IMG/VR virus record: IMGVR_UViG_3300033997_000077 | Span: 32,001-96,000 of that record | Source of the DNA: a virus | Length of the DNA stretch: 64,000 nt | Direction: 5' to 3' (one strand) | Part shown: positions 1 to 64,000 of the stretch, in pieces | Layout of the letters: each line of letters begins with the position of its first letter | Position numbering within the stretch: the first letter of the stretch is position 1 | Program-made: the position numbers and the translations under genes | The notes under the pieces: generated by a model | Database searches by the model: none | What the model saw: the letters and a program-made list of their open reading frames with translations, nothing else | Told to the model about the DNA's origin: nothing

Positions 1-1513
1 ACTTATCGAGTTCGACCTCGACCAGCCGCTGACGTACCGCGCAATCCCGTTTGCCGATGGCCGTACTCTGGACTTCGGTGACGTTGTTGCTCGCTGGCAC
101 TACGATCCGGTCGTCAACTCCATCAAGTTGGAGAAGCAGCAGCTGCTGAAGGTTCCGGTACGCGATACCGTGGTGAACGTCGATAGTCTTGTCACTATCC
201 CGCGCACTCCGATTGCTGACCACGAACCCAACACGTTCGCCCTGTACCCGCTGCGCAAGCACCAGACGTTCACGCGTCCCGAATCCTCTTCGTATTCCGG
301 AGTTGGCTTCCAGCGTAACGCGGTGCCGAAGAACAGCGGCATTCAGACTCCGAAGTTTGATCACAACGAGTTCACTGTCAGCAACGTTGCTCGCCCCAAA
401 GGGCAGCACACCCAACGACAGGAAGTGCGGACATTCGCCGACCTCGATTTCCAGATCGTGTCGAACACGCACGCGGCGCACAGTCACGCACCAGCGGCCC
501 CGAAATTCCGTCAACTGCGACATGTGGATGTTGAATCCTCTAATTTCACTTACATGAAGCGTAATCGCGCGGAGACCCAGCGCTCCGGCTACGCAGAGGT
601 TCGCGCACATCGAGCGGCTGCCCTTGGACTCACGGCTAACGCGGTGGCAGCACGGAACGCGGAAGGCTTGTCACTTGATGCCAACGTTGCAACACCAAAG
701 CCGTCGTATACGGTCGAGGCGCTTGATGCGTTGGGGTCAGTGAATCGCACGGCGCTGACTCTTGAGCTGGATGCAACGTTCGCACCAGTGTCTAAGAAGC
801 AGTACCTTGAGCTGAACGCGGCACAGAAGCAGATCCTTGGCCTCACCAGCTGGCAGCCGGAAGCACGTAGTGCCCGATTCCGCCAGCCCGACACGATTCC
901 GATTCGTGCGCTCTACAAGCAAGCGCGTCGGCGTAGTGTGGCGGTCGAAGCACGCTCGTTTGTCTTCCCCAAACTGTACGAGATGGCCGATCCAATTCCC
1001 GGCGTGTCGTGGCATACTCAGTGCGTGTCGTGGCAGCTGTCGCTGGCTGCAACCTACAGCCAAGTAGGGCACGCACGCACGGCGGACGCTGCGGCTCCAA
1101 ATCACGTAGAGTCCACGACGCAAGTCACAGCCGAGATGAAGCCTGCCATCGCAATTCGGGTGAACAGCTTCAGCCGCATGGGAAGCACTTCAGCGTTCTC
1201 GCCCTCGTCTGCCGTAACGTCGCATGCTCCACGCACTGGCGAGTTTGTGCAGACGGCAACGCAGTCGTTCGAGGGCCGCAAGATCGAGTTCAATCTGGCA
1301 ACGTCGCACGACGGAAATCCGGACTTGCTCGACCGTGGCTACTTCGCGACTGAGGTTGAAGCGTTGCAGAACGCGGTACGGGTCTGGAAAATGGAACCGT
1401 CCGACGTTGTTGCGCGCCAACTGCCTACTGGTCAGTGGTACTGGGCGACACCGGATCTGTGCGTCAACATGTGCGTTGAATGTCCTCCTTACGGGTACTT
1501 GAGTGGCGGGTAA
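1..1513 (+). CDS. Large virion structural/tail-associated protein, 5'-partial
   Basis: Frame is open from position 2 (LIEFDLDQ...) through the ORF-track start at 128 to the stop at 1513. It ends in CxxxCxxC..GYLSGG, a C-terminal style seen in jumbo-phage virion proteins. Confidence 0.5.
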   Translation, partial: LIEFDLDQPLTYRAIPFADGRTLDFGDVVARWHYDPVVNSIKLEKQQLLKVPVRDTVVNVDSLVTIPRTPIADHEPNTFALYPLRKHQTFTRPESSSYSGVGFQRNAVPKNSGIQTPKFDHNEFTVSNVARPKGQHTQRQEVRTFADLDFQIVSNTHAAHSHAPAAPKFRQLRHVDVESSNFTYMKRNRAETQRSGYAEVRAHRAAALGLTANAVAARNAEGLSLDANVATPKPSYTVEALDALGSVNRTALTLELDATFAPVSKKQYLELNAAQKQILGLTSWQPEARSARFRQPDTIPIRALYKQARRRSVAVEARSFVFPKLYEMADPIPGVSWHTQCVSWQLSLAATYSQVGHARTADAAAPNHVESTTQVTAEMKPAIAIRVNSFSRMGSTSAFSPSSAVTSHAPRTGEFVQTATQSFEGRKIEFNLATSHDGNPDLLDRGYFATEVEALQNAVRVWKMEPSDVVARQLPTGQWYWATPDLCVNMCVECPPYGYLSGG

Positions 1514-1520
1514 CCGCCAC
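1503..1520 (+). terminator. Stem-loop at gene end (GTGGCGG-GTAA-CCGCCAC)
   Basis: Perfect 7-bp stem with a GNRA loop spanning the stop codon; weak U-tract. Confidence 0.45.
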
Positions 1521-1524
1521 CATT

Positions 1525-1551
1525 CTGTAAACAACGTTGTTGAATTCAACA
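1525..1551 (+). promoter_or_regulatory. CTGTAAACAA candidate phage promoter motif with two overlapping palindromes
   Basis: Same 10-mer is intergenic at 40009 and 42902. AACAACGTTGTT (1530-1541) and TGTTGAATTCAACA (1538-1551) are perfect palindromes. Confidence 0.5.
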
Positions 1552-1565
1552 TTTAGGATTAACGT

Positions 1566-3875
1566 ATGCAACTGTCGATTAGCTCTATTGCCTCGACTTC
1601 TGCGCAACAAGATTTCGAGTGGTACATCTACAAGGGCAGCACCTTCACTGTCACTGGTGGTACTGCCCGAGCGCAAGTCAAAGAAGGGACGCGGGTTGGC
1701 ATCCGCCCAGTTGCGCGCTCCAAGGATTACTACATCGTAACCGAGGACGCGCCGAAGAAGCTGTTCAAGATTACCAAGCAACGCGCCACCAAGATTGCAG
1801 GCACTGGCAAACGCATCAAGCGTGTTATCCTGCAAGGTGATCAGCCCACTGCGAAAACCAAAGAGATCCTCGACGACGCTGCAACTCAGAAGTTTGACGC
1901 TGACCGCTTCAAGCCGCTGGGCACCGTTCGCAACGAAGCGTTCGGGCGTGACGGCACAGAGGCGTTCGGTGTGGACACCACCAACTACCAGTGGCGCGTT
2001 GTGCGTGACCCCGAGTACCTGATCCAAACCAACAAGCGGCCTATCAAGCTGCGCCGTGGCGACAAGATCGGTATGCGCTTTGGTCGTCCGTCACAGGGCG
2101 GTAAGATCGTTGACCTCAACGGTATGTATGAGACGGTAACCACCGCCGAGTACGACCGCATTGCATCCGACCTTCCGGTAATGCCGAAAGGGCGCTGGCC
2201 GCAGACCGTTGTTACTCCCGAGATGATCAAAGAGTACCAACTCAACAAAGAGCGTCAGCGTGTTCGCGAACGTAACGAGCGCGAGAAGGAAGAGCGTGCC
2301 CAACAGGCTGCTGTCCGCAACGCAGAGCGCGAAGCCAAGCAGCAGAAGGAAGAGGAAGAACGTCAACGTCGCGCGCTGGAAGCCAAAGAGCACGGCGAGA
2401 TCGTCAAGCAGATCGACGAAGCGGCCAAGGCCGAAACCGCTAAGGCCGAGCAGCTGAAGGAAGAGCGCCGCGCCAAAGCCGGACTGCAAGACGAAGATCT
2501 CCGCAACGCCAAAGCCAGTAAGATGCAGCCGTTGGAGCACGCACTGGAAGAGGAAGACGTCGATGACGACGAGGACTTCGGTGAAGATCTGGAAGGTGAT
2601 GTCACTCGCCAGTCCGACGACAAGAAGGCCGAGCGCGTCAAAGAGAACGACGTTGAGAAAGCCAAGCTCGACGCACGCAAGCGCGCTGAAGACATCAGCC
2701 TCCGTATGGCCGAAGCACTCAAGGCCGTGATCGAAGCTGCTGGCGATGACAAGGAAGCTGAAGCAGAAGCTCGCGCCGAGTACAAGGCAGACGCCAAGAC
2801 TCTGAAAGCCGCCGACACCACCGACGAGGACAAGGATGCCATCGTTGCTAAGTGGGAAGCAAAAGCCAACGGCGGCGAAGAGCAGGAAGAGGAAGAGCAG
2901 GAAGAAGACCCTGCCGCCGAGGAAGACCCTGCCGCCGAGGAAGACCCTGCTGCTGAGGAAGAGGAACAGGAAGAAGAGGACGCCGATCCTGCCGCCGAGG
3001 AAGAGGAACAGGAAGAAGACCCTGCTGCCACCGACGAATCTCCGGACGATGAAGAGTTCGAAGAAGAGGATGACGGATCGGAAGAAGGCGACGAAGACTT
3101 CGAAGAGGACGACGCCGACGCCGCTGCTGGTGATGAATCTCCGGACGATGAAGAGTTCGAAGAGGAAGAAGAGGATCCGGCTGCTGGTGATGAATCTCCG
3201 GACGATGAAGAGTTCGAAGAGGAAGAGCAGGACGACGAAGACTTCGAACCTACTGCTGACGACGACGCCGATCTCGATGACATGGTAGAGCCCGAGATTG
3301 ACGAAGACTCCGCAGGGATCGCCGACACATTGCGCGACAATCCAGACGCGCAAGACTTCGATGACGATGACGCGGTTTCCGATCTGGCGGACGTAGACGA
3401 GGAAGACATCGGCAAAGAGCCCGAGGAAGAGAAGACCCCTCCGAAGGACGCGCCGAAGAAACCGAAGGCTAAGGAAGAAGCGCCGCCTGAAGAGTCGGAA
3501 GATGACCCGCTCGAATTCGAAGACGAAGAGGATCCCGAAGCTGAAGCAGAAGTGCCGAAGCCTGCTGGCATCAAGGATACGCAGACCGCTGAAGAAGGCG
3601 ACCTGCTGACGTTCCATGATGACACCAAGCTCAAGCGCCGCTTCCTGTTGGTATCCGCCGAGCCTATGGAGCAGAACGACCGCATCATTGTCTACAAGCT
3701 GTGGGACTTTGATAGCAAGCCGGAAACCTACCGCACTGTGCGCGTAGCTACTGACCGTGGGCAGAGCATCCTGAAGTACGCTGACAAGGTTGGTCAGGTT
3801 ACTCCGAAGGAATTCAACGAAGCGCAGGACGCCGTTGATAACGCGGAGCATGACAAATCTGCAATCAAGAGTTGA
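1566..3875 (+). CDS. Acidic repeat-rich protein with N-terminal SxS leader; candidate internal head protein
   Basis: 769 aa; MQLSISSIASTSA leader, two small beta domains, a coiled coil, then a very long D/E tract. Confidence 0.6.
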   Translation: MQLSISSIASTSAQQDFEWYIYKGSTFTVTGGTARAQVKEGTRVGIRPVARSKDYYIVTEDAPKKLFKITKQRATKIAGTGKRIKRVILQGDQPTAKTKEILDDAATQKFDADRFKPLGTVRNEAFGRDGTEAFGVDTTNYQWRVVRDPEYLIQTNKRPIKLRRGDKIGMRFGRPSQGGKIVDLNGMYETVTTAEYDRIASDLPVMPKGRWPQTVVTPEMIKEYQLNKERQRVRERNEREKEERAQQAAVRNAEREAKQQKEEEERQRRALEAKEHGEIVKQIDEAAKAETAKAEQLKEERRAKAGLQDEDLRNAKASKMQPLEHALEEEDVDDDEDFGEDLEGDVTRQSDDKKAERVKENDVEKAKLDARKRAEDISLRMAEALKAVIEAAGDDKEAEAEARAEYKADAKTLKAADTTDEDKDAIVAKWEAKANGGEEQEEEEQEEDPAAEEDPAAEEDPAAEEEEQEEEDADPAAEEEEQEEDPAATDESPDDEEFEEEDDGSEEGDEDFEEDDADAAAGDESPDDEEFEEEEEDPAAGDESPDDEEFEEEEQDDEDFEPTADDDADLDDMVEPEIDEDSAGIADTLRDNPDAQDFDDDDAVSDLADVDEEDIGKEPEEEKTPPKDAPKKPKAKEEAPPEESEDDPLEFEDEEDPEAEAEVPKPAGIKDTQTAEEGDLLTFHDDTKLKRRFLLVSAEPMEQNDRIIVYKLWDFDSKPETYRTVRVATDRGQSILKYADKVGQVTPKEFNEAQDAVDNAEHDKSAIKS
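2877..3250 (+). repeat. Coding tandem repeats (18-nt EEDPAA x3; ~57-nt AAGDESPDDEEFEEEE x2-3)
   Basis: GAGGAAGACCCTGCCGCC units at ~2901-2954; GAATCTCCGGACGATGAAGAGTTCGAAGA occurs three times between ~3036 and 3220. Confidence 0.85.
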
Positions 3876-3881
3876 TAACGC

Positions 3882-3904
3882 GAGGGGGTTTCGGCCCCCT
3901 CTTT
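3882..3904 (+). terminator. Intrinsic terminator
   Basis: GAGGGGGT-TTCG-GCCCCCTC followed by TTT. Confidence 0.75.
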
Positions 3905-3917
3905 CCGGAGTTCACCA

Positions 3918-5864
3918 ATGTCTCTTATCCAAAAGCTAATCGAAGATCCAATTGCCGTCCTCAAGTCTCTCGACCAGAAACGAATTGAGAACCTGATCAA
4001 GAAACTGGACAAGGCGTTCTTTGTTGATAACGCGCCGCTCACTCCCGACAGCGTGTACGACATCGTGCGCAAGTTCTATAAGAAGCAGTACCCGCAAGGA
4101 ACATTGGTAAACAAGATCGGTGCGAAGAACGTAGCGGATACTCCGCTGGTAGTACCAATGGCATCGCTCGACCAGCTCAACGCAGGCACTGCGAAGTTGG
4201 CGCGCGCTTTGGAGGGCAACGGGCCGTTCGTCGTTACCGACAAGCTCGACGGCCAATCCATCGAACTCGTTTATCGCGGGCCCCGCCTCACCAACATGAT
4301 GACGCGCGGAACCAGTACGCACGGCACCGACCGCAGCTATCACGTGAAGAAGCTGCCAGTGCCGCAGCAACTGAAGTACAACGACATGGTGATCCGTGTC
4401 GAAGCCATCATCCCCACCGCAACGTTCGACAGTATCCTGCACAAAGACAATGGGACGCACGAATACACCGCTGCACGTAACGCAGCTGGCGGTCTCATTA
4501 ACTCGCAGGTTACGCCGTCCGCAATGAAGCATGTGAACTTCGTGGCGTTCGAAATCCTCAAGGGTTACGGCGCGGGCATGAAGCAAAGCAAGCAGCTGGA
4601 CATCCTGAAAGACCTTGGGTTCAAAGTTCCCCACTCCAAGAAGTTCACCAAGCTCAGTGAAGCGCAGTTGATTGCGTATCTTGACGAGCGTGTGCGCAAC
4701 TCCCCGTATGAAATCGACGGGCTAGTTGTCGCGCAGGACGTGGCGTATGCACACACTGGTGCCAGCAACCCGAAGCACGCTTTCAAGTTCAAGATGAACG
4801 TGGATGCGGCAACCGCGCTGGTTCCCTGCACTGGCGTCACTTACCAGATGTCGAAGTTCGGAGTGTTCACTCCCGTTATCCATTACGAGCCGACCAAGCT
4901 GGCGGGCGGTGCCATGTGCGCGAAAGCCACCGGACACAACGGCTTCTACATCGAGCACGGTTACCTGAAGGATGACAAGAACGCCGACCGCAGCAAGAAG
5001 CGTCCAATCGGCAAAGGCGCGATCCTCAAAATCGTGCGCAGTGGATCCGTCATTCCCTACATCATGGAAGTGGTGCGCCCAGCGAAGAAAGCTGACCTGC
5101 CTGAAGTGCCGTTTGAACGGAAGGGCGTCGACTTCATTGCAGTGCACGACATTACGCAGGACATCGACGTGCAGGTGCGCCGTATCAACGACTTCTTTGT
5201 CGCAACTGGCGTGCGCAACATTGGGGCTCCCAGCATACGCAAGCTGATCGAAACCACGTCGGCTAACAACCTGCACCGCATTCTGATTTCACCGATGAAC
5301 GTGTTTGCTCCGGCCTTGGGTCTGGCAAAGGCACGTGCTCTGGAAGCTGAAATCGAGCGCGTGCTGTTCGACAAAGGCGCACGCATTGAGCAGCTGTTCA
5401 CGGGCCTCAGTCCATTCGTCGGTCTCGAAGGTATGGGCGAAACCAACTGGGCCAAAGTGCTGCCGATGTTCGGTAACGACGTCGAAGCAATCGCCAAACT
5501 CACTCCGGCCAAAATCAAACGCGAGCTGGCGGAACTGACTGAACTCAAGTCCAAGATTCCGCTGCTCTCCACCAACATGTCAGCCATTGCCAAGATGATC
5601 CGCAAGTTCGGGCTTGCCGTGCGTAAGTTCAAGGTGACTCGCAAATCTAAGCTGGCGGGCCAGACCGTTCTGTTTACTGGCTTCCGTGATGCAGTCCTCA
5701 AAGAGCGGGCGATGGAAGCAGGTGCAGCGGTTGCTGGTTCGATGACGAAGGCGGTAACGCTGTTGGTTGCCAGCGATCCGAATGGCAGCAGCTCCAAGCT
5801 GGATAAAGCCCGCGATGCAGGCGTCAAGGTCATTGGCCGACAACAATTCGAGGCTATGCTATGA
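3918..5864 (+). CDS. ligA: NAD-dependent DNA ligase
   Basis: KLDG adenylation motif, TRG, RNAAGG, EIDGLVV, AFKF, RSGSVIP, and a C-terminal BRCT (GQTVLFTGFRD...SSKLDKA). Confidence 0.95.
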   Translation: MSLIQKLIEDPIAVLKSLDQKRIENLIKKLDKAFFVDNAPLTPDSVYDIVRKFYKKQYPQGTLVNKIGAKNVADTPLVVPMASLDQLNAGTAKLARALEGNGPFVVTDKLDGQSIELVYRGPRLTNMMTRGTSTHGTDRSYHVKKLPVPQQLKYNDMVIRVEAIIPTATFDSILHKDNGTHEYTAARNAAGGLINSQVTPSAMKHVNFVAFEILKGYGAGMKQSKQLDILKDLGFKVPHSKKFTKLSEAQLIAYLDERVRNSPYEIDGLVVAQDVAYAHTGASNPKHAFKFKMNVDAATALVPCTGVTYQMSKFGVFTPVIHYEPTKLAGGAMCAKATGHNGFYIEHGYLKDDKNADRSKKRPIGKGAILKIVRSGSVIPYIMEVVRPAKKADLPEVPFERKGVDFIAVHDITQDIDVQVRRINDFFVATGVRNIGAPSIRKLIETTSANNLHRILISPMNVFAPALGLAKARALEAEIERVLFDKGARIEQLFTGLSPFVGLEGMGETNWAKVLPMFGNDVEAIAKLTPAKIKRELAELTELKSKIPLLSTNMSAIAKMIRKFGLAVRKFKVTRKSKLAGQTVLFTGFRDAVLKERAMEAGAAVAGSMTKAVTLLVASDPNGSSSKLDKARDAGVKVIGRQQFEAML

Positions 5865-6742
5865 ACTCGACCACCGTAACTCTCGACTACTGGCGCAACT
5901 TCAAACCCGTAGTTCCCGAGGTGATAGAATTCGAAGGCAACGAGAACACGGAAATCAAGATCCCCCTGAAGTCGCTTCTGCTTCAGGGGGCACGTGATAC
6001 AGAAGGCAACTCACCGACCGAAGGCATTCTGGATAAGGTGCAGGCACAGCGTGGTTGGCGTCTCTCGCCGTTGATCATGAATCAGCCGGACTTGGGTAGC
6101 GTGCGGATGTCGGATGACAAGGAATCCATTATCTACTTGCCGAAAGCAAAATTCATTGGGGACGAGTGCTTCAACATTCGTCTCACCAATGGCACGCAGG
6201 CGAGTGACCCGATTCGCATCATAGTCAAGGTGAAGCCGAACTACCGAGCATGGTTCGACATCTACCGCGTCAGCGAAGACCGTTTCGTATTCAAGGAACG
6301 CCACGATTGGCCCAAAGAGAAGCCGAAGGTGTTCTGCTACACCGTGTTCTTTTATTGGGAGCGTCCGGTTGCCGAGTGGAATGAGCGTCGTCAGGCGTAT
6401 GAGATCTTTATGCGCACCGAAACCATTCTGTACTCGCAGATTGGTGGGATCTATCAGTCCTTCTGGCCTAACTGGATTCTGCGGAAACGCGCCGACTTTG
6501 CATTCACCACGGACTTAGCGTTGCGTGGATTTGACGGAACCAGCGAGCGTGCATACCAGCCGAAAGGCACACGCGGACGCGTTCGCATGGAAGTCCGAAT
6601 TTATAACAAGGTTACCACCTACAGCGCAGGAACGTATCCATACCAAGCAGTCGACTTGGAAAACTGGGAAACCCTCTGGGCCGAAACCGATCCTGATTGG
6701 TGGTTGTCCGGTAACATCATGCCAATTAGCTCGGAGAAGTAG
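5861..6742 (+). CDS. Virion protein with N-terminal Ig/cadherin-like domain
   Basis: QPDLGSV...IIYLPKAKFIGDECFNIRLTNG resembles the Big_9/cadherin-like YxP..F.G.D.F pattern. Confidence 0.55.
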   Translation: MNSTTVTLDYWRNFKPVVPEVIEFEGNENTEIKIPLKSLLLQGARDTEGNSPTEGILDKVQAQRGWRLSPLIMNQPDLGSVRMSDDKESIIYLPKAKFIGDECFNIRLTNGTQASDPIRIIVKVKPNYRAWFDIYRVSEDRFVFKERHDWPKEKPKVFCYTVFFYWERPVAEWNERRQAYEIFMRTETILYSQIGGIYQSFWPNWILRKRADFAFTTDLALRGFDGTSERAYQPKGTRGRVRMEVRIYNKVTTYSAGTYPYQAVDLENWETLWAETDPDWWLSGNIMPISSEK

Positions 6743-6744
6743 AA

Positions 6745-7866
6745 ATGAATAAGGTAATGGTCGCATCCATAATGCGCGACGAGGCGCGGAACATAGATGA
6801 CTGGTATGCGAGTGTGCAGCACGCGGACAAGATTGTTCTTGTCGACACTGGATCGTCGGACGACTCAGTGGCACTCGCTGAATACTACGTTGGTATCCAT
6901 CACGACATGACTGTGCTGCGCATGTTGCCTGCTGACTTCGATGGGCCCGTAGCTTACGATGTTGCACGATCAATGGCGTGTGCCGCCGCCGACCACGACA
7001 CCATTTGCATGTGGCTGGATCTTGACGAGCGCTTTATCTCGCGTGGCGTTAAGGACTGGACGGTCGAGATTCGTGAGTTGCCGGATCACGTTGACCTCGT
7101 TAACGTGCAGATGGATTTGCTTGGTGACCAGTCCATCGTCTACAAGCAAGCGAAGGGATTCCGTGGCGGCACCCATTACTGGAAGTACGCCGTGCACGAA
7201 GTGCTGAAGCCTGTTGGGCAACTCAGCGTTCCTCACGAAGCTACAACGTTCAACTCTCTGCACCTGCAAGAGCCGCACAAGAAGTATCGCAGCTTTCATC
7301 TGGATTTGCTGTTGCGCGACTACGCGTGCTTCCCGCACGACGAGCGTGTCCTGTTCTATCTGACCCGCCAGTACGCCTACGCACTGTCTGACATGATTGA
7401 AGATAGCGACGTTCCCGATGAAGCGATCATTGCGTACTACCAGCAGAACGTCAGCCGCTGCTTTGGTCTCCTGCGATCCATTGCACGCTACGATGATTTT
7501 ATCACGTGGGCAGCACTGGAAATCGCTCGGGCTGTGCAGTCCCACTCCATGCTGGCTTCTGAAGGTGCGTTGCATGCAATGATTGCGCATACGTATCGTC
7601 CAGACCGCATCGAAACGCTCGGCCAGCTGTGCATCTCGCACTACTATTCGGGCGAAGACCTTGCATGCGTCGCATTCGGCATACGTTGTATGGAGACAAC
7701 AATGCCCGTAGACAGTAATTTCATGTTCGACTACTCGAACTACTATCTACAGCAAGTTCCGGCGTTTGTGGTCAGATCGCTGGAATCGCTTCAAATGATT
7801 GATAAGGCCCATTTCTATGCACACAAATTCAAAAGAACCGATCTGCTTGAGCGAATCGGCGAGTAG
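6745..7866 (+). CDS. GT2-family glycosyltransferase with TPR-like helical C-terminus
   Basis: IMRDEARNI, VLVDTGSSDDS, WLDLDE (DxD), W..AVHE, followed by P.D.R.LFYL TPR-like helices. Confidence 0.85.
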   Translation: MNKVMVASIMRDEARNIDDWYASVQHADKIVLVDTGSSDDSVALAEYYVGIHHDMTVLRMLPADFDGPVAYDVARSMACAAADHDTICMWLDLDERFISRGVKDWTVEIRELPDHVDLVNVQMDLLGDQSIVYKQAKGFRGGTHYWKYAVHEVLKPVGQLSVPHEATTFNSLHLQEPHKKYRSFHLDLLLRDYACFPHDERVLFYLTRQYAYALSDMIEDSDVPDEAIIAYYQQNVSRCFGLLRSIARYDDFITWAALEIARAVQSHSMLASEGALHAMIAHTYRPDRIETLGQLCISHYYSGEDLACVAFGIRCMETTMPVDSNFMFDYSNYYLQQVPAFVVRSLESLQMIDKAHFYAHKFKRTDLLERIGE

Positions 7867-9067
7867 CTGGTGGGACAGCCGTTCTCCTGAGAAGCAACGC
7901 GCCCACATCAAACGCCATCCCAACGGCAAATACGCCAAGATGGTTAAGAACCGCCAACTCGCTCTGAAGCCTCTGAACAAGAACGCGACCTCCAAGAAAG
8001 CAAAGTTCCGCACCCCAGTCGGTGGCTCCAACGTTGACAGAAACGTTGGCGGTGACGATGGTGAAGACGATGCAGGGGAAGACGAGGAAGCAGAAGACGA
8101 AGACGAAAACGAAGACGACGCTGCTCCCGACGTAGACGACTCTGAAAAAGAGCCTGCTGAAGATGAAGAGAAGAAAGACGCCGACTTCGCAGACGAGCCT
8201 GCTGGTTTGCCAGCACCTCGCGAAACTCGCCCGATCCCTCCGCGCTCCGCAATGGCTGACTCTTACCGCAGCTCGTTGCCGGATGCGCTGAAGGCGGGCC
8301 TTCGTGCTTTCTTCAGCACTCTCGACAGTGGCCGTAGTCCCGGCACGCGTGCTGATTTGCGTGACGCGCGCGAAGAGATCAACCGTGGTGACATTCCGGC
8401 AGTGGTCAAGAAGATGAAGCCGAAGTCCCGTGAGGACGAACGCACCCTGACCAGTGCGATCAAAGCAACGTTGCCGATTGCCAAGGTTGCGGCCTACGGT
8501 CTGATTGGGGTCGGTGCCGCGATGGCTGGTGCTGGTGCTATCCCTGCAATTCTGGCGTGCTTCTTTATCAACAGCACCCTGAATGCGGAGAGCATGTCAC
8601 GTTCCGCTGTGTACGCGTCACTATCTGGTGACGAGTGTGACCGACTTGTCGAAACCTTCATGGACTGGGCCGAGGGCCTGAACCTTGACGAGATCCGCAA
8701 GAGCGCTGACAGCGAATTCACCAGCACCAGCAGCACAGGCGTCGAAGTCAAGATTCGCCGTTGCCCGCTCGATTACTACCGTGGCCTTGAAGAGGCGTGT
8801 GGTCGTCGCTACCTGCTCGTAGTAGGTCGCAAGATTCGCGGCTTCCTCATGTGGGACAAGAAGTACGGCACGCCGAACAAAGAAGCAAACGGATGGTACA
8901 GCGTCCTCGTCGATGGCTTCAATGAAAACGCGTATCGCACTGACCGCGATTCCGCTACGCTCGAACCGTACACCGCGATTCACAAAAACGACATCGTGCT
9001 CGTTAATCCCGCCCGCATGCCTTACGAGTTTGCCAAGCAGTGGGCCGTTTCAGTTCTCCGGAGATAA
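7817..9067 (+). CDS. Hypothetical head-associated protein (SES leader, acidic tract, hydrophobic segment)
   Basis: Likely start ATG 7817 after TAAGG. Contains ICLSESASS, WWDSRSPEKQRAHIKRHP and a Gly/Ala hydrophobic stretch. Confidence 0.55.
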   Translation: MHTNSKEPICLSESASSWWDSRSPEKQRAHIKRHPNGKYAKMVKNRQLALKPLNKNATSKKAKFRTPVGGSNVDRNVGGDDGEDDAGEDEEAEDEDENEDDAAPDVDDSEKEPAEDEEKKDADFADEPAGLPAPRETRPIPPRSAMADSYRSSLPDALKAGLRAFFSTLDSGRSPGTRADLRDAREEINRGDIPAVVKKMKPKSREDERTLTSAIKATLPIAKVAAYGLIGVGAAMAGAGAIPAILACFFINSTLNAESMSRSAVYASLSGDECDRLVETFMDWAEGLNLDEIRKSADSEFTSTSSTGVEVKIRRCPLDYYRGLEEACGRRYLLVVGRKIRGFLMWDKKYGTPNKEANGWYSVLVDGFNENAYRTDRDSATLEPYTAIHKNDIVLVNPARMPYEFAKQWAVSVLRR

Positions 9068-9069
9068 CA

Positions 9070-9861
9070 ATGAGCGAATTTGATTCAGTGAAGGGGGCGT
9101 TCCGCTCCCTGTCCTTTGACGTCGGTGTCACTATCCCGCGTGGCCTTGACTTGCACAAGCTGCAAGCCTCCCGCCAGTCAAAGTCGATTTCAGTTCGCGG
9201 CGAAAGCATGGGCGTTCGCGAATCCGTTAACCTCGACGTGAACACTTGGCTGCCCGCCGCTGCCGAACACTACAACATTAGCCGCGACATTCGTGACTAC
9301 GTGTTGCATCCGACAGTCGTCAACGTGTCTGGCATTCCCAACACCAACGCCGACGGGTTCGGCCTGAAAGATTGGCTGACCTTCCGCCCCGAGTTCGGCA
9401 TGCTGTCCTACAAGACATTCAAAGGCAAGCCCACTTTCATCGAGCACAACAACCAGAACCACCGCGTCGCCCGAGGTGCAATCTTCGATGCGCAAATGTC
9501 GAAGTTGCAGGGCTTCCATAAAGCGCATGGCCGTCTGATTCTGCTGCTCGCCTACGACCGCAACCTTGAGCCCGAGCTGTGCCGCGACATCTTGTCTGGC
9601 GTGCACAACACCTACTCCAAGGGCACTTGGTACAAGGCGTACACCTGCTCGATTTGCGGCGAGACCTTCACTGGTAGCAGCAAGCGCTTGTGCGGTCACG
9701 TTGGCAATCGCGTAATCCGTATGCCGGACGGTCGCCTTGCTTATCGCCAGTGCCACATTCTCGAAGGCTTCGAAACCAGTGCGGTTCGCAATCCGGCCTT
9801 CGTGTGCGCATCCCCCGATCCCAAATCCGTAATGGATCCTCGCAATAAGGAACGTTGGTAA
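9070..9861 (+). CDS. Candidate prohead (capsid maturation) protease with Zn-ribbon insert
   Basis: NTNADGF, TFKGKPTFIEH (His), GAIFDA, YSKG (Ser), CSICG..C.H, ETSAVRNPA match the HK97-type protease layout. It lies upstream of the scaffold and capsid genes. Confidence 0.7.
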   Translation: MSEFDSVKGAFRSLSFDVGVTIPRGLDLHKLQASRQSKSISVRGESMGVRESVNLDVNTWLPAAAEHYNISRDIRDYVLHPTVVNVSGIPNTNADGFGLKDWLTFRPEFGMLSYKTFKGKPTFIEHNNQNHRVARGAIFDAQMSKLQGFHKAHGRLILLLAYDRNLEPELCRDILSGVHNTYSKGTWYKAYTCSICGETFTGSSKRLCGHVGNRVIRMPDGRLAYRQCHILEGFETSAVRNPAFVCASPDPKSVMDPRNKERW

Positions 9862-12800
9862 TGGGTGTAAAACTTTATTACGGCGTGGCCCCCGCTCAAC
9901 TGGGGCCGTTCACCGTGCAGCCCCAGAGCGTTTGGTTCGAGGGCAATCTGCGCAACATCAAGGGGCAGCAATTCATCGAGTGCGCGGTCGAAGGCAACAA
10001 CAAGGTCGCTCCCGTTGCGCGGGCCATTGTTGAAGCCATTGCCGAACAGTCGATGAACTTCAGCTTCGGTGTCGATGACATCTGGCCGGACGGCATTGCA
10101 CTGGATCCCGCACTGGAAGCAGAAGTAGCGGCCAGCATTCCGGATCCTGAGCCTGCCAAGCCTGAGCCTGTGCCGGAATCCGCCAAGCCGCAACAGCCTG
10201 TGCCTGCTGACGTGAACAGCGATTCGCTGGGCCTCGCTATCGCGGCAATCTCTACTGACGTGCTGACTTCCCGTGACCGTCGCGGCATGCACCTCGCCGT
10301 CATGATCGATGGTAAAGTGCGTGAGATCATGCACGACTACGGAATGAGTGACGTTGTTCGCCACCCCAACTTCAAAGATCTGGCTACTCTGTTCGATGAA
10401 GCGGTGAACGACGCATTCAACGTTGGCGGTTACGCGTTGGAAGACCTACCGCCCGCCTGCGCGCCCTACATCATGGCGTGGCAAGCCGAAATCTCGGGCC
10501 TTCCCGAAGATTTCTTCTCTCTGCTCTACCAGTTCACCAACGTGATTGAGTTTGCGTTGAACTCCACGGCGCGCATGACGTACCCGAACATCCCACGGTA
10601 CAAGGTAATCCGCGAGTATCTGGTGAACGCCACCCGTAACCAGTACAGCTACTTCGAAAGCCTGATGCCGCGTTACATGGTGGGCAAAGTTCGTCAGGAC
10701 TACAACCGCAACGCCAGCGGCAACATGTTCGATGATATGCGGGTAGCCGAGCGCTGCCTCCGTACACTCAGCGACTACGTTGACCAGATGGAAACCTTCT
10801 ATCGTGACGTGCCGAAGACTCCGACTGGTGCGTACCCCGAGTGGTTCGCCTTGCGTTACATCTGCTCGTTTATCGACGGCGGCTGCGAAGGCGTTGTACC
10901 ATTCTCCAGTATGCGGAACTCTCCGGCCAACACGCAGGAAGAGATGGATCCTATTTGCCGCTGGTTCGTCGACACTCTGATTTCCATCGAGCCCAACAAA
11001 CATGTGACTCACGTAGCGAATGCGTTGTCCGTGATTATGCGCATGGCACCGGAGACCAGAACCGAAGGCTACGATCCTGCTGAAGATCGCCGTTGGCCCG
11101 CCATCGCTTCCCTCTACCGTTTCCTCAAGAACGGCGTGTGGGAGAAGTATGCCACGGCAGGCAACGCGGTAACCGAAACCTGCGAAGCTGAATTGAACCG
11201 GATGATCGAGGCGGCTGCACCTACGCAGAACGTTACGGTGTACGGCTACCAGCCCGCGAACATTCACGCCAGCAAGATTCGTAACTACGCGAACGAGGCA
11301 CTGAAGAAGGGTAACATCTACTCCGCTCCGGTTATCACATTCATCAACGACGGCATGGTCGGCGTCAATCCGCTTAGCTCCATTGCGGTCAACACGTTCG
11401 ATGAATTGTGGGAGCATGTTGAGTGGATGCTGAAAGAGTTCGCTGCCCAGCGTCTTGTTCAGTACCGCGAATCCTCAGTCGGGAAAGTCGAGAATGCTCC
11501 GCGCGACCTCACTATCAGCGACGTGCTGGATCAGATTGGTGCTGCCCGCGACCTGACTGCTCAATGGCGTCCGTTCGGTATGCGCCCCACTCAGTTCGAG
11601 ACCCAAGCGCGGGGTCTGGGACTTCGTGCAGTGCTCGCCAGCAAGTTCTCCAACTGGTACAACGAAGTTGATCTGAAGGTCATTGCCGAAACCATCGTGC
11701 GTGAAGCCTCCGAGAAGTTGGACAAGATCAAGTCTGCCCCGACTCCCGAGGAACAGTGGAACGACATCGTGGCCGAAACACGCGGCATGTTCATCGTGCA
11801 GCGTCCGGCGAACCTTGAGCAGCTGACCCTCACCAACATTGACGAGTGGGAACGCGCTACTACGCATCTGCGCAAGATGGGCGACTTGCTTTATGAAGCT
11901 CTCGGTGACGAGCTGGATGTGAGTATCACGCGTCAGGCGTTCGTTGACCTCGGCCTGCTTGCTCCGAACCTTTCGTTCGAGCAGTACATGGACGCCGCCG
12001 TCTGTATCGCGCGCCTTTACAACAAGCGTGCAAACTCTCCGCTGTCTCCGCGTGAAAGCGCGTTGAAGGGTTTGACCGCTGTTTACGACATGCTGTCAGA
12101 CCTGCGTCCGATTGGGAAGACGGCGCGCGAAGGTCGCTCGACTGCACCGCAGCGCTACCGCGATGTCTTCAGCCGTGTGCGTAACCTGAACATTGACGAT
12201 AAGGCGCTCGCCGATTTCATCAAGCAGTGCTTCCCAGTAGAGGATGACTTCGGCGACTTCACGTTCAAGTTCATCAACGCAATGTCCCTCACTGGGATGC
12301 GCCCTATGGCAAAGATTGCCCCATCGCTGACTGACATGCGTGACTACAATCAAGTCCTGCTTGAGTGGCGCGCTAAGTTCCGTGATCGTGCAACCGACAT
12401 CGACCAAGAGCGCTATGGCAAGTGGTGGGATGACTACATGAGCGGCGGCAGCGAGGCTTACCTGCCTATCAACATGCGTATGGGGTGGGACGAAGTAGCG
12501 GCTCTGATTCAGAGCTGCGCTGCACGTTCTTCACTGCGCAGTGAACCAGAGTTGCGTGGCTTCATCGAGAACCTGTGCTCTGAGCTGATGGAAATGGCGA
12601 ACTACATGCGCCCGCTGTTTATGACTCCGATCCGCTGGGGTGAAGTTGCGCCGAAGCCGTTCTACTACGCAATCGAATCGCTGACCGACATTGTGGACGG
12701 TACGGCCTACGGTACAGTGAACGTGAACAACCTGCTGAAAGCCGCGCTGCCCAAAACCGGAACCGGAACAGACATCGAAATTGAGATTGCTGGGATGGTT

Positions 12801-14000
12801 GCACAGTTGAACGGCATTGCCAATCAGCGTGTTCGTATGCGCCGTGGTGCGTCCATGCTTCACGACTTGCGGATGCGTGCTGCCCAAGACCCGCTGGTTT
12901 ATTCCAAGTGGGAAGGCGCGTTCAGCGAGTTCAAGCACGCTCCGGTCACAGGCTTAACCACCACAATGATGTTCGATAGCTTGCTGGCGAAAGCCAACTC
13001 GTTTGTTGACGAACTCATTGGGGATCAGAAGGGCACCACTGAGCAGATTGCTGGTCACATGGTCGACGCCATCCAAGCTGTATTGGAAGCCGCCATTGAA
13101 ATGCGTCCGCTCGATATGTCGGCCACCGCGTGGAACGATCTGAAGATGCGTGCGCAGGTAGCACCTGCAATCCGTGGGGCAACCACTCAGCTGCGTGCGT
13201 TCCTCAGTGTGCCAGAGAACGTAATCAACCACGTGCTCAAACGTTGGGTCAGCAGTATCAGCGACCGCGACCGCTACGGCAAAGACGGTCAGCCGCAGTC
13301 AGTGCCACGTGCGAAAGAAGGCAAAATCTCCTACACATCGTTCGACGAAGGTAGCGGAGATGCCGAGTATCGCATGGTTGTTCCCAGCACGCCGCCAACT
13401 GGTGTCGACAACGCTGAAGTGTTCACTGGCAGCGTAAGCTATCAGGCGAACAAAATCTTCGAAGCTGCATTGCGTCAAGGCTTTAACGGCGGTCGCACCT
13501 ATCGCCTGCCTGACGAAATTCTGGAAGACCTTGCGAAGCACAGCAAATGCTTGGGCATTACCCGCAAACTTCCGGCAGGCAACTTTGTCGTGGTAGGCAC
13601 TGAAGGTTCGGGCGCAACGTGTATTGCAACGTTCAACAGTGGTGGTCGCATGGTTTCCGTTATCTACGTCAACATGGCGGAAATCGCGCAGCATCTCGGT
13701 GGAGCAAACACGCAGTCTGTGCTGCATGCTTTGACTCACGAATTCGCGCACTACTTCCACAAGGGCCTGAAGGGTACAGCGCTGTTGGATTGGAAGAAAG
13801 CTACCAGCGGGCGCAAACTTCACCCTGCGCAAGGACGTGACGCCTACGCGTTCGATACCGAGCAGTTTGCGATTCTGGCGGAAACAATGGTGTGCGGCAA
13901 CAGCGTTCGCGGCCTATACAACTGCAACGGCATCAACGTTGTAGAACGTTTCTTTGTGAACAATTTCATTACTCCGGAGGATAGGCAGAAACTTGCATGA
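9861..14000 (+). CDS. 1379-aa helical repeat protein with C-terminal zincin (HEFAH) domain
   Basis: ATG overlaps the upstream TAA. LTHEFAHYFH motif with downstream EQFA third-ligand-like motif. Confidence 0.65.
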   Translation: MGVKLYYGVAPAQLGPFTVQPQSVWFEGNLRNIKGQQFIECAVEGNNKVAPVARAIVEAIAEQSMNFSFGVDDIWPDGIALDPALEAEVAASIPDPEPAKPEPVPESAKPQQPVPADVNSDSLGLAIAAISTDVLTSRDRRGMHLAVMIDGKVREIMHDYGMSDVVRHPNFKDLATLFDEAVNDAFNVGGYALEDLPPACAPYIMAWQAEISGLPEDFFSLLYQFTNVIEFALNSTARMTYPNIPRYKVIREYLVNATRNQYSYFESLMPRYMVGKVRQDYNRNASGNMFDDMRVAERCLRTLSDYVDQMETFYRDVPKTPTGAYPEWFALRYICSFIDGGCEGVVPFSSMRNSPANTQEEMDPICRWFVDTLISIEPNKHVTHVANALSVIMRMAPETRTEGYDPAEDRRWPAIASLYRFLKNGVWEKYATAGNAVTETCEAELNRMIEAAAPTQNVTVYGYQPANIHASKIRNYANEALKKGNIYSAPVITFINDGMVGVNPLSSIAVNTFDELWEHVEWMLKEFAAQRLVQYRESSVGKVENAPRDLTISDVLDQIGAARDLTAQWRPFGMRPTQFETQARGLGLRAVLASKFSNWYNEVDLKVIAETIVREASEKLDKIKSAPTPEEQWNDIVAETRGMFIVQRPANLEQLTLTNIDEWERATTHLRKMGDLLYEALGDELDVSITRQAFVDLGLLAPNLSFEQYMDAAVCIARLYNKRANSPLSPRESALKGLTAVYDMLSDLRPIGKTAREGRSTAPQRYRDVFSRVRNLNIDDKALADFIKQCFPVEDDFGDFTFKFINAMSLTGMRPMAKIAPSLTDMRDYNQVLLEWRAKFRDRATDIDQERYGKWWDDYMSGGSEAYLPINMRMGWDEVAALIQSCAARSSLRSEPELRGFIENLCSELMEMANYMRPLFMTPIRWGEVAPKPFYYAIESLTDIVDGTAYGTVNVNNLLKAALPKTGTGTDIEIEIAGMVAQLNGIANQRVRMRRGASMLHDLRMRAAQDPLVYSKWEGAFSEFKHAPVTGLTTTMMFDSLLAKANSFVDELIGDQKGTTEQIAGHMVDAIQAVLEAAIEMRPLDMSATAWNDLKMRAQVAPAIRGATTQLRAFLSVPENVINHVLKRWVSSISDRDRYGKDGQPQSVPRAKEGKISYTSFDEGSGDAEYRMVVPSTPPTGVDNAEVFTGSVSYQANKIFEAALRQGFNGGRTYRLPDEILEDLAKHSKCLGITRKLPAGNFVVVGTEGSGATCIATFNSGGRMVSVIYVNMAEIAQHLGGANTQSVLHALTHEFAHYFHKGLKGTALLDWKKATSGRKLHPAQGRDAYAFDTEQFAILAETMVCGNSVRGLYNCNGINVVERFFVNNFITPEDRQKLA

Positions 14001-14002
14001 TA

Positions 14003-14008
14003 TAATTT
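14003..14008 (+). promoter_or_regulatory. TAATTT candidate late promoter
   Basis: Intergenic, 38 nt upstream of the scaffold start; the motif recurs before other structural genes. Confidence 0.5.
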
Positions 14009-14045
14009 AAGCGTGGCCCAAAACAAACCACCATGAGGAAGTCCC

Positions 14046-16340
14046 ATGTCTAAGCTCTACAAAGGCATAGTCGTGGCAGCTAACAGCAAGGCGGGAGTTG
14101 TAGCAGCGTTTTCCGACGTTGCTACTGGGAAGAATGCGCGTTTCATGGCATCGGAATCCGGTGCCGTGTTCGCAACTAACGGCATTGCCTATGACCCGTG
14201 CGGTTACGGTACTGTACGTGATTTTGATGGGGTGGAGGATATGGAATTCGCCTCTGCTAGTGCGGAAGCGGAAGCTAACCTGACTGTGTGTCTGGACGGC
14301 TGCCAAAACTTCATCCTGTCTGAATCACAGTTGCAACGTTGCCCTTCCTGCTCCGCAGCCCTCACCGCAAGCGAGGAAGATATTCACGACCTCGTTTTCG
14401 GCTCTGAGTCTGACGCCCTGCTGCAAGGTAGCGACCCTCTGTTCTGCGGAACTGAAGAGCAAGCCGCTGCTTTTGCCCGTGCACTGCGCACAGGCATCGT
14501 GCCATCGTTGTCGGGGGAACTCGCAACGTTGAACTATGACCCGTACAGCGGTCAAGAGTCGGTACGAAGCTGCTCCAACGTTGCTGAATTCAGCGGCGTG
14601 TTTCACAAATTCAAGTGCGCTGCTGGTTGCAGCCACCCCGTAACGTTGTCCACTTCGGCGGACATTGTTTTCTGCGCTCACTGTAACGCTCCCCTTGAGG
14701 AACCCGAGAACATGATCAAGAAAATTGGAAGAATTGATCAGCGTTTGCACGTCTTCGCTCCGTCAGTGTCCGGTGCCCTTAACGGGCTGCGTGATCTGCT
14801 GATCAACGGCGCGGCTGGCGCAAACCACTTCGATCACAAGAACCCCGACGAGAACTTCATCTCCAACTCCGCCTGTGCGTTCAACCCGTACACTGGTAAC
14901 AACGTTGCCAGCCGCGTAGTTGATTCTCTGTCCGGTACTGGTGCTGAAATCGCGCACGACGCGCTGAACATCCACCTGTTCAAGTGCCACGATGGTTGCG
15001 GTTTCATGGCGTGCAGCTCTGCTGATGCCAACTTCTGCTCCGAGTGTGACGCTCCGCTGGTAGAGCCGAGCGAAGAAGATCTGGCTGACCTGCCTGCTGC
15101 CGACACCGTTGGCGACGACTCTTCCCTCGAAGATCTGGAATCCGATCTGGCCGAGCTGGACGCTGACGAAGAAGACCTGCTGTCTGCTTCCGGCGAGGAA
15201 GAAGAGTTCGAAGACGAGGAAGAAGAAGACCTCGAATTCGACGACGGCGACGAAGGTGACTTCGACGAATCCAGCCTCTCCGGTGACGACTACGACGACG
15301 AAGATGAAGGCGACGATATGCCTGACTTCGACGACGAAGACGACGAAGAGGAGGACGAAGAGGACGAAGAGTCCGACTTCGAAGCCGAAGGCGACTTCTC
15401 TCTGGAATCCACTTCCGGCGACGAAGGTGGCGAAGATGGCGGTGAAGATACCGACACTATGCTGACCGACGACGAGCTGGCCGAGCTGGATTTTGAAGGC
15501 GAAGACGATGACATGGAATCCGAGAGTTCGGTAATTTCTATCAGCGCGGCGGAAGCCTTGGTAGCTGATGCGGAATTCAACCTCGACTCCTTGTCCTGTG
15601 TGTTCGACGGTAAGAGCCGTTACCATGCGATCTACGACAACCTGCCGCTGGGTTCCCTGAACCTGACTGCTCTGTCTGCCGCATTGGGTGACGAAGACAA
15701 GGCCAAAGTTCTGTTCCGCAACGGTACTCTGCCTTCAATCCTCAGCGCCTCCGCACGCGAGAACGGTCTGGAGCAGGCTCTGACCGACTTGGGCTTTACT
15801 CCGGTTGAGTTCAACGTTAGCGTCAGCAACGTTCTGCAACAACGTGCAAGCAAGTCCGCTGACGAGCGTGCCGACCGTCTGCAAAACGAAATCAACACCA
15901 TCGTTGCAGATACCACTGAGCGCTACCAAGCCAGCGTCAGCACCGCGATGATCGGTCTGACTCGCGGCTTCTGGAAGCAGGATGACAACGCTGTTGCCTC
16001 CGCTCTGGTGAACAAGATGGTTGCAAGCGGCATGAGCCTGAGCAGTGCCCGTGAGATGGTAACCTCGGCGTTCGCCGAGCAGGGTGCCGAACTGATGGCA
16101 ACCGTATTCTCCCGCGCGCAGTCTCTGAGTGCGATGTCTGTCGAAGGCTACAACGAAGTAAGCCGTGCCATCGAAGACATCAACGTTGCCTCTGTTTCTT
16201 CCGGTGCTGTAGAAATCGGCAAAGTTGTGCGCAAGCCAGCTGACGCCACCAACACCGAAGTCAAGATTGCCTCCAACTCTTCTGACGCTCTCGCATGGGA
16301 ACAGAAGATGGCGGCCCTCGGTCTGAATAACCGTCGCTGA
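14046..16340 (+). CDS. Prohead scaffold/core protein
   Basis: Sits between the protease and capsid genes. Three Cys-rich repeats, a long acidic tract, a helical C-terminus and about 25 SxS tripeptides. Confidence 0.65.
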   Translation: MSKLYKGIVVAANSKAGVVAAFSDVATGKNARFMASESGAVFATNGIAYDPCGYGTVRDFDGVEDMEFASASAEAEANLTVCLDGCQNFILSESQLQRCPSCSAALTASEEDIHDLVFGSESDALLQGSDPLFCGTEEQAAAFARALRTGIVPSLSGELATLNYDPYSGQESVRSCSNVAEFSGVFHKFKCAAGCSHPVTLSTSADIVFCAHCNAPLEEPENMIKKIGRIDQRLHVFAPSVSGALNGLRDLLINGAAGANHFDHKNPDENFISNSACAFNPYTGNNVASRVVDSLSGTGAEIAHDALNIHLFKCHDGCGFMACSSADANFCSECDAPLVEPSEEDLADLPAADTVGDDSSLEDLESDLAELDADEEDLLSASGEEEEFEDEEEEDLEFDDGDEGDFDESSLSGDDYDDEDEGDDMPDFDDEDDEEEDEEDEESDFEAEGDFSLESTSGDEGGEDGGEDTDTMLTDDELAELDFEGEDDDMESESSVISISAAEALVADAEFNLDSLSCVFDGKSRYHAIYDNLPLGSLNLTALSAALGDEDKAKVLFRNGTLPSILSASARENGLEQALTDLGFTPVEFNVSVSNVLQQRASKSADERADRLQNEINTIVADTTERYQASVSTAMIGLTRGFWKQDDNAVASALVNKMVASGMSLSSAREMVTSAFAEQGAELMATVFSRAQSLSAMSVEGYNEVSRAIEDINVASVSSGAVEIGKVVRKPADATNTEVKIASNSSDALAWEQKMAALGLNNRR

Positions 16341-16346
16341 TAAATG

Positions 16347-16369
16347 TGGGCACTGTTACGCGGTGCCCA
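16347..16369 (+). other. Intergenic stem-loop without U-tract
   Basis: TGGGCACTG-TTACG-CGGTGCCCA. Confidence 0.5.
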
Positions 16370-16401
16370 GTAACCATTAAGTCCTACAAGGAATCTATAG
16401 C

Positions 16402-17115
16402 ATGATTAACCTGCAAGCAACTCGCGTTCTCAAAACCAGCTACGCACCGAAGGCCGCTGGTGTTTTCATCACCGAAGAAGGCCAAGCTCTGGTCAGCGTG
16501 AAAGAAGACGGCATCCGTGTCGTGCGTCCTTCTACTGGTGCTCAAGACGAACAGTTCGCAGGCTTCCGCCTGTCCCGTGCTGTTCCGCCTCAGTACGTGC
16601 CGAAAGTAGAAGAGTTCAAGATCTCCAAGCGTGACGGTGCCGCCGTTGCTACCTTCGAGGCCATCCGTGTTCCGGTTGCTGGTAAGCTGCTGGTTCGTAT
16701 CGGTGATGCCGTAGTTACCGACATCGGTGCAGACGCTGCTGCTCCGGACGCCGCTGGCAAAGTGAACCGTGTCAAAGACACCTTCTACTTCCACGATGCG
16801 GATCTGGGCAAGCCTGCTGAAATCCAGTACCACTACGAGCCGACCGTTACCGAAGCCCAGCAGATCACTGGCGACGCTCCGCACGGCGGCCATCCCGGCA
16901 ACGCTCAAAACCAAGAGTCCTTCTTGGTTGTAGGCGACATCGCTACCAGCCACTTCGATTCCAGCGTTGACTGGACTGGCGTGCTGAACCCGCGTCTGGG
17001 GCCGGATGGTATCCTGACCACTGCTGGTCAAGGTACTCTGCTGAAGAACGTAACCGTTCTGAACAGCCCGTCAGCTGAAGGTGAATTCCTGCTGCTGGAA
17101 GTTCACGCTTACTAA
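16402..17115 (+). CDS. Head decoration/minor capsid protein
   Basis: Directly upstream of the major capsid gene; strongly biased, highly expressed-type codon usage; beta-rich. Confidence 0.55.
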   Translation: MINLQATRVLKTSYAPKAAGVFITEEGQALVSVKEDGIRVVRPSTGAQDEQFAGFRLSRAVPPQYVPKVEEFKISKRDGAAVATFEAIRVPVAGKLLVRIGDAVVTDIGADAAAPDAAGKVNRVKDTFYFHDADLGKPAEIQYHYEPTVTEAQQITGDAPHGGHPGNAQNQESFLVVGDIATSHFDSSVDWTGVLNPRLGPDGILTTAGQGTLLKNVTVLNSPSAEGEFLLLEVHAY

Positions 17116-17134
17116 TCCTAAGCGCTGCGTTTGC

Positions 17135-17164
17135 TAATTTGTGGGGCGCGATGTTCGCCCCCAC
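17135..17164 (+). promoter_or_regulatory. TAATTT motif plus 5' leader hairpin before major capsid gene
   Basis: GCTAATTT is immediately followed by a GTGGGGCG...CGCCCCAC stem. Confidence 0.55.
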
Positions 17165-17197
17165 ATAACCTACAACTTTGAACAGGAATTCCTTCTC

Positions 17198-18301
17198 ATG
17201 ACTCAATATGCAAAAGCCAAGGGCGCTGTTGTTGCCGTTACTCGCGATGGCCGTCCCGTTACCGACCTGCCGATGTTCTCCGCTTCCAGCGGCGAGCTGA
17301 ATGCTTCCAACAAGAAAGACGCTCTGGCTCTGGGCCAGCGTTACATGGACATGATGAAGAACGGCGAAGTCGTTCTGGTTCAAGAAGATCAAGTCGGCTC
17401 CATGCAGGCTTCTATGTCCAGCGCTGACCGCATCCGTCTGGGCAACGAAGTGTTCATGGAAGCTGCCAACGATCCGTCCAAGTGGGCGTCTCTGGGTTCC
17501 AGCATCGTTGCACGCGTTGAAGACCGTGCCGAGCGTTCCGGTCTGATGCGTAACCTGCTGCAAGGTAGCACCTTGCGCCAAGGCGAAATCGCCCGTGTCG
17601 AACTGAAACAGCACGTGTGCCACGCCGTGGTCGCAACTGGCCCGTCCGATCTGGGTTACCAAATCCTGCGCGGTAAAGTCTTCAACCCGCAAGAGTTCGA
17701 AGTCAAATCCGCTGTACGTGTTCCGGTAATCGACATGCACCAGATCGCTGGTGACCTGATGGGCCGTGCCGAGCGTGACGCTCACCAGTCCGTAGTGGTC
17801 AAAGAAGACCGTCTGTTCATGGACGCTGTGTATCAGGCAGTTGGTCGTGGCAACCCGATCACCTACCTGCACGACAAACTCCTGCCGGGTCACTTGGCCG
17901 CCATGCGCGACCAGATTGACAGCTGGAACATTCCGGTCGCGGGCACCGTTCTGTCTTCCGACTTCTGGACTGACATGATCGGCAGCTCCGTGTGGATGGA
18001 AGCTCTGGAACCTGTTACCCGTTACGAACTGCTGAGCACTGGCCGTCTGGCTACTCTGCTGGGTATGGATCTGATCACCGACGGTTTCCGTGATCCGACC
18101 CAACGTGTTCTGGAACGTGGCACCCTGTTTACCTTCGCCACTCCGGAATACCTCGGCGCGTACACCACTCGCGGCGGCGCAACCAGCGAAGCGACCACTG
18201 GTGCCAACGAAGGCAACACCGACAAGGGCTGGCTGATCAGCGAGATCCTGTCTATGGTTGTTGCTAACACCCAAGGTCTGGCTCTGGCTAAACGTCAATG
18301 A
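17198..18301 (+). CDS. Major capsid protein (HK97 fold)
   Basis: 367 aa from ATG 17198 (AGGA RBS), with highly expressed codon bias. Contains R.G.MR.LL, VKEDR.F, G.L..LLG..LITD and GWLISE; position in the head module fits. Confidence 0.8.
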   Translation: MTQYAKAKGAVVAVTRDGRPVTDLPMFSASSGELNASNKKDALALGQRYMDMMKNGEVVLVQEDQVGSMQASMSSADRIRLGNEVFMEAANDPSKWASLGSSIVARVEDRAERSGLMRNLLQGSTLRQGEIARVELKQHVCHAVVATGPSDLGYQILRGKVFNPQEFEVKSAVRVPVIDMHQIAGDLMGRAERDAHQSVVVKEDRLFMDAVYQAVGRGNPITYLHDKLLPGHLAAMRDQIDSWNIPVAGTVLSSDFWTDMIGSSVWMEALEPVTRYELLSTGRLATLLGMDLITDGFRDPTQRVLERGTLFTFATPEYLGAYTTRGGATSEATTGANEGNTDKGWLISEILSMVVANTQGLALAKRQ

Positions 18302-18729
18302 AGCTGAGCGCCAGTTTGACAGCAATGTCACTCTCGGCGCTTCGTAGCGGTCGCGTACAGGACGCTGCGGAACTCCTAAGTCAGGCGGCATTCGCCGATG
18401 ACGCGCAAGCACTCATTGCATCTCTCGTAGATGACAACGAAGTTGCGTGCAGTTTGAGTTCCGCAATCCTTGCGCCGGAATCGGAACTGGGGGCAGTCAT
18501 TGACTCTCTCAGTTCCGAACTGTCGCGTATCGACCGACTCAGCAAGATGTCCGATCCTCTGGAAGACATCTTGAGCGTCGCGGATGACGACTCGGATGAC
18601 GATGACCAAATTGACCTCGGCGTACTCGACTTCGAAGACGAAGAAGAGGAAGACGATGACTCTTTCGAATCAGAAAGTTCCGACGTTCAACCTTCCCTGA
18701 TCAAGCTGACATTCAGCGAAGTGGACTAG
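18298..18729 (+). CDS. Small acidic head protein with multiple SxS sites
   Basis: ATGA overlap with the capsid stop; SASL, SLSA, SLSS, SESS. Confidence 0.6.
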   Translation: MKLSASLTAMSLSALRSGRVQDAAELLSQAAFADDAQALIASLVDDNEVACSLSSAILAPESELGAVIDSLSSELSRIDRLSKMSDPLEDILSVADDDSDDDDQIDLGVLDFEDEEEEDDDSFESESSDVQPSLIKLTFSEVD

Positions 18730-18738
18730 GGGAACCCC

Positions 18739-18769
18739 GAGCCAGCCTAGTGCTGGCTCTTCTTGTTTC
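18739..18769 (+). terminator. Intrinsic terminator ending head operon
   Basis: GAGCCAGC-CTAGT-GCTGGCTC then TTCTTGTTTC. Confidence 0.8.
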
Positions 18770-18780
18770 TGGGGCAAAAT

Positions 18781-19554
18781 ATGGCAATGAGCGATTCATT
18801 GGCGCGCATGATTGACCCCGCGCCTTTGCTGCTGACAGTTCGCGGGATCAAAGAACGCTTCCGCGATGTGCTCGGCGTCACCAACTTTAGCGTCCAGTTC
18901 CATAACAACTGGAAGCAGGGATTGCGAGCCAGTAAGCCTACGGGCACCTCGTATCCGCACGGCGGGTTCAAGATGACGGCGATTAACGTCACCGAGAACA
19001 ACATCAAGAACATGCTGCGTGTTGGTACAGGCGACGGCATCGTCAGTGGCGGTAACAACAACGCGATACTGCAACGCTCCTTTCTCATTCCGGTATTGAT
19101 TAACTGCGAGTGCGAGATCAAGTTTCAGGACATGCAAGAGGCGTTGGCCTTTTGTACGGCGGCGTCAATCTTCTTGCCTGTCGGTATGTTGAGCTTCGAG
19201 ATCGCCTACGCGCGGAACAAGTGGCACAGCAACGTAACGTTGAGCGGCGGTGGCAAGTCCATGCCGCTACCGATGATTGACGACCTCAACGAGGGAAGCA
19301 CGCCGGGCACGGCTGCCGTTACTTTCTCGCTGGACGTCACGTCGAAGATCGGCTTTATCCGCGACATCACCAAGATTAACAACTATGGTGCTGTGCAGTT
19401 CAACGTTGAAGCTAACCCGACGCCGCCGGACGCAGACATCAACGAGCTGAATAGTGTGCTGGACGATCCGCAGTACGCGCTCTCCAAAGAGGAAGCCGAC
19501 GAGCTGCGCCGCACACAATCAACGATTGATATGCTGATGCGAGGAATACGATGA
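18781..19554 (+). CDS. Putative neck/tail-completion protein
   Basis: Lies between head and sheath genes; mixed beta fold with YPHG; start moved to ATG 18781. Confidence 0.45.
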   Translation: MAMSDSLARMIDPAPLLLTVRGIKERFRDVLGVTNFSVQFHNNWKQGLRASKPTGTSYPHGGFKMTAINVTENNIKNMLRVGTGDGIVSGGNNNAILQRSFLIPVLINCECEIKFQDMQEALAFCTAASIFLPVGMLSFEIAYARNKWHSNVTLSGGGKSMPLPMIDDLNEGSTPGTAAVTFSLDVTSKIGFIRDITKINNYGAVQFNVEANPTPPDADINELNSVLDDPQYALSKEEADELRRTQSTIDMLMRGIR

Positions 19555-19931
19555 CAGTTATCTCTCACCAAAATGCGCGCACCCGATTCCGCCCGACCGA
19601 TGCTACCTTGATTCTGGACGTCAGTGTTCAGCAGGTTCAAGGCCGTGGCCGATCTCGGATTATGCGGCAGACCAAGCAAGCGCCCGTGAAAGAGGGCGAC
19701 CGCCAGTCGGTATCGCAGTACCGAACTTCCGTCGATTCGCGAGGCTTAGAGCTGAAGGACATTGACGGTATGATCACTATCGAGACGAGCTTCCCGATCA
19801 CCATTATGATCGGCGGTGCCGCGTTGCCCTGCACTGGGATCTTCGCGATGACAGGCTCGATAGATTCGCTGATAATTGTGGCCGCGCAGCCGACTGTGGT
19901 GTCCATTACAGCGGTAGTCCGTAATTTATAG
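19551..19931 (+). CDS. Hypothetical structural protein
   Basis: ATGA overlap, GAGG RBS, 126 aa beta-rich. Confidence 0.55.
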   Translation: MTVISHQNARTRFRPTDATLILDVSVQQVQGRGRSRIMRQTKQAPVKEGDRQSVSQYRTSVDSRGLELKDIDGMITIETSFPITIMIGGAALPCTGIFAMTGSIDSLIIVAAQPTVVSITAVVRNL

Positions 19932-19948
19932 ATGTCCATTCGAATGGA
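19922..19948 (+). promoter_or_regulatory. TAATTT motif and short palindrome upstream of sheath
   Basis: TAATTT at 19922-19927; TCCATTCGAATGGA at 19935-19948. Confidence 0.45.
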
Positions 19949-19956
19949 GAATCCCA

Positions 19957-21669
19957 ATGGCCTTTAATACACAACATACCAGTGCTGGCGTGTACTTCTC
20001 GATCAATGATCGTGGAGCGAATGCCGTGCTGGCTGTCGGTGGGGTCGCGACTTTGGTAATGCCTCTTCCTCTCGGGATCGTTGGTAAGAACATGCGTGTT
20101 CTTGCTTCCGAAGTCGACGAGCTGCTTGGCCCGTCCGTTGGACGTTACTGGCAGAACGTTGAAATCCTGAAGTTGCTGGCGTCGCAAGCGCGCTACCTCA
20201 ACATCACTCGCGTTGGTCACAACGTCAAGTTCGCTGCCTCGATGGTAACGACCTTCAACAACTTCGCCACTACTCGCAACCTTGCTGCTGGTCTCGATAA
20301 CCTCGATACCGTGCTGTTCAACGACAAGGACATCATGCTGGTAGCGGCCCGTCACGCTGGCGATAACGGCAAGAACTACTACTTCGCGTTCGAGCCTGAC
20401 CTCACGGATCCTGATGGCGAATCCTTCAACTTCTACGTGTATCGCGTCGGGTACAAAACCCCGATTCATACCTACCGTGGTTGCACGCTCTTCTACAAGA
20501 AGGACGACAACAACGAGCAGAAGTTTATCGAAGAGATGGTGAACAACGATCACCTCTGCCCCATCATGGTGTTCGTCAACGAAGACCACTACAAGCTCAA
20601 GAGCGACCCGCGCTATCTGGCAATCAACGCCATCGGCGGTGGCCCCCGTGACCCGAACGCCCCGAACGCTCCGCACGGCCAGCTGCTGCACGGAAGCGAC
20701 GGTGACGAAATCGACATCTACAGCGATGACGAAGAAGTCCGCAACCGTTCACTGGCTCTCATGCTGGAAGGCTGGGAGAACTACCGCGACTGGGAAACCG
20801 TGCGCGTTGGTATCGCGTGCGACGGCGGCTACGCTCACCCTGCGATTGCTTCCAAGATTGCGGAGATCTCCGAAGACCGGATGGACTGCATTTCGAACAA
20901 CAACGTTCCGGTGCAGTGGCAGTATCACGAAGATGCTATCGCCTATCGCTACGGTCGCAAGCTGCTCGACGGCATGGGCCTGAACATGGCTACCGCGTTC
21001 GCAACCCTGAGCAACAACGACATCGAGTACCGCGCGTCCAGCGTGGAGCGTAACATGTGGGTGCCTTGCTCTGTGGCAATGACCTACGCGATGTTGGAGT
21101 GCGACAAGGATCGTAGCTGGCTTGCTCCCGCTGGTCTGAATCGCGGCGGTTTCCCGTGGGGTCTGCGTCTGCGCCATGAAGCTCCGCTTCCGGTGCGTGA
21201 CATCCTCAACGACAACCAGATCAACTTCCCGATCCACTTCAAGTCTCCGGTCGCTCCCAATGATGCCGTCGGTATCTACATGTGGAACGCGGACACTCTG
21301 AACGGGAAACGCTCACCGCTGGACGACATCGGTGTGCAGCGTCTGCTCTCCGTCATTACCGAAAGCGTGCGTGTTAGCTTCCTGCGTTACAACTTCGAGA
21401 ACGACAGTACCGTGCTCCGCAAAGAGCTGAAGACTGACCTCGACGACAACGTGTTGCAGCCCATCACGAACGGTCGCGGTCTGGACTGGTACGAGTCAGT
21501 AGTTGATCGCCGGAACAACACCAACGCCAGCTCGGCCAACGGTGATCTGTACGTCGACGTCTTCCTCGACCCGACCCGCTACACCAAACGTATTCACCTG
21601 AACTTGAACGTGGCCCCGACGGGCAACCTCAAGGCGGTGGTTTCCCTCATTGAACGTGGACAGGTATAA
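19957..21669 (+). CDS. Tail sheath protein
   Basis: SAGVYFSIND N-terminus, WLAPAGLNRG, LNDNQIN, VQRLL, FEND, and a C-terminal NN......G.L.VDV...P. Confidence 0.92.
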   Translation: MAFNTQHTSAGVYFSINDRGANAVLAVGGVATLVMPLPLGIVGKNMRVLASEVDELLGPSVGRYWQNVEILKLLASQARYLNITRVGHNVKFAASMVTTFNNFATTRNLAAGLDNLDTVLFNDKDIMLVAARHAGDNGKNYYFAFEPDLTDPDGESFNFYVYRVGYKTPIHTYRGCTLFYKKDDNNEQKFIEEMVNNDHLCPIMVFVNEDHYKLKSDPRYLAINAIGGGPRDPNAPNAPHGQLLHGSDGDEIDIYSDDEEVRNRSLALMLEGWENYRDWETVRVGIACDGGYAHPAIASKIAEISEDRMDCISNNNVPVQWQYHEDAIAYRYGRKLLDGMGLNMATAFATLSNNDIEYRASSVERNMWVPCSVAMTYAMLECDKDRSWLAPAGLNRGGFPWGLRLRHEAPLPVRDILNDNQINFPIHFKSPVAPNDAVGIYMWNADTLNGKRSPLDDIGVQRLLSVITESVRVSFLRYNFENDSTVLRKELKTDLDDNVLQPITNGRGLDWYESVVDRRNNTNASSANGDLYVDVFLDPTRYTKRIHLNLNVAPTGNLKAVVSLIERGQV

Positions 21670-21671
21670 CC

Positions 21672-22409
21672 ATGAAGCTGAACATCAAGACCGTATCCGT
21701 TTCCGCAGCCGCTGACTTTCTGGATGCCGACAAGCACCTCAATCTGAAAAAGGTCGAAGCCGCTGGCAAGAAGATCGTTGCTGCCGCTGAGCGTTTCGCC
21801 AAGGCTCAAGCCAAGGGTGACGCAGTAGCCGCCAAGGTTATCGCTCGCATCGGATCTAAAACTCCGAAGCAGATCGAGAAAGCGATGAAGCCTGTTGGCT
21901 ACTACGTGATGAACAAGAAAGTGCACTCCAAGGTAGAGAACTACTCTGCCGTTAAGGCCAAGAAAGGCGATGCCGCCTATCTGCGCAAGCGCGCTTTCCG
22001 TGTTATGAGCCGCAAGACTCCGACCGATGCCTACGCCGTCCTCTCTCCGATCTACGACGTTCGCATTCTTGGCAAAGAAGCTGCTGCCATCCAGCGTGAC
22101 CTGATCAAGGCCATCGAAACCCATATGGGCGGACTGGACAAGACCAAGGGCCGCGCCAGCGAAATCACTCAGGCGACCCAAGCAGCCAACACCGCTGACT
22201 TCCGCAAGTCCGCTGATTTGGTGATTGGTACTCTGATCGGTGCTGCTGGCTCCAAGATCAAACAAGCCAACGTGTTCGAGTCTACTCCGGCGCGTGGCGT
22301 TCCCGCCGTTTACATCAACGTGCCCGGCGCTGGTGTTCTGGTTCTGCGTCATGCAACCAAAGCACAGCTGGCAGCTGCCAAGAAAGCCGCCGCAACTCCG
22401 GCCCAGTAA
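21672..22409 (+). CDS. Lys/Ala-rich basic protein with SVS leader; candidate internal head protein
   Basis: MKLNIKTVSVSAA leader; K/A-rich; highly expressed codon usage. Confidence 0.6.
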   Translation: MKLNIKTVSVSAAADFLDADKHLNLKKVEAAGKKIVAAAERFAKAQAKGDAVAAKVIARIGSKTPKQIEKAMKPVGYYVMNKKVHSKVENYSAVKAKKGDAAYLRKRAFRVMSRKTPTDAYAVLSPIYDVRILGKEAAAIQRDLIKAIETHMGGLDKTKGRASEITQATQAANTADFRKSADLVIGTLIGAAGSKIKQANVFESTPARGVPAVYINVPGAGVLVLRHATKAQLAAAKKAAATPAQ

Positions 22410-22421
22410 TCAGGAGACACC

Positions 22422-22937
22422 ATGTCTAAGCCTACCCTTGACGAGTTCGAGTCCACTGGCGACCCGATGCTCGATGACAACTTCGAGATCATCTTCTCCA
22501 ACTTGCCTGTCGACGGCATGGACGGCGCGAAAAGCCTGCGCATTCATACCAAGACTGGTACGCTGCCCGGCGCAACCATTGAAGAAGTGATCAAAGAAGC
22601 GTTCGGTTATCAACTCCGCTACGCGGGCCGCAAGACTTTCAGCGGCTCGTTCCAGATGGAGTTCAACGAAAACCATCAAGCGAAGATCCTCAAGATCATG
22701 CGCAAGTGGCACGCGAAAATCCGTACCACCAAGACCGCACTCGGTCGCTTCAAGAAAGAGTACGCTGCAACCGTAACCTTCCGCCTGCTGGATCAAACTG
22801 GCGCGATGGTGGATGAAACCACCATCAAAGGCGTGTGGCCGGGTCAAGTACCTGACTATCAGTTCAGTGGTGCGGCGCAAGCTGTTCCCTGTTCTATTGA
22901 CTTCAAGTTCGACTACATCCTGACCGATGCGGACTGA
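22422..22937 (+). CDS. Tail tube protein (T4 gp19-like)
   Basis: TLPG, YAGRKTF, W in the central helix, LLDQTG, GVWP, F.FDY. Confidence 0.88.
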   Translation: MSKPTLDEFESTGDPMLDDNFEIIFSNLPVDGMDGAKSLRIHTKTGTLPGATIEEVIKEAFGYQLRYAGRKTFSGSFQMEFNENHQAKILKIMRKWHAKIRTTKTALGRFKKEYAATVTFRLLDQTGAMVDETTIKGVWPGQVPDYQFSGAAQAVPCSIDFKFDYILTDAD

Positions 22938-22950
22938 GCGCAGTAGCGAT

Positions 22951-22972
22951 AAGGGGGCCTAGTGCCCCCTTT
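22951..22972 (+). terminator. Stem-loop/terminator after tube gene
   Basis: AAGGGGGC-CTAGT-GCCCCCTT-T, abutting the next GGAGG RBS. Confidence 0.65.
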
Positions 22973-22981
22973 GGAGGATCT

Positions 22982-23647
22982 ATGCTCTTAAATTTGAGCC
23001 TATCCGCCGCCAAGCCGCAGTACACTGAATTCGACTGGTTCAAGTTTACTGGGGTGCGTGGTGTATATCTCGAAAACAAGGAATACGAAGTCCAAATCGA
23101 CGCGGGCGAACGCTTCGGTGTTTTCATCGCGCAGCGTGGCGTTATCTACGTTGTGCACGAAGACCTGCCGACTGAGCTGTTCAAGTGCGATGCGAAAACC
23201 GCACGCTCTCTAATGAGTCGAGCAACGTACTACAAGGGACGCGTTAAGGGCAAAGCTGTAAACAACAGCAGACTTGTCAAAGGCGCGAACGTTCCACGTG
23301 ACCCGACTGCGCAGCCGCCAGCAGACCCAGCACCGGAAACCAAAACCAAAGCTGTGGGCAACGCCAAAGACATCTTGACCGCAATCCGCAAGCAATCGTT
23401 CGCCAAGCCGCGCAGTATCACCTACATGCGCAGTGCCGATATGGGCGAGGGCAAAGTGTTCTACTACGACGCGACTTCTTCCTACGTTGAATCCAAGTTG
23501 AAGGCCGCACAGTGGGAGAAGCACGCGGAGAAGATGCTGCTTGCCGCAATGGCGGGCACCAGTCACGAAGTCGGGGCAGTCGTGCAGCAACCAACATCAA
23601 AGACGCAGCCCGAGCGGGCGGTGTTGATGGTTAAGGTGGACACATGA
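22982..23647 (+). CDS. Protein with SLS leader and domain paralogous to the N-terminus of 1566..3875
   Basis: MLLNLSLSAA; FDWFKFTG...GERFGV...YVVHEDLP.ELFK. Confidence 0.65.
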   Translation: MLLNLSLSAAKPQYTEFDWFKFTGVRGVYLENKEYEVQIDAGERFGVFIAQRGVIYVVHEDLPTELFKCDAKTARSLMSRATYYKGRVKGKAVNNSRLVKGANVPRDPTAQPPADPAPETKTKAVGNAKDILTAIRKQSFAKPRSITYMRSADMGEGKVFYYDATSSYVESKLKAAQWEKHAEKMLLAAMAGTSHEVGAVVQQPTSKTQPERAVLMVKVDT

Positions 23648-24156
23648 CCGTTACGCTGGCACAACTCGAAAAACATTCTGAAGGTCAATACGAGCCGTGG
23701 CAATCAGACAAGTGGAAAGTGCTGGCGATGCCCACCCTCGGCGGCGTCAAACTTCCCATTGAGTTGATTGAAGCTGTGACGCCGCCGTTCAACGTGCTGC
23801 AAGAGCGCGCGAAGAACATTGCATCCAGTGAAATCTACTTTGCCAACGGAACGCGGGCCGGACAATTTTCGCTGGAAGCTGCATCGACGGCCAAGCTGCA
23901 TGCACTGCGCTACTTCGACACGTGGCAGCAGATGATTCAGAACCCGTTCACTGGTGGCTTCCGGCTCCCGTCAACCTACAAGAAGAACATCAGCTGTGGG
24001 CTGTACGATCCAACCGGACAACTCGTAGTGACGATTGAAGTGCGCAACGCGTGGCCTGTTTCTTACGATGGGCTGGCGCTTGCACGTCAGTCGTCTAACG
24101 AGCCGTTGGTCGTGCAGTTCAAGTGTGATGCCTGTCGTCTAATCTGGAGTACATGA
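23644..24156 (+). CDS. Second tube-fold protein (tube initiator, gp54-like)
   Basis: YF..WQ..I, YKK.I...LYD..G, NAWP, V.F tube-like pattern. Confidence 0.7.
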   Translation: MTVTLAQLEKHSEGQYEPWQSDKWKVLAMPTLGGVKLPIELIEAVTPPFNVLQERAKNIASSEIYFANGTRAGQFSLEAASTAKLHALRYFDTWQQMIQNPFTGGFRLPSTYKKNISCGLYDPTGQLVVTIEVRNAWPVSYDGLALARQSSNEPLVVQFKCDACRLIWST

Positions 24157-24893
24157 TGCTTGTTACTGCTAACGAACTTGGTTCCAAACTTGTTGTCGCG
24201 GATCCGCCCATCGAGTCATTCGAGATGCGGAAGTTTCGCGGTGCTGACCTGCGGCGCGTGTGGGAAGCAAAGCCCAAGAACTCGACCGAAGAGCTTATGG
24301 CATTCGGTCACGCGATTCGCGATTGCATCGACCCAGAATCCTGCGACGTCGACAACTTGATGAACAGCCTGACTATCTACGATGCGTGGCAGCTGGTAGT
24401 TCGTCAGTGGCAAGAATCCGGCGTCCCCATGCTGCTGAAGGGTGTGTGCAACCATCCGGTGTATCACATCGTTGATGCCGATGGCATGCAGACGTCAGTG
24501 TACTCGGCAAGCAACGTTCCGGAAACCGCAACGGTGTTGAGCGTGGATGCGTGTGGCGGTACTGCTTCCGCTTACCTCAAGGCCGAAGACGTGCAAGTGG
24601 TTCAAGTCCACAGCGACTGCATGCAGCAAACTCCGCTACCTGACCTCACGCTCCCGTTGTTGCGTCAACTGTACGAAGACGATTACGATTCTACGGATCG
24701 TGTTCACCTTCTGCGTATGGTGCTGGCGGCGCACGACATTGACGAGCTGGAAGCAGCAGACATTATGAGCGTCGGCAAGTGGTTGTCCCACAACAAGCAC
24801 GGCGTGCGTAATGGCGCGTTCCTGCTTTGCCCTCAGTGCGGTCGCCAGTCTACCACCACTTGGCAAATGAACATCGGAGTGTTCTTTGAGTAA
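24153..24893 (+). CDS. Putative baseplate hub assembly/tail chaperone (gp26-like)
   Basis: LTIYD..L, C-terminal HG....CPQCG; lies upstream of tape measure. Confidence 0.5.
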   Translation: MMLVTANELGSKLVVADPPIESFEMRKFRGADLRRVWEAKPKNSTEELMAFGHAIRDCIDPESCDVDNLMNSLTIYDAWQLVVRQWQESGVPMLLKGVCNHPVYHIVDADGMQTSVYSASNVPETATVLSVDACGGTASAYLKAEDVQVVQVHSDCMQQTPLPDLTLPLLRQLYEDDYDSTDRVHLLRMVLAAHDIDELEAADIMSVGKWLSHNKHGVRNGAFLLCPQCGRQSTTTWQMNIGVFFE

Positions 24894-25755
24894 CATCGCT
24901 GCCCGCTTCGGCGGATTCCCCAGCGGGCTCGACGACGTTGGCCTCTACCCAATGTTGTCTCACCATATGGGCCCGCTGTTCACGGCGATTCACTATCGGT
25001 CGCCGGAGTTGCTGGTCGACGTTATCCAGAGTCTGTGCACTTACGACGTGCTGACGATGGAGGACGATGACTTCCGCTATCTGCTCGCACTCGTTGACCG
25101 TGTGTCGTACACCGAAGACAGCCGAGTGATCAACTGGCGCTGCCTCGCTCCCCGCTGGGTCAAAGGCGTGGAAGGCACAGCTGGCTTCGACTACACACCC
25201 GTCAATCCACACAATCCGAAGTACCGGAAGACTGTGTGCGACTCTCTCAATACGCAAGACGTGCGCTTCACCGTCAAGGTTGTGGGCGAACGTCGTAAAC
25301 TTCCAGCCAACATGAAGCACCCGCTGATCAGTTCGCTGGAACCCGCGTACTCCGCAATCAAGAATGGCTATCCCGAAGACCTGATCATGGCGGCCCGTTG
25401 GGTCGATTGTGATTGGCCGCTGGAAGCCATTGCGGATTCTCTAACATGCGAAGAGCTGGCGACGATCAAACGTCACATGTATTCCCGCATCGTTGTCCAG
25501 CAGAAACTGCGCTGCGCATTCTGCCCTAACGAAGTCCTCAACGTTGACCCACTCGACATGTTCGGTTTTCTGCGCGTCTTCAGTGACGTGTCGATGATGA
25601 ACATGCAGTTCAACCTGAGCATGCACTTCAACGCTTGCATCCCCGAAGACATCCCGCTCAAGCGGCTGCTGTATCACCACGGCTGCTACGTTCAGGATCG
25701 ACGCGAAGCCGAGCGGAAGAAACGGGAAGCAGCGGCAGCAGCGCATAGGAGTTAA
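24886..25755 (+). CDS. Putative baseplate/tail assembly chaperone (gp26/gp51-like)
   Basis: TTG start after GGAG; FPSG, CAFC and a helical charged C-terminus. Confidence 0.5.
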   Translation: MSNIAARFGGFPSGLDDVGLYPMLSHHMGPLFTAIHYRSPELLVDVIQSLCTYDVLTMEDDDFRYLLALVDRVSYTEDSRVINWRCLAPRWVKGVEGTAGFDYTPVNPHNPKYRKTVCDSLNTQDVRFTVKVVGERRKLPANMKHPLISSLEPAYSAIKNGYPEDLIMAARWVDCDWPLEAIADSLTCEELATIKRHMYSRIVVQQKLRCAFCPNEVLNVDPLDMFGFLRVFSDVSMMNMQFNLSMHFNACIPEDIPLKRLLYHHGCYVQDRREAERKKREAAAAAHRS

Positions 25756-25757
25756 CC

Positions 25758-28070
25758 ATGATTCTGCCCTCACATTACGCGTTGCTTACGGAAGCAGCCG
25801 ATGCCGTGGCTTTAGGCGGTGTCATTGGCGAGCCTACGAAGGAACGCAAGCTACGCGGCAAACCCCGTGCCCGTGACGAACGCGGGCGCTTCATCCGACA
25901 GGATCAAGTCGCGGTTGCTGCGCGCACTGAAGCCCCCAACATTGACCGCGCGAAGCCCGAAGAGGTGGATGCCGCGTACCAAGAAGCATTCACCTCTCTC
26001 AGCACAGTGAAGATGGAAGAGCTTCTACTCGGCAGCAACGAACGCCTCGACCAACTGCTCGAACTTATCGGCAAGTGGTGGAAGTGGGAGAAGCGCCAAG
26101 TTCAAATCATGCGGGCCGAAACCCGTGAGCGTCGTCGCCTTGAGGAAATGGAAGCGCTGCACAATCGCCAGCGTAACCAAGTTGCCCAGCAACAGCAGGG
26201 CCAAGGCGGGGGCCTGTTCGGTGACATGTTCGGTGGCGGCCCCGACGTCGGTGGTAACGGCAAAGACCGCAAGAAGAAAACACGCACGCGCAAAACCCCC
26301 ACACCCAAGAAGGCTGGTTTCTTCTCGCGTGCTGGGGGTAAACTGCTTTCCGGCATGAGCACTGCGGGCAAAGCAATCGCACTTACTGCAACTGGTGCCC
26401 TCGGTCTCGTCGGTGCCAGCACTGTTCTCAGTGACGGGCCGGAACCCGAAGACCTCGACCGCGAACGTAAGCCGAAACCCAAAGCCGAAACTCCGGAAGT
26501 CAAGCGCAACGCGGCAGCCGCTGCGGAAGAAGCGCCGGATCTGAAGCGTGCGACGAAAGCGGCGCAGGCTGAGAAGGGACTGTTCAGCAAACTCGGCGGG
26601 CTCGGGAAGATTGGCGGTATCGCCGGATCCCTACTCACTGTCGGTCTCGTCGGCAACGAGGTTATGTCGATCAAAGACAATGACACGTTGACCGACAAAG
26701 AAAAGGATCGTGAGTACAGCAAACTCGGTGGCGCAACTGCTGGCTCCGTTGTTGGTGGCGCGGGTGGCGCGTGGCTCGGTGCACAAGGCGGTGCAGCTGC
26801 TGGCGCAATCGTTGGATCTGTTGTGCCCATTTTGGGTACGGCTGTCGGTGCAGCTGTTGGTACTGCGGTCGGCGCTGTGCTCGGCGGCGGTGTCGGTTCG
26901 TGGTTCGGTAGCGAGGCTGGCGAAGAAGCTGGCACTATGGTGTACGACGTTGTGGTGCGTGACGACCAAGTGAAGAAGGACGAAGACGCGCACAAGGTCA
27001 AAGCCGAACTCAAGTCCCCCGAGTTGGAGAAGATTGCGAAGGCCACAGACACCAACAACGGCGGCAGCTGGTGGCAACGCCTGCTCGGTATAGGTGGCGG
27101 CTCCCCGACTGCTGGCAGCTACTCGCAAGGTGTAAGCGGAATGTCGTTTCCTTCTATGGGATACGGCGCGAATCGCGACAACGTTGTTCCGCGTGCGGGC
27201 TCTCCAAGTCAGAAGCTGGACTACCGCGCGGATCCCAACTACGTCGTGGGCCAAGGTGTGCTGAAGAACCTGCCGCGTCACAACGATCAGGAAGCGCGCT
27301 TGTCGCAGTGGTCAAACCTCATTGAGGAAAAGGCTGCCGCGCGGGGCGTTGACCCGTTGCTGGTGCGCAGCGTAATGAAGCAAGAGTCTGGCGGTAAGGC
27401 CGACGCCAGATCCCCGACTGGTGTAGAGGGATTGATGCAGCTGACGCAAGTCACGGCACGGGAAGTTGGATTGACCGACCGCCGTGATCCGGCGCAGAGC
27501 ATTGACGGCGGTGCCCACTACTTGGCTAAGCAGCTGAAGGCGTTCAACGGTAACGTGCCGCTGGCGTTGGCTGCATACAACGGTGGTGCTGGCAATATAC
27601 GTAAAGCAATGCGTGCTGCTGGTTCCGACGATCCAGAGAAAGTGCTGGCTGCTCTACCGACCGTCATGCGCGATCAGGCGAAGGTTCGTGAGATTCAGGG
27701 TTACGTGAAGAACATCACGCGATACCATCAGGAGTATCAGGAACAAGCCAAGGCCGTTGACCCCAACGTGAAGCAAGCGGAGAAAACTGTCGAGCGCGAT
27801 AAGTCGACGCCTGAAGTGGAAGTGGCTCGCACTGACACCAGCGACAACATCGTGACGCAGACCACACCGCCGCCACCGCCGATGCTTGCTGCGCCAACGC
27901 CGCAGAAGCCTGAGTCGAATCGTCAGCAACGTGCCCCGACCGTGAACCGGACGCGCCGTGACTCGTCCCAGCAAGTGGCGCAAGCAGCAACGAATCCGAC
28001 ATCGTTGGATGATATGCCGCTACTGCTTACCGACCACGGACTGGGCAGTATGCTGACAGGACGCATCTAA
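25758..28070 (+). CDS. Tape-measure-like protein with lytic transglycosylase (SLT) domain
   Basis: Gly-zipper hydrophobic segments plus MKQESGG, GLMQL, ALAAYNGG and E...YV SLT motifs. Confidence 0.85.
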   Translation: MILPSHYALLTEAADAVALGGVIGEPTKERKLRGKPRARDERGRFIRQDQVAVAARTEAPNIDRAKPEEVDAAYQEAFTSLSTVKMEELLLGSNERLDQLLELIGKWWKWEKRQVQIMRAETRERRRLEEMEALHNRQRNQVAQQQQGQGGGLFGDMFGGGPDVGGNGKDRKKKTRTRKTPTPKKAGFFSRAGGKLLSGMSTAGKAIALTATGALGLVGASTVLSDGPEPEDLDRERKPKPKAETPEVKRNAAAAAEEAPDLKRATKAAQAEKGLFSKLGGLGKIGGIAGSLLTVGLVGNEVMSIKDNDTLTDKEKDREYSKLGGATAGSVVGGAGGAWLGAQGGAAAGAIVGSVVPILGTAVGAAVGTAVGAVLGGGVGSWFGSEAGEEAGTMVYDVVVRDDQVKKDEDAHKVKAELKSPELEKIAKATDTNNGGSWWQRLLGIGGGSPTAGSYSQGVSGMSFPSMGYGANRDNVVPRAGSPSQKLDYRADPNYVVGQGVLKNLPRHNDQEARLSQWSNLIEEKAAARGVDPLLVRSVMKQESGGKADARSPTGVEGLMQLTQVTAREVGLTDRRDPAQSIDGGAHYLAKQLKAFNGNVPLALAAYNGGAGNIRKAMRAAGSDDPEKVLAALPTVMRDQAKVREIQGYVKNITRYHQEYQEQAKAVDPNVKQAEKTVERDKSTPEVEVARTDTSDNIVTQTTPPPPPMLAAPTPQKPESNRQQRAPTVNRTRRDSSQQVAQAATNPTSLDDMPLLLTDHGLGSMLTGRI

Positions 28071-28079
28071 GGAGAATGT

Positions 28080-28826
28080 ATGGCTAACTATTTCATGCGA
28101 GGGGCTGCGACAGTCGCTGCTGGTGCCCCGCGTGGACGTGACGCAATGGTGCACGTCGACAAGATGTATCAGCTCCACATTCACAACAAAGCGGGCACCG
28201 TTAAGTTCTCCGGTTACGTGCCGGAGGATTTCAACATCAGCCTAGCAAGTAACTGGGTTGCACCGTTCGCGGGCATGGGCTTGAGCGACGTGCCGGGCGC
28301 AAACAACAGAGCGGTCGGCGTAGACCGAACGTTGAAGTTCTCCGGCTACTCGTCGCTGCACAAGCTGGTCAGTGCGCGAGTGTGGGAATCTCCGCAGTAC
28401 CTGACGCTTGAACTTCCGATCTTCCTCGACGCGTACCACTCGACGCAAGAAGAGGTAATGGATCCTATGGTTCAATTGTTGAGCATGGCGGCACCAGATG
28501 AAATCGGCGGGCTGCTCATTCCTCCGGGGCCCGCTCCGGCTAAGGAAGTGCTCAACGCTGCAATGAATGCTGTGACTGACGTGACTGGTGTTGGGCATGC
28601 GCAAGAGTTCGATTCGCAAGAGGCATTCACGGTGCGCCTTGGTACGTTCTTCGCAATGAATCCGGCAATCATCACCAACGTTAGCGCCAGCGGTGACTGT
28701 GCATTCGAGGACAGCACGGGCCATCCTATTGCTGCCGACTTCATGGTGACCGTTGAGTCATACTTCGCAGTAACCCGCAAGGATCTGCAAGCATGGTTCA
28801 ATCCCCAAACGTTGGGCAATCTGTAA
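28080..28826 (+). CDS. Baseplate tube-cap-like protein (gp48-like)
   Basis: Follows tape measure; W.SP...LEL, IIT.VS, G.PI.A...V pattern. Confidence 0.55.
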   Translation: MANYFMRGAATVAAGAPRGRDAMVHVDKMYQLHIHNKAGTVKFSGYVPEDFNISLASNWVAPFAGMGLSDVPGANNRAVGVDRTLKFSGYSSLHKLVSARVWESPQYLTLELPIFLDAYHSTQEEVMDPMVQLLSMAAPDEIGGLLIPPGPAPAKEVLNAAMNAVTDVTGVGHAQEFDSQEAFTVRLGTFFAMNPAIITNVSASGDCAFEDSTGHPIAADFMVTVESYFAVTRKDLQAWFNPQTLGNL

Positions 28827-28837
28827 AGAGGTAGGTT

Positions 28838-29104
28838 ATGATCGACCAATTTGGAATGGATCCCCTGCGCGACAAGACCTACGATCTGTTGACGGGTGAT
28901 TTCACTCCGCACGAAGTGAAACAGACTGAAGTTGCGAACCCCCAGCTGATTGCGAAGCGCTATTACAACTCGCACAGCTTGTTCTACATCATTCTGTCAT
29001 TTAATGGGCTGGTGCATCAATGCGAAGTTCGCGCGGGAATGATCCTGCGCATTCCGCGCCTTGACCGCACCAAGAAAGCCGAGACCAAGACCTACGAGTT
29101 CTAG
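28838..29104 (+). CDS. LysM-like baseplate wedge protein (gp53/gpX-like)
   Basis: PQLIAKRYY...LFYIIL.FNG.....AGMILRIP. Confidence 0.75.
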   Translation: MIDQFGMDPLRDKTYDLLTGDFTPHEVKQTEVANPQLIAKRYYNSHSLFYIILSFNGLVHQCEVRAGMILRIPRLDRTKKAETKTYEF

Positions 29105-29112
29105 GAGGCATC

Positions 29113-30951
29113 ATGGCAGAAGGCGGCATCAGTGGTCAGTTTTACCTGTCGCTGAAAATAAACGACCAAGAAATTCCCGGCCTGCGCGACTGCATTTCCC
29201 AAATCGTAATCGTCAACAGTGTGCTGGGTGTGCCGAGCGCCCAGATCACTCTCAACGACAATCAGGACGTGTTCAGCGGGCCGTTTGCTTTGGTGGACGG
29301 CACGCGGATCACAATCACGCGCGGCAAAACCCGCGATAGCATGCGCACCACTACCTTCATCGTTGTTGGTCAGCGTGACCGTGACTTGAAAGTCGTTACC
29401 TGTCTGCTGGACGTGCCGGGATTTTTCACCGACACCAAGGCGATGGCGCAACGCGGCACCAGCTTGGACGTCGCGAAGAAGATTGCAGGGGAGTACGGCC
29501 TACAGTTCGAGACCAACATCGGCGGCGTCGACGACAACATGCGCTGGACTACGTTCGGCCAGAGTCCGCGCCTGTTCCTTGAGACCATCGAACAACGTAT
29601 GTGGATCCCAGAAGGTGGGTATCCGCAAGTCGTGGTTACCGAAGACAAGCGCCTGAAGCTGATCGACGTAATCAAGGCTATGCAGGACGAACCGAAAACG
29701 GTGTTCGCCTACAACTACCCAGTCGAGAGTGGGGAAGCGGTACTCGTTGAAGAGGTCAGCGCGAAGAGTATCAGCGGCTACCTCAACATGAACGTCGGCT
29801 ACGGCTCAACCTTGATGGCGACCAACGGCGACGGCGAAGTCGAGCGCTTCAGCAAAGGCAAGATCAAAGCTGGCGGTAGCCCCAACGTCAACGCCAAGCA
29901 ACGCGAAGCCATCACCGGAACCAACTACACGTTCCAGCCGCACCAGCCGATCTCGAAAGGTGCGAGCGCCAACGTGCACAAGCATTGGGTGGAAGCACTC
30001 GACAACTGGCGTCGTAACTACGCAGCGTTTTCTGAATTTTGCCGCGTGCGCTTCAACGGTGCGCTGAAGGATTTGGAGTTGCTGACTCCCGTGCAACTTT
30101 ACGCTGGATCCATCTCGGCAAAGGGCGCTGTACTCAACGAGAAGCAGAGCGGCAAGTGGCTGTACGCTGGATACACTGAGCTGATCCGTCGGCGAAGTTA
30201 CCACACGGCGGCGCTGCTGACTCGCAACTTCGTCGGCACCAAGGGCACCACCGAACTTGTCGACGGCGACAACGGCAAGAACAAGGCAAGCAACCGCCAG
30301 CCCAGCGTTGCGGATACTGTGCGGCCCCCGCAGCAGGACGACGGCGTGCGTCAGATAGGCAACGGGCTCAACGCAATTGATCAGGTTGTGGAGAAGCAGA
30401 CCCAGCAGCTGGACGCCGCAATGGGCAAGATGATCGAGACCGCAAACTCGGCCATCAACCTGCCGGAACTGGCTGCCAAGTACGGGCCGGACTCTGACAT
30501 GCTTGACGCGCTTATGAGCGAGTTCAGTATGGCGGCATTCACGAACCGACTGTGTGGCATGCTGTCCCCGTTAGAGAAACTGTCGCTGGACTTCGGCATC
30601 AAGAATCCGGCAACGATCTTCCAGCTGCTCGACGGGCGACTCGGTGAACTCGAATCCCTTATGGGCCAATTCGAAGGCGACATCAACGACATGATCGCGC
30701 GTGGTGACATCCCTGAAAACTATCGCGACGTTCCGACGTTGAATGCCCCGTGCGCCGACAACAAAGTCAGTGAGATGAACGATGCGATTGCCGATAAATT
30801 GGGGAGCAAATGCCTCAACGCGTTCTCGCTGGATAAGCTGCACGGCCCCTCGTTTGACCTTGCGTCCCTGTACCAAAAGATGGAAGAGTATCTGCGTAAG
30901 TTCCAGTGCGCATTCGGCGGACAGAACGACGCGAGCGTGGAGATCGTATGA
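29113..30951 (+). CDS. Baseplate hub protein (gp27/VgrG-N-like) with helical C-terminal extension
   Basis: Lies between the LysM and spike genes; A.ITL.D, IA..YGL, SGKWL motifs. Confidence 0.65.
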   Translation: MAEGGISGQFYLSLKINDQEIPGLRDCISQIVIVNSVLGVPSAQITLNDNQDVFSGPFALVDGTRITITRGKTRDSMRTTTFIVVGQRDRDLKVVTCLLDVPGFFTDTKAMAQRGTSLDVAKKIAGEYGLQFETNIGGVDDNMRWTTFGQSPRLFLETIEQRMWIPEGGYPQVVVTEDKRLKLIDVIKAMQDEPKTVFAYNYPVESGEAVLVEEVSAKSISGYLNMNVGYGSTLMATNGDGEVERFSKGKIKAGGSPNVNAKQREAITGTNYTFQPHQPISKGASANVHKHWVEALDNWRRNYAAFSEFCRVRFNGALKDLELLTPVQLYAGSISAKGAVLNEKQSGKWLYAGYTELIRRRSYHTAALLTRNFVGTKGTTELVDGDNGKNKASNRQPSVADTVRPPQQDDGVRQIGNGLNAIDQVVEKQTQQLDAAMGKMIETANSAINLPELAAKYGPDSDMLDALMSEFSMAAFTNRLCGMLSPLEKLSLDFGIKNPATIFQLLDGRLGELESLMGQFEGDINDMIARGDIPENYRDVPTLNAPCADNKVSEMNDAIADKLGSKCLNAFSLDKLHGPSFDLASLYQKMEEYLRKFQCAFGGQNDASVEIV

Positions 30952-31745
30952 GAGAGCAGAAAGCATTGCACGGTAAAGGGCTCAACAAGGACGAGCCCTA
31001 CGAAGCGATTGTTGTGGACGAAAATGATCCCGGCAAGTTTGGTCAGATTCGTGCACGCGTCGCGGGCCTTATGGACGACATACCGGATGACCAGTTGCCG
31101 TGGGCACGCCCGCGCGGCTGGAATCACCCGTTCGGCCAGATGGCGAAAAAGATGGGAGCAATCGGCAAAACCAGTTTCTTCGGCGGTGTGCCACGTCGCG
31201 GGAACAAGGTCGATCTCTACTTCCCGACCGGAGACCCGCACGTTGCAACGTGGAGCGCGTCTTCCCCAATCGACAAGCTGTCTAAGGATCCGGTGTACGA
31301 CGTCAACTACCCGAACCGCTTGGGCTTCCGGTTCCCCAACGGCTTTCAGGTGTTGGTCGACACACAAACCAACGAAGTGTTCTTCATCAATCCCGGCGAC
31401 TACCATTTCGTGACTTTCGGTGACATGCACCAGACCATCGTTGGTAACCAGCAGCTGATCGTGACTGGCGACAAGGGAGAGGTTCCGGCCTACGTCCTCA
31501 ATGATCCGAACATGAGCGCCAAGTACCTGAAGAGCGACCCGCAAGGTCGCGTGCAATTCAAGGGGCTGCTCGGTCGCAAGGTGGGTTCGCAGCACACTAT
31601 CGTAGGTGGCAACCAGACTGTGCACGTGAAGGGTGACCGCAAGGACAAGATTGACGGCAAGTACAACATCGAAGTCGGCGGCGATTTCAAAGTTGACGCC
31701 AAAGGCGAAGCATTCGTGAACGGCTCCAACGTGAACTTGAACTAA
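30948..31745 (+). CDS. Baseplate central spike (gp5 OB-fold plus beta-helix)
   Basis: VVDENDPGKFGQIRARV, LPWA, VP..G..V..F..GDP, and V.G repeats at the C-terminus. Start is ATG 30948. Confidence 0.85.
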   Translation: MREQKALHGKGLNKDEPYEAIVVDENDPGKFGQIRARVAGLMDDIPDDQLPWARPRGWNHPFGQMAKKMGAIGKTSFFGGVPRRGNKVDLYFPTGDPHVATWSASSPIDKLSKDPVYDVNYPNRLGFRFPNGFQVLVDTQTNEVFFINPGDYHFVTFGDMHQTIVGNQQLIVTGDKGEVPAYVLNDPNMSAKYLKSDPQGRVQFKGLLGRKVGSQHTIVGGNQTVHVKGDRKDKIDGKYNIEVGGDFKVDAKGEAFVNGSNVNLN

Positions 31746-31754
31746 GAGGTAGCA

Positions 31755-32540
31755 ATGAAACAACTTTTGTGTGGTAAGATTTATATGCCCGTGGCTCTGC
31801 TGCACCGCGAGCGCGGTTTGGTAGTTGAGATATTCGCCATCGACTATTCCAGCGAGCGGGTTTCGGCATCCGACGCCGAGGTAACTCTCCGCCGTTACCT
31901 TCGCGACCGTGTGTTTATGTCGGCAGATGACACGTCGCTGTACGGGCCCGACGTTGAGTACGTGGACAACTACTACGAAGTCACTGGGGAAGGTTGGTCG
32001 TTCAGCATTCACGCCGACCGCACGCACATCGTTCCCCTGCTGCCGAACACTACGCCGCCCAAGTGTTTCCGCTGTGCGTTCTCCGATGACCTGCAACGTC
32101 GCATGATCTGTGGCGACGACTCGCACATCACAATCATGGCAACCAATATTGTCCGCAATCCGTCGCAGGATCCGTTCGGTCGCTTGGGTCTGCATCGCGT
32201 ACAGACCGAGCCGCTGCAAGCAATCACTTTCGGCGAAGACAGTGTGTCCTGCTTCTCTGCGTTCCGCATGGGATACAGCGACCAGCCAGTCGGCCACACG
32301 CTGCGCAAACCAACGCTGTTTATCCATGACAGTACGGGCGAGGCGCTGATAAACGTGAAGCTGGCAGGCTACCAGTTCGACAAGTTGGTCGTGGGCCCGC
32401 ATCCGCTGCGTATGATGATGTTTGGCGACTACGAATTCCAGCGCGCGGCCCACGCTTTTGGGGAGCCGAGCCACGAATTCACCATGTTCACCGACTGCAA
32501 GCACTACTGCCAACTGATTTCCGATTCTCCCGCACGCTAA
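31755..32540 (+). CDS. Hypothetical protein
   Basis: GAGG RBS, 261 aa, co-oriented in the operon. Confidence 0.6.
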   Translation: MKQLLCGKIYMPVALLHRERGLVVEIFAIDYSSERVSASDAEVTLRRYLRDRVFMSADDTSLYGPDVEYVDNYYEVTGEGWSFSIHADRTHIVPLLPNTTPPKCFRCAFSDDLQRRMICGDDSHITIMATNIVRNPSQDPFGRLGLHRVQTEPLQAITFGEDSVSCFSAFRMGYSDQPVGHTLRKPTLFIHDSTGEALINVKLAGYQFDKLVVGPHPLRMMMFGDYEFQRAAHAFGEPSHEFTMFTDCKHYCQLISDSPAR

Positions 32541-32543
32541 TTT
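32538..32543 (+). promoter_or_regulatory. TAATTT candidate late promoter
   Basis: GCTAATTTAGC overlaps the upstream stop, just before the GGAGG RBS of the SxS-leader gene cluster. Confidence 0.5.
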
Positions 32544-32560
32544 AGCGTAGGAGGAACACC

Positions 32561-32953
32561 ATGAACATTGAACTCAACATGTGCGTTGCTAACGCTTCGC
32601 TGTCCGCAGACCCAGTTGTTACGTTCTTAGAGCGTATGCGCAAGGCTGCGTACTCTACTGCCCCCAATCCGATTCGCGCAGCGCTGAAGAAAGTGAACCC
32701 CGACCACGTGGAAGATCTCAACTTCATTGTGCTGGGCGCGCCGTCGCTCACTACCAAAGACCCCATTGGGTTTGCGGTGGAAGACCCAGTGGACAATACT
32801 GTGGTCACGTCGTACCTCATTGATCGTGTTGCGCATGGTTCCCCTCTCGGGCGCGTGACTTCCGTGCGTGCTGACGACGCTAAGCTGGCAAACGTGCCAC
32901 TCAGTTATCAACACAGCGTTGTCCTAATGCGCATGCCGATGGACGCCCTGTAA
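32561..32953 (+). CDS. Small protein with SLS leader
   Basis: MNIELNMCVANASLSA; strong RBS. Confidence 0.65.
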   Translation: MNIELNMCVANASLSADPVVTFLERMRKAAYSTAPNPIRAALKKVNPDHVEDLNFIVLGAPSLTTKDPIGFAVEDPVDNTVVTSYLIDRVAHGSPLGRVTSVRADDAKLANVPLSYQHSVVLMRMPMDAL

Positions 32954-32963
32954 GGAGACACCA

Positions 32964-33518
32964 ATGAACATCAATCTTGGACTCAACATGGTTTCGGAAT
33001 CTACCCGACGCCGTGGCCGCCAGAATGACCCTGACCGCACGACCCCCGCTGGCTACGCTGCTGTGTATCCAACTCCGGAGACCGTGCGGTTTGTCATGTC
33101 TGAGTTGGAGAAGATTGGCCTGAAGACCGACTTCGATCCCAAAGACTTGCACGTTACGATGATGTACGACGTCGAGAACCCCGTGCTGTTCCATCCGGCA
33201 GCCCCGATTCAGATCGAAGCGACCGTGAATAGCGGCGCACTGTTCGGGCCGGAAGAGAACACGTTGGTTCTGAAGCTGGATAGCCAAGGTCTGATTGCTC
33301 GTCACAAGTACCTGCGTCAGATGGGCTACCGTCACAGCTACCCTGAGTATGAGCCGCACATGACAATCAAAGTTCCTGCCGATCAGCTGGACTTGGATTT
33401 GCTCAATCAGGGTTTGGCCGCTGGCGCGTTCAGTGGTGTGCGCCTCGTCTTCGGTGGCGAGACTTGGGAACCGATCCGCGAGGATGCTTATGCCAAGTAC
33501 GAGGACAAGGACGAATAA
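32964..33518 (+). CDS. 2H phosphoesterase, Acb1 (T4 gp57B)-like anti-CBASS candidate, with SES leader
   Basis: Two HxT motifs (LHVTMMY, PHMTI) and LVLKLDS..L..RH.Y....G..H.Y..Y.PH, matching the T4 Acb1 pattern as recalled. Confidence 0.8.
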   Translation: MNINLGLNMVSESTRRRGRQNDPDRTTPAGYAAVYPTPETVRFVMSELEKIGLKTDFDPKDLHVTMMYDVENPVLFHPAAPIQIEATVNSGALFGPEENTLVLKLDSQGLIARHKYLRQMGYRHSYPEYEPHMTIKVPADQLDLDLLNQGLAAGAFSGVRLVFGGETWEPIREDAYAKYEDKDE

Positions 33519-33525
33519 GGGCGAC

Positions 33526-34032
33526 ATGACTCCAAGTCAGCGGGCGTTTGGAAACAAGCTGCCCGCATCGTTCGTCTCTATCAGTCGAAATCAAGTTGCC
33601 CCGCTATTGCGACAGGCACTATCTCCATACTTCACGAAGCTCATGTATAGCCTGCACTTTGAGGTGGGGGTCGAGAGGGGCGGGCATTTACGTGCTGACG
33701 TCGTATGTGTGAAGATGGATCGCTCTGTCACGATAGTTGAGGTGAAAAGTGGATGGCAGGATTTTGCGGCAGACCATAAATGGCAGCGCTATTTACCGTT
33801 CTGCAACCAGTTCTACTTTGCAGTGAGCGACGCACTCTGGGACACTCACGCCGACCGCTTGAAAGAAGCGTTGGCTGGGTCGGGTGCTGGCATCATCGTG
33901 TGTAGAACTGGTGGCCCTGTGCGCAAAGTCCTGCCTGCGGCTAAAAGGAAAATGGCACCTGCTCGACGCATTTGGCTATTCACAAAGCTCGCGTGGATTT
34001 CTGGGCTGTCTCGGGCACGGAGAGTTAACTAA
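33526..34032 (+). CDS. MmcB-like PD-(D/E)XK nuclease
   Basis: EV......RADV....IVEVKS...DF..D.KW..YLPFC..FYFAV. Confidence 0.8.
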   Translation: MTPSQRAFGNKLPASFVSISRNQVAPLLRQALSPYFTKLMYSLHFEVGVERGGHLRADVVCVKMDRSVTIVEVKSGWQDFAADHKWQRYLPFCNQFYFAVSDALWDTHADRLKEALAGSGAGIIVCRTGGPVRKVLPAAKRKMAPARRIWLFTKLAWISGLSRARRVN

Positions 34033-34739
34033 TGAACATTGCATTAGGATTGAATCAGGTTAAGTCGGAAAGCAGCGTGGAAGGCGAGCGCGCCTTTGCC
34101 GACATCTTCGGTGACATCTTCGGTCAGATGTTCACGGACAGTATGCGCAAGTACAAGAAGGCCGACACTGAGTGCATGCTCGGCCCGCTGGAATCTGCAT
34201 CCAACGCACAGCAAGCGTCGCGCAGCAGCCAGCACACCAAGTTCGGCCCCATCACGATCACTACTCGCCTCGAAGGCGCTGACATGTTCTCCATCGTGTG
34301 GAGCAACCGGATGAATAACTCGTCTATCGGGATCCACAAGTTCTCCAAAGGGCGCTACGTTGTGGAACTCGGTCTGGCGAGCGGTGCACGTGTTGAAGCC
34401 CTGAACTTCAAGGCCATTGAGCACGCCACGGCGTTCGCTCTGCTCAACACTGACGTGACTCGGGTACAAGATGATCACGCACTGGCCGCGCGCAAGCACT
34501 TCCTGCAATTCCTCGTCGCGCGAGAGAAGCGGGCACAAGGCGCAGTGAAGTTCACGAAGACCGCGTGGCAAGTTAGCCGACTGCGCGGGCAGGATGTGAA
34601 GTTCAGCGAAGGCACCATCGACCACATTGGCCGCTTGATGTTCCTGCTCCCCAGCGAGAAAGCACTGATCACAACCTCCGATGGTAGCGGCAAAGTCGTT
34701 AAGCACACCGTACCGTTCGACAATATTTGGATCCAGTAG
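34032..34739 (+). CDS. Protein with SES leader
   Basis: MNIALGLNQVKSESS; GGAG RBS. Confidence 0.65.
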   Translation: MNIALGLNQVKSESSVEGERAFADIFGDIFGQMFTDSMRKYKKADTECMLGPLESASNAQQASRSSQHTKFGPITITTRLEGADMFSIVWSNRMNNSSIGIHKFSKGRYVVELGLASGARVEALNFKAIEHATAFALLNTDVTRVQDDHALAARKHFLQFLVAREKRAQGAVKFTKTAWQVSRLRGQDVKFSEGTIDHIGRLMFLLPSEKALITTSDGSGKVVKHTVPFDNIWIQ

Positions 34740-34748
34740 GGAGACCTA

Positions 34749-36881
34749 ATGCGAAAGCCTAAGTACAGGATTCTCCTTGGGGACAACCGCAAGACGCTTC
34801 CGACGATTCCGGATAAATCCATCTCCTGTTGTGTAACGAGCCCGCCCTATTATGGGCTGCGCGATTACGGCGGCATGGAAGAGCAGATCGGTTTGGAAGC
34901 GACGCCGGAAGAATACGTCGCGGAGCTGGTGAAAGTGTTCGAAGAAGTGAAGCGTGTTCTGCGGGATGACGGTACGCTGTGGTTGAACATTGGGGACACC
35001 CATTACAACTATCGTCCAACATCTGGCGACGACACGCGTCCGCATTCATTCGGCGGCGCTCGCACTGACGCAATGAAGCGGGGGCTGCCCAAGGACAACT
35101 CAAAGACGCACCGTGGCCGGAAGCTGACGACCGTTAAGCAGAAGGATCTGATCGGCATTCCTTGGATGCTGGCCTTTGCGTTGCGTGCTGCTGGTTGGTA
35201 TCTGCGGCAGGACATCATTTGGAGCAAGCCGAACCCGATGCCGGAAAGCGTCGGGGATCGTTGCACCAAAGCGCACGAATATATTTTCCTGCTCACTAAG
35301 AAGCCCCGCTATTACTTCGATAAGGAAGCCGCGAAAGAAGCCGCCGTAACTGGTGGGCTGCGCAAGCGGCGCAGTGTATGGCACGTCCCCACAGTCCCAT
35401 ACAAGGGAGCGCACTTTGCAACGTTCCCTCCGGAACTTATCGAGCCGTGTATTCGAATCGGCGCGCCGAAAGGCTCACGCGTATTAGATCCGTTCGGCGG
35501 ATCCGGCACTACGGCTGGGGTGGCGCTCGCTTTAGGTTGCGATGCGACACTCTGCGAATTGGATCCAAACTCCGCAAAACTCGTCAAAGACCGAGTGAAG
35601 TCAATCGGTCGGGCATACAAACTGAAACTCAATGAGGAACAAGACATGGAAATCAAACTGTCTGTATCGGCATTCAAGCCGAAAGTTCAAACAGGTGACC
35701 CGAAGCGCGATCTGGCGACGTCCCCGTCGGGGCGTCAAAGTGTGATGTCAGCCACGGAAATCACGAACATCGCACAGAGCATAGTAGACAAGATGCGCAA
35801 GCGCAACCTTCCCATCAGGTCGGAACACTCCCTGCGCAAGGCTGCTACGGAGGCGGTGAACAGTTGGGTAAACCGCTCCACTGCGTCGAAGCTCACCAAG
35901 GAAGTTAAGCAGAAGGCGGCAACCAAACTGGTCAACCGTGTGGTCGCCCTGTTCAACAAAAGCGAGCCGAAGGGAGTCTCTGCACCTAACGGCACCGATG
36001 CCAAGGCCAAGAAATTCTCCAAGGCCGAGATCGAAAAGATTGCAGGGCGTCTCGTCCACTACGTGAAGTTCTCCGGCGCGGTGGACAGCAAGAACAAGGA
36101 TAAATCCATCGACAACATTGTGAAAGGTTGGGCAGACATGCACAGCGTGCAGTATCCGAACCAATCACGCATGCTCAACAAAGACGCGGTTAAGAAGCAG
36201 CTGGTCGAGCTAGTCAACAAGAAGGCAGGCGGCTCCAAGAAAGCTCCGGCGTCCGCACCATCTGACAAGGTTGTGCCGAATACCGTGGCCGCCACCAAGG
36301 AAGAGAGACTGAAAGCTCAGATTCTGGCTGGCACCAAACTCCGCAACCAGTTCCAAGGCATGCTGGCAAAAGCCCCGTCCATGACTGCCAAGTCAATCGA
36401 GAACATCCGCAAGCATTGCGTTGCATACAACAAGGTGATCACCTCTGTTCAACGCGGCAACGAAGCGCTGGCCGAGACCACCAAGATCGAAGGGCTGCGC
36501 GGCATCGAATCCGTGAAGAACTACGTCAACAACGTTCTGGGCCTGACCTACGGCTACGTTGAAATCGCCAAGCAGTTGGGTGTTGCTCAGACTGCGCTGA
36601 AGGACAAGATCAATGCAGGCATCACCGTGGAGACTTCCAACGTTGAGCTGAAGCGCACCGCCAAGGCCAATGCGCAGCGTGCTCTGGGTTCCGTAGCCAA
36701 AGCACTCAGCCGCCGCAACTGCCAGCTGCCGACTTCCTTCCAGCGTGAAGTTGAGAAGGTGTTCGTGGACGCTGCGATGTCCGGTGACATCAAGAAGGCC
36801 AAGGAGCTGCTGCGTGATCGCATCGACATCTTTGTTGCCGACGTGTTCCGCAACAAGACCAAACTGTACTCAGCCAAGTAA
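34749..36881 (+). CDS. Beta-class amino (m4C/m6A) DNA methyltransferase fused in frame to a 411-aa basic protein
   Basis: TSPPY (motif IV) precedes VLDPFGGSGTT (motif I); IIW.KP and HFATFP present. No stop after the MTase domain. Confidence 0.88.
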   Translation: MRKPKYRILLGDNRKTLPTIPDKSISCCVTSPPYYGLRDYGGMEEQIGLEATPEEYVAELVKVFEEVKRVLRDDGTLWLNIGDTHYNYRPTSGDDTRPHSFGGARTDAMKRGLPKDNSKTHRGRKLTTVKQKDLIGIPWMLAFALRAAGWYLRQDIIWSKPNPMPESVGDRCTKAHEYIFLLTKKPRYYFDKEAAKEAAVTGGLRKRRSVWHVPTVPYKGAHFATFPPELIEPCIRIGAPKGSRVLDPFGGSGTTAGVALALGCDATLCELDPNSAKLVKDRVKSIGRAYKLKLNEEQDMEIKLSVSAFKPKVQTGDPKRDLATSPSGRQSVMSATEITNIAQSIVDKMRKRNLPIRSEHSLRKAATEAVNSWVNRSTASKLTKEVKQKAATKLVNRVVALFNKSEPKGVSAPNGTDAKAKKFSKAEIEKIAGRLVHYVKFSGAVDSKNKDKSIDNIVKGWADMHSVQYPNQSRMLNKDAVKKQLVELVNKKAGGSKKAPASAPSDKVVPNTVAATKEERLKAQILAGTKLRNQFQGMLAKAPSMTAKSIENIRKHCVAYNKVITSVQRGNEALAETTKIEGLRGIESVKNYVNNVLGLTYGYVEIAKQLGVAQTALKDKINAGITVETSNVELKRTAKANAQRALGSVAKALSRRNCQLPTSFQREVEKVFVDAAMSGDIKKAKELLRDRIDIFVADVFRNKTKLYSAK
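35646..36881 (+). CDS. Nested in-frame gene: Lys-rich protein with SVS leader
   Basis: GAGGA RBS at 35634-35638, then ATG 35646 giving MEIKLSVSAF, the same leader type as neighbouring genes. Confidence 0.6.
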   Translation: MEIKLSVSAFKPKVQTGDPKRDLATSPSGRQSVMSATEITNIAQSIVDKMRKRNLPIRSEHSLRKAATEAVNSWVNRSTASKLTKEVKQKAATKLVNRVVALFNKSEPKGVSAPNGTDAKAKKFSKAEIEKIAGRLVHYVKFSGAVDSKNKDKSIDNIVKGWADMHSVQYPNQSRMLNKDAVKKQLVELVNKKAGGSKKAPASAPSDKVVPNTVAATKEERLKAQILAGTKLRNQFQGMLAKAPSMTAKSIENIRKHCVAYNKVITSVQRGNEALAETTKIEGLRGIESVKNYVNNVLGLTYGYVEIAKQLGVAQTALKDKINAGITVETSNVELKRTAKANAQRALGSVAKALSRRNCQLPTSFQREVEKVFVDAAMSGDIKKAKELLRDRIDIFVADVFRNKTKLYSAK

Positions 36882-36890
36882 AGGTGAAGC

Positions 36891-37553
36891 ATGGATAGTT
36901 ACATCGTACTTGAAGGGCCGGATTTCGCTGGCAAGTCTTCTCTGATTGCTTTCATTGCGGAGCAACTTCAAGCGCGCGGTGTGGAAGTGGAGGTCGTCCG
37001 CGAGCCGGGCGGCACCCCTTTCGCTGAAGCGATGCGCGAGAGCGTGCTGTGCGGAGAGTACAACCCGAGCCAAGAAGCCGAACTGTTTGCCATGCTGGCA
37101 GCACGTGCCGATCTGTTCCACAAGCGGATTCTTCCGGCGTTGGAGCAAGGCAAAGTTGTACTGGGTGACCGTGGTTCTCCCAGCACTGACATCTACCAGT
37201 GTGGTAACGATGACGTACTGCGTGACATGTTCCTGCGCTACAAGAAGATAGCCGCACCGATCACTCCGCTGTACGTGTTCCTCGAACTCGACTACGAGAC
37301 CTACCTCGAACGCCGCAACGCGCGTGCTGCTGAAGGTCAGGCGCTCGACGCCATCGAGAAACGTTACACCGAGCGCTCAAAGTACGAAGCCCTGATGTCC
37401 AGTTACCGTCAGGCTGCTGCCCGTGAGCAGAACGTACTGATCGTCAACGTCGTTGGCAAGACGATTGAGCAGATCTACAATGAACTCTGGCCGTACCTGC
37501 GCTGTGAAGCGCAGTTGTCTGTAGGAGGCCCCCGTGAATGTGACCCAGCGTAA
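36891..37553 (+). CDS. tmk: Thymidylate kinase
   Basis: YIVLEGPDFAGKSS P-loop, REPGGT, ELF...AAR, VVLGDR. Confidence 0.93.
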   Translation: MDSYIVLEGPDFAGKSSLIAFIAEQLQARGVEVEVVREPGGTPFAEAMRESVLCGEYNPSQEAELFAMLAARADLFHKRILPALEQGKVVLGDRGSPSTDIYQCGNDDVLRDMFLRYKKIAAPITPLYVFLELDYETYLERRNARAAEGQALDAIEKRYTERSKYEALMSSYRQAAAREQNVLIVNVVGKTIEQIYNELWPYLRCEAQLSVGGPRECDPA

Positions 37554-39459
37554 TTTTGGCGTCCGTATGCAAAGCCTCAGTCAAGTGTTACCGATGACTT
37601 CGGAGTCCGCCGTGACTCCGATTCGTCTGAAGTACATGGGCAGTGCGCCCGTGGAACTCGACGGTAACGACGACTGGGATGCGTCGATGGACAAAGGCGA
37701 AGCCTACGAGCTTGTGCCTGCCGCAAACGCACGCGGCAAAGTCGCCATTGTGTTGAAGATTGAACGCAAACGTGAATTCTTCTACGTCAGCGACCGTGCG
37801 AAGATCATGCAGATTCTGGCGGGCACCAAGTTCCCCAAGAAGATGGATCTCGACAACCTGCTGTACGCAACAGGCAAGGGCGTGAACCGTGCGAACTTTG
37901 TTGAGGTCGGCACCATTGCTGAAGACATCAACGATATGTCTACGCACAAGTGGTTCCTCGCCGCTGGGATCAAGATGTATATGGACAAGAACAAGCGCCA
38001 TTACTTCTGTTTCGATCTCAAGAACCCGATGGAAACCTACCTGCCGAAGACCAAGGTAGCCCGCCTGAAAGCGTCGTTCAAGCCGCAGCCCGCTAAGACC
38101 ATCGTGCAGCAAATCGCGGACAAGGTTGAGGAAAAGGTTGCTGGCACGAAGACCGTGCACCAGTACGACGGCGGCCCCATCGATCCGAAGTACGTAGGCG
38201 ACCCGAACTTCAGCGTCCTGATCGGCGGCAACGTCTACAAGGGCACCGAACTCAGCATCGACAACAAGGGCAACGTGTACCATCCGGTTGCGTCCGATGA
38301 CCCCATCGAGAATGCGTTGCGTAACCACAAGCGTCCTGCCTACAAGAACATGACGACCGCGCAGATCGGTGCTGCGTTGCTGGCTATGCCGCGCGAGCAG
38401 CTGTATGTTGAAGCCGCACGTGCTGCCCACGCCGAAGACCTGCGCGCACTGCTGGCAGCTGGCCGTACACTCTCGCAGTGGAAAGACCTCGGCTACACCA
38501 GCAAGCAGGGAGCTGAAAAGCAACTTGCAGCAATCGAGAGCGCCAATGTACGCGAGGCTGTTCCGGTAACGAGCCCGACTGTTGGCCCACGCAACACCAC
38601 TATCCCACAGCCGAAGACCATTGCGGATTCCGATTACGGCTTCCTCGCTGTAACACCGCACGAACTTCACGCCAAAGATAGCTGGGTGGTGTACGCTCCG
38701 ACACGCGCGGCCCTTACTCGCCAACTCGACATCCTGCACTCTGCTGCTGGTGATTCGATGGCGAAGGCCGGAAAGGTCGAACTCTACAAGATCGTGCGTC
38801 AGTCGCCGCTTGTCCAGCAGATCGCCAAGCGCGCCGTCGCAATGTCTACTGCGGAAATCAAATCGAAGGCAACGTTCGTGCGCATGGTTTCCTACGTCGC
38901 GCCCATCGCCGGAGACGAGGTTCAGCATGAGCGTCCGTGGACTGACATCGACCCCGACGACATCAACGTCAGTTGGAGCGACTACGATCCTGCGGAAACC
39001 CGACTGGCGATCACCAAGCTGTTCAACGAGGGCTTCTTCAGTGCCACGTTGAAGCCGCGCCCGACTACCAAGGGTTTGGTGTTCGACATCGTTGGTGGCC
39101 GCGCTGGTCGTGATGAAGTCTACGGTGCAGTGCGCCGCGTGTACCAGTGGCTGCACAACATTGGAATCAACAACGTCAAGGTTGCCGCCAAGTGGGCACC
39201 GACCAAAGCGCTGATTGACTTCAAGTTCCCTGCACTGTCCGCCGACGAGAAAGAGAGTATCCGACTGCTGCGCGAGAAGCCGCCAGTTATCGGGGCACCG
39301 CTCTACACCATCGAGGCGCAGAAGCACCGCACGTTCCAGATCTACGCTGCCGACAACAACTCCGGTAAGGTGTTCATGTATCCTGTGCGGAATACTCAGC
39401 CGCTCACGAACGAGCCGACGCCTGTGCTGTACTGCAAAGTTCAACGCATTGCAGAATAA
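37534..39459 (+). CDS. 641-aa protein with SLS/SES leader; candidate internal head protein
   Basis: GTG after AGGAGG (alternative ATG 37567); MQSLSQVLPMTSESA. Confidence 0.6.
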   Translation: MNVTQRNFGVRMQSLSQVLPMTSESAVTPIRLKYMGSAPVELDGNDDWDASMDKGEAYELVPAANARGKVAIVLKIERKREFFYVSDRAKIMQILAGTKFPKKMDLDNLLYATGKGVNRANFVEVGTIAEDINDMSTHKWFLAAGIKMYMDKNKRHYFCFDLKNPMETYLPKTKVARLKASFKPQPAKTIVQQIADKVEEKVAGTKTVHQYDGGPIDPKYVGDPNFSVLIGGNVYKGTELSIDNKGNVYHPVASDDPIENALRNHKRPAYKNMTTAQIGAALLAMPREQLYVEAARAAHAEDLRALLAAGRTLSQWKDLGYTSKQGAEKQLAAIESANVREAVPVTSPTVGPRNTTIPQPKTIADSDYGFLAVTPHELHAKDSWVVYAPTRAALTRQLDILHSAAGDSMAKAGKVELYKIVRQSPLVQQIAKRAVAMSTAEIKSKATFVRMVSYVAPIAGDEVQHERPWTDIDPDDINVSWSDYDPAETRLAITKLFNEGFFSATLKPRPTTKGLVFDIVGGRAGRDEVYGAVRRVYQWLHNIGINNVKVAAKWAPTKALIDFKFPALSADEKESIRLLREKPPVIGAPLYTIEAQKHRTFQIYAADNNSGKVFMYPVRNTQPLTNEPTPVLYCKVQRIAE

Positions 39460-39499
39460 GAAAAGGGGAGACACCGCAAAGTGTCTCCCCTTTCTTTTT
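39458..39499. terminator. Bidirectional intrinsic terminator
   Basis: AAGAAAAGGGGAGACAC-CGCAAA-GTGTCTCCCCTTTCTTTT between convergent genes. Confidence 0.9.
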
Positions 39500-39989
39500 A
39501 CCCGATAGAGAACGCCTGCTTGCGGTTATTGCGGGGCACGTAGCTAACGTGTACCCAACCGCTGCGCGGGTCTCCGCTCTTGTGGAACTCAAGGATCAGC
39601 TGGTCGTAAACCAAGTTGGCCTTGATCCACTCGTACAGATCCTTGTTGCTTACTCCCCTCACTTCCAAATCAACGGCATTGCCGCGCGGGTGCTGCTTGC
39701 GGGCAAAATACTTCGCCCAGCTAACTTCGTTGACCTTCATGCCGTTCTGCGCACACCACTTCACATACGCATCCTTGCAGATAGCCTTCTCCAACGCTTC
39801 GCAGCGATACCACGAATTGATCTCAATGTTGGCGACGCCGTACTTGATAGCCAATGGCTCAAGAACGTTGACCGCAACGTTGATCGCTTCGTTCACCACG
39901 GCGGGCGGCGCACTGTTGTCAATCTTCAGGCGGTAAGCGGTATCGCTCTCCACCACATGACGCAGATTGAAATTGGCACTGATCTGCAT
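39498..39989 (-). CDS. Peptidase M15-family endolysin
   Basis: QISANF.L, INSWYRC, QH..G.AVD and WVHVSY Zn-ligand motifs; ATG 39989 with GGAGG RBS. Confidence 0.88.
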   Translation of the reverse strand: MQISANFNLRHVVESDTAYRLKIDNSAPPAVVNEAINVAVNVLEPLAIKYGVANIEINSWYRCEALEKAICKDAYVKWCAQNGMKVNEVSWAKYFARKQHPRGNAVDLEVRGVSNKDLYEWIKANLVYDQLILEFHKSGDPRSGWVHVSYVPRNNRKQAFSIG

Positions 39990-40008
39990 ACATACCTCCG
40001 ATGCAAAA

Positions 40009-40018
40009 CTGTAAACAA
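40009..40018 (+). promoter_or_regulatory. CTGTAAACAA candidate promoter
   Basis: In the short divergent intergenic gap, upstream of the nucleotide-metabolism operon. Confidence 0.55.
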
Positions 40019-40043
40019 GTGGTGACCCCTTATGGAGACCACT

Positions 40044-40586
40044 ATGAAACACGAGTACATTGTTAGTGCAGCGTTGACAGCGTTCCAGATTTCGACCCAC
40101 AGTCACTGTGTACGTCGTCAAGCTGGCGCAATCATCATTGCACGTGACGGGACTGAAAACCGTCCCGAGGTGTTGGGCTGGGGCGCGAACGGTATGCCGT
40201 CCGGCCATGCAACCAACTGCTGCGAGATCCCAGCTGCTCCGGACTTCGTGCCGCAAGCTGGTGATCCTTACGGCCACTTGATGACAAGCCCTGAAGTCGT
40301 TCACGCGGAAATCAGAGCGCTACGTCAAGCGGGCGAAAGTGCGCGTGGCGCAATCATGGTATGCACTGACACCCCGTGCCCAGATTGCCTCAAGGCACTC
40401 AACGATGCAGGGATTGCCGAGTTCTACTACCTGTTCGACTATCGCCTGACCGCACACCTTCAGGACGCCACATTCAAAATTAGCCAGATAGACGTGGATG
40501 AAGTTCTGTGTCTGTCACAGGCATTGAGCAAGCGCATTGAACACCGCATCATCAACAACCTGAAACTCATGGAGCAAAGCAAATGA
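40044..40586 (+). CDS. dCMP deaminase
   Basis: S.C.RRQ.GAII, G.NG.P.G..NCCE, VHAE, PCPDC; start after GGAG. Confidence 0.92.
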   Translation: MKHEYIVSAALTAFQISTHSHCVRRQAGAIIIARDGTENRPEVLGWGANGMPSGHATNCCEIPAAPDFVPQAGDPYGHLMTSPEVVHAEIRALRQAGESARGAIMVCTDTPCPDCLKALNDAGIAEFYYLFDYRLTAHLQDATFKISQIDVDEVLCLSQALSKRIEHRIINNLKLMEQSK

Positions 40587-41899
40587 ACGGAACCTGCCCA
40601 AGCGTAGCCGACGACTTCGAAGACGCCGAAGAGTTTAACTCTTACTTCAACGTAGATCTCCAATACGTCGACCTGTTGGAGAAAATTCAACACGTCAACT
40701 ACGTGAAACCTGCACGCCAGCATACGCGGATGTCTATTCCGCACTCTGCTATGTGGTTCCCCGACGTCACGGTAAGCATGCCGCTGCCACGCGTTAAAAA
40801 GTTGTTCCTGCGTCAGATGCTGCGCGAGCTGCTTTGGTTCTGTAGCGGCGCAACCGACATTGCGTATTTGAAACGCCACAACGTCAACATCTGGGATGGC
40901 TGGGTGAAAGCAGGCACCGAAGTGTGGGCGGAAATCCCGTGGGCGGATCGCATTCGCGAGGTAGAGAAGCGTGGCCTACTCGAAGAGTTCCAGCGCTACA
41001 CCGCACAGTATCCGGATCAACTCGACCGTCACGCAATCTGGATGGACAACTACAGCATCCCGTCACGCAAACTTGTCGGCGGCCAGCTGGGCCCCGTGTA
41101 TGGCGCGCAGTGGCGCAGAATCGAAGATACTCAGATCATCTTCACTGGGGATCCTGACTCCAAAGAACGCTACGACGCACTGTTAGCCAAGGGATACGTG
41201 AAGCAAGGCATCTTCGAAGCTGGCGAAACCGGATACGACAACGTGGTAATGGTCGGCTACATTGACCAGCTGGGCGACGTGCTGGATCTGCTGGATCGTG
41301 ATCCCGGCTCTTCGCGCATGGTTGTCAACGCGTGGAACCCGCGTGACTTGCCGAAGATGCAACTGCCGCCCTGCCACATGACTTTCCAGCTTGTGGTCGG
41401 CGCTCCCCACTATCGTTGTCTCCACAACGTTGAGCACGTGCTGCACATGAACGCGTACCAGCGCAGCGTTGACACCTGTTTGGGCTTGCCGTTCAATCTG
41501 GCGTCGTACTCCACACTGCTCCACATCTTTGCAGCAGTATCCAAGATCAAGCTGGACGCTGGTGGTCTCATGTATAACATGGGCGACTGCCACATCTACA
41601 GCAACCAACTCGGTGAGCCGATGGACAAGCTGAAGGGCCAGATCGAAAACGAACTGGAACGTCTGGCCGAACAAGAGAACGTGTCGGATGCCATGATCGA
41701 CGCACCGAAGTTGAAGATCAACGTTCCGGAGTCGCTGACCACCAAGTGGGCAGGCTGCGACAAATACTACGGCACGCGCTATCGTTTCGACGAATTCATC
41801 GGCCACTGCATGGAGTTGTCGGACGAAGAGCTGTTCAAGGTGTTCGACTACACCTACGAGAACTACCAGCCCCACGTTCACTTCCCCGTCAGCATCTAA
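40583..41899 (+). CDS. thyA: Thymidylate synthase with large insertions
   Basis: ELLWF, NIWD.W, LGPVYG.QWR, SSR..V.AWNP, LPPCH, YQRS.D..LGLPFN, GD.HIY.N. Confidence 0.95.
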   Translation: MNGTCPSVADDFEDAEEFNSYFNVDLQYVDLLEKIQHVNYVKPARQHTRMSIPHSAMWFPDVTVSMPLPRVKKLFLRQMLRELLWFCSGATDIAYLKRHNVNIWDGWVKAGTEVWAEIPWADRIREVEKRGLLEEFQRYTAQYPDQLDRHAIWMDNYSIPSRKLVGGQLGPVYGAQWRRIEDTQIIFTGDPDSKERYDALLAKGYVKQGIFEAGETGYDNVVMVGYIDQLGDVLDLLDRDPGSSRMVVNAWNPRDLPKMQLPPCHMTFQLVVGAPHYRCLHNVEHVLHMNAYQRSVDTCLGLPFNLASYSTLLHIFAAVSKIKLDAGGLMYNMGDCHIYSNQLGEPMDKLKGQIENELERLAEQENVSDAMIDAPKLKINVPESLTTKWAGCDKYYGTRYRFDEFIGHCMELSDEELFKVFDYTYENYQPHVHFPVSI

Positions 41900-41908
41900 G
41901 GAGCGTAT

Positions 41909-42244
41909 ATGGAAAAGCGCCCCACAAAAGCAAAAGCCAAGTATACGCGCTTTGAGGCACGCCTCAGTCCTGAATTGAAGGCGGCTATCGAAACGGCTGC
42001 CGACATCCGTGGAGTAACCACTTCCGCCTTTGCCAAGACTACGTTGAAGCAAGTGGCAGAGGGCGTAATCGCATCACCCTCTGCGCAAGTCATTCTACTT
42101 GACGCCGAAGCGTTCGCGCGATTCGAAGAGTTGATCAAATCACCGCCCAACTATAACGATGCGATGTTGAAGGCTTTAGAAGATGTTAAGCGCGGGCAAG
42201 TCGTTATCGGGTACAAGCGAACCAAACGCAAGGAGCAGCCATGA
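41909..42244 (+). CDS. DUF1778/TacA-like ribbon-helix-helix antitoxin (orphan)
   Basis: R.E.RL..E.K..IE.AA...G.T.S.F.....A..VI.....I.L..E.F..F...I..PP..N..L. Confidence 0.82.
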   Translation: MEKRPTKAKAKYTRFEARLSPELKAAIETAADIRGVTTSAFAKTTLKQVAEGVIASPSAQVILLDAEAFARFEELIKSPPNYNDAMLKALEDVKRGQVVIGYKRTKRKEQP

Positions 42245-42897
42245 TCACGTTGAGCATTGCAATGCCGTTCACCGACGAGCTTGAGGAAGAGTGCAAGTTC
42301 CTCAACGTCGATGACGGAAAGGTGCCGCCCTCAGTTGTCCGCTACGCTGCAATGCAGGGCGTATCGCTGGCAGGGCAGAAGCTCACCCGCGCCCGTTACG
42401 ACTGGGGTACGATGCACTTCACGTTCGAGCCCGTCAGTGAAAGCGAGTTCGTAACGTTGCCCGAAATTCCGTACACGGAAGACAACTACCACCCGCTGCA
42501 TGGGCCCGCGCAACGTTGGTGGGTTGCCATCTGCCGCGCTGGTGTCGAGGGCCCCAACATTCTGGATCCCAAAGTGGTCGAGGAAGTCAAAGCCGCGTGC
42601 GGTGGGCTTGACCTAACGGGCAAGGAAGTGAACTACGTCACCAAAGGCATGCACGGTTACCACATTCGGATCCGACGTGACTTGCTGAACGCTCCCGTGG
42701 TGCTCGGCGTGGACATGGCAGCAGAAGGGCAGGACACCACCGTTGAACTGGCGGTGGAGCAGCCCGACGCCGATCAGCCGAAGTACACGGAGAACGGCTA
42801 CCGCAAGTTGCCGGAAACCAAAGGCGAGCAGGGCATTGTTGGTAGAGCTATTGATTCGGTACTCGACGCATTCACCATTGGGTCACTGATCGACTGA
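42241..42897 (+). CDS. Hypothetical protein
   Basis: AAGGAG RBS, ATGA overlap; no GNAT acetyl-CoA motif visible. Confidence 0.6.
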   Translation: MITLSIAMPFTDELEEECKFLNVDDGKVPPSVVRYAAMQGVSLAGQKLTRARYDWGTMHFTFEPVSESEFVTLPEIPYTEDNYHPLHGPAQRWWVAICRAGVEGPNILDPKVVEEVKAACGGLDLTGKEVNYVTKGMHGYHIRIRRDLLNAPVVLGVDMAAEGQDTTVELAVEQPDADQPKYTENGYRKLPETKGEQGIVGRAIDSVLDAFTIGSLID

Positions 42898-42901
42898 CAT
42901 A

Positions 42902-42933
42902 CTGTAAACAATAGGGGAGCGCAGTGCTCCCCT
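42902..42933 (+). promoter_or_regulatory. CTGTAAACAA motif followed by leader hairpin
   Basis: Motif at 42902-42911, then AGGGGAGC-GCAGT-GCTCCCCT, then the GGAG RBS. Confidence 0.55.
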
Positions 42934-42944
42934 TGGAGATCCAC

Positions 42945-43316
42945 ATGCAGAAAACGACCAATAGACGTTACTACGATCTGGAAGCTAGCGGGCTGGCGGA
43001 GCGTCCGATGGGCTCACGCCTTCCACGTTCGCAGTTTGAAGTGTACGAGTATGCGAAGGCGCTGGGAATGTCGGAACCTGAAGCCAAGCTCTTCGCCAAC
43101 AACGTTTCGTCGGCAGGTTATGGCGTAACACAGGAAGCGCTGGACAAGGCATACGCCATCCACAACGAACGGGTTCGCCTGCTGGCACAGCGTCAGCGTG
43201 AAGTTGAAGAGCGTGCAGCCAAAGCCGCCATCCGCAGCCCCAACACGGGCAACGCGATTCGCAGCCACGAACGCCGCGCCGCCCAGAAATCAGCAGCAAG
43301 GAAGAAACGCAAATGA
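42945..43316 (+). CDS. Hypothetical protein, basic C-terminus
   Basis: ATG 42945 after GGAG. Confidence 0.6.
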   Translation: MQKTTNRRYYDLEASGLAERPMGSRLPRSQFEVYEYAKALGMSEPEAKLFANNVSSAGYGVTQEALDKAYAIHNERVRLLAQRQREVEERAAKAAIRSPNTGNAIRSHERRAAQKSAARKKRK

Positions 43317-43747
43317 ACATAGAGAAACCAAACGAAGACGGGAAGATTGACGTCCAGATCAACTTTCATCGTCTACCCTTCGCACTGCGCGGTGACCCGC
43401 TCATTGTGGCGGCGAAAAGCGAGTGGGAGCAAACCCTGTCGAAGGCGCTGACCAGTCAGTTGCATGGGCGCATCGACCGTGAGGGCAAGTTCACCGAAGC
43501 GTGCCCGACTTCCGCACCCATCATTGACTTCAAGGAAGGTGACAACGCTCCGGACAACGTTCGTGACGTGATGGACAGATGGCTCGCGGCTCTGGTGGGG
43601 GTGACCCCTGCGAGCATGCCGGAAATGGAGCTGTCGCCCGAGATTGTCCAGAACGTACTGAATGCAACGGGCGTTGATCTCAGCCACTACACTGTAACAG
43701 ATGTCGAGTACAGTGCCCCAAGCGTGTTCAACATTACTCTGAGGTAG
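43313..43747 (+). CDS. Hypothetical protein
   Basis: ATGA overlap, 144 aa. Confidence 0.6.
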   Translation: MNIEKPNEDGKIDVQINFHRLPFALRGDPLIVAAKSEWEQTLSKALTSQLHGRIDREGKFTEACPTSAPIIDFKEGDNAPDNVRDVMDRWLAALVGVTPASMPEMELSPEIVQNVLNATGVDLSHYTVTDVEYSAPSVFNITLR

Positions 43748-43751
43748 CACC

Positions 43752-44468
43752 ATGCCCCTGACTATTTCATTCGGACTTCCGCGCCTCTACTGGGCTCACT
43801 GGCCGGACGTGAAGATCCCAGTGACCAAAGCGCCCGCCGACATTCCAGAGAATCACACGCTGCACTTGGACATCCGCGTTGAACGGGTTGAGGGGCAACT
43901 CAGACTACTGATCGATGAATCGTTCCAGACATACAGCAGTCCCGACCTAATTCAGTATTCGACTCCGCCAACGCCATATCGCCGCATGTATCGAGCCAAG
44001 CTCCGCATGTGGTTGAAGGTATTGGGTCATGCTGCGTATGAGTTGCGCGACAAGCAAGCAGCCCGCACGCTCTCGAAAGTGAAGTGGCTGTCAGTCGCTG
44101 ACCAGAATTCGCTGCAAGGTTACTACGGACGACGCCGCAGTGCGAGCCATAACAGAGTCTGGAAGTTTGCGCGCCCGACTCCACACCAACACCGTGACAT
44201 TCTCAAGTTCATCGCAGCGGTGCGGAACTCCCTGCACGACTCCATCCGGCATTACACGCAAGGCAACTGCTATGGGTTCGCCAAGTTGCTGCGCCACCAA
44301 TATCCGGAAGCCGTGATCTGGTACGACCATGTTGAGGGCCATGTGTATACACGCATTGGTTCAACATGGTACGACATTCGCGGCGCACACTACAGGCGTG
44401 GCGACAAGCGCCCGCTGGATCACCGCGAAGGCCACCGCCCTCACAGATGGAAGCCCAATAATGGATAG
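43752..44468 (+). CDS. Hypothetical protein with C-terminal Cys-His-Asp (papain/transglutaminase-like) motif
   Basis: GNCYGFA...GHVYTRIG..WYDIRG. Confidence 0.55.
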   Translation: MPLTISFGLPRLYWAHWPDVKIPVTKAPADIPENHTLHLDIRVERVEGQLRLLIDESFQTYSSPDLIQYSTPPTPYRRMYRAKLRMWLKVLGHAAYELRDKQAARTLSKVKWLSVADQNSLQGYYGRRRSASHNRVWKFARPTPHQHRDILKFIAAVRNSLHDSIRHYTQGNCYGFAKLLRHQYPEAVIWYDHVEGHVYTRIGSTWYDIRGAHYRRGDKRPLDHREGHRPHRWKPNNG

Positions 44469-44742
44469 CAAAGCAGCATGGCACTTGGTGCTGAGTGAAC
44501 TCGGCGGCCCCAAGGTGGATCCCAACATTCTGAGCGAAGTAGAAATGATGGCGGTCGGTGACGGTCTCGGTATCCACCTCTTCGGGGTCAGTAAGCTGCC
44601 CGACCGTGACGAGATTGAACGCCGTCGCCAAATCCAGCGCGAGCAATGGGCCGCGTACCGAGCAGAACAAGAAAGGCTACGCCCGTTGCGTAGCGCGCTG
44701 CGTAGTCGTGAACTGCGCAAGAAGCAGAAACGTAAACGCTAG
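44461..44742 (+). CDS. Hypothetical basic protein
   Basis: ATG 44461 overlapping the previous stop. Confidence 0.5.
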   Translation: MDSKAAWHLVLSELGGPKVDPNILSEVEMMAVGDGLGIHLFGVSKLPDRDEIERRRQIQREQWAAYRAEQERLRPLRSALRSRELRKKQKRKR

Positions 44743-44751
44743 GAGATTGAT

Positions 44752-45207
44752 ATGAGTAACGTGTTTGTTGTACGCCCCATTGCCGCTGGGTTCCCGTTTG
44801 CCTCAACCGACAAGTTGATCGAGGCAATATCCTTGGCGTCAGCCAAGCTGAAAGGCCACACGGGTTTGAAGATGCTCCGCGCCCTACCCAACCCCAGAGA
44901 AGGTGACGGGGAGTACGTGACCGAAGTGTTTAGACTGCGTGCCGACGGCAAGTTCGTCGAAGACGCCAGCTTCATCTTTCTGCTCGGGCCAAAGGCCGTC
45001 ACCGCGATCCGTGAGCATTACGAATCTCTTGTCTACAGTGCATATAACCCGAGTGAGCAGCCAGAGCATTTCGATCCCGTCAGTCTTGAGATCATCCATG
45101 CACTGCGCTGCTCACTGACCAAGTTCCAGACGCCTTGCGTTAAAAGCGAGTGCAGCGAGAACTGCGTCATGTTGGAGATCCGCAACGCAATGGATGAATC
45201 GCTATGA
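44752..45207 (+). CDS. Hypothetical protein
   Basis: AGGAG RBS. Confidence 0.6.
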   Translation: MSNVFVVRPIAAGFPFASTDKLIEAISLASAKLKGHTGLKMLRALPNPREGDGEYVTEVFRLRADGKFVEDASFIFLLGPKAVTAIREHYESLVYSAYNPSEQPEHFDPVSLEIIHALRCSLTKFQTPCVKSECSENCVMLEIRNAMDESL

Positions 45208-45827
45208 TGTATGGCATTCTGGTTTACAAGGAAGCTGAGTGGGAACGTGCGGCGGAAGAGAGCAGCTTGGCATTCAACGCGGTGCTGCGGAACCATGCCC
45301 ACGACACGCTGAGCATTGGGGATTTCATGGAATGGGAGCAGACCCCACGTGCCGACATGCAAATGCGCCTGCTGTGTACCGAAGATTTCGCTAAGTGGTT
45401 TCCCACGACCGAGCCCGATTACAAGCTGGCGCTAGTTCAGTACGCTGGTGCAGCACTGACCAACCTGCCGCCGCTGGTTGTCGCCAGCTACCTCGGGAAA
45501 GAGTTCGTGAACTGCTGCCCACGTACCGAGATTTCTCGGATGCAGCTCATTACGAAAATACGCATGGATACCTACGACGACGGCTGGTACTCGGAACTCA
45601 GGGCGATGGGTAAAATGAGCCCGCACCTTGCGATCATGGGAATGCCGTTGGCGATGGCCTACTATCGACAAGGGGAGGCGCTGCGCAAGGCAGACTTCTT
45701 CTGCGCACATAACGGTGACATCGCGTCAATAGTGTGTCCGCTGCGCGGCGACTTCTGGGACAGGATGGTGGAAGCACGCAACGAAGGTCTCGCCATCCGG
45801 CGCAGTAACTTGTTCGAGGTGGTGTAA
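45204..45827 (+). CDS. Hypothetical protein
   Basis: Tight overlaps with neighbours on both sides. Confidence 0.6.
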   Translation: MMYGILVYKEAEWERAAEESSLAFNAVLRNHAHDTLSIGDFMEWEQTPRADMQMRLLCTEDFAKWFPTTEPDYKLALVQYAGAALTNLPPLVVASYLGKEFVNCCPRTEISRMQLITKIRMDTYDDGWYSELRAMGKMSPHLAIMGMPLAMAYYRQGEALRKADFFCAHNGDIASIVCPLRGDFWDRMVEARNEGLAIRRSNLFEVV

Positions 45828-46330
45828 TGGAGCAGGTTGATATGATCGTCGCCGTGTCCAACAACATGGCGATTGGGATGCTGGATGGTGCGCTGCCGTG
45901 GCACGTGCCGGAAGAGCTTGCATGGTTCTCTGGTATCACGGCGAACCGCTCGATTATCATGGGGCGTAAGACGTGGGACTCGCTGCCAAGGAAGCCTCTG
46001 CCACACCGTCAGAACATTGTACTGACTTCACGCCGAATCCGTGGCGTTGATTGCGTCAGCAGCATTGAAGAAGCGCTGACTATTGCACGCAACCAGCCGA
46101 TTGTGATTGGCGGGGCCGAAATTTACCGACAGGCAATGCCGTTCGTGAGCAAGCTCTACCTGTCGGTGATTCCGTGTCAGGTGCGAGAGCCGCATGTAAA
46201 ATTCCCTATCAACGAACGCAACTGGAACGTTGAGAGTCGCGTCGACCACCCGACGTATTCGGTACTGGTGTTACGGCCCCGTCCTGCGGAGTTGCGTGAA
46301 GCGCCAGAAAGCATAACTTCAATCTACTGA
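45827..46330 (+). CDS. folA: Dihydrofolate reductase
   Basis: IVAVS.N.AIG..G.LPWH.PEEL..F, IIMGRKTWDSLP.KPLP.R.NIVL, VIGGAEIY. Confidence 0.95.
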   Translation: MEQVDMIVAVSNNMAIGMLDGALPWHVPEELAWFSGITANRSIIMGRKTWDSLPRKPLPHRQNIVLTSRRIRGVDCVSSIEEALTIARNQPIVIGGAEIYRQAMPFVSKLYLSVIPCQVREPHVKFPINERNWNVESRVDHPTYSVLVLRPRPAELREAPESITSIY

Positions 46331-46340
46331 GAGTCTTACT

Positions 46341-46916
46341 ATGGAAACGTTACGTGCACAGGTTTACTTGATTCGCCACGAAGACACATCGCAGATAAAT
46401 GCGGTTCGTACCGCGCTGCGGGCATTCAGCAGCTGGGCCCCAATGTCGGGAACAACAGAAGAAACTGCCGTGTTTGCGGGAGTCGGGGCGGTGGAGATGT
46501 TTCAGGGCGTCAGCGCTCAAGTCAATCTGTATCCGGATCTGGAAATGGCAGGTGACGGCGAGTACCTGTACGACCGCAAGCCAGACGCGGTGAAAACACT
46601 GTCGCCTTACTACGCAGAGCTTTACGAACTGTCCGTGAACGCCGAGAAGGTTCCCAAGGAAGCGTCGATAGTCCTGCTGATTGGGGACAAGGTACTCAGC
46701 GAGTGTGACCGTGCTGACTTGAACGAGATCGCCAACACTGCACGGGACGGGGCGCGCGTGTTCGACGTAGAAGAGATTGCGCGCGAAGGTGAAGACGGCG
46801 TGCACGGTTTGGTAACCGCTATGGCTGCCGCTGCCGCTAACCTGCCGGATACCGATATGTGGAACGCATCCACCTACGCGAGCGAAGGCGTCAACATGAT
46901 CGTGTTCTCGGACTAA
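46341..46916 (+). CDS. Hypothetical protein
   Basis: 191 aa, last gene of the + strand block. Confidence 0.6.
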   Translation: METLRAQVYLIRHEDTSQINAVRTALRAFSSWAPMSGTTEETAVFAGVGAVEMFQGVSAQVNLYPDLEMAGDGEYLYDRKPDAVKTLSPYYAELYELSVNAEKVPKEASIVLLIGDKVLSECDRADLNEIANTARDGARVFDVEEIAREGEDGVHGLVTAMAAAAANLPDTDMWNASTYASEGVNMIVFSD

Positions 46917-46921
46917 ACGCA

Positions 46922-46957
46922 AAGAGGGGAGATCCAAGCTAATGGATCTCCCCTCTT
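46922..46957. terminator. Bidirectional terminator at strand switch
   Basis: AAGAGGGGAGATCCA-AGCTAA-TGGATCTCCCCTCTT. Confidence 0.85.
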
Positions 46958-47458
46958 CTACATTCCAGCCAAGATCGAGATAAGCAATAACGCGCGGGTT
47001 GCGTTGAGTTCCACGTTTCCCCACATTCGCTCGTCCTTTCTGGCTTCCTTCTCAACGTGTAACTCTGCACGTAGTCGATTCCCCTCTGCCTCTTCCGCCT
47101 TAGCCAATGCAAGCAGTCGGTTACGTTCCGCAATCGCGGCATTCGCAACTTCCACCGCAGAGTTCGCGGTGCTCGTCGCGTATCCGTCGTGCTTGTAGAG
47201 GTCTATCAGCTGAGCCATCCCCTCATTGCCAAGAGTCGGCACCCTTGAACCTTCAATCTCTCGAACCACCAACTTCGGCTTCACCGCTGGCTCCAACTTC
47301 GGAACCTGCACCTGCTTCATGTCGGGGATCTGCTCGATACTGGTACGTGGTTCGGGGCCTGCCTGCGGAACAGTGCTGCATGCACTCATGGCTACCGCGC
47401 AGAGTAGCACAACGCAGAACAGGATAACGCGCGCACTAAAGCCTGTCATAGTCTTCAA
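46958..47458 (-). CDS. Lipoprotein, putative o-spanin/u-spanin-like
   Basis: Signal peptide with lipobox AMSA-C, Pro-rich linker, coiled coil and hydrophobic C-terminus. Confidence 0.65.
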   Translation of the reverse strand: MKTMTGFSARVILFCVVLLCAVAMSACSTVPQAGPEPRTSIEQIPDMKQVQVPKLEPAVKPKLVVREIEGSRVPTLGNEGMAQLIDLYKHDGYATSTANSAVEVANAAIAERNRLLALAKAEEAEGNRLRAELHVEKEARKDERMWGNVELNATRALLLISILAGM

Positions 47459-47717
47459 GCATGGCCTCCATGTTTTTGTCCTTGGGGGTTTTGGCGGGTG
47501 GCTTCACCTCGTTGATTTCCTCAACCTTGGTGTTCACCACGTCGGTTTCCTTGGCTTGCGCTTCCACCATAGGGGCTTTGCCTGCGGGCTCTGCGACGTC
47601 TCCGGCGCTCTGCGCTTGCTTGCGTGAGCGCAGAGCATTGGCCCCGAACATCACGGCAGCCAGTAGACCGAGCAACCCCAGCAGCCAGCTACCGCACGCT
47701 TTCAGTTTTTCCAGCAT
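47436..47717 (-). CDS. Putative i-spanin (N-terminal TM)
   Basis: ATG 47717 after GGAGG; single TM then a hydrophilic tail; overlaps the lipoprotein gene. Confidence 0.55.
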   Translation of the reverse strand: MLEKLKACGSWLLGLLGLLAAVMFGANALRSRKQAQSAGDVAEPAGKAPMVEAQAKETDVVNTKVEEINEVKPPAKTPKDKNMEAMLEDYDRL

Positions 47718-48012
47718 TTGGATCACCTCCCTGAGTCGCCACGTAACGATTGATGAATGCTTCGGCCACGAACCCCGCGCCGAAATACGTCATAAACTCG
47801 TTGTCGCCAGTCAAGAGTGAGTTCAGTACCACGGCAAAGCTGACGAGGATACTGGCAACACTGTTGAGGGGCTTGCTTGCCCAGTATTGCTTGGCCGTCA
47901 CGCCTTCACGCTGAAGTTTCATTCCCCAATGCGTTGCGATGCCCGCAATCCAGTAGAGAATGTAAATGCTTTGCTCTACAGTGAACGTTGCGAAAAGCTC
48001 CGAGAATTTCAT
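47689..48012 (-). CDS. Putative holin
   Basis: 107 aa with about 3 hydrophobic segments, adjacent to the spanin-like pair. Confidence 0.6.
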   Translation of the reverse strand: MKFSELFATFTVEQSIYILYWIAGIATHWGMKLQREGVTAKQYWASKPLNSVASILVSFAVVLNSLLTGDNEFMTYFGAGFVAEAFINRYVATQGGDPNAGKTESVR

Positions 48013-48019
48013 ATGTCTC

Positions 48020-48490
48020 CTATGCGGCGATAAAGCTCACTCCATCTAGCGACGTGCCTGCCGACTTGAATAGCGTGGCTTGAACTTGGCCGTTTGTGTT
48101 GATGGTCGCATACCCTATGGCATTCCCCGATGTCCATATCGGGCACACAATCTTGCGCGCTGGCCGGAAGCCGACGGGTAGCGTGGTAACCACTGTCGTT
48201 GACGTGGTGGAACCGTTGCGGATCAATCCTTCAATCATAACAACGTTGCCGGATCGTATTACACGGGCAGGGAACGCGGAATCCGTGTTAACCCAGTTGT
48301 TGCCCAGCACCAATGTCGCGGTTTGCACCCCGAGCACTTGCTTATTGTCGAACACCAGATTCCCATTCACGTCTACGGCGAACTTGCCGAGAAGATCGAG
48401 ATTCTGGTGTTCGTGGTTGAACAGCGGCTCTTCCTCGCCCTGCGTGTTAAGGACGCGAGCGAGGATCAAGACGAGTCCGGATGCCTTCAT
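48020..48490 (-). CDS. Tail-fibre-associated beta protein
   Basis: R.GNVV.I.G....G......TLP.GFRP motif typical of fibre C-terminal domains. Confidence 0.6.
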   Translation of the reverse strand: MKASGLVLILARVLNTQGEEEPLFNHEHQNLDLLGKFAVDVNGNLVFDNKQVLGVQTATLVLGNNWVNTDSAFPARVIRSGNVVMIEGLIRNGSTTSTTVVTTLPVGFRPARKIVCPIWTSGNAIGYATINTNGQVQATLFKSAGTSLDGVSFIAA

Positions 48491-48744
48491 CAGTCAACCA
48501 TGTCGTGCTTGTCTTTGTACTCGGCCCAAGCGATCTCAAGTTCAGAGAAGAACTTCTTGATGGCACTGGGGTCTCCGAGTTCGAAGGGGTGATTCACCTT
48601 GTTCTCTGCGCACTTGTTGCGGAACAACTTATCATAGGCCAGCTGCTTTGGAGACTGCTGCTGGTCTTCTGACACGCTCTGCATCATCTGTGCACACACG
48701 GCACGTAGGCCGACTGACTGGTTGCGCTTTGCTACTTGCATCAC
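48490..48744 (-). CDS. Small helical protein
   Basis: GGAG RBS; Y...F...C...V.HP.EL.....KKFF.E...W; also contains QSVSE. Confidence 0.6.
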   Translation of the reverse strand: MMQVAKRNQSVGLRAVCAQMMQSVSEDQQQSPKQLAYDKLFRNKCAENKVNHPFELGDPSAIKKFFSELEIAWAEYKDKHDMVD

Positions 48745-48769
48745 TTGTCTCCCTATTAGTGGACACCCT

Positions 48770-48775
48770 AAATTA
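48770..48775 (-). promoter_or_regulatory. TAATTT candidate late promoter (minus strand)
   Basis: Intergenic, upstream of the small-protein/fibre/lysis genes. Confidence 0.45.
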
Positions 48776-48781
48776 CGTCAA

Positions 48782-49258
48782 TCAGACGTAAACGAGGAAA
48801 CGACACTCAGTGACCCAACGATAACCGTAGGGATCCCAGCTGTTGCGTCCGATAACGCGAACCTTGCCCGTCGGGTTCGGCATCGGGTCGTCGCGGAAGT
48901 CGAATTCCTGATACGTCGGGCCGCCAATGAACGGCGTTGAACTCGTCAGAGTTTTGAAGAACACCCACTTCGCGCCATCGTAGTAATAGAGGTCGAGGAA
49001 CTTCACTTTCTTGCCGTAGCCGTAAGTGTCGTTAGGGAACCAGTACCCAAGACCGCTTAGCGGAACTCCGTTGAACCGTGAGTGCAGTTGGCCTTGGCCG
49101 TCCCAGTCGCGCTTTTGGTTGAAGCACCCGACCGTCGCGTCGCTGTAAGTGAAGTTGTTGTCGAACACTGCACGGTCACCGCCAATCCAACTGTATTCAG
49201 TGATCGGGGTTAGTGCTGGGAGTCGCAAGTTGCCTTGCGTGCAAACATTCATGTGCAT
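48782..49258 (-). CDS. Discoidin/F5-8C-like protein, paralog family A
   Basis: FDNN...L.YYDG..WV...PMPNPTG.VRVIGRNSWD.YGYRWV.EC.F. Confidence 0.65.
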   Translation of the reverse strand: MHMNVCTQGNLRLPALTPITEYSWIGGDRAVFDNNFTYSDATVGCFNQKRDWDGQGQLHSRFNGVPLSGLGYWFPNDTYGYGKKVKFLDLYYYDGAKWVFFKTLTSSTPFIGGPTYQEFDFRDDPMPNPTGKVRVIGRNSWDPYGYRWVTECRFLVYV

Positions 49259-49260
49259 GA

Positions 49261-49749
49261 TTACCACCACTCGTAATATTGAGGCGGAGTGCCGCCACGG
49301 TTACCGATGTCAAACAGTACGGTGCCTCTTCCGACGCCGTAGAAGTCAGGCACGCCGAAGATTGTCCCAGTGTAACGAACCACTCCGTCAATGGTGTAGC
49401 GGCAGTAGCCGTTGGTCATGTATTCGCACTGGACAAGGTGCCAGCCAGCCGGATACCAAGTGGAGAACGCGTTGCCTGCGCCCCACACTGCAATCTGAGT
49501 TTCGAACGGGAAGTAGACACGGAAGCAAAGATTGCGCCCCTTGGCAGCCCGACTGTATAGCATTCGATACGCGAGATACTGGTGCACCAAAATCTCTAGC
49601 TTCGTGTCGCTCTCTGACAAACGGAAGTCTACATTTTCCACCGCGCTCGGGCGGCTCCCACCGCCGGAGCCCTTGACTATCCACGCGCGATCCACTGCTT
49701 TGTTGATTGAGGGCTGCGTCGCCCCCAGCGATGGAACATTCAATAGCAT
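49261..49749 (-). CDS. SPRY/ConA-like protein, paralog family B
   Basis: CEY....YTIDGV..Y.G...FDIG..GG.PP..YEWW. Confidence 0.6.
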   Translation of the reverse strand: MLLNVPSLGATQPSINKAVDRAWIVKGSGGGSRPSAVENVDFRLSESDTKLEILVHQYLAYRMLYSRAAKGRNLCFRVYFPFETQIAVWGAGNAFSTWYPAGWHLVQCEYMTNGYCRYTIDGVVRYTGTIFGVPDFYGVGRGTVLFDIGNRGGTPPQYYEWW

Positions 49750-49758
49750 ATTACCCCC

Positions 49759-50277
49759 TCATTCCAGTACGCTGAACTGGCATTCACTGACCCAGCGGTA
49801 GCCGTACTGATCCCAACTGTTACGACCAATGATGCGCACAAGCCCAGTCGGGTTCGGCATCGGATTGGTGAACAAGTCGAAGTCTTCGTAAGTGGGCCAC
49901 GGAGCAGTCGGGTACTTGGTGTTCAGCGTGACGTGGTGAACCCACGTGCTGCCGTTGTAGTACCAGAGTTCAAGCGTCTTCACCTTCTTGTATTCGTTAG
50001 GGTTCCAGTTCACATAGTGATAGCGCAATCGCAAGATCGGCTTCCCCTTATGCTGTGCCGGAACATAGCCCCACGCATCCCAGTCGGCTTTCTCGTTGTA
50101 CCACGATCCAGTGTTGTTGTCGAACGCCGCAGTGACTCCCCCAAGTCCAGTCATAGGAACAGCGAACACCAGCTTCGGCGGAATCAGCGACTCCGTTACT
50201 TGCACCGATGCCTCGGCGACTTCCAGCTTGTGTTGTAGGTCAAGCGCTTTACCGTGCGCTCGGTCGAGAGTCAGCAT
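49759..50277 (-). CDS. Discoidin-like protein, paralog family A
   Basis: C-terminal half is closely similar to 48782..49258. Confidence 0.65.
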   Translation of the reverse strand: MLTLDRAHGKALDLQHKLEVAEASVQVTESLIPPKLVFAVPMTGLGGVTAAFDNNTGSWYNEKADWDAWGYVPAQHKGKPILRLRYHYVNWNPNEYKKVKTLELWYYNGSTWVHHVTLNTKYPTAPWPTYEDFDLFTNPMPNPTGLVRIIGRNSWDQYGYRWVSECQFSVLE

Positions 50278-50286
50278 AGCGCCTCC

Positions 50287-50784
50287 TTAATACCATGCGA
50301 ACCCAACAGGCAGCGGCGAATTATATTGCCCGACGTCGAATTCCATCTCTGACACATCAGAGTGACCGTAGAATGACAGGTTCTTTGCAGTCCCCTGATA
50401 TAGTCCCGTGCCGTTGACCGTGTATCTGTAGGTCTCGCCTGCTACGTGCTCGATGCGGACTTCATGCCACACGTTGCCCGCCAGCGTACCGAGCGTCCAA
50501 GCCAGCTGGTTGTTTGCGCTCACCAGCCCGTTCGAAATCAAAATGGTTGAGTAGTTGCCGCTGTTGTTGAACTTGACGCGCATGAAAAACTTGCCCGGAC
50601 GAGGCTTGCTCAACATTTCGCATGATCGGCTATCAATTGGGGCTCCGCCAATTTTACGCAGCAGCGTCCCATCTTTCTCGATGGTGTATTGCGTCGGGGC
50701 CGCGAGTTTGAAGTTCGCTTGCACTGTGTTCGGGTCGATGACCGTCAGTTGTCTCGGAATATGATTTTGAAGTGTAAGAAGCAT
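50287..50784 (-). CDS. Paralog family B protein
   Basis: YTVNG..Y.G...FDVGQ...LP.GF.WY; start ATG 50784. Confidence 0.6.
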   Translation of the reverse strand: MLLTLQNHIPRQLTVIDPNTVQANFKLAAPTQYTIEKDGTLLRKIGGAPIDSRSCEMLSKPRPGKFFMRVKFNNSGNYSTILISNGLVSANNQLAWTLGTLAGNVWHEVRIEHVAGETYRYTVNGTGLYQGTAKNLSFYGHSDVSEMEFDVGQYNSPLPVGFAWY

Positions 50785-50785
50785 A

Positions 50786-51259
50786 TCACCACCACTCATG
50801 TCCGGCAGGCAGAACCCCACCGCGTCCGCCCGTGTCGATCAGATAAGTGCCCGACGGAGCGTTACAGTAGATTCCGACTGTGGAGCGAAGCGCTCCGCTG
50901 TATTTAAGCACACCGTTGATGGTGTACTTGTTCTTGTTGTCTGCTGTGTACTCGCACACAATAGTAACCCACCCAGTGAACCACTGCGCCCACACCGCAG
51001 TGTTGCCGTTCCATAGAGAAAGTTCGGTGCTGACTGGGAGGTACACCCGATAGAACAGCTTACCGTTGCGAATACGCGGCGGTGCATTCATGCCTATCGG
51101 CATTGTTCGGAGCATCTGGACTTTGGTGGCGTTCTCGCTAATGATCGTGTCGACGCCCTCAACAGTAGGGATCCACGTATTCCCAACCATCTTGCGGACG
51201 TTGATAACTCCCTCGCCGAACGGGTAGCCCGCACCGAGCCCCAAAATCTGAAGCATCAT
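50786..51259 (-). CDS. Paralog family B protein
   Basis: RVY.P..TE...W...CEY....YTINGV..Y.G...DTG.RGG.LP...EWW. Confidence 0.6.
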   Translation of the reverse strand: MMLQILGLGAGYPFGEGVINVRKMVGNTWIPTVEGVDTIISENATKVQMLRTMPIGMNAPPRIRNGKLFYRVYLPVSTELSLWNGNTAVWAQWFTGWVTIVCEYTADNKNKYTINGVLKYSGALRSTVGIYCNAPSGTYLIDTGGRGGVLPAGHEWW

Positions 51260-51281
51260 ATAACCCCCCAGAGTAGATCTG

Positions 51282-51305
51282 AAAACGGGGGCACTTGGCC
51301 CCCCG
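51282..51305 (-). terminator. Intrinsic terminator
   Basis: Minus strand GGGGGC-CAAGT-GCCCCC-G-TTTT. Confidence 0.7.
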
Positions 51306-51320
51306 AGATCGTCCGCTATC

Positions 51321-51869
51321 TTACGCTGACAGTTGTTGACCCATCAGGGTAGCCGCAACGTAGGACAGAGTTGCGTCCGCAGTGGCCGGAGAACTGATCG
51401 TCAGCTTGTCACCAGCTACGCACAGCAGATCGGCGGCGGGGCCAGTGAATGTGCCGACCAGCTGCCCAGCGGCAAAGTTGATGGTTCCGATCTGGTTACC
51501 GTTCAACTTAACCACGAACGCGGCAGCAGCGGTTGCCGCAACGTCGCACGCAGCTTTACTGCCGCCGAAGCTCTTGGGGATGATGGTCGGACGAACCAGC
51601 ACAACCATTGCCACAGTCTTGTTCGCTTCGGGTTTGCCAGCGATAGACATACCGACATCGTAGGGGTAGGAAACAGTTTCCTTGCGCACCCACTGGGTAG
51701 TGCGTTCGTTGTACGCGTAGATGCCGACCGGAGTTGCACCGCCCTCAATGATCTCGAAGATGTCGAGGTGCTTGGGGTTTGCAGGGAACGCGGTGCCGCG
51801 CTTGCTGTTGTCGAGCGGAGCAGTTTCGATCTTGCTGCCTTCCGGCAGAGTAAGGCCAAATGCTTTCAT
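51321..51869 (-). CDS. Fibre/virion structural protein
   Basis: GTAFP..P motif, YDVG, and a beta-sandwich IGTI.FAAG...AGD.L. Confidence 0.6.
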   Translation of the reverse strand: MKAFGLTLPEGSKIETAPLDNSKRGTAFPANPKHLDIFEIIEGGATPVGIYAYNERTTQWVRKETVSYPYDVGMSIAGKPEANKTVAMVVLVRPTIIPKSFGGSKAACDVAATAAAAFVVKLNGNQIGTINFAAGQLVGTFTGPAADLLCVAGDKLTISSPATADATLSYVAATLMGQQLSA

Positions 51870-51886
51870 CTGTATTTCCTCTTAGG

Positions 51887-52384
51887 TTAAATCCCACCAG
51901 CAAAGTTGATGGTGATGTCGTTGGGTTTCCACTCACTCCCTTTCGGAATGAAGCCACCCTGAATTTTCATGTCGGCATTGCTGTTCTCGTCGCCGACAGT
52001 GAAATACACTGCACGCCTTCCAGTGAAGTCGTCGGAGTTAGTCGCGCAATCAAAGTGCACGATACCCCAAGTAGGTGCGTCGTCGAGTAGGCTGACGCAT
52101 TTGACTTGGGTCTGCGATAACTTCAGCCAAACTTTTTCGTCCGTGATGTCAACCGCACCAGCACCCGCGTACTGACGCAGCACGATCTTGCCTCCAAGCG
52201 AAGACAATACTCCGTTGAGGAAGGACACGTCGCTGCGGTAGCGCTGATACGCGCCGTATACCATCTCCCGCAGCTTTTCGCTGGTAGGGCGCGTGCCGCT
52301 GAATAGGACGATACCCCAGAACGAGTTGGTTCTGCTGCGATCCATCAGCATCTCATAGACCAGCATTGAATTAGTCGTGAGCAC
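51887..52384 (-). CDS. Virion structural protein
   Basis: GTG 52384 after GGAGG; LFSG..P...PTW......FTVG....AD. Confidence 0.55.
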   Translation of the reverse strand: MLTTNSMLVYEMLMDRSRTNSFWGIVLFSGTRPTSEKLREMVYGAYQRYRSDVSFLNGVLSSLGGKIVLRQYAGAGAVDITDEKVWLKLSQTQVKCVSLLDDAPTWGIVHFDCATNSDDFTGRRAVYFTVGDENSNADMKIQGGFIPKGSEWKPNDITINFAGGI

Positions 52385-52385
52385 G

Positions 52386-53411
52386 TTACACCTCCACCAT
52401 GTTGCGCGGCTGAACATAGAATCCAGTTACTGTAGGCGTGTCGTCTGAGGTAAGGCCCGCAACCTTACTCAAAATTACTTCCTCTGACCCGCCGGGCCCG
52501 CCCACGGTGAACGCGAACAGTGGGATGCGTGACTTGGCGGAAATCACACCGTCCGTTACCAAAGTCTGCAACGATGCAATGCTATTTCCGGTAGGTCGTG
52601 ATCCGGTCGGGATCAGCAGGCCCCACTTCACGTCAGGGTGATTACGCTGAATCATTGGAGAGGCGGCGTAGAATGCAAAGCTGCAAGACGATTCGGTGAT
52701 AGCCCCAAGCGCGCCAGTACCGAGTCGCAGACGCAGCTTCGTGGTAGTCGCACTGAAAGGTACAAACCCAGCTGTAGTCGCGCGCTGGGCAACACACTGC
52801 ACCCAAGCAGCACCGTCCCAATAATCAACCGCGATGTTCTTGGTACTCGCCATCGACCACTGATCGATACTCATACCAGTCAAGGTCTGCGGAGAGTTGA
52901 AACCGACCACGATATGCGCAGTGGGATTCAACTCTGGCACTTGGTGCGGGCTCAACCACGTCGCGTCCGTGTACGTCCCATTGACGCTACCTGAGTTAGG
53001 TAGTCGGCAAAGCATCTGGGCGACAAATAGACTGAACCAGCCGCACTCGATGCGATTACCAGAGGCGTCTTGGATCTCAATGGTGTCTGGAACCAAACGT
53101 ACTGCGCTGCCTGAAGCGGCGAACGTGTGGCCTGATAGAGCAACGCGCAGCGGCCCGCCCTTCATCTGACCGATAGTTGATACCGCGTTGAAGAAGGTAG
53201 TCCACTCGGATCCAGCGCCGTTGTAGTTCGCGCGAGTCCCAGTAACGTAGGTGACCCCGACGCTCTTGTTCCACATGTCGCAGAAGTCTTTGAGGTTTAC
53301 CTTTGCCGCCAATTCTGCGTGCGTAGTTGGTGGCGTACCGTCCATCAGCAACAGCATGTAGGTCTGGTTTGCTGACGACAGGTTCAGGCCAAGCTCTTTC
53401 ATTAGTTCCAT
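52386..53411 (-). CDS. Virion structural protein with discoidin-like insert
   Basis: LM.G.PP ... V.YWDG..WV ... WGLL ... FTVG; shares its frame with neighbouring genes. Confidence 0.55.
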   Translation of the reverse strand: MELMKELGLNLSSANQTYMLLLMDGTPPTTHAELAAKVNLKDFCDMWNKSVGVTYVTGTRANYNGAGSEWTTFFNAVSTIGQMKGGPLRVALSGHTFAASGSAVRLVPDTIEIQDASGNRIECGWFSLFVAQMLCRLPNSGSVNGTYTDATWLSPHQVPELNPTAHIVVGFNSPQTLTGMSIDQWSMASTKNIAVDYWDGAAWVQCVAQRATTAGFVPFSATTTKLRLRLGTGALGAITESSCSFAFYAASPMIQRNHPDVKWGLLIPTGSRPTGNSIASLQTLVTDGVISAKSRIPLFAFTVGGPGGSEEVILSKVAGLTSDDTPTVTGFYVQPRNMVEV

Positions 53412-53423
53412 ACTTGTGTCCTG

Positions 53424-54062
53424 TTACCGTAAAATTTCTGGGAAGGAAGACAGGTTATCGCTAGTGGCGCTCGACGTCTGAACCACACCAACTACTGACG
53501 GCTGCCCCTGAAGCGTACCGACTGAAGGTGCACTCACTTGAAGCGAGAACACCTGCGGCTTGTTGATCAGATTCTTCTGCACGTCTCCGACTTGCTGGCC
53601 GGGTACGCCTGAGAGTTCAAGTTTCGCCTCGAACGCTTTGTCTTCCGCGCTAACCGTGTTGCGTGACAGCTTGGCTTCCGCACCTGATAGCCCAGCACTG
53701 CACTGGTAGCAGCGAACGACTTTGGCCGCTGCTGTGCTTCCATCAAGCAACGCCAGCACCACGTAAGTGACAGTGCCGCTTTTCACTGGGGAGTACACGC
53801 ACTTGCTCGGGACAGAGAACGCGGGCACATACTTCTGGCCGTAGGCCGACGTCTGGCTGCGCATCATGCGAAAGCCGAACGCACTGACATCGGAGTTAGG
53901 CACCGCTGTTGCCAACGTGGAGCCCAATGCTCGCAAGTCAGCGACGGTTTTCCCCGTTAGGTTCCCAAGCGCCGCTGCTGACATCGGCCCTGAAGAGAGT
54001 ACGACGCACAGTCGGTAGCCTGCGGGAACCGTGAACTTGTTGAACATGTAATCTGCGATCAT
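53424..54062 (-). CDS. Virion structural protein
   Basis: VLSSG ... SGTVTY ... SAG..GAE.KL; same family-like pattern as neighbours. Confidence 0.5.
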   Translation of the reverse strand: MIADYMFNKFTVPAGYRLCVVLSSGPMSAAALGNLTGKTVADLRALGSTLATAVPNSDVSAFGFRMMRSQTSAYGQKYVPAFSVPSKCVYSPVKSGTVTYVVLALLDGSTAAAKVVRCYQCSAGLSGAEAKLSRNTVSAEDKAFEAKLELSGVPGQQVGDVQKNLINKPQVFSLQVSAPSVGTLQGQPSVVGVVQTSSATSDNLSSFPEILR

Positions 54063-54068
54063 ATGCCC

Positions 54069-54794
54069 TCACACAAAGTTTGGAGTGACGAGCAGCGTAG
54101 TGATCGAAACCCCGTAGGCAATCGTAAGGCTCGGCAGTTGAATCGAGTTACCGCCCCACGGATCCAGCAGCACGCCGAATGAAGGAATGGCCGCCGATTG
54201 CAGGGTCGCGGCGTTGGGCAGCCAGTTGCACATGAGGCAACCACCGTCCTCTATGCGCAACGTGATTGCCAAGTTCGTGACTGTCTTGTTCACCGCGATA
54301 TTCAGCGGAGTTGCGGACGGCACGAAACTTACCTCCGCAATAGTCGCACCGTCCGCAACAACCTTGTAGGTCGCGCCGCTCGGGTAAGCTCCCGTATCAG
54401 GATCCGGCAGCAGATTCGGAGTCAACGTTGTGATTGCTTGCCCGCCAGTGTACGTCATGTTCAACGTCATTGACTTGTGGCCTCGCATCAGCCCGCCGCT
54501 GAACAGCATGGCAACAGGCATCGAGTCAATGACGCCGGTATTGTAGCCACTCACTGTATTCTGCGTTGCACTGAACGCGGTAGGCATTGGCGGAAGTGCC
54601 TTGATCGTACCGAACTTGATTGAGCAAAGTTGGGTCAGTGCATCTTCCGGTGCCTTCGTGGTGCCAACGCATTTGTGCGTAGACTTCAGCATCTCCGCTG
54701 CGCTGGTCGACGTGCACCCGAGAAAGAGATCCACACTGCGCTCAACGTCAAACGCTTTGCTCCATGAGATGGGGTTTCCACTCAGAATAGGCAT
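54069..54794 (-). CDS. Virion structural protein
   Basis: AAGGAG RBS, beta-rich. Confidence 0.5.
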   Translation of the reverse strand: MPILSGNPISWSKAFDVERSVDLFLGCTSTSAAEMLKSTHKCVGTTKAPEDALTQLCSIKFGTIKALPPMPTAFSATQNTVSGYNTGVIDSMPVAMLFSGGLMRGHKSMTLNMTYTGGQAITTLTPNLLPDPDTGAYPSGATYKVVADGATIAEVSFVPSATPLNIAVNKTVTNLAITLRIEDGGCLMCNWLPNAATLQSAAIPSFGVLLDPWGGNSIQLPSLTIAYGVSITTLLVTPNFV

Positions 54795-54803
54795 TGTCTC
54801 TCC

Positions 54804-55394
54804 TTACACCCATACCCAACCAGCAGGCGGCGGAGTACCGTCGCGTCCGAAGTCGAGTTGGAATTGTTGATACGCACGGCGCGTCACACAATCGAACGTA
54901 ACGGGCCCGCCCGGATAACCAGCGTAACTGTCGCTTCCGTACTGCGCCCACCAACGAAGGTAACCGTTCGCCGCGTAGTCGAAGTACATCCACTGCCATC
55001 CCCACCCGTCAACGGCGTCGCCGTATTTGAGCTGCGGTCTGTTACCCTCGGAGATGAAGCGCCGTAGGATGAACGCGTTATCACTATGGTCACCGCCACC
55101 GCCACACCACACACGAATAACTTTCTTCTCGCCGGGACGAATCAGTCGGCTGAAATTGAGCGGCGCGTAGAACAGCGAGAGGTTTGGGCGTCCCTTCAGG
55201 CTCTGAATCTTGTCGATACCGAGCACATTAAACAGCTGCCCTTCAGCGCCGGGCGTTCCGTCTGCGTTGATCCAGTTGAGCTGGAATCCAGACTCCGGAA
55301 TCAGCGAGTTCGTCACCACACGATTCGTTGCAGGCACTGTCAGTTTGTGGCTGACGTCCAGAGGATTTTCGTGCGCTGGGTCGTAGATGATCAT
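54804..55394 (-). CDS. Paralog family B-like protein
   Basis: ATG 55394 after GGAGG; ends LDFGRDG.PPP.GWVWV. Confidence 0.55.
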   Translation of the reverse strand: MIIYDPAHENPLDVSHKLTVPATNRVVTNSLIPESGFQLNWINADGTPGAEGQLFNVLGIDKIQSLKGRPNLSLFYAPLNFSRLIRPGEKKVIRVWCGGGGDHSDNAFILRRFISEGNRPQLKYGDAVDGWGWQWMYFDYAANGYLRWWAQYGSDSYAGYPGGPVTFDCVTRRAYQQFQLDFGRDGTPPPAGWVWV

Positions 55395-55402
55395 GGCACC
55401 TC

Positions 55403-55864
55403 CTAGTAGCCAACCACGAATTGAAACTCCATCCAGTGTGTGCTGGTTGACCCGCCCCACGTGTTAACGCCCACGATGCGGATACGTCGTTTGCTGTTTA
55501 CGAGAATCGGTGCAAGCGGGTTGTTATCAAGTTGGACAAGCGAGTTGTATTCGCCAAAGGGGAAGCGCACAGTGGCGTGAGCACGCCAGATGTTGTCATC
55601 GCCAAGAACTTCGATGCGCGCATCCTTTATGGCTTGGCTCTTAACTTGGCTGTTGTGGTTCTGCCGGATATAGCGGACACCAACAACTTTCCACCCAGCG
55701 TACTTGGCGTTCAGTGTGGCATCGCCATAAGCGAGACCGGAAGAAGTAATATTGCCGAGAGTTCCGTCAAACATTCCGTTCGCCGGATTCTGCGCTGCGT
55801 GCGCAGTTGCGATTTCAGAGTACGTGAACAGCGGAGCAGCAAAATTGATTACGTTAAGCATCAT
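55403..55864 (-). CDS. Discoidin-like protein, distant family A
   Basis: ATG 55864 after GAGG; FDG...IEV..D..W...IRIVG.N.WG...W.E.QF. Confidence 0.6.
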   Translation of the reverse strand: MMLNVINFAAPLFTYSEIATAHAAQNPANGMFDGTLGNITSSGLAYGDATLNAKYAGWKVVGVRYIRQNHNSQVKSQAIKDARIEVLGDDNIWRAHATVRFPFGEYNSLVQLDNNPLAPILVNSKRRIRIVGVNTWGGSTSTHWMEFQFVVGY

Positions 55865-55882
55865 GGTACATGTCCTCAGAAG

Positions 55883-55901
55883 GTGGGGGACTAGCCCCCA
55901 C
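55883..55901 (-). terminator. Intergenic hairpin
   Basis: Minus strand GTGGGGG-CTAGT-CCCCCAC-CTTCT. Confidence 0.55.
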
Positions 55902-55908
55902 ACTTTGA

Positions 55909-56139
55909 TTAGCGCAGTACCGCAGTACCAGCGGTCGGGATCCCAGCGAAGGTGATCTTCACTTCGTTGGCCGACACGATCTTCACTTCTTCGGGCAGCG
56001 CTTTGCGCGGAGTGTCCCATCCGGTAAGCTGGATGTAGACGTCAACCGCAGGCTCGCGGCCAAAGCCGTGATAGATGTTCCACTCGGCGGCGGGCACGGT
56101 TTGCTTGTGAACTTTCTCACGCGGAATTGAAAAGGACAT
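55909..56139 (-). CDS. Small fibre-associated protein (single W.I.HGLG..P.V module)
   Basis: WNIYHGFGREPAVDV...N.V.I.F....GTA. Confidence 0.65.
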   Translation of the reverse strand: MSFSIPREKVHKQTVPAAEWNIYHGFGREPAVDVYIQLTGWDTPRKALPEEVKIVSANEVKITFAGIPTAGTAVLR

Positions 56140-56148
56140 AGCGCCTCC

Positions 56149-56757
56149 TTAGAACAGCAGCAGAGTACCTGCTACGGAGTTGGTGCCGAAGTCCACGCTG
56201 ACAGTGTTAGCGTCAGCAGCCACAGGGGCTTGAACTTCCGCGCCGTTCACGTAGATGCGAACAGTGGGGATGCGACCCAAGTTGTGCGCCAGCTCCCACT
56301 TAGTGGATGCGGTGAACTTCTGGGATACCACGGGCGACAGAGCGGGAGTGCCGAACATGGTGCCGGACAGGACGGTAACGCTGCCCTGCATCGGAGTGTT
56401 GAGCGTGATGGACAGAGTGTTCTCGTCCACGATCACAACTTCGTCAGGCGTGAAGATGTGGCCGTTCACGTCGTAGATCTGGAACACCGGAGTGGAGTTG
56501 TTCAGACCGTGCTCGACCAGCCAAGTGGTGGAGTTGGTCGGCTGGTTGAAGCGGAACATCTGCACTTCGCTGGACTGAGGAATCCACACGGGCAGCGGCT
56601 CTTGCGGATTGGTGCCGACGTCCACGCACAGCATCAGGCGCTTCTGGATCATTTCCAGAGAGCCGATGGTGGGCTTCGCCGGATACTCGGTTTTGTTTTC
56701 GAGGGACATGCTTTGGATCTTGTTACCCAGCATGTTGACATTACCTAGAACTTTCAT
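56149..56757 (-). CDS. Fibre-associated protein with two W...H(G/N)L modules
   Basis: WLVEHGLN.. and WELAHNLG.. repeats. Confidence 0.65.
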   Translation of the reverse strand: MKVLGNVNMLGNKIQSMSLENKTEYPAKPTIGSLEMIQKRLMLCVDVGTNPQEPLPVWIPQSSEVQMFRFNQPTNSTTWLVEHGLNNSTPVFQIYDVNGHIFTPDEVVIVDENTLSITLNTPMQGSVTVLSGTMFGTPALSPVVSQKFTASTKWELAHNLGRIPTVRIYVNGAEVQAPVAADANTVSVDFGTNSVAGTLLLF

Positions 56758-56783
56758 GTGCGTTTCTCCGCAGAATGAAAACT

Positions 56784-56808
56784 AAAAAGGGGAGCATTGC
56801 GCTCCCCT
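56784..56808 (-). terminator. Intrinsic terminator
   Basis: Minus strand AGGGGAGC-GCAAT-GCTCCCCT-TTTT. Confidence 0.8.
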
Positions 56809-56825
56809 CCATGACGTGTCAGCTA

Positions 56826-58520
56826 TCAGTTCTTGTTGCCGCGAACTACGACACGGATACCGGAAGCAGGCAGAACGCTTACGCTTACGGTGTTGGCATC
56901 TACACGAACGATGGAATCAACCATTACGGTTGCGCCGTCTGCGTCCATGACTTCAACTTGCGGGAATGCGTTGTTGAGACCGTGGACGATGGTGTGAGTA
57001 GCCTGCACGTTTGCCAGACCGTTGTAAACGTGCTCGCTGTTGGTCAGACGAGTGTTCACAGCTTCGGCAGCAGCGGTAGCTTCAGCCTTGGCAGCGTTCA
57101 GTTCCAGCAGACGCACGACGTCGGTGTCAGCAGCGGGAACAGCGGTAACCTTCAGATCAGCAGCGGTGTCGCCAGTTTTCTTCAGGTAGGTCTGTTCCAG
57201 CACAGCGTTGTCAACGGACACGCCGTCGGCATCGACGATGATACCACCAGCGGCTTTGGCCTTGACGGTAACGGCAGAGCCTTCACCACCAACCAGACCG
57301 TTACCGAAAGCAGCAGCAGCCAGCTCGGCAGCGCCGATACCTTTGGCGGCAACTTTCAGACCAGCAGCGGTTTTCGCCAGAGTCACGCCGTCGAGTTTGA
57401 CGGACAGCTTGGCGTCAGCAGCGGTGGATTCAGCACCGTCAGCATCCAGCAGGGCCAGACCGGATTCAGCGCGCAGGTCGATACCAACGCCATCTTCCGG
57501 CAGCTCAACGATACCAGCACCCATGCGGACGTTGATGGTGTTGCCGACTTGCTCCAGACCAGCACCAGCGTTGATGTCGCTCAGGCCACCGAAGGAACCC
57601 CACGCACCAGTCAGGTAACGCTTGTAGGTCTTGGTGCCGTTGTCCCACGCCAGAGTACCGTTGGCTTTTTCGCCTTCAGCGCTCACGTCGAACACAACAA
57701 CGAACTCGGTGCCGTCGTGCTCAACGATGTCGCCGTTACCAACACCAGCGATGGTGCCGAAGCCAGCGTGCAGAGCGGCAACGTCGGTCAGGATGTAGCG
57801 GTCGCCTTTCACAGCAACGCCCGGATCCAGAGTGGCGTCAACTTGTACGCCCTTCACGTCTTCTTGCCAGTTCAGACCGGACAGTGCGTTGTCGATGTCG
57901 ATCTGACGAGCGGCATCGGTCGGCGCATTCGGAGCACCCAGACCAGAGATCTTGTGGCCGTTGGCGTTGATGTCGCCATCGAGGTTGTCACCGCCTTTGT
58001 TCAGCGGCACGTAACCCAGCTTGTCTTGCTTGCCATCGACTTGGCCTTGGATCGGGCCAGTGACGCCGGACAGGTGTGCGATTTCAGCAGCGGTAGCGCC
58101 GCCTTCGATCACTTTACCTTGAGCGTCGGACACCACAGCTTTGTTCGCGCCCAGATCAGCGGAGACGATGGTGGAAGCCGCACCAGTCACAACGTTCTGT
58201 TTGGTAGCCAGCAGGGTTACAGCGTAACCTTTGGAGATGGCAGCCTTGTCGTCGGAACCAGACTGGTCAGTGCTGGACAGGATCAGGTCGGCGGTCATGG
58301 CGATGGTGCCATCCGCGCGGATGTAATCGCTCAGGTCGCCACCGACAGCCAGAGTGATGATTGCGGTGCCGTTGTAGAACTTCAGAGACTTGGAGGTAGA
58401 GTTCCACCAGCCGCGACCTTCAAACAGCTCGACACCGGACGGGTCGACGGCCAGAATCTCGGGGATGAAATTCTTGATTTGGCCTTGGCCCAGCAGTTTC
58501 AGATTACCAGCTACGTTCAT
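56826..58520 (-). CDS. Abundant tail/sheath fibre protein
   Basis: 564 aa Ala/Gly/Asp-rich, with DA.(K/R)..(V/I)D coil motifs, AG.GL repeats and a C-terminal HGLN module. Highly expressed codon bias and own terminator. Confidence 0.7.
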   Translation of the reverse strand: MNVAGNLKLLGQGQIKNFIPEILAVDPSGVELFEGRGWWNSTSKSLKFYNGTAIITLAVGGDLSDYIRADGTIAMTADLILSSTDQSGSDDKAAISKGYAVTLLATKQNVVTGAASTIVSADLGANKAVVSDAQGKVIEGGATAAEIAHLSGVTGPIQGQVDGKQDKLGYVPLNKGGDNLDGDINANGHKISGLGAPNAPTDAARQIDIDNALSGLNWQEDVKGVQVDATLDPGVAVKGDRYILTDVAALHAGFGTIAGVGNGDIVEHDGTEFVVVFDVSAEGEKANGTLAWDNGTKTYKRYLTGAWGSFGGLSDINAGAGLEQVGNTINVRMGAGIVELPEDGVGIDLRAESGLALLDADGAESTAADAKLSVKLDGVTLAKTAAGLKVAAKGIGAAELAAAAFGNGLVGGEGSAVTVKAKAAGGIIVDADGVSVDNAVLEQTYLKKTGDTAADLKVTAVPAADTDVVRLLELNAAKAEATAAAEAVNTRLTNSEHVYNGLANVQATHTIVHGLNNAFPQVEVMDADGATVMVDSIVRVDANTVSVSVLPASGIRVVVRGNKN

Positions 58521-58532
58521 GTTGTCTCTCCG

Positions 58533-59273
58533 TTAAGACAGTTTCAGTGAGTAGGTGGATACAGAATCAAGGAGTGCTCTGTATGCCACCAGACTACGCT
58601 CGTCATCACGCACCTTTGCGTCATCGAACTCGCATAGAACTTTGATCTCAGCTTCACCCTTCAACAGATTGTGTGCGCGATACACATTCAATCTGGCGCG
58701 GGCCAAGCTGTAAGATTTACGAGCCTGAATCCGAATATCAATGTCACTCAGATAGAGGATCGGTGCAGCGCCATTCAACAGGCACACCAGTTCGTGCAAG
58801 ACGAACATGATGTGATTGAGGTACGACGTGCAAAAGCTGACTGCCATGCAGAACGCGGATTCGATGTCACCTTCGAGAAGGTCACGCGCGGCATCCAGCA
58901 ACGGCGTAGCAGATTCAGCGACCACCGCAGACCACGGCCCAGCGAATACTGGGTCGAAGTCTTGAGGGTTATCTTTTATGATTTGGTGGAGGCTCGAACT
59001 AAATTCCCGAGCCGACACCTTACACTTCGCCACCGCGACCTCAGAAACCACCCCATCGCTACACGCGATGAAAGCAACTTCGATGTCGCGGAGAAGAAGC
59101 TCCATTGCCGAGAAATACTGAAGCAGAATCTCTCTGGCTGTTGGGGAGAAGATGTTGGATTTGGGCCCATCAAGAATCTCCCCGAGCATATAGGACTTAG
59201 CGCTGTAGAATCCAGCATACTGCGCTGCACTGCTTCGGCGAAAGCCTATGTTGTTTCGGAGATATTTACTCAC
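58533..59273 (-). CDS. Hypothetical helical protein
   Basis: 246 aa, atypical codon usage. Confidence 0.55.
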   Translation of the reverse strand: MSKYLRNNIGFRRSSAAQYAGFYSAKSYMLGEILDGPKSNIFSPTAREILLQYFSAMELLLRDIEVAFIACSDGVVSEVAVAKCKVSAREFSSSLHQIIKDNPQDFDPVFAGPWSAVVAESATPLLDAARDLLEGDIESAFCMAVSFCTSYLNHIMFVLHELVCLLNGAAPILYLSDIDIRIQARKSYSLARARLNVYRAHNLLKGEAEIKVLCEFDDAKVRDDERSLVAYRALLDSVSTYSLKLS

Positions 59274-59743
59274 TATCTGAGTCCTCGAACGTTAAGGCCG
59301 TCAGGTGAACGTTGCACTTGGCGTTGTCCACCCATTGCGTTAACGGTGTTGGTTAAGCTGACGAAGCGGGTGGCTAGGTTGTGCATCTGCTGGCGAATCT
59401 CGTCCAGCAAGGTATACAACTCAGCCTGTGCCGTTCCTTCAGCACGCGAGGTAACGGTAGCGTGAGTTTGCATCTCTGCAAGCACTCGATTCAGCTCCGT
59501 CATTTGCTGCGTGACCGAGGCTAGTTCCTCGGACATGCGCTCAACCAGATTTTCCACGCGCTCAGGTGAGTGGTTCGTTGCTTCCTTCAGCTGCTCTCGC
59601 AGTTGGTTCCGTTCCAAGATCGCTGGCAGCGCAACATACCACGTAAACGCGATAAGGGCGCAGGCGATCAAGACCGAGATTACGGTAGCGAAGTTTCCGT
59701 TAAGCAGGGTTTGAATGAATTCCATCATCTTCGTTCCTTGCAT
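59273..59743 (-). CDS. Membrane-anchored coiled-coil protein
   Basis: One N-terminal TM, then heptad repeats. Confidence 0.6.
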   Translation of the reverse strand: MQGTKMMEFIQTLLNGNFATVISVLIACALIAFTWYVALPAILERNQLREQLKEATNHSPERVENLVERMSEELASVTQQMTELNRVLAEMQTHATVTSRAEGTAQAELYTLLDEIRQQMHNLATRFVSLTNTVNAMGGQRQVQRSPDGLNVRGLR

Positions 59744-60015
59744 TCTTTCCCAGTCGCTTCAATCACCAACCGGACGCTATCGCCGCGAACGTCCGGAACG
59801 GGAATGAGCTTGCTGACTGTAGGTGGGAAGTCGAGGCATTCCTTGCCCCTAACCGAATCGTAGAAACAAATGGCTGACGCGCAAAACACCTGCTCGTCAA
59901 CCTGAGATGGCGAGGGCTCACGACTACGGGAACCCGTCCACACGACAGACACTAGCAGGACTGCTGCGGCAACAATCAATGCGCGTCTGACGATGGCCAC
60001 GATTTTATCGTCCAT
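59725..60015 (-). CDS. Small signal-anchored protein with 4 Cys
   Basis: RR followed by a hydrophobic helix, then a Cys-containing domain. Confidence 0.55.
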   Translation of the reverse strand: MDDKIVAIVRRALIVAAAVLLVSVVWTGSRSREPSPSQVDEQVFCASAICFYDSVRGKECLDFPPTVSKLIPVPDVRGDSVRLVIEATGKECKERR

Positions 60016-60029
60016 TGTGTGCCTTCAAA

Positions 60030-60929
60030 TTATTGAGTGATAGAATCTATATCTTTGAACCCTACAACATAGACCTCTTTGAGACCAAGGGCGCGCAGAC
60101 GTTTCGGATCCACACACAGAACAACGTTACCTGCTGTGATAGTGCTCGACTCGAAGTTGATCTGTGCGGCACTATGTCGCACGCTTACAGCGCCGGGAGC
60201 GCTGTCAATCACACTCAAGTCAAGCAGGCCCGTGCGGCGAATCATGTTCGCAACCTTGGGGCCGAGCACTGCGTAGTCGAACTCAATGTCCTCTACGTGA
60301 GTCAAAGCATTTATGATCGCAACGTTGTCGTTGCGTGGAATACTGGCGAGCGCTGACTTCAGTTCGCCGAGCGTGGAGACCGCAATGGGCTCCAGTGACT
60401 TGAACCCTGAATCGCGAGCGACGTCATCATACAGCGGCCCATACTCCGGACGATAAAGGAGATAGAACTTGCGGTCGCTGATCCCCGTAGTGACGAGGAA
60501 TTTATGCAGACGCTCGAACGACGAACGCGCGATGTCCAAGATACCCAACGGCTTCACGGTGCGAAGTTTGGGCCCCAGAGCTTCACGCAATGTCGGGAAG
60601 TTGTCCAAGTCGATTTCGGCAGACACTACCAATTCTGGTTGCCACCTTTTTACCGCTTCCAGAATACGCGCTTCGTATTGGTCACTGATCCACGTGTTAC
60701 CGTTCGCCGCGCTCGGCAGGTACAAGGTAATCACGTGAGTGTAGCCGTTGCCAAGCAACTGCGCACCATACTGCGTTCCGCTGTAGGGCGAAAGCGACTC
60801 GCTGCGAATCACGAGTATGGTGCGTGGGCCCGCTACGGCTTCATTCCAATTGCCAACGCATAGCCAGATAGCGCAAGCGAGAAATACACTACGTGCGTAT
60901 CTCCCTCTCTTTGCACTCGGTCGGGCCAT
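60030..60929 (-). CDS. Secreted periplasmic-binding-protein-like (ABC_sub_bind-like) protein
   Basis: Signal peptide ending AVA, ILVIRS, P.LVV, and a C-terminal L.VD.KRL..LGL. Confidence 0.5.
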   Translation of the reverse strand: MARPSAKRGRYARSVFLACAIWLCVGNWNEAVAGPRTILVIRSESLSPYSGTQYGAQLLGNGYTHVITLYLPSAANGNTWISDQYEARILEAVKRWQPELVVSAEIDLDNFPTLREALGPKLRTVKPLGILDIARSSFERLHKFLVTTGISDRKFYLLYRPEYGPLYDDVARDSGFKSLEPIAVSTLGELKSALASIPRNDNVAIINALTHVEDIEFDYAVLGPKVANMIRRTGLLDLSVIDSAPGAVSVRHSAAQINFESSTITAGNVVLCVDPKRLRALGLKEVYVVGFKDIDSITQ

Positions 60930-61612
60930 ATGTTATCCCCATTACTGTCAGTCACGAAAATGGTCACGATCACATCGGGGCCAAATCCGTGGTCGACTAC
61001 CCAGACGCCCGATTCCATCTCTTGCGAGTGCAGATGCTGGTTGTTGGCGGCACTGCCTTCCAACACTTGAACCCGCGCAACCGTCTCGTCTGTCTTCAAC
61101 ATCAGAGCGCGGATACGCTGGTCATCATACAGCACTCGGTTGTTCATGTTCTGGTACATGGACATCAGAGAGTTGCGAACGCCGTTTACGAACTTCCGCA
61201 CCCAGCTAACCGGAGGCACTTCAGTTTCTTCGTAGACGTCTTTCGCCACAGGATACAATGGGCCAGTTAGCTGCCCACCTTCCACTAAATTAGCGGAGCG
61301 AACAACTTGGTCTTCGGGTGCCCAAATATTTTCTGTGCTGAAGATTGCATCGTAGTTGGTTTCCGGCGTCCACGTGTGGATCGTGCCGGATCCCGCAGCT
61401 TTCGATACTCGACGCCATAGCGTAGGCGTACCGTTGACTAGATGCACCCACAGGATATTCAGCGGCAGTACCAATTCCGTGGGTTCCACGTTGGAAACCA
61501 CGACGTACTTATCTGTCCCTGCACGAACCTGATAGATAAGTGGGCCGTTTTGCAGCCCACTCTCTAGCGCTAGGTTATACATGGAAGTGGCAAATCCCTG
61601 AACACTTGGCAT
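60833..61612 (-). CDS. Tail-fibre-associated protein with C-terminal W...HG.G module
   Basis: GG.LTGPL, coiled coil, WVVDHGFG. Confidence 0.6.
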   Translation of the reverse strand: MPSVQGFATSMYNLALESGLQNGPLIYQVRAGTDKYVVVSNVEPTELVLPLNILWVHLVNGTPTLWRRVSKAAGSGTIHTWTPETNYDAIFSTENIWAPEDQVVRSANLVEGGQLTGPLYPVAKDVYEETEVPPVSWVRKFVNGVRNSLMSMYQNMNNRVLYDDQRIRALMLKTDETVARVQVLEGSAANNQHLHSQEMESGVWVVDHGFGPDVIVTIFVTDSNGDNIWPDRVQREGDTHVVYFSLALSGYALAIGMKP

Positions 61613-61613
61613 T

Positions 61614-62438
61614 TTAGTCTCCCATTGCGGTGTAGAAGAAGTCCCAATCCGCCGCGTTAGTACCGGAGCACTTGATCACGAAACCGCCCAGCATGCTGTT
61701 TTCAAACGTGCCGTCTTTGCGTGCGTGGTTATACAGTTTGTACGTCCGCGCTTGGTTCGTGGTCGCGTCCATGAACGTAATGCTCAAGGACAGTACGTGG
61801 TTCTGAAACGGCTTCTGGAACGTCACGTTTATAGTGTCGCGCAATGCCCGCGCAATCACACGCCCGCTGTTGATGATGCGACCAGTCATCACATCATTGT
61901 CGTAGCCGGAGTATGCTTGCTCGTAAGGGATCTCGGTGTCGGGATCCACATATTGCACGACGGTATAATCTGCTTTCACCGCGTCCTTGCCGGGAGGGCC
62001 GTCGGGGCCAGTGGGGCCAGTATCACCAGTGGGGCCAGTGTTACCAGTCGAGCCGCGCGGGCCAGTTCCACCTGTCGGGCCCATGCGTCCACGGTCGCCT
62101 TTACGTCCAGCGCAACCTTGGCCGCCGTCACGTCCAGCGCGACCGTCTTTGCCCGGCGTACCCGGCGCTCCCGGAAGTCCCGGCGCGCCGCGCATTGCTT
62201 GTTGTAAGTCGCTCGCTCGGATGAAGCCCGAAACAGATTGCTGCCTGCCGTCAGGATACGAGACGGTCAACGTACCCGTCTCGGGATCGTAGTTGTACGT
62301 CACGTTCCCGTCGAACAGCGGATCGCTCGCGCCGGGTGGTACGAAGTCCGCAGTGCCACCGCCAGCGACTTCAAGGCGTGAGCCTTCTTCCGCTGCGGAA
62401 GCGTCGATCATAGCTGTGTTAATTCTCTGCATTACCAT
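61614..62438 (-). CDS. Collagen-like fibre protein
   Basis: Long (G-X-Y)n tract and a lectin-like C-terminus (V.F..PF). Confidence 0.8.
   Translation of the reverse strand: MVMQRINTAMIDASAAEEGSRLEVAGGGTADFVPPGASDPLFDGNVTYNYDPETGTLTVSYPDGRQQSVSGFIRASDLQQAMRGAPGLPGAPGTPGKDGRAGRDGGQGCAGRKGDRGRMGPTGGTGPRGSTGNTGPTGDTGPTGPDGPPGKDAVKADYTVVQYVDPDTEIPYEQAYSGYDNDVMTGRIINSGRVIARALRDTINVTFQKPFQNHVLSLSITFMDATTNQARTYKLYNHARKDGTFENSMLGGFVIKCSGTNAADWDFFYTAMGD
61983..62190 (-). repeat. Collagen Gly-X-Y coding repeat
   Basis: GAPGLPGAPGTPGKDG...GPTGDTGPTGPDGPPGKD, about 23 triplets. Confidence 0.85.
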
Positions 62439-62449
62439 CGTTCAATTCC

Positions 62450-62674
62450 TTAGACCGGAGTCGTCCACTTCGGATACACCGGATCATTTGGTGCGTGCAC
62501 AGCTGGGTTATGCTCGGGATTCCTAATGCGTGTGTTGTTCACGGTCATAAGAACCCAGCGAAAGGATCCCAGATTGGGATCCAAATATCGCACACGATAA
62601 CCACGTTCACGTAAATTATCGTGCCAGTTGCCAGTTGCGGGGTCGCGAATTGCTAAAACTCCATACGCTGCCAT
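62450..62674 (-). CDS. Small hypothetical structural protein
   Basis: AAGGAG RBS, 74 aa. Confidence 0.55.
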   Translation of the reverse strand: MAAYGVLAIRDPATGNWHDNLRERGYRVRYLDPNLGSFRWVLMTVNNTRIRNPEHNPAVHAPNDPVYPKWTTPV

Positions 62675-64000
62675 TATGCTCTCCTTACCGCAATACCAAC
62701 GTAGCCGGGGTTGTTGTCGTAGCTGTTACCGCCGTCACTATCGTTACGGCAACGTGCCACCACAGTGTACGAACCAGCAGGCAGGACAGCAGGCGTTGCC
62801 GCACCGCCATCCATGAAGCCCCAACGGTCTACGGAGAAGTAAACACGTCCGGTTTCGTTGTGCGTGATCGTCGCGTAGATGTGGTCATCCCACAGGTAGT
62901 AGATAACCACTGAGGTCTCGACGCCGAGCGAGAACTGGTACGTGGCTTCCCAACCGGACTGGTTACCTTGATACACGTCGCCGCGATTCGGGTCAGTTGT
63001 GATCCACACACTACAGTCTGCCCATTGATGGCCCCACCAATGCGGAACCGCCATGAGGAACAAGTTGACATCAGGTTGCTGCCACACGTCATGGCAGTAG
63101 CCAGACCAGCTGACAATCTTGTTGAACTGTCGGGTGTTGAACACGTCGCCGTCATCGTTGATGATAGTGCCAACGCCGCGCCCTTTGATGATGTCGCCAC
63201 GGCTCGGGTTAAACAGATCGACGTAGAAGAACTCGTCGTCTTCAACCAGAGTTTCACCGATCACGTTGATAGAGATCTGCTTCTGCGTCTCGTTCGACGA
63301 GAAGATCAGCTCACCACTGAACGGAGGGTCGATGTCAGGCGGCGACATTACTGCTGGGTCTACGATAAACGCCGAAATAGAGCCGGGCGCTTGGAATACC
63401 GGAATCGTAATGCCGTCAAGCAGCGCCTTGTTGCCGAGCGCAGCACGACACTGATCCAGATACACCATGCTCGATTCAGTCGGGTCGTTGTAGATGCGGA
63501 CGCCGAAGCGGTTCATGATCCGCGTGAACGACTTCGTGAACACGTCGTGGTCAGTGATTGCAAACAGACCTGTGCCTTTGCGCACTGCTGCTTCCAAGTT
63601 CTTCGAGAACGATTCTGGGATGGCGGTCGCGATTGAGGTGGTCGAGCTGATAAACACCACGGAGTCGTATGCAAGGAAGTTGTCGACTGTCGGACGTCCG
63701 CTGTAGAAGTTCTGCCACACCATTGAGTCAACAGCGTAACCAGCTTCCCCAATGGTAGATGGAACTGCGATACCGAAGTCCACGTCTTTACTACCCAGTG
63801 TTGCGTAGTTCACATTGACATCCACTTGGTCGCCAAGGAACAGCACGCGACGTTTCGGTCGACCGCGTTGCATCCAATCCAGCACGTTCTTGAAGTAGCG
63901 GCGCTGCCACGAACCAGCAGGCATCGTCCCGTTGTAGAACTTGGGGAACGCGCCGTCTGCAACAATGCGCACCAAATCATACTCGATGTAGACAGAGTGC
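62674..64000 (-). CDS. Tail fibre/adhesin with Calx-beta domain, 5'-partial
   Basis: Frame stays open to the window edge. GELIF..NET.K.I.I.VIG...VE.DE.F.V.L.NP......G.GTI.NDD is a Calx-beta signature. Confidence 0.75.
   Translation of the reverse strand, partial: HSVYIEYDLVRIVADGAFPKFYNGTMPAGSWQRRYFKNVLDWMQRGRPKRRVLFLGDQVDVNVNYATLGSKDVDFGIAVPSTIGEAGYAVDSMVWQNFYSGRPTVDNFLAYDSVVFISSTTSIATAIPESFSKNLEAAVRKGTGLFAITDHDVFTKSFTRIMNRFGVRIYNDPTESSMVYLDQCRAALGNKALLDGITIPVFQAPGSISAFIVDPAVMSPPDIDPPFSGELIFSSNETQKQISINVIGETLVEDDEFFYVDLFNPSRGDIIKGRGVGTIINDDGDVFNTRQFNKIVSWSGYCHDVWQQPDVNLFLMAVPHWWGHQWADCSVWITTDPNRGDVYQGNQSGWEATYQFSLGVETSVVIYYLWDDHIYATITHNETGRVYFSVDRWGFMDGGAATPAVLPAGSYTVVARCRNDSDGGNSYDNNPGYVGIAVRRA

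What the first reader, a model, noticed from the sequence alone, without database searches (positions are those of the whole stretch)
1566..39459. Shared 'M-x-I/L-x-L...S-x-S' leader on ~10 unrelated proteins: candidate capsid-targeting/maturation code
Seen: N-termini MQLSISSIASTSA (1566), MHTNSKEPICLSESA (7817), MKLSASLTAMSLSA (18298), MKLNIKTVSVSA (21672), MLLNLSLSA (22982), MNIELNMCVANASLSA (32561), MNINLGLNMVSEST (32964), MNIALGLNQVKSESS (34032), MEIKLSVSA (35646) and ...MQSLSQVLPMTSESA (37534). All have a short alternating hydrophobic strand ending in S-x-S plus a small residue, while their bodies differ. The ligase, tmk, thyA, folA, sheath and tube starts lack it. Known: T4 internal proteins carry a short N-terminal capsid-targeting sequence removed by the prohead protease. 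Inference: this is an analogous zip-code that loads dispersed cargo proteins into the head for injection.
Basis: partly seen in the sequence, partly recalled or inferred. Interest (0 to 1): 0.9.

Follow-up and report, generated by a model that had tools for sequence, protein, structure and literature searches.

The report
Shared cleavable leader marks phage cargo
About twenty otherwise unrelated proteins of this giant phage begin with the same 7-16-residue tag ending in Ser-x-Ser, which is most likely the cutting site of the phage's head protease and the ticket that loads anti-defence enzymes into the capsid, a new variant of a trick known from phage T4.

Summary
The 130-kb phage contig around the window holds 11 more, in a tandem island just upstream.

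The tag is M-x-hydrophobic-x-hydrophobic, then S-x-S, then usually Ala. A loose regex hits 21 of 129 N-termini, against 3.4±1.8 after shuffling.

The same hydrophobic-S-x-S-small motif occurs in three head-module proteins:
- at two conserved spots in the N-terminal part of the major capsid protein;
- at the N-terminus of the prohead protease;
- 13 times in a 764-aa acidic protein, against 2.2±1.4 in shuffles.

Orthologues in Erwinia and Dickeya jumbo phages, at 31-36% identity, keep both Ser while the middle residue varies. The tagged bodies include ADP-ribosyltransferases, a NUDIX hydrolase, an Acb1-like phosphodiesterase and KMPT-N proteins.

Best reading, confidence about 0.6: a T4-CTS-like propeptide that the prohead protease cuts off and that marks cargo for the head. 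Cleavage, packaging and injection are inferred, not shown. I found no description of this motif in print. I rate it a new variant of a known kind.

The parts
1566..3875 (+). 769-aa tagged protein; the tag is the first 12 codons; the N-terminal body is a KMPT-N domain
   Evidence: for the tag. Pfam KMPT-N E 7e-8. The Y3 orthologue keeps a 7-residue tag ending L-S-E-S-A.
7817..9067 (+). 416-aa tagged protein directly upstream of the protease; probably a head-assembly or core protein
   Evidence: Tag. Three further motif sites inside the protein. Orthologues align only in the C-terminal part yet carry S-x-S-type N-termini. The tag is identical in G001, 17 of 17 residues, while the whole protein is 80% identical.
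9070..9861 (+). Prohead (head maturation) protease, the presumed enzyme that reads the tag; it has S-x-S-F near its own N-terminus and a Zn-ribbon insert
   Evidence: phrog_18299 'head maturation protease', E 1e-87. H126, S183, C193, C196, C208 and H210 are invariant in 22 sequences. AF2 model pLDDT 81.5. BFVD fold matches to prohead serine proteases.
14046..16340 (+). 764-aa protein rich in Ala, Ser, Glu and Asp, in the head module, with 13 copies of the motif; a candidate scaffold or core protein that the protease cuts into pieces
   Evidence: 13 sites against 2.2±1.4 in 2000 composition-preserving shuffles, none reaching 13. The model has a long low-confidence acidic middle and a helical C-terminal domain, but its mean pLDDT is only 57.
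17198..18301 (+). Major capsid protein with motif sites at residues 27-31 and 71-75
   Evidence: phrog_2522 E 5e-80. The first site lies directly before the conserved G-E-[IL]-N-A. The second site is conserved as S-x-S-[AGS] in relatives. Distant capsid proteins begin to align at residues 30-32.
18298..18729 (+). 143-aa tagged protein directly downstream of the capsid gene
   Evidence: Orthologues keep L-S-G-S at residues 4-7. phrog_36266.
21672..22409 (+). 245-aa tagged protein between the sheath and tube genes
   Evidence: The only orthologue found is in the close relative, with an identical tag.
22982..23647 (+). 221-aa tagged KMPT-N protein; the best-conserved example of the tag
   Evidence: Pfam KMPT-N E 1.7e-13. 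In alignment A3 of 14 sequences, M1, L2, S6, S8 and A9 are invariant; 12 of the 13 orthologues are 31-36% identical to the window protein.
32561..32953 (+). 130-aa tagged protein of unknown family
   Evidence: The tag matches G001 at 15 of 16 residues.
32964..33518 (+). 184-aa tagged Acb1-like / 2H phosphoesterase
   Evidence: Pfam Acb1 E 1.3e-16, 61 bits against a cut-off of 27. phrog_755 'RNA ligase'.
34032..34739 (+). 235-aa tagged protein of unknown family
   Evidence: In G001 the first Ser is Thr.
34749..36881 (+). 710-aa open frame: a DNA methyltransferase (residues 1-299) running without a stop into a tagged 411-aa protein that starts at 35646
   Evidence: phrog_67 and phrog_498 methyltransferase hits end near residue 299-333. 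Internal Met with its own RBS. In G001 the tagged gene stands alone with no methyltransferase upstream.
37534..39459 (+). 641-aa tagged protein; the tag ends at residue 25 from the GTG start, or residue 14 from the ATG at 37567
   Evidence: phrog_32352. The G001 orthologue is called from the same GTG-type start.

Best explanation
The tag is an N-terminal propeptide read by the phage's own prohead serine protease (window 9070-9861).

Its constant core is hydrophobic-S-x-S followed by a small residue, usually Ala. This is the protease's recognition site. The same site is used to trim the capsid protein, to process the protease itself, and to cut a large acidic scaffold or core protein into pieces.

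On about 20 proteins with unrelated bodies, the 7-16-residue peptide that carries this site acts like the T4 capsid-targeting sequence. It brings the protein into the assembling prohead and is then cut off, most likely just after the second Ser. The matured protein stays in the head and enters the cell with the DNA.

Many of the cargo proteins are single-domain counter-defence or host-takeover enzymes: ADP-ribosyltransferases, a NUDIX hydrolase and an Acb1-like phosphodiesterase.

What is shown: the motif, its enrichment, its conservation, its presence in head proteins, and the cargo families. What is inferred: cleavage, the scissile bond, targeting and injection.
For: 1. Enrichment at N-termini. 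21 of 129 proteins hit the regex, against 1.8% of interior windows and 3.4±1.8 in shuffles. Hits are 19 of 76 on the late-gene strand and 2 of 53 on the other.

2. Selection acts on the protein. Both Ser positions use TCN and AGY codons. In 14 orthologues of 22982, M1, L2, S6, S8 and A9 are invariant while residue 7 is L, E, T, V or A.

3. The same motif occurs in the head machinery.
- Capsid protein, first site: S-x-S directly before G-E-x-N-A in 36 of 68 related loci.
- Capsid protein, second site: S-x-S-[ASGD] about 40 residues further on in 23 of 68 loci.
- Protease: S-x-S-F at the N-terminus in 11 of 14 sequences outside the RSL1-like group and 0 of 8 RSL1-like sequences (my reading).
- The 764-aa head protein has 13 sites against 2.2±1.4, with 0 of 2000 shuffles reaching 13. 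Orthologues have 14, 12, 8 and 7 sites where shuffles give 1-2.6. Five RSL1-like orthologues have 0.

4. Co-variation across clades. RSL1-like loci have neither S-x-S tags (0-2 weak regex hits per locus) nor S-x-S in the capsid or scaffold-like proteins. Nine of the 19 loci of the G-x-N (RSL1-like) capsid type have [AS]-S-x-E in the stretch of the capsid protein where the second site lies.

5. Cargo families. ART-PolyVal E 1.7e-25, plus a weak second one; NUDIX 6.6e-17; Acb1 1.3e-16; KMPT-N twice. T4 Alt, an ART, is packaged and injected (PMC5512222, passages).

6. The enzyme. A PHROG head maturation protease with invariant His126 and Ser183 and fold matches to predicted prohead serine proteases.

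7. Experimental anchors in PaBG virions (Table 1 of PMC7412058).
- Band 1, a 221-kDa helicase-like protein, maps by size to a 1969-aa ORF whose N-terminus has L-N-S-L-S-A-A at residues 7-13.
- The paper says the capsid protein loses about 20% of its mass. That fits the second site at residue ~74 of 367.

8. The set turns over. Six tagged genes in contig 4246-9037 are absent from a 229.7-kb complete relative.
Against: - No proteomic or biochemical datum for this phage or for any relative shows a neo-N-terminus after S-x-S.
- The protease has no Pfam hit, no PDB sequence hit beyond a zinc-finger stretch, and no PDB Foldseek hit at E<=0.001. Its class rests on PHROG naming and on predicted-structure matches with TM 0.35-0.5.
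- In 3 of 68 loci the first capsid site reads D-x-[KR]-T, although tags in those loci are S-x-S. Two of the three do have S-x-S at the second site.
- PaBG shows no enrichment of S-x-S tags, with 8 regex hits against 7.3 expected. It carries x-E-A-type starts instead. The code is therefore not uniform in the family.
- In the Erwinia phages the scaffold-like orthologues are only weakly enriched, with 3-7 sites against about 2.
- Two tagged genes lie among tail genes (21672, 22982).
- PaBG virion band 8 maps, by my numbering, to an ORF with no tag.
- The part of the tag upstream of S-x-S is variable in length, and some of it could be spacer.
- Gene starts come from my own simple caller.
Confidence: 0.6

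Rival explanations
1. Cleavage without targeting. S-x-S is the prohead protease site, but the short peptide is only a removable cap, for instance one that keeps enzymes inactive or marks them for trimming. Entry into the head would depend on other features of each protein.
For: Everything that supports a protease site supports this equally. The constant part of the tag is essentially the site itself, and the upstream part varies in length from 4 to 13 residues.
Against: Bodies with only 2 BLAST-detectable relations among 21 would each need their own way into the prohead. In T4 the equivalent short propeptide is the targeting element (PMC5694885, passages). M1, L2 and the hydrophobic positions upstream of the site are also conserved.
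Confidence: 0.17
2. An assembly or chaperone tag that is not a head-cargo ticket. The shared N-terminus would recruit a common chaperone or host protease, as with the Prp/L27-type leader on the 80alpha capsid and scaffold proteins. Alternatively it would direct proteins to another virion compartment such as the tail lumen.
For: 80alpha capsid and scaffold proteins share a short N-terminal motif cut by a host protease, and the same motif occurs on non-homologous proteins including a tail protein (PMC5744158, passages). Two tagged genes here sit among tail genes.
Against: The motif is on the phage's own prohead protease and occurs 13 times inside a head-module protein. That points to the head protease rather than to a chaperone. 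The conserved residues are Ser-x-Ser, not the Phe|Ala of Prp sites. Many tagged proteins are enzymes with no structural role.
Confidence: 0.1
3. A nucleic-acid-level feature. The shared 5' coding sequence would be a translation or late-expression signal, or a recombination scar of cassette exchange, and the peptide would be a by-product.
For: The tagged genes form a cassette-like island whose content differs between two close relatives, with breakpoints next to gene boundaries.
Against: Both Ser positions use codons of the two unlinked families: TCN 18 and AGY 3 at the first position, TCN 16 and AGY 5 at the second. The amino acids are kept at 31-36% identity. The same peptide motif recurs deep inside head proteins.
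Confidence: 0.03
4. Chance or compositional bias of Ser-rich N-termini.
For: S-x-S is a low-information pattern. Four of the 21 regex hits look unrelated, and the SbcD/Mre11 N-terminus gives a false hit in relatives.
Against: 21 observed against 3.4±1.8, maximum 10 in 2000 shuffles. Binomial p about 3e-14. The motif is conserved in orthologues.
Confidence: 0.01

Closest known systems
Phage T4 capsid-targeting sequence (CTS) on the internal proteins IPI-III, Alt and other core proteins, removed by prohead protease gp21
   Same: - A short (10-20 aa) N-terminal propeptide shared by unrelated proteins.
- It ends at the prohead protease site, which is also used in capsid and core proteins.
- The cargo includes an ADP-ribosyltransferase that is injected.
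Sources: PMC5694885 passages and PMC5512222 passages.
   Different: - The site here is S-x-S, with Ser in the place of Glu in 21 of 21 tags. It is not [L/I]-x-E.
- The protease is not recognisable as gp21 by Pfam or PDB sequence search and carries a Zn-ribbon insert.
- There are about 20 tagged genes, many with recognisable counter-defence domains.
- Nothing has been shown experimentally here.
Propeptides of phiKZ, 201phi2-1 and SPN3US head and ejection proteins, cut at [S/A/G]-x-E or A-x-E
   Same: - Jumbo myoviruses whose heads carry many proteins that are processed at one motif by a T4-like prohead protease.
- A small residue at P3.
- Multiple cuts in propeptides.
Source: PMC5694885 passages.
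   Different: - Those propeptides are mostly longer than 100 residues and end in Glu.
- Here the peptides are 7-16 residues and end in Ser.
- This phage lineage (relatives of Y3, PaBG, Lu11 and RSL1) is a different group of jumbo phages.
Prp/L27-type N-terminal leader on the capsid and scaffold proteins of staphylococcal phage 80alpha
   Same: A short conserved N-terminal peptide on non-homologous virion proteins, removed by one protease (PMC5744158 passages).
   Different: - It is cut between Phe and Ala by a host cysteine protease that also matures ribosomal protein L27.
- It sits on structural proteins, not on enzymes.
- It belongs to Firmicutes hosts.
Polyvalent proteins of phages and conjugative elements (Iyer et al. 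2017)
   Same: The same domain vocabulary: ART-PolyVal, KMPT-N, 2H phosphoesterase and NUDIX-type enzymes. These proteins are predicted to be packaged and injected (PMC5512222 abstract and passages; Pfam hits).
   Different: There, 2-15 domains are fused in one giant polypeptide. Here most domains are separate proteins of 102-315 aa, each with its own tag. No N-terminal tag is mentioned in the passages I read: the term 'leader' has 0 occurrences.
Phage P1 Dar proteins (DarA, DdrB, Hdf)
   Same: Anti-restriction proteins that are proteolytically processed and incorporated into the head (PMC5512222 passages).
   Different: The passages I read describe no shared short N-terminal tag for them, and their incorporation is hierarchical. 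I did not test any homology to them here.

Membership tests
T4-type capsid-targeting sequence (CTS) | A short N-terminal peptide (about 10-20 aa) shared by proteins with unrelated bodies | tested here: met
   21 tags of 7-16 residues. Only 2 body pairs are similar by BLASTP.
T4-type capsid-targeting sequence (CTS) | The peptide ends in the motif that the phage's prohead protease also uses in capsid and core or scaffold proteins | tested here: met
   The motif is shared with two capsid-protein sites, the protease N-terminus and 13 sites in the 764-aa head protein. This shows a shared motif, not cleavage.
T4-type capsid-targeting sequence (CTS) | The peptide is absent from the mature virion protein | not testable with these tools
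   This needs virion N-terminomics. The PaBG paper reports processing of virion proteins but gives no sites.
T4-type capsid-targeting sequence (CTS) | The peptide is sufficient to load a foreign protein into the prohead | not testable with these tools
   This needs reporter fusions.
T4-type capsid-targeting sequence (CTS) | The site is [L/I]-x-E with the cut after Glu | tested here: not met
   Ser occupies the corresponding position in 21 of 21 tags. x-E-A starts appear only in PaBG.
T4 gp21 / HK97-type prohead serine protease (the enzyme) | A sequence match to the curated families or to solved structures | tested here: not met
   Pfam gives 0 families. The PDB sequence search gives only zinc-finger stretches.
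T4 gp21 / HK97-type prohead serine protease (the enzyme) | The fold of prohead serine proteases | tested here: inconclusive
   No PDB Foldseek hit at E<=0.001. BFVD gives 86 hits at E<=0.001. After the PaBG and RSL1 homologues these include proteins named prohead serine protease, COG3740 and XkdF, at E 1e-5 to 1e-8 and TM 0.35-0.5.
T4 gp21 / HK97-type prohead serine protease (the enzyme) | Invariant His and Ser spaced about 50-60 residues apart (the spacing in T4 and HK97 is recalled, not from a call) | tested here: met
   H126 and S183 are invariant in 22 sequences.
Prp/L27-type leader | A conserved motif cut between Phe and Ala | tested here: not met
   The conserved residues are S-x-S followed by Ala or Asp. 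The Prp site is as described in PMC5744158.
Prp/L27-type leader | A host-encoded Prp protease (Firmicutes) | not tested
   The host of this contig is unknown. Cultured relatives infect Erwinia, Dickeya, Pseudomonas and Yersinia.
Polyvalent proteins | Domains drawn from the polyvalent set | tested here: met
   ART-PolyVal, KMPT-N, Acb1/2H and NUDIX.
Polyvalent proteins | Two to fifteen disparate domains in one polypeptide | tested here: not met
   15 of the 21 tagged proteins are 102-315 aa, and no tagged protein has more than one recognised domain (two overlapping hits on one stretch counted once).
Sec/Tat/lipoprotein signal peptide | A hydrophobic core of 7 or more residues after a basic n-region | tested here: not met
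   The longest hydrophobic run in the first 25 residues is 5 or fewer in all 21. I ran no dedicated predictor.

The most novel reading that the evidence does not exclude
A whole lineage of jumbo phages (relatives of Y3, Alexandra and JA29, this contig, and many uncultured ones) has re-specified its prohead protease from the canonical small-x-Glu site to Ser-x-Ser. It uses a 7-16-residue 'tag plus site' cassette to load a swappable set of 15-20 stand-alone effectors into the capsid for delivery ahead of gene expression. These effectors include ADP-ribosyltransferases, NUDIX, an Acb1-like anti-CBASS phosphodiesterase, SprT/KMPT-N proteins and, in relatives, topoisomerase I and a 220-kDa helicase. 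The injected proteome of these phages could then be read directly from genome sequence.
Probability: 0.4. Interest if true: 0.8.

Novelty: new variant of a known kind. Interest (0 to 1): 0.62.

Why it matters
If the tag works as proposed, four things follow.

1. It gives a sequence-only way to list the packaged and probably injected proteins of a large, poorly studied group of jumbo phages. More than half of the tagged proteins here have no known family.
2. It predicts that counter-defence enzymes arrive pre-made with the DNA. Examples are an Acb1-like phosphodiesterase, NUDIX and ADP-ribosyltransferases. That changes how defences such as CBASS should be expected to fare against these phages.
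3. It documents a shift in prohead-protease specificity, from Glu to Ser at the presumed P1, with sister clades that keep S-x-E or x-E-A. That would be a useful natural experiment for this protease superfamily.
4. A 7-16-residue packaging tag would be a practical tool, as the T4 CTS has been.

The concept itself (a CTS, internal proteins) is decades old in T4, so this is an extension and not a new principle.

Tried and rejected
Steps that led nowhere:
- Megablast of window 1-20000 against 50,697 phage records found no match.
- Pfam on the protease, the capsid protein, the 764-aa, 237-aa and 1379-aa head proteins gave 0 families.
- The PDB sequence search with the protease gave only zinc-finger stretches, best E 0.0099. 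Foldseek against the PDB gave 0 hits at E<=0.001.
- NCBIfam on 10 tagged proteins of unknown family gave nothing above cut-off.
- The ESM Atlas on the 881-aa tagged protein gave no named family.
- BLASTP of the two large tagged paralogues (contig 9919 and 12567) against the giant helicase-like proteins of Y3 and PaBG gave no hit.
- A regex for the RSL1-type shared N-terminus in the RSL1-like metagenomic loci gave 0 of 426 called genes, so I did not pursue that lead.
- The AF2 model of the 764-aa protein is of low confidence (mean pLDDT 57, pTM 0.26). I use it only as a weak hint of a disordered acidic middle.
- Complex prediction with the protease (23-263) and the first 60 residues of the 22982 protein, both as alignments, returned 'no answer', with ipSAE 0.00 and 0.01 against a mark of 0.32. 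This is no evidence either way.
- The RSL1 genome paper (PubMed 20034649) is not held. Supplements are closed. Supplementary Table S2 of the PaBG paper, and the Y3 virion proteome paper (recalled, not held), may bear on which tagged proteins are in virions.

Readings considered and rejected:
- Signal peptide: no hydrophobic core.
- Paralogy of whole proteins.
- Contig 26844 (271 aa) as a member. Its PaBG orthologue is annotated as an endosialidase-chaperone-like tail protein and lacks S-x-S.
- SbcD-type N-termini in G001 and PaBG, which are a conserved nuclease motif and not a tag.
- Contig 50781 (window 18781) may be a further member, because its orthologues keep S-T-S-L near the N-terminus. 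I left it out of the count.

Searches behind 'not found in print':
- Listings.
- Passages of PMC7412058, PMC7824862 and PMC5512222.

Full report
WHAT THE WINDOW IS

The window is bases 32001-96000 of a 129,992-bp IMG/VR virus contig that CheckV rates about 49% complete. It has no near-identical match among 50,697 deposited phages.

Its proteins place it in a lineage of jumbo myoviruses:
- The capsid protein is 45-49% identical to those of the Erwinia and Dickeya jumbo phages (Y3, Alexandra, JA11/13/29, AD1, the pEa_SNUABM series) and of one Yersinia and one Salmonella phage.
- It is 38-40% identical to Pseudomonas phages PaBG and Lu11.
- It is about 30% identical to Ralstonia phiRSL1 and similar phages.
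- One uncultured relative, handle G001, is a complete 229,746-bp genome with about 80% nucleotide identity and a 98% identical capsid protein.

I called genes with a simple codon-usage and RBS caller of my own: 131 on the contig, 70 wholly inside the window.

THE OBSERVATION

There are two qualifications:
- 35646 is an internal Met, with its own Shine-Dalgarno, in an open frame that begins at 34749.
- 37534 is a GTG start. An ATG at 37567 gives a shorter version of the same tag.

Upstream of the window, at contig 3069-14774, lie eleven more genes in tandem that begin the same way.

Aligned on the last S-x-S, the 21 tags read as follows:
- Met, then a stretch in which hydrophobic and polar residues tend to alternate. 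Position -1 is Leu in 10 of 21. Position -3 is Ile or Leu in 11 of 21.
- Ser, 21 of 21.
- A variable residue: L 7, T 5, E 4, A 2, V 2, M 1.
- Ser, 21 of 21.
- Ala in 13 of 21; otherwise D, S, K, N or T.

The tags are 7-16 residues long up to the second Ser. None has a hydrophobic run longer than 5 residues.

CHANCE CONTROLS

- A loose regex, [LIVMCT]-S-x-S within the first 18 residues, hits 21 of 129 complete proteins, against 35 of 1922 interior windows.
- It gives 3.4±1.8 hits when residues 2-30 are shuffled, with a maximum of 10 in 2000 shuffles.
- Seventeen of these 21 regex hits are in my curated list, and four look unrelated. Four curated tags escape the regex.
- Hits are 19 of 76 on the strand that carries the structural genes and 2 of 53 on the other.
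- A position matrix built from the tags is circular when applied to them. In leave-one-out form, 13 of 21 still exceed the 99th percentile of interior windows.

The signal is at the protein level:
- The two Ser positions use both TCN and AGY codons, 18/3 and 16/5.
- With tags removed, only 2 of the 210 possible body pairs are similar by BLASTP: 9919 with 12567 strongly, and 22982 with 5835 weakly.

WHAT THE TAGGED PROTEINS ARE

Pfam hits:
- ART-PolyVal for contig 3069 (E 1.7e-25), and weakly for contig 5182.
- NUDIX for contig 6656.
- Acb1 (anti-CBASS phosphodiesterase, 2H superfamily) for window 32964.
- KMPT-N for window 1566 and 22982.

The rest have no family in Pfam, PHROGs with a known function, or NCBIfam.

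These are the domain types that Iyer et al. catalogued in 'polyvalent proteins' and predicted to be injected with phage DNA (PMC5512222, abstract and passages). Here they occur as separate small proteins, each with its own tag.

THE HEAD MODULE CARRIES THE SAME MOTIF

Gene order in the window is:
- tagged 416-aa protein (7817)
- head maturation protease (9070; phrog_18299, E 1e-87)
- 1379-aa protein
- 764-aa protein (14046)
- virion structural protein (16402)
- major capsid protein (17198; phrog_2522)
- tagged 143-aa protein (18298)

The motif appears in three of these.

1. The capsid protein.
   - Hydrophobic-S-x-S sits directly before a G-E-[IL]-N-A block that is conserved across the whole family. 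Distant capsid proteins start to align at residues 30-32.
   - In 36 of 68 related loci the site before this block is S-x-S, with the middle residue E, S, Q or A.
   - A second site lies about 40 residues further on, at residues 71-75 here. It is S-x-S-[ASGD] in 23 of 68 loci.
   - The PaBG paper states that its capsid protein loses about 20% of its mass on maturation (PMC7412058, section 3.2). That would fit the second site.
2. The protease. It has S-x-S-F-[D/S] near its own N-terminus in 11 of 14 sequences outside the RSL1-like group and in 0 of 8 RSL1-like ones (my reading of alignment A2).
3. The 764-aa protein, which is rich in Ala, Ser, Glu and Asp.
   - It has 13 matches to [LIVMFCAT]-S-x-S-[ADSTNGKF], against 2.2±1.4 in composition-preserving shuffles. 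None of 2000 shuffles reached 13.
   - Orthologues have 14 sites (G001), 12 (L042), 8 (L031) and 7 (L058), where shuffles give 1.0-2.6.
   - The Erwinia-phage orthologues have 3-7 sites against about 2.
   - Five RSL1-like orthologues have none.

A head protein studded with the motif is what one expects of a scaffold or core protein that the maturation protease cuts into small pieces. Its model is poor (mean pLDDT 57) but shows a long low-confidence acidic middle and a helical C-terminal domain.

CONSERVATION AND CLADE PATTERN

- In 14 orthologues of the 22982 protein, 12 of which are 31-36% identical to it, M1, L2, S6, S8 and A9 are invariant and residue 7 varies.
- Y3 orthologues of 1566, 22982 and the NUDIX gene keep the tag.
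- The whole Y3 genome (handle G002) has 20 regex hits in 321 called genes against 7.8 expected. About 14 of them look like clear tags, including one on a 1951-aa protein.
- Uncultured clades show the same starts (L038, L042, L045, L057).
- Between this contig and G001 the tags are 135 of 144 residues identical, against 86% for the aligned proteins.

RSL1-like loci lack S-x-S tags, with 0-2 weak hits each. Nine of the 19 RSL1-like loci classified have [AS]-S-x-E in the stretch of the capsid protein where the second site lies. That is the kind of site known from phiKZ-type phages.

PaBG is intermediate. It has no enrichment of S-x-S starts, 8 against 7.3 expected, but it has several starts ending in x-E-A.

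Together this suggests a shift from Glu to Ser at the presumed P1 position within the lineage. That is my inference. It rests on alignment of short segments.

THE ENZYME

- The protease has no Pfam hit and no PDB sequence hit beyond a zinc-finger stretch.
- Its AF2 model (pLDDT 81.5) has no PDB Foldseek match at E<=0.001.
- Against predicted viral structures it matches its PaBG and RSL1 homologues. It then matches many proteins named prohead serine protease, COG3740 or XkdF, at E 1e-5 to 1e-8 and TM 0.35-0.5.
- His126 and Ser183 are invariant in 22 sequences, as are C193, C196, C208 and H210 of an inserted zinc ribbon.

I therefore treat it as a divergent prohead serine protease. Membership in the gp21/HK97 families is not settled.

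EXPERIMENTAL ANCHORS

The only virion proteome I could read for the lineage is that of PaBG, with 14 Coomassie bands (Table 1 of PMC7412058). I mapped the paper's gene numbers to the RefSeq record by size and annotation.
- Band 1 (221 kDa, helicase-like) is a 1969-aa ORF whose N-terminus carries a hydrophobic stretch followed by S-L-S-A-A.
- Band 9 (gp83) has an x-E-A-type start.
- Band 8 has no tag.

This is thin, but it shows that at least one tagged, non-structural-looking protein is in virions.

HOW IT MOST LIKELY WORKS

1. The tag is made as part of late proteins.
2. Its amphipathic strand and S-x-S site are bound in the assembling prohead, by the protease or by a core component.
3. The protease, activated inside the prohead, cuts after the second Ser (or one residue later). 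It also trims the capsid protein at one or both sites, processes itself, and fragments the 764-aa protein.
4. The mature cargo stays in the head and leaves with the DNA.

Only the sequence facts are shown. Cleavage, the bond that is cut, targeting and injection are inferred by analogy with T4. There, all internal head proteins use a 10-20-residue CTS that gp21 removes after Glu, and the CTS can load foreign proteins (PMC5694885 passages).

THE CARGO SET IS FLUID

Contig 4246-9037 holds six tagged genes and two others. In G001 it is replaced by about 0.4 kb with one untagged 142-aa gene, and the breakpoints lie within tens of bases of gene boundaries.

In the window a DNA methyltransferase frame runs without a stop into the tagged gene at 35646. 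In G001 that gene stands alone.

NOVELTY

I found no description of this tag or of an S-x-S protease site. The searches were:
- listings;
- passages of the PaBG paper;
- passages of two comparative papers by Iyer et al., neither of which contains the word 'leader'.

Supplements were closed, and the Y3 and RSL1 primary papers are not held. The principle is old, so I rate this a new variant of a known kind, not a new kind.

CAVEATS

- Gene starts come from an ad hoc caller.
- S-x-S is a low-information motif, so individual interior sites are uncertain.
- Three loci have a different first capsid site although they carry S-x-S tags.
- Two tagged genes sit among tail genes.
- The complex prediction gave no answer (see Tried and rejected).

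Noticed in passing
window 34749-36881: A DNA methyltransferase frame (residues 1-299) continues without a stop codon into the tagged 411-aa gene that starts at 35646 with its own RBS. In the complete relative G001 the tagged gene is free-standing and no methyltransferase lies upstream. This is either a recent insertion that lost its stop, or a fusion in which the tag would act as an internal cleavage site.
   Followed up: partly
L003 (contig) 4246-9037, against G001:C1:26041-26458: The island of tagged effector genes differs between two close relatives. Six tagged genes and two others here are replaced in G001 by one untagged 142-aa gene. That gene's C-terminal part is 42% identical to the C-terminal part of the tagged 315-aa protein at contig 8104.
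   Followed up: partly
L009 (phiRSL1) ORF123, 124, 127 and 133; locus 7296-9560 and 16821-17321: Four phiRSL1 genes near the head module share a different N-terminal pattern. It is an alternating start, then A-A-x-x-R-L, then [AGS]-[ST]-x-E-V. This looks like an analogous tag ending in the canonical small-x-Glu site. A regex for it found nothing in the RSL1-like metagenomic loci.
   Followed up: partly
L008 and L105 (PaBG): O152_gp083, gp258, gp265, gp267; G003 55970 and 108900: PaBG has several N-termini with an alternating start ending in x-E-A, including its LigT/2H phosphoesterase, instead of S-x-S. Its topoisomerase I, gp086 and the 1969-aa virion helicase-like protein have S-x-S-type starts.
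   Followed up: partly
window 9070-9861, residues 186-210: The prohead protease carries an inserted zinc-ribbon-like element. C193, C196, C208 and H210 are invariant in 22 homologues, and the PDB sequence search picked it up as C2H2-like.
   Followed up: no
window 14046-16340: Besides the 13 motif sites, the 764-aa head protein has two conserved Cys clusters (C82, C86, C99, C102; and C191, C210, C213) and a long poly-acidic stretch in all relatives. PHROGs and GenBank label the family 'ATPase', but I saw no Pfam support for that.
   Followed up: partly
window 18781-19554: The 257-aa protein after the tagged 143-aa gene has S-x-S-L at residues 4-7. Its orthologues keep S-T-S-L at about residues 10-14. 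It may be a further substrate. It is not counted among the 21.
   Followed up: no
L003 4305-4877: The tagged 190-aa protein has a sub-threshold Pfam match to the ATLF metallopeptidase domain (E 2.4e-4, 21 bits against a cut-off of 27). It could be a small zincin-like peptidase cargo. This is unverified.
   Followed up: no
L004 6844-7659 (contig 26844-27659): A 271-aa protein starts with a tag-like I-S-M-S-A. Its PaBG orthologue is annotated as an endosialidase-chaperone-like tail protein and lacks S-x-S. I judge it a look-alike.
   Followed up: partly
window 1-64000: ARAGORN finds no tRNA or tmRNA genes in the window. GC content is even, at 0.55-0.58 throughout.
   Followed up: yes

Follow-up and report, generated by a model that had tools for sequence, protein, structure and literature searches.

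Acb1 (T4 gp57B; phage FBB1, PDB 7T26/7T27) is known as an enzyme that a phage makes after entry. The family is characterized by a compact 2H fold, in which a U-shaped pocket is covered by a C-terminal lid, and by metal-independent hydrolysis of 3'3'-cGAMP, cUA, cAAA and cAAG, while cA4 is left intact. Its HxT/HxT tetrad was defined by Hobbs (2022), and the two histidines of T4 Acb1, H44 and H113, are 69 residues apart; the words 'virion', 'portal' and 'fused' are not used in the main text of that paper. In phage T4, internal proteins carrying an N-terminal packaging signal are injected and block restriction enzymes, and Ip1-3 and Alt have been described as non-essential, packed in the head and ejected with the DNA, with Ip1-3 acting against host defense (PMC12373910). 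Injected polyvalent proteins have been predicted to carry enzymes degrading nucleotide signals (Iyer et al., PMC7824862). According to a 2026 review (PMC13282480), phiKZ injects the protein Tad1, which takes up the signals of CBASS and Thoeris as a sponge, and according to a preprint the ICP3/T7 ejectosome protein gp15 inhibits CBASS while cGAMP levels are not lowered, for which inhibition of the effector CapV was suggested. The initial annotation of the DNA analyzed here stated that no description of delivery in the virion was known for Acb1. For Acb1 itself this agreed with our results, as the part of the literature searched, which consisted of main texts, contained no account of the enzyme in tagged or head-fused form, and a lead on N-terminal sequencing of RSL1 gave nothing relevant in the same literature. 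The statement could not be extended to anti-CBASS proteins of other kinds, since injected or virion-borne examples such as Tad1 and gp15 have been published.

The window analyzed here is the whole stretch of 64,000 nucleotides that comprises bases 32,001-96,000 of a 129,992-bp IMG/VR viral contig with a CheckV completeness of 49%. The source virus is an uncultured jumbo myovirus (G+C 56%), and its distant relatives are Alexandra, Yoloswag, JA11 and PaBG, jumbo phages of Erwinia, Dickeya and Pseudomonas. The identity to this group was about 45% for the tail sheath and 38-49% for the capsid protein, and a DNA search detected no near-identical DNA among phage records. The head module displayed the same gene order as that of JA11, i.e. 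NAD ligase, head protease, an acidic protein labelled 'ATPase', virion protein, major head protein, sheath and tube. A total of 120 genes were called on the contig with a simple in-house gene caller, and these genes are the base of all counts given below out of 120.

The Acb1 predicted in this window shares the Pfam family, the HxT/HxT tetrad and the 69-residue spacing with the known enzymes. It differs from them by 30 additional N-terminal residues and by its location in a late-looking unit behind baseplate genes. The arrangement resembles that of T4 Ip1-3 and Alt in that a short N-terminal signal is common to unrelated proteins, and the end motif of the leader recurs in head proteins. However, the motif is Ser-x-Ser and the family is far larger here than in T4 capsid targeting, the likeness being one of working and not of membership. 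The cleavage motif of T4 gp21 is Leu/Ile-x-Glu. The cargo also differs from Ip1-3, as it is a predicted immune-signal nuclease and not a restriction inhibitor. With the polyvalent proteins of Iyer et al., this phage shares the domain stock of ART-PolyVal, NUDIX and KMPT-N and the prediction of injected signal-degrading enzymes, but the domains are distributed over separate small proteins, each with its own leader, instead of a giant multidomain chain. The Acb1 protein itself has 184 aa and one domain, whereas the polyvalent class is recognized by one large multidomain chain.

Like phiKZ Tad1 and ICP3/T7 gp15, which are said to travel in the virion, the tagged Acb1 would be a virion-borne anti-CBASS protein, but neither of those two degrades the signal and neither has been reported with a cleavable leader. 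The Pam3 portal gp3 (PDB 8HDS) and the fusion proteins P0010-P0015 described below have this enzyme domain as part of a capsid-interior protein. There the link is covalent and the copy number fixed, whereas the Acb1 studied here is predicted to be free cargo with a removable tag. As the new element we propose a delivery of the T4 internal-protein type applied to Acb1.

The Acb1 protein and its N-terminal extension

The features of the locus and of the related genes in the window are listed in Table 1. The translation of the Acb1 ORF opens with MNINLGLNMVSESTRRRG (longer N-terminal read, MNINLGLNMVSESTRRRGRQNDPDRTTPAGYAAVYP). It matched the Pfam family PF23474 (Acb1) with 61 bits (cut-off 27; E value 1.3e-16), and residues 31-174 covered profile positions 4-140 of 144. 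Other 2H families remained below their cut-offs, namely 2_5_RNA_ligase2 with 22 bits (cut-off 27) and LigT_PEase with 15 bits (cut-off 23.3). In PHROGs, the ORF matched phrog_755, which is labelled 'RNA ligase' (1.7e-26). When the single sequence was compared with the PDB, 7t26 was matched at E 2e-7, with LHVTMMY placed on LHTTIVY and PHMTIKV on PHITLSY, and a profile of 17 Acb1 sequences matched the Acb1 entries 9q2g (2.9e-14) and 7t26 (1.5e-11). The only significant PDB matches of the protein or its profile were Acb1 entries and the tail of the Pam3 portal. Residues H63, T65 and H132 were invariant in all 17 aligned sequences, H132 being followed by x-T/S, and the histidines of the two HxT motifs are 69 residues apart. 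The protein is acidic, with a pI of 5.1. Based on the PF23474 score, the HxT motifs and the matches to solved Acb1, the enzyme assignment holds at the sequence level, and the ORF is assigned to a 2H phosphodiesterase of the Acb1 family whose HxT...HxT tetrad is intact. The Acb1-like core with two HxT motifs that had been noticed in the initial annotation was thereby recovered, and the comparison with Acb1 it had named as a check gave the sequence and profile matches above.

Table 1. Features of the tagged Acb1 locus and of related genes; positions refer to the window.
Feature	Position	Strand	Remarks
Tagged protein MQLSISSIASTS with KMPT-N domain	1566..3875	+	PF20294, 32.9 bits vs cut-off 28.9
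Head maturation protease, own N-terminus S-L-S then F	9070..9861	+	phrog_18299, E 1.2e-87
Acidic scaffold-like protein rich in Ser-x-Ser	14046..16340	+	Between protease and capsid gene, as in JA11
Major capsid protein, S-x-S at residues 28-30 and 72-74	17198..18301	+	
Tagged protein MLLNLSLS, tail module	22982..23647	+	JA11 counterpart begins MLFFVSVS
TAATTTA, late-promoter-like motif	32538..32544	+	23 nt before gene 32561, first of the tagged cluster
Leader-bearing 130-aa gene (MNIELNMCVANASLS)	32561..32953	+	Orthologues precede Acb1 in L010 and L011
Ribosome-binding site AAGGAG of Acb1 gene	32952..32957	+	Sequence reading; 6 nt ahead of ATG
Complete ORF with leader, linker and core	32964..33518	+	184 aa
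13-residue leader MNINLGLNMVSES with Ser-x-Ser end	32964..33002	+	S11 and S13 invariant in 9/9 aligned proteins
17-residue basic linker TRRRGRQNDPDRTTPAG	33003..33053	+	pI 11.8; TRRRG in 8/9 aligned proteins
Acb1 core, residues 31-184	33054..33518	+	PF23474 over residues 31-174; PDB 7t26 match
First catalytic HxT motif, H63-V-T65	33150..33158	+	Aligns to LHTTIVY of 7t26
Second catalytic HxT motif, H132-M-T134	33357..33365	+	Aligns to PHITLSY of 7t26
MmcB-like nuclease gene, without clear N-terminal leader	33526..34032	+	PF06319, E 5.4e-15
Leader-bearing 235-aa gene (MNIALGLNQVKSES)	34032..34739	+	Leader reading
Large gene, leader MQSLSQVLPMTSES if start is ATG 37567	37534..39459	+	Leader kept in L010 and L011
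Strong terminator-like hairpin, end of tagged unit	39462..39493	+	13 pairs

Since the PF23474 match begins at residue 31, which corresponds to profile position 4, the extension before the core has about 30 aa (~28 aa in the initial annotation) and is composed of a 13-aa leader and a 17-aa linker. Among the near-length homologues from a large protein collection (47-96% identity), the leader was kept in all eight. The residue between S11 and S13 was E, L or Q across the nine aligned proteins, and each of these nine tagged Acb1 contained exactly one S-x-S, which was that of the leader. The Acb1 leader (…GLNMVSES) is a longer variant than the commonest form (…LSLS). Distant Acb1 homologues identified in nine viral contigs had 143-156 aa (165 aa in L015 when read from an upstream GTG) and had their start only a few residues away from the conserved G-Y at the beginning of the core. 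A tree built from 20 Acb1 sequences was compatible with the tagged clade having arisen once, the support being weak (64/98). The leader on Acb1 is a real and conserved feature, and its motif recurs in head proteins.

Two other explanations of the N-terminus were rejected. The first, a Sec, Tat or lipoprotein signal, does not agree with a leader of 13 residues that has no hydrophobic core and with the polar stretch found after TRRRG. A wrongly assigned start codon does not agree with the AAGGAG preceding the first ATG and with residues 1-13, which were conserved at the protein level in all nine sequences.

Ser-x-Ser in leaders and in head proteins

About 19 N-terminal tags with a Ser-x-Ser end were detected in this half-genome. 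The strict leader pattern M-x-[ILVM]-x-[ILVMFA]-[SGNT]-[LIVMST]-[SNT] was present in 12 of the 120 genes, while 0.15 were expected from the frequency of this pattern inside proteins. S-x-S within residues 5-16 was present in 22 of 120, two of which looked chance-like, with 3.9 expected. Both patterns were written post hoc, and the counts serve as an illustration, not as a test. Typical leaders are MQIQLSLS, MEIRLSLS, MINISTS, MLLNLSLS and MKVELGLSES, each followed by A, and MNIALGLNQVKSES, followed by S. Leaders with identical amino acids use differing synonymous codons, indicating that the peptide is what is conserved. The domains carried by the tagged proteins are unrelated and include ART-PolyVal (1.7e-25), NUDIX (6.6e-17) and KMPT-N; a second ART-PolyVal match on a tagged protein was weak and below the cut-off. 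The tagged proteins with ART or NUDIX domains are 147-301 aa long. Within the tagged proteins the motif was not depleted, as 7 strict sites were found in 5,857 residues compared with 20 in 29,029 residues elsewhere. Similar leaders were also found on other genes of cultured relatives, such as MHVLISLS, MEIYVSLS, MQIVFSLS and MLFFVSVS.

The head maturation protease was named by PHROG alone and displayed no match to Pfam or PDB sequences. Its residues H126, D163 and S183 were invariant in 34 sequences. At the N-terminus, S-x-S-F occupied the aligned site in 24 of these 34 proteases, with ten different residues at x, and S-x-S-[FLI] was found in 25, one of them at another place. The acidic scaffold-like protein contained 14 hydrophobic-S-x-S-small/polar sites, where the proteome rate predicts 1.2. 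Shuffling its own sequence gave an expectation of 1.9 sites, and 14 were reached in none of 5000 shuffles. Such a density of sites is what a scaffold cut to pieces would display.

In an alignment of eight capsid proteins, S-x-S was found in six at site 1 and in five at site 2, the sites in PaBG and Lu11 being Ser/Ala variants. A cut after residue 74 would remove 74 of the 367 residues (20%). The PaBG capsid protein is reported to lose about 20% of its mass on maturation (PaBG paper), with which the predicted cut at site 2 fits. One short motif marks exactly those of the predicted proteins that are processed by a protease of this kind in other phages. Ser-x-Ser looks like a head-protease site, and from the shared motif we infer that the protease cuts there. 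In a complex prediction, the head protease and Acb1 residues 1-45 obtained a score of 0.01, the mark being 0.32, which weighs neither way on this reading. If the reading of the motif is correct, the Ser-x-Ser code would provide a simple rule to list the likely injected proteins of the whole jumbo-phage clade.

Gene neighborhood, timing and cultured relatives

The Acb1 gene had been placed in a cluster of leader-bearing genes behind a TAATTT motif. The cluster was confirmed, as three neighboring genes are tagged (32561, 34032 and 37534/37567). The motif was found as TAATTTA 23 nt ahead of gene 32561, but this is one gene upstream and not directly before Acb1. The product of the 130-aa gene gave no lead in Pfam, PHROG, NCBIfam or Protein Atlas, and the 235-aa tagged gene had no usable match in Protein Atlas.

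TAATTTA occurred six times in the window, against 1.35 expected, and six copies were reached in none of 100 shuffles. Nine copies were present on the contig; none was inside a called gene, and seven were located 10-53 nt before the start of a gene on the same strand. The motif precedes the scaffold-like gene, the tail sheath gene and gene 32561, and its location ahead of the 32561-type gene is kept in the relatives L010 and L011. A sigma-70 promoter scan yielded 3 sites against 5.9 expected, none of them near the Acb1 gene. The identity of Acb1 was 97% with L010 and 59% with L011, and both have a common gene order with the window, consisting of baseplate, tagged small gene, Acb1, MmcB-like gene, tagged gene, thymidylate kinase and tagged large gene. 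In the complete relative represented by L010 (229,746 bp, CheckV 100%), the tagged Acb1 is the only Acb1. From this context, late expression of the tagged Acb1 unit is plausible.

Among seven cultured relatives, a short S-x-S leader on Acb1 appeared in two. The annotated Acb1 of pEa_SNUABM_5 begins with MMKVTLPISNS followed by SAQ, and in Yoloswag an in-frame ATG (MKVSLS) lies six codons upstream of the annotated start. In the other five (Alexandra, pEa_SNUABM_35, _2, _3 and JA29), Acb1 is without a leader and is located next to genes for a sigma factor, SSB and RecA. The leader-bearing genes of the cultured relatives were distributed near replication and sigma-factor genes and also in structural modules. 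Since tagged genes in these phages are also found beside sigma-factor, SSB and RecA genes, a leader alone is no proof of late expression.

Proposed delivery of Acb1 in the capsid and competing explanations

A profile search detected seven longer proteins containing Acb1, and in all seven it was joined to a head-assembly protein, one of these being assigned weakly. In Pfam and PHROG scans, the partner was a portal in four, a head protease in two and a weakly matched minor-head protein in one. Three of the fused portals belong to PF06381 and have Acb1 at the C-terminus, and the fourth is a Mu-type portal. The two head maturation proteases (S78; DUF2213/phrog_2229) have Acb1 at the N-terminus. 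The seventh protein has 843 aa, and its match to minor head proteins was only weak. In the PHROG portal family phrog_146, the last ~110 positions match the Acb1 domain. Residues 483-595 of the Pam3 portal (8hds) matched the Acb1 profile (E 9.7e-5), both H-x-T/S motifs being present as LHVTIAY and SHISL; the word 'phosphoesterase' is absent from the main text of the Pam3 paper. As far as domain and motif assignments go, there are at least three ways in which Acb1 is linked with the capsid interior, namely the leader, portal fusion and protease fusion. These three unrelated ties together point to a general selective pressure.

The best-supported reading is that Acb1 is packed by means of its leader, trimmed and injected, and we consider this modestly probable. 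Late transcription would take place in the 7-kb unit from the TAATTTA that is common to the sheath and scaffold genes, and the tag would bring Acb1 into the assembling prohead. There the head protease would cleave at Ser-x-Ser and leave a free enzyme of ~171 aa inside the capsid, which would exit with the DNA at infection and hydrolyze CBASS-type cyclic di- or trinucleotides before any phage gene is expressed. Such a scheme would resemble that of the T4 internal proteins and Alt, with serine in place of glutamate. The late timing, the packaging, the cut and its exact position, the ejection and the substrate are the parts of this reading that we infer. The idea of packaging is strengthened by the head-protein motif in the leader, by the fusion of leader and Acb1 being kept down to 47% identity, by the injected-type domains on other tagged proteins and by the portal and protease fusions elsewhere. 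The T4 internal proteins are basic whereas the tagged Acb1 is acidic, which counts against packaging. Further points against the reading are the longer form of the Acb1 leader compared with the commonest one, the naming of the protease by PHROG alone, the undepleted motif in the chains of tagged proteins and the leaderless Acb1 of five cultured relatives. Moreover, CBASS is often triggered well into infection, and therefore the benefit of delivering the enzyme in advance is not obvious.

Alternatively, the leader may mark proteins for recognition in a different common process, e.g. regulated proteolysis, localization in the infected cell or the action of one chaperone, and Acb1 may act only when newly made during infection. 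This would agree with the tagged genes of cultured relatives, located amid replication and sigma-factor genes as well as structural modules, and with the tagged proteins having no depletion of the motif in their chains. However, another process would hardly explain a motif at conserved places of the capsid protein, at the N-terminus of the protease and 14 times in the scaffold-like protein. The tagged set also contains ART-PolyVal and NUDIX, which are known from injected polyvalent proteins (Iyer, 2021), and Acb1 is joined to portals and head proteases elsewhere; on this balance we regard a tag for another process as unlikely. It is very unlikely, in our estimation, that Acb1 is loaded and trimmed but not delivered in active form, so that it would remain in the capsid, be broken down along with the scaffold or act only late in the cell that makes it, e.g. 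by holding down cyclic-nucleotide signals while structural proteins accumulate. The closest analogues, the T4 internal proteins and Alt, are described as ejected with the DNA (PMC12373910), and the single S-x-S in all nine tagged Acb1 implies that the core would survive trimming whole. In favor of loading without active delivery are the late-looking unit, the complete relative without another Acb1, where the protein would be late-made in the cell anyway, and the portal-fused domains, which would stay attached unless cut off.

A further explanation accepts the delivery of the enzyme but assigns it a different target, i.e. RNA 2',3'-cyclic phosphate ends or a cyclic phosphate derived from NAD/ADP-ribose, with the co-tagged ART and NUDIX proteins. 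The protein is a member of the 2H superfamily with weak matches to 2_5_RNA_ligase2 and LigT, its identity to the assayed Acb1 proteins is low, and database labels for the family read 'RNA ligase' or 'RNA 2',3'-cyclic phosphodiesterase'. The 2H enzymes of jumbo phages were also interpreted as specialists for 2',3'-cyclic phosphates by Iyer (2021; PMC7824862). Against this, the Acb1 model reached 61 bits, far more than the 22 and 15 bits of the other 2H models, and the significant PDB matches were to Acb1 entries and the Pam3 portal tail only. We consider a different substrate quite unlikely.

If Acb1 is capsid cargo, counter-defense against CBASS, and perhaps against type III CRISPR systems using cA3, would start before phage transcription, which would change how the timing of immune signaling and its evasion is modelled. 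It is possible, and proposed here only tentatively, that capsid-borne Acb1 is widespread and has arisen several times, by a cleavable Ser-x-Ser leader in this jumbo-phage clade, by a C-terminal portal fusion in Pam3-like phages and by an N-terminal fusion to head proteases in other phages. In that case, many phages would counter cyclic-oligonucleotide immunity right from the first second after infection by means of an enzyme made beforehand, and the anti-CBASS nuclease would be a component of the virion and not an early gene product alone.

The tagged form is apparently present in two cultured phages, and the portal-fused form is present in one phage with a solved virion structure.

Acb1 domains in relatives and in phage head proteins

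Homologues of Acb1 were identified in two cultured relatives, Erwinia phage Yoloswag and pEa_SNUABM_5. The pEa_SNUABM_5 protein begins with MMKVTLPISNS as already annotated, and the true start of the Yoloswag homologue may lie six codons upstream of the annotated one, which would give an MKVSLS leader. Among the longer proteins retrieved with the Acb1 profile (P0010-P0015), a full Acb1 domain was found within portal proteins of other phages (PF06381 and the Mu-type PF06074) and also in head maturation proteases (S78 and DUF2213). The solved Pam3 portal carries an Acb1 domain at its C-terminus (PDB 8hds, chain A, residues 483-595), which is not mentioned in the main text of the Pam3 paper.

Genes with Ser-x-Ser leaders and neighbours of Acb1

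A run of ten Ser-x-Ser-tagged genes was detected on the contig upstream of the window. It encodes an ART-PolyVal ADP-ribosyltransferase (1.7e-25), a second, weak match to this family and a NUDIX hydrolase (6.6e-17), and the run reads like an injected effector set. Residues 16-20 of the MmcB-like nuclease adjoining Acb1 read F-V-S-I-S, which may be a Ser-x-Ser site shifted from its usual position. At its C-terminus the DNA methyltransferase is extended by ~400 residues, rich in Lys/Ala, for which no family match was found. In the relative with the 97% identical Acb1 (L010), the same slot is occupied instead by a tagged gene of 407 aa (MEIQLSVS).

Head and tail proteins

The protein encoded between the protease and capsid genes is strongly acidic, contains many Ser-x-Ser sites and had no match in Pfam. 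Related records and phrog_20988 give it the label "ATPase", which is probably wrong, since the protein resembles a scaffold or core protein. In the head protease family, Cys193, Cys196, Cys208 and His210 are nearly invariant and directly follow the conserved serine. This stretch (residues about 182-227) is weakly matched by C2H2 zinc fingers, therefore a metal-binding insert is possible.

The candidate second sheath gene encodes a product beginning MSNVPHSSAGVY, similar to the start of the sheath at 19957, MAFNTQHTSAGVY. This agrees with the two sheath proteins reported for this phage group in the PaBG paper.

Coordinates of the features discussed
Feature	Position	Basis
Second sheath-like gene	L022:551-2209 (contig 20551-22209)	N-terminus only
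Acb1 homologue gp235, Yoloswag	L002:4013-4501	
Acb1 homologue gp246, pEa_SNUABM_5	L032:374-871	
Genes singled out in tagged run	L021:3069-3785, L021:5182-5625, L021:6656-7561	
Tagged gene in methyltransferase slot	L010:11797-13020	
Head protease	window 9070-9861	
Scaffold-like protein	window 14046-16340	
MmcB-like nuclease	window 33526-34032	
DNA methyltransferase	window 34749-36881

Follow-up and report, generated by a model that had tools for sequence, protein, structure and literature searches.

Several viruses encode a capsid enzyme and a second head component from nested genes in a single reading frame, as is the case of C/Nu3 of phage lambda, I/Z of phage Mu and UL26/UL26.5 of the herpesviruses. 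In arrangements of this kind, which include gp21/gp21s of phage T4, one frame has two starts; the long form consists of the enzyme plus a C-terminal part that is shared with the short form, and the short form is an abundant head component. Such pairs are essential and have been conserved since ancient times, with the protease itself as the enzyme. In T4, Alt and the internal proteins carry N-terminal propeptides of 7-19 residues, are loaded into the core, and have the propeptide removed by gp21, according to the account of this phage in PMC9026906. The polyvalent proteins, as outlined by Iyer et al. (2017, PMC5512222), carry 2-15 effector domains; these proteins and DarB of phage P1 are delivered by the virion and, in the same outline, contain methylases.

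Here we describe an open reading frame of an uncultured giant phage, a jumbo myovirus of the PaBG/Lu11 group, in which a DNA methylase is joined in frame to a Lys-rich protein that has its own start and a short leader peptide. The window analysed is a stretch of 64,000 nt (positions 32,001 to 96,000 of the IMG/VR record IMGVR_UViG_3300033997_000077), and coordinates refer to it unless another genome is named. The fusion looks more like a tolerated insertion accident than like a designed loading of the methylase into the capsid. The features of the locus are the following.

34032..34739, + strand: upstream neighbour, a 235-aa protein opening with MNIALGLNQVKSES, a variant of the leader; its orthologue in the unfused relative L001 lies at 2964..3683
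34740..34744, + strand: Shine-Dalgarno sequence of the methylase, GGAGA, 4 nt before ATG 34749
34749..36881, + strand: fused open reading frame, ATG start, 710 aa, translated without an internal stop
34749..35645, + strand: methylase part, aa 1-299, a beta-class N6/N4 DNA methyltransferase without a stop codon (PF01555, phrog_67)
34839..34850, + strand: catalytic motif IV, SPPY, aa 31-34
35493..35513, + strand: AdoMet-binding motif I, FGGSGTT, aa 249-255
35604..35645, + strand: tail or linker IGRAYKLKLNEEQD, aa 286-299, inside which the homologues end; in its final codons the ribosome-binding region of the downstream gene is translated
35634..35638, + strand: GAGGA, ancestral Shine-Dalgarno sequence serving the internal start at a spacing of 7 nt from ATG 35646
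35646..36881, + strand: ancestral gene, 411 aa, Lys-rich and helical, 45.0 kDa, pI 10.15, presumptive capsid-loaded cargo
35646..35669, + strand: leader MEIKLSVS, consensus M-x-I/V-x-L-S-x-S
35673..35735, + strand: conserved disordered motif FKPKVQTGDPKRDLATSPSGR, whose position differs between family members
35751..35960, + strand: first three-helix module of the predicted structure, aa 36-105 of the short form
36021..36218, + strand: second three-helix module of the predicted structure, aa 126-191 of the short form
36258..36878, + strand: conserved C-terminal helical domain, aa 205-411, the family-defining part
36891..37553, + strand: next gene downstream, for a thymidylate kinase, with synteny in L001, JA33 and PaBG

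A preliminary description of this DNA had placed a complete beta-class methyltransferase at the front of the frame, and the profile searches agree with it. PF01555 (N6_N4_Mtase) matches aa 25-279 with an E-value of 3.3e-42 and 145.4 bits against a cut-off of 26.7, and covers profile positions 1-219 of 221; phrog_67 (DNA methyltransferase) matches with an E-value of 4.9e-71, and the nearest solved structure is 2zie (E 6.6e-18). The beta class is defined by a circular permutation that places motif IV, (D/S)PP(Y/F), N-terminal to motif I, FxGxG. This is the order found here, and S31, P32, P33 and Y34 as well as the whole of motif I are invariant in the nine aligned sequences. The SPPY motif is typical of N4-cytosine enzymes; the database names of the homologues conflict, some calling them adenine and some cytosine methylases. 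Its nearest stand-alone homologues, 281-297 aa long, show 60-66% identity to it. Among 5.8 billion proteins the best methylase of 164-524 aa is 67% identical, and a stand-alone version of this methylase was not found in that set. Orphan PF01555 methyltransferases such as the homologues from cyanophage and Shewanella phage (53-59% identity) share with the fused enzyme the family, the length of the catalytic part and all the invariant residues, but they terminate after 281-297 residues whereas the fused methylase has no stop. The methylase of the Dickeya phage JA33, which has a C-terminal extension of 120 residues, was considered as a parallel case and rejected, given that the extension is leaderless and unrelated to the cargo family. 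The translation of the frame reveals no leader at the N-terminus of the methylase. Using our own codon adaptation index, with 14 large genes of the window as reference, the methylase scores 0.58, the cargo gene 0.76 and the neighbours 0.72; in GC content the insert does not stand out (0.560 versus 0.562 for the genome).

The uninterrupted reading from the methylase into a Lys-rich domain of 411 aa, also claimed beforehand, holds over all 710 codons; this second part contains 13.1% Lys. Judged by sequence comparison it belongs to a small orphan family. It has no family in Pfam, PHROG or NCBIfam, and no match was obtained among 50,697 phage records either by megablast of positions 34000-38000 or by tblastn of the 411-aa part. 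The scans of viral contigs and of metagenome contigs returned one relative contig only, the same in each, and a representative search of 1.84 billion proteins gave 5 matches, all close kin; the ESM Atlas yielded no usable match. Regarding its structure, the prediction for the short form has a pLDDT of about 32 across residues 1-32 and block means mostly of 84-94 from about aa 230, within the C-terminal helical domain; the three-helix modules vary in number and order among relatives. Foldseek of the 411-aa part against PDB and BFVD gave no match at E <= 0.001, and the best hit of the VIA wide search (4yo5_A, Z 7.7, rmsd 3.5, 86 aligned residues) lies within the noise of helical models; the same searches found no fold match above noise for the C-terminal domain. 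Homology of this part to IPI-III or Alt of T4 was likewise not found, as no family match was obtained, a result that bears on membership of those families only and leaves aside any likeness in mode of action.

All eight stand-alone methylase homologues (281-297 aa) terminate 4-14 residues past a conserved RV.S[IV] motif. This places their ends only a few codons from ATG 35646, precisely where a stop would be expected in the fused frame and is missing. In codons 290-299, seven single-base changes could create one. Both of the other reading frames carry a TGA within the last 10 codons of the linker. A programmed frameshift at the junction was dropped as an explanation; no slippery site is evident and, though the other frames stop at TGA, such an event is not needed. 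The GAGGA and the ATG at 35646, giving MEIKLSVSA, are present as first described, with a spacing of 7 nt compared with 4 nt at the methylase start. The core of this Shine-Dalgarno sequence and the ATG are identical to those of L001, where AGGAACAAGAT-ATG stands in the same place, and Met-Glu-Ile is retained at the internal start in the four fused sequences. These comparisons support the view that an originally independent gene started at ATG 35646, behind the GAGGA. The fusion shares with the nested genes an internal start that lies in frame and has a ribosome-binding site to itself; this start corresponds to the ancestral one in L001. No credible terminator was found between the methylase and the cargo halves, and a scan for sigma-70 promoters over 32000-40000 gave two sites where 2.7 are expected, none of them near the junction.

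In L001 the orthologue of the 235-aa gene is directly followed by a 407-aa gene that opens MEIQLSVSA and stands alone. In the nearest available genome, G001 (229,746 b, completeness rated at 100%), the genes follow in the same order and the 407-aa gene again stands by itself; no methylase homologue was found anywhere in it. The homology of the window to L001 breaks off at the stop codon of the 235-aa gene (TAG, 34737-34739), which is the 5' edge of the insertion, and returns at AGGAACAAGA-ATG. Since the unfused gene of G001 keeps its place and its ribosome site in a genome that lacks the methylase, the methylase is a recent insertion, which arrived or stayed without a stop codon. The idea that a stop was recently lost survives in part: a missing stop is the best fit, whether it was lost later or was absent from the inserted gene from the beginning. 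In JA33 and PaBG an MmcB-like gene is directly followed by the dTMP kinase.

Three other distinct sequences, P0002, P0003 and P0140, have this junction too, the four fused sequences coming from contigs of 129,992, 4,160, 4,179 and 126,834 b. As to conservation of the fusion, put forward in the preliminary description as a check, the arrangement is not conserved across relatives: it is present in these sequences but absent from G001, JA33 and PaBG; relatives either have no methylase or carry the same fusion, and none was seen with a stop near 35630-35650. The fused sequences represent 4 of 21 known family sequences and are all within about 95% identity of each other. Among the three that were compared, only 3-5 of the 299 methylase residues differ, versus 27-60 of the 411 cargo residues, which differ in blocks: the window departs from P0002 only at positions 184-396, and from P0003 at 32-196 plus 296. 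From these blockwise differences next to a nearly constant methylase it follows that the fusion has survived recombination. The open junction kept in four haplotypes, in spite of the seven single-base changes that could have closed it, could reflect selection for the fusion rather than neutrality, the divergence being too small to separate them.

The leader had been proposed as an SxS signal, and its recurrence at N-termini indicates that it is real. It opens all 19 family members that were read from their own start, the short form of the window included, and M1, L5, S6 and S8 are invariant in 16/16. The window and L001 encode it with different codons, so the constraint is on the peptide and not on the DNA. 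In G000, the genome that carries the fusion, [LIVMF]-S-x-S starting at one of the first 12 positions was found in 17 cases against 2.0 expected (129 ORFs, P 7e-11), about 12 of which are convincing leader bearers; in G001 it was found in 16 against 3.8 expected (252 ORFs, P 3e-6). The bearers are unrelated proteins of one phage, as in T4, and include an ART-PolyVal protein (PF18760, E 1.7e-25), which is Alt-like, a NUDIX protein (E 6.6e-17) and, twice, KMPT-N; an Acb1 homologue (PF23474, E 1.3e-16) bears a longer variant. In the cultured relative JA33, the protein JA33_121 opens MLFFVSVSA. No description of a hydrophobic-S-x-S leader in the PaBG/Lu11 group was found in the literature searched.

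By analogy, the leader resembles the capsid-targeting sequence (CTS) of T4. In both cases unrelated proteins, partly enzymatic and partly basic, begin with the same kind of very short peptide (8 residues here), the set of bearers includes an ADP-ribosyltransferase, and a gene for a putative head protease lies beside scaffold-like and capsid genes. In contrast, there is no sequence similarity, the motif being hydrophobic-S-x-S here and L/I-x-E in T4, and the putative tag of the fusion is internal, 299 residues from the N-terminus. The candidate prohead protease (9040-9861), which would be the head maturation protease, owes its name solely to a match to phrog_18299 (E 1.2e-87); it has no Pfam or NCBIfam family, and against PDB it retrieved only zinc-finger chains with E >= 0.0098. 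The major capsid proteins of the five group members examined have [LF]-S-x-[SA] immediately ahead of a conserved [ST]GE.NA; in RSL1 and Motura it is VGA that stands before the conserved core of this protein. The mass of the PaBG capsid protein falls by about 20% on maturation, as stated in PMC7412058; this loss exceeds what a cut at the [LF]-S-x-[SA] site alone would produce, which suggests a different or additional cut.

Compared with the nested genes, the short form of the fusion can be likened to the abundant head component, but here the methylase is a recent gain of one small clade that close relatives do without, and G001, JA33 and PaBG lack the arrangement. With P1 DarB and the polyvalent proteins, as presented in PMC5512222, the fusion shares the joining of a DNA methylase to a protein of a presumably virion-delivered class, and neighbouring genes carry the ART-PolyVal, NUDIX and KMPT-N domains. 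In the fusion, however, one enzymatic domain is recognised, next to an orphan protein of helical modules without an assigned function, compared with the 2-15 effector domains of polyvalent proteins, and elsewhere in this phage the polyvalent-type domains are encoded as separate proteins that each carry a leader. No SWI2/SNF2 ATPase/helicase or processing metallopeptidase, as expected of a DarB-like protein, was detected in the 710 aa at E <= 0.1.

On balance we favour, with some reserve, a recent insertion of a methylase without a stop that gives rise to two products, with the methylase active in the cell and its passenger tolerated. An orphan beta-class methylase gene with its own Shine-Dalgarno sequence would have landed between two leader-bearing genes, right after the stop of the 235-aa gene and right before the ribosome-binding site of the 411-aa gene, by chance in frame with the latter. 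Because the insertion is in frame and has no stop codon, ribosomes starting at ATG 34749 would make a 78.5-kDa protein composed of methylase, linker, leader and cargo; ribosomes starting at the retained GAGGA and ATG 35646 would make the ancestral 45-kDa protein. The most likely outcome is two products, the 45-kDa cargo and the 78.5-kDa read-through protein. The short form would be the normal cargo, and its leader, most likely equivalent to the T4 CTS, would load it into the prohead and be clipped off by the prohead protease; the name of head protein for the second half is presumptive in the same way. The methylase of the long form would remain in the cytoplasm and mark the replicating phage DNA against host restriction, its C-terminal passenger being tolerated. 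We infer that both starts are used, that the leader directs head loading and cleavage and that the methylase is active, as well as where it would act.

It is possible, though we consider it unlikely, that the methylase hitch-hikes, that is, that the long form is loaded into the prohead by its leader or its cargo domain, is cut once at LSVS/A by the prohead protease, and releases a folded 34.4-kDa methylase that stays trapped in the capsid until it is ejected with the DNA, to modify incoming or early DNA against restriction. The leader is the sole [LIVMFA]-S-x-S in the 710 aa, hence one cut would yield products of 34.4 and 44.1 kDa, and it sits in the segment predicted to be disordered. The phage appears to load enzymes via the same leader (ART-PolyVal, NUDIX, Acb1), and the junction stays open in four haplotypes. 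Precedents are the methylases of P1 DarB and the polyvalent proteins (PMC5512222) and, in the T4 account (PMC9026906), foreign enzymes that were packaged and delivered when fused to IPIII or its CTS. In the T4 cases described there, however, the cargo is C-terminal to the CTS, whereas here the methylase is N-terminal to the leader and has none of its own. Apart from the fusion, every full leader found in the scans opens its frame (5 of 6 matches in G000, where the fusion is the exception, and 3/3 in G001). The benefit is also unclear, since progeny DNA would already be marked by the phage methylase in the producing cell, and an injected methylase would add little; moreover, the closest unfused haplotypes (P0004, P0005, P0141 and P0142) co-circulate with the fused ones. 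Reverse cargo loading as such, in which an enzyme upstream of an internal tag is dragged into the prohead, freed at LSVS/A and ejected with the genome, is in our opinion slightly more doubtful still.

Rather improbable is the proposal that the leader is not a capsid tag but serves another protease, another destination or the efficiency of translation, in which case the 411-aa protein would have no place in the head and nothing about virions could be learned from the fusion. It draws on a leader-bearing 221-aa protein encoded between two tail-tube paralogues, on the low count of leader-like starts among the Coomassie-visible virion proteins of PaBG (1/14, gp83, MLIKINLL..., with bands mapped to starts although the gene numbers of the paper differ from the RefSeq tags), and on the unlike motifs of the group members, LSxS here and A/N-M/L..AE-like in PaBG. 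Against it stand the constraint on the peptide and not on the DNA, the similar motif before the conserved core of the capsid protein in the five group members, and the match of the cargo types (Alt-like ART, NUDIX, KMPT-N) to known injected proteins in the account of PMC5512222.

We find it hard to credit that only the long protein is made, with translation through the internal start silencing it, so that the cargo exists as a fusion that is either impaired or delivered fused. The methylase start has a usable Shine-Dalgarno sequence, GGAGA; ribosomes that read through can occlude an internal one, and elongating ribosomes could suppress the internal start here. Nevertheless, the core of the internal site and its ATG are unchanged from the unfused relative, Met-Glu-Ile persists in all the fused sequences, and the spacing of 7 nt is better than that of the methylase start. 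In addition, many phage genes use in-frame internal starts, lambda C/Nu3 among them. In T4 the example is gp21s (PMC9026906). An assembly or sequencing artefact, in which an indel error deleted the stop, a possibility raised at the outset, is very improbable: one miscalled base would suffice for the fusion, given the TGA in both other frames, but four non-identical sequences on four contigs share one junction and no stand-alone version exists among the 5.8 billion proteins.

Under the favoured reading of a tolerated insertion, the locus is a clean, datable example of an accessory gene landing in a cluster of anti-defence and cargo genes, and it shows the birth and persistence of a gene fusion in a recombining wild population. 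If reverse loading were true, a single evolutionary step would have turned the methylase into an anti-restriction factor delivered by the virion, with no leader acquired for itself. If the long form were packaged, there would be a one-step route by which any enzyme could become a virion-delivered effector, and short capsid-targeting tags would work as internal linear motifs, not only N-terminally; this would bear on the origin of polyvalent injected proteins and on the engineering of phage capsids as protein carriers. For the PaBG/Lu11 group, the locus provides a construct made by nature with which the hydrophobic-S-x-S leader could be tested.

Translation of the fused gene meets no stop codon within its frame:

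34749..36881, + strand, fused methylase-cargo open reading frame, ATG start, 710 residues

The preliminary description of a complete beta-class methyltransferase, open without a stop into a Lys-rich part of 411 residues, agrees with this frame and with the profile searches. The methylase half is an ordinary member of PF01555 (N6_N4_Mtase), matched at residues 25-279 over 219 of 221 profile positions (E 3.3e-42; 145.4 bits, cut-off 26.7 bits). The open reading frame also matches phrog_67, a DNA methyltransferase family (E 4.9e-71), and the best solved relative of its methylase half is a putative modification methylase of Thermus, 2zie (E 6.6e-18). Motif IV (SPPY, residues 31-34) precedes motif I (FGGSGTT, residues 249-255), which is the beta-class order, and both stay unchanged when aligned to eight stand-alone homologues; judged by its sequence, this half is complete. 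The motif GGAGA (34740-34744) is located four bases upstream of its ATG. The closest stand-alone methylases (281-297 residues, 60-66% identity in the alignment) terminate 4-14 residues past a conserved RV.S[IV] motif; this end point falls in the window inside the linker IGRAYKLKLNEEQD, and therefore the stop is missing exactly where it would be expected. At the junction, the internal ribosome site and start were found as first read, with GAGGA (35634-35638) seven bases upstream of ATG 35646, which opens MEIKLSVSA. Each of the other two frames carries a TGA within the last ten codons before the junction, and a stop could be restored by seven single-base changes within codons 290-299.

The phage falls among the jumbo myoviruses of the PaBG/Lu11/Dickeya JA/Erwinia Alexandra group: its capsid protein shows 37-47% identity to those of the group, and its gene order agrees with that of Dickeya phage JA33. 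The phage record (G000; 129,992 b) has a completeness rating of 49%; the nearest related genome (G001) has 229,746 b, is rated complete, and contained no methylase homologue when searched as a whole. A stretch of G001 (L001) has the same order as the window, i.e. LigT/Acb1-like, MmcB-like, a 239-aa MNIALGLN protein, a 407-aa MEIQLSVSA protein and thymidylate kinase. In the DNA comparison of the locus, made with this one contig, homology extends up to the stop of the upstream gene, breaks, and restarts at AGGAACAAGA(C/T)ATG; therefore, the insert consists of a Shine-Dalgarno sequence and the methylase frame, with no stop. By this comparison the downstream gene has kept its ancestral ribosome site and start. 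A recent loss of the stop codon had been offered as an alternative; the stop is indeed absent, and the gene either arrived without one or lost it soon after arrival, both of which fit the data.

In the same region, a 438-aa thymidylate-synthase homologue (40583-41899, +) matches 224 profile positions of PF00303 over 331 residues, so it carries large insertions; it is grouped with a dCMP deaminase, DHFR and dTMP kinase, a set that may represent a base-modification pathway and not plain dTMP synthesis. A strong two-way terminator-like hairpin (39461-39494; 13-15 pairs, T runs on both strands) is located at the end of a 641-aa gene.

The cargo half (411 residues, 45.0 kDa, pI 10.15, 13.1% Lys) is part of a very small family, represented by 17 proteins in a word-indexed search and by only 5 matches when HMMER was run exhaustively on 1.84 billion cluster representatives. 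It matched no Pfam, PHROG or NCBIfam family, no phage sequence by tblastn, and no look-alike in the Atlas. In an AlphaFold model built from 16 sequences (mean pLDDT 72.7), cargo residues 1-32 are disordered (pLDDT about 32), two three-helix modules are present, and a C-terminal helical domain is confident from about residue 230 (block-mean pLDDT mostly 84-94); structural searches with this model gave nothing above noise. From relative to relative the N-terminal modules are shuffled, duplicated or lost, and only the leader and the last ~210 residues are fixed. The position of a near-invariant 20-residue motif, KPKV.TG.PKRDLATSPSGR (35673-35735), also varies, as the window, P0008, P0010 and P0014 illustrate: in some members it directly follows the leader, in others it is 80-100 residues deeper, between shuffled helical modules. 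It may serve for docking or as a second site of processing. In Dickeya phage JA33, the methylase JA33_236 (L013 2131-3354; 56-66% identical over the matched stretches) has a 120-residue C-terminal extension that is unrelated to the cargo family and resembles, to the eye, a degenerate second AdoMet-binding region.

The leader, M-x-(I/V)-x-L-S-x-S, begins the short form of the window and all 15 aligned stand-alone members, with M1, L5, S6 and S8 invariant in 16/16; this alignment left out two fused proteins from the 17-protein search. Three further cluster members (P0140, P0141, P0142) also have it. Its codons differ between the window and L001, therefore the constraint is on the peptide. Leader-like starts were counted on a crude gene calling (greedy, non-overlapping frames); five of the 17 matches in G000 look fortuitous (window 18763, 44558, counted twice, 54069 and 91614), and two true bearers were missed, at genome 3796 and the internal copy at 35646.

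Frames with [LIVMF]-S-x-S starting within the first 12 positions
G000: 129 ORFs, 17 observed, 2.0 expected, P 7e-11
G001: 252 ORFs, 16 observed, 3.8 expected, P 3e-6

Among the leader-bearing proteins
ART-PolyVal ADP-ribosyltransferase, E 1.7e-25
second ART-PolyVal match, weak, scoring 24.9 bits against a cut-off of 31.2
NUDIX protein, E 6.6e-17
two KMPT-N proteins, 769 and 221 aa

The clear and the weak ART-PolyVal proteins and the NUDIX protein belong to a run of nine leader-bearing genes upstream of the window (L014, G000:C1:3069-14774), with the starts MKIQLSMS, MQIQLSLSA, MKVELGLSES, MEIRLSLSA, MRIQLSLSD, MKILMSLSA, MQVQLSLSN, MLHISTSA and MINISTSA. Domains strung together in the 'polyvalent proteins' of other phages appear here to be separate proteins, each tagged. 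The KMPT-N domain (PF20294) is common to the leader-bearing genes at 1566-3875 (+) and 22982-23647 (+). The 221-aa protein is flanked by two tail-tube paralogues, a position kept in JA33, and its JA33 orthologue (31-33% identity) retains the start MLFFVSVSA. A longer variant, MNI.L.LN...SES, begins three neighbours of the fused gene, among them an Acb1 anti-CBASS homologue (32964-33518, +; PF23474, E 1.3e-16, 61 bits vs a cut-off of 27) with about 30 extra N-terminal residues opening MNINLGLNMVSES; the L001 orthologue starts likewise. The Acb1 homologue may be a capsid cargo that is delivered together with the DNA.

In the 5/5 group members examined, a leader-like motif also stands ahead of the conserved capsid-protein block [ST]GE.NA.

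Capsid motifs
Window: FSAS-SGELNA
JA33: LSES-TGEVNA
PaBG: LSSS-TGEINA
Alexandra: LSSS-TGEINA
Lu11: LSSA-TGEFNA

The capsid protein of PaBG was reported to lose about 20% of its mass (PMC7412058, section 3.2); a cut at the leader-like motif alone would give a smaller loss. The protease is putative, identified only by PHROG family and synteny. A 764-aa protein (14046-16340, +) occupies the scaffold position, with the protease gene on one side and the capsid gene on the other; its family is labelled 'ATPase' in PHROGs. Eight [LIVMF]-S-x-S motifs are present in it, together with zinc-ribbon-like Cys-x2-Cys repeats and a very long stretch of Asp/Glu; it looks like an acidic core or scaffold protein cut at many sites. 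Of the 14 abundant virion proteins of PaBG, gp83 alone starts in a leader-like way (MLIKINLL); its computed mass is 35,149 Da vs 35,127 Da in Table 1 of PMC7412058. Proteins of PaBG (L005, L028, L029) begin in a way related to the leader yet distinct from it, M-x-[IL]-x-[IV]-[AN]-[ML]..AE, for example MQLLIAMASAE, MQIKVAMYSAE (LigT), MLIKINLLEAV (gp83), MAAIKINLAEA and MELAIASD (SprT-like). From these starts, the group would seem to share the first half of the tag and to differ in the cut site. In T4, according to PMC9026906, propeptides of 7-19 residues load Alt and internal proteins into the core and are removed by gp21. By analogy, the leader, its bearers and the capsid motif look similar to the T4 capsid-targeting sequences, and the cargo half may be likened to T4 internal proteins in presumed working, without homology. 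The open-access literature searched gave no account of the leader, nor of any methylase fused with a head-cargo protein.

We somewhat favour the reading that the fusion is an in-frame accident of the insertion. The ancestral start would still give the 45-kDa cargo protein, and ribosomes from 34749 would give a 78.5-kDa read-through product whose methylase domain would work in the cytoplasm as orphan phage methylases do. The cargo part has a codon adaptation of 0.76, vs 0.58 for the methylase. Under the earlier proposal, the long form would be taken into the prohead and cleaved there a single time; the polypeptide has just one hydrophobic-S-x-S site, and the predicted products of a cut at it are 34.4 and 44.1 kDa. 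The anatomy fits, and virion-delivered enzymes have precedent (PMC5512222); however, the full leaders in the G000 and G001 scans all open their reading frame, this fusion excepted, T4 cargo sits behind its tag (PMC9026906), and progeny DNA would already carry the modification from the producing cell, and we consider this proposal unlikely. There is a still smaller chance that the leader has another role, which would be compatible with the other readings, and it is quite improbable that only the long form is made, with no product from the start at 35646.

That the fusion is an artefact is hardly credible: there are four distinct fused sequences (window, P0002, P0003 and P0140, on contigs of 129,992, 4,160, 4,179 and 126,834 b), and the look into relatives that had been advised found the same junction, ...AYKLKL(N/T)EEQD-MEIKLSVSA, in all of them. 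Among the three compared as alleles (window, P0002 and P0003), 3-5 of 299 methylase positions differ and 27-60 of 411 cargo positions differ, blockwise; differences between the window and P0002 are confined to cargo positions 184-396, and those with P0003 are at 32-196 plus 296. Some of these blocks are also present in the unfused P0004, P0005, P0141 and P0142, and therefore fused and unfused alleles coexist and recombine. On these sequences, the fusion is a real circulating allele. No stand-alone methylase above 67% identity was present among the best 120 of 7,999 scored candidates (164-524 aa). Helicase and peptidase domains are both absent from the fusion, which strictly speaking is therefore neither a DarB-type nor a polyvalent protein. 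Its two-start architecture is like that of lambda C/Nu3 and analogues; here it is young and occurs only in alleles that share about 95% identity.
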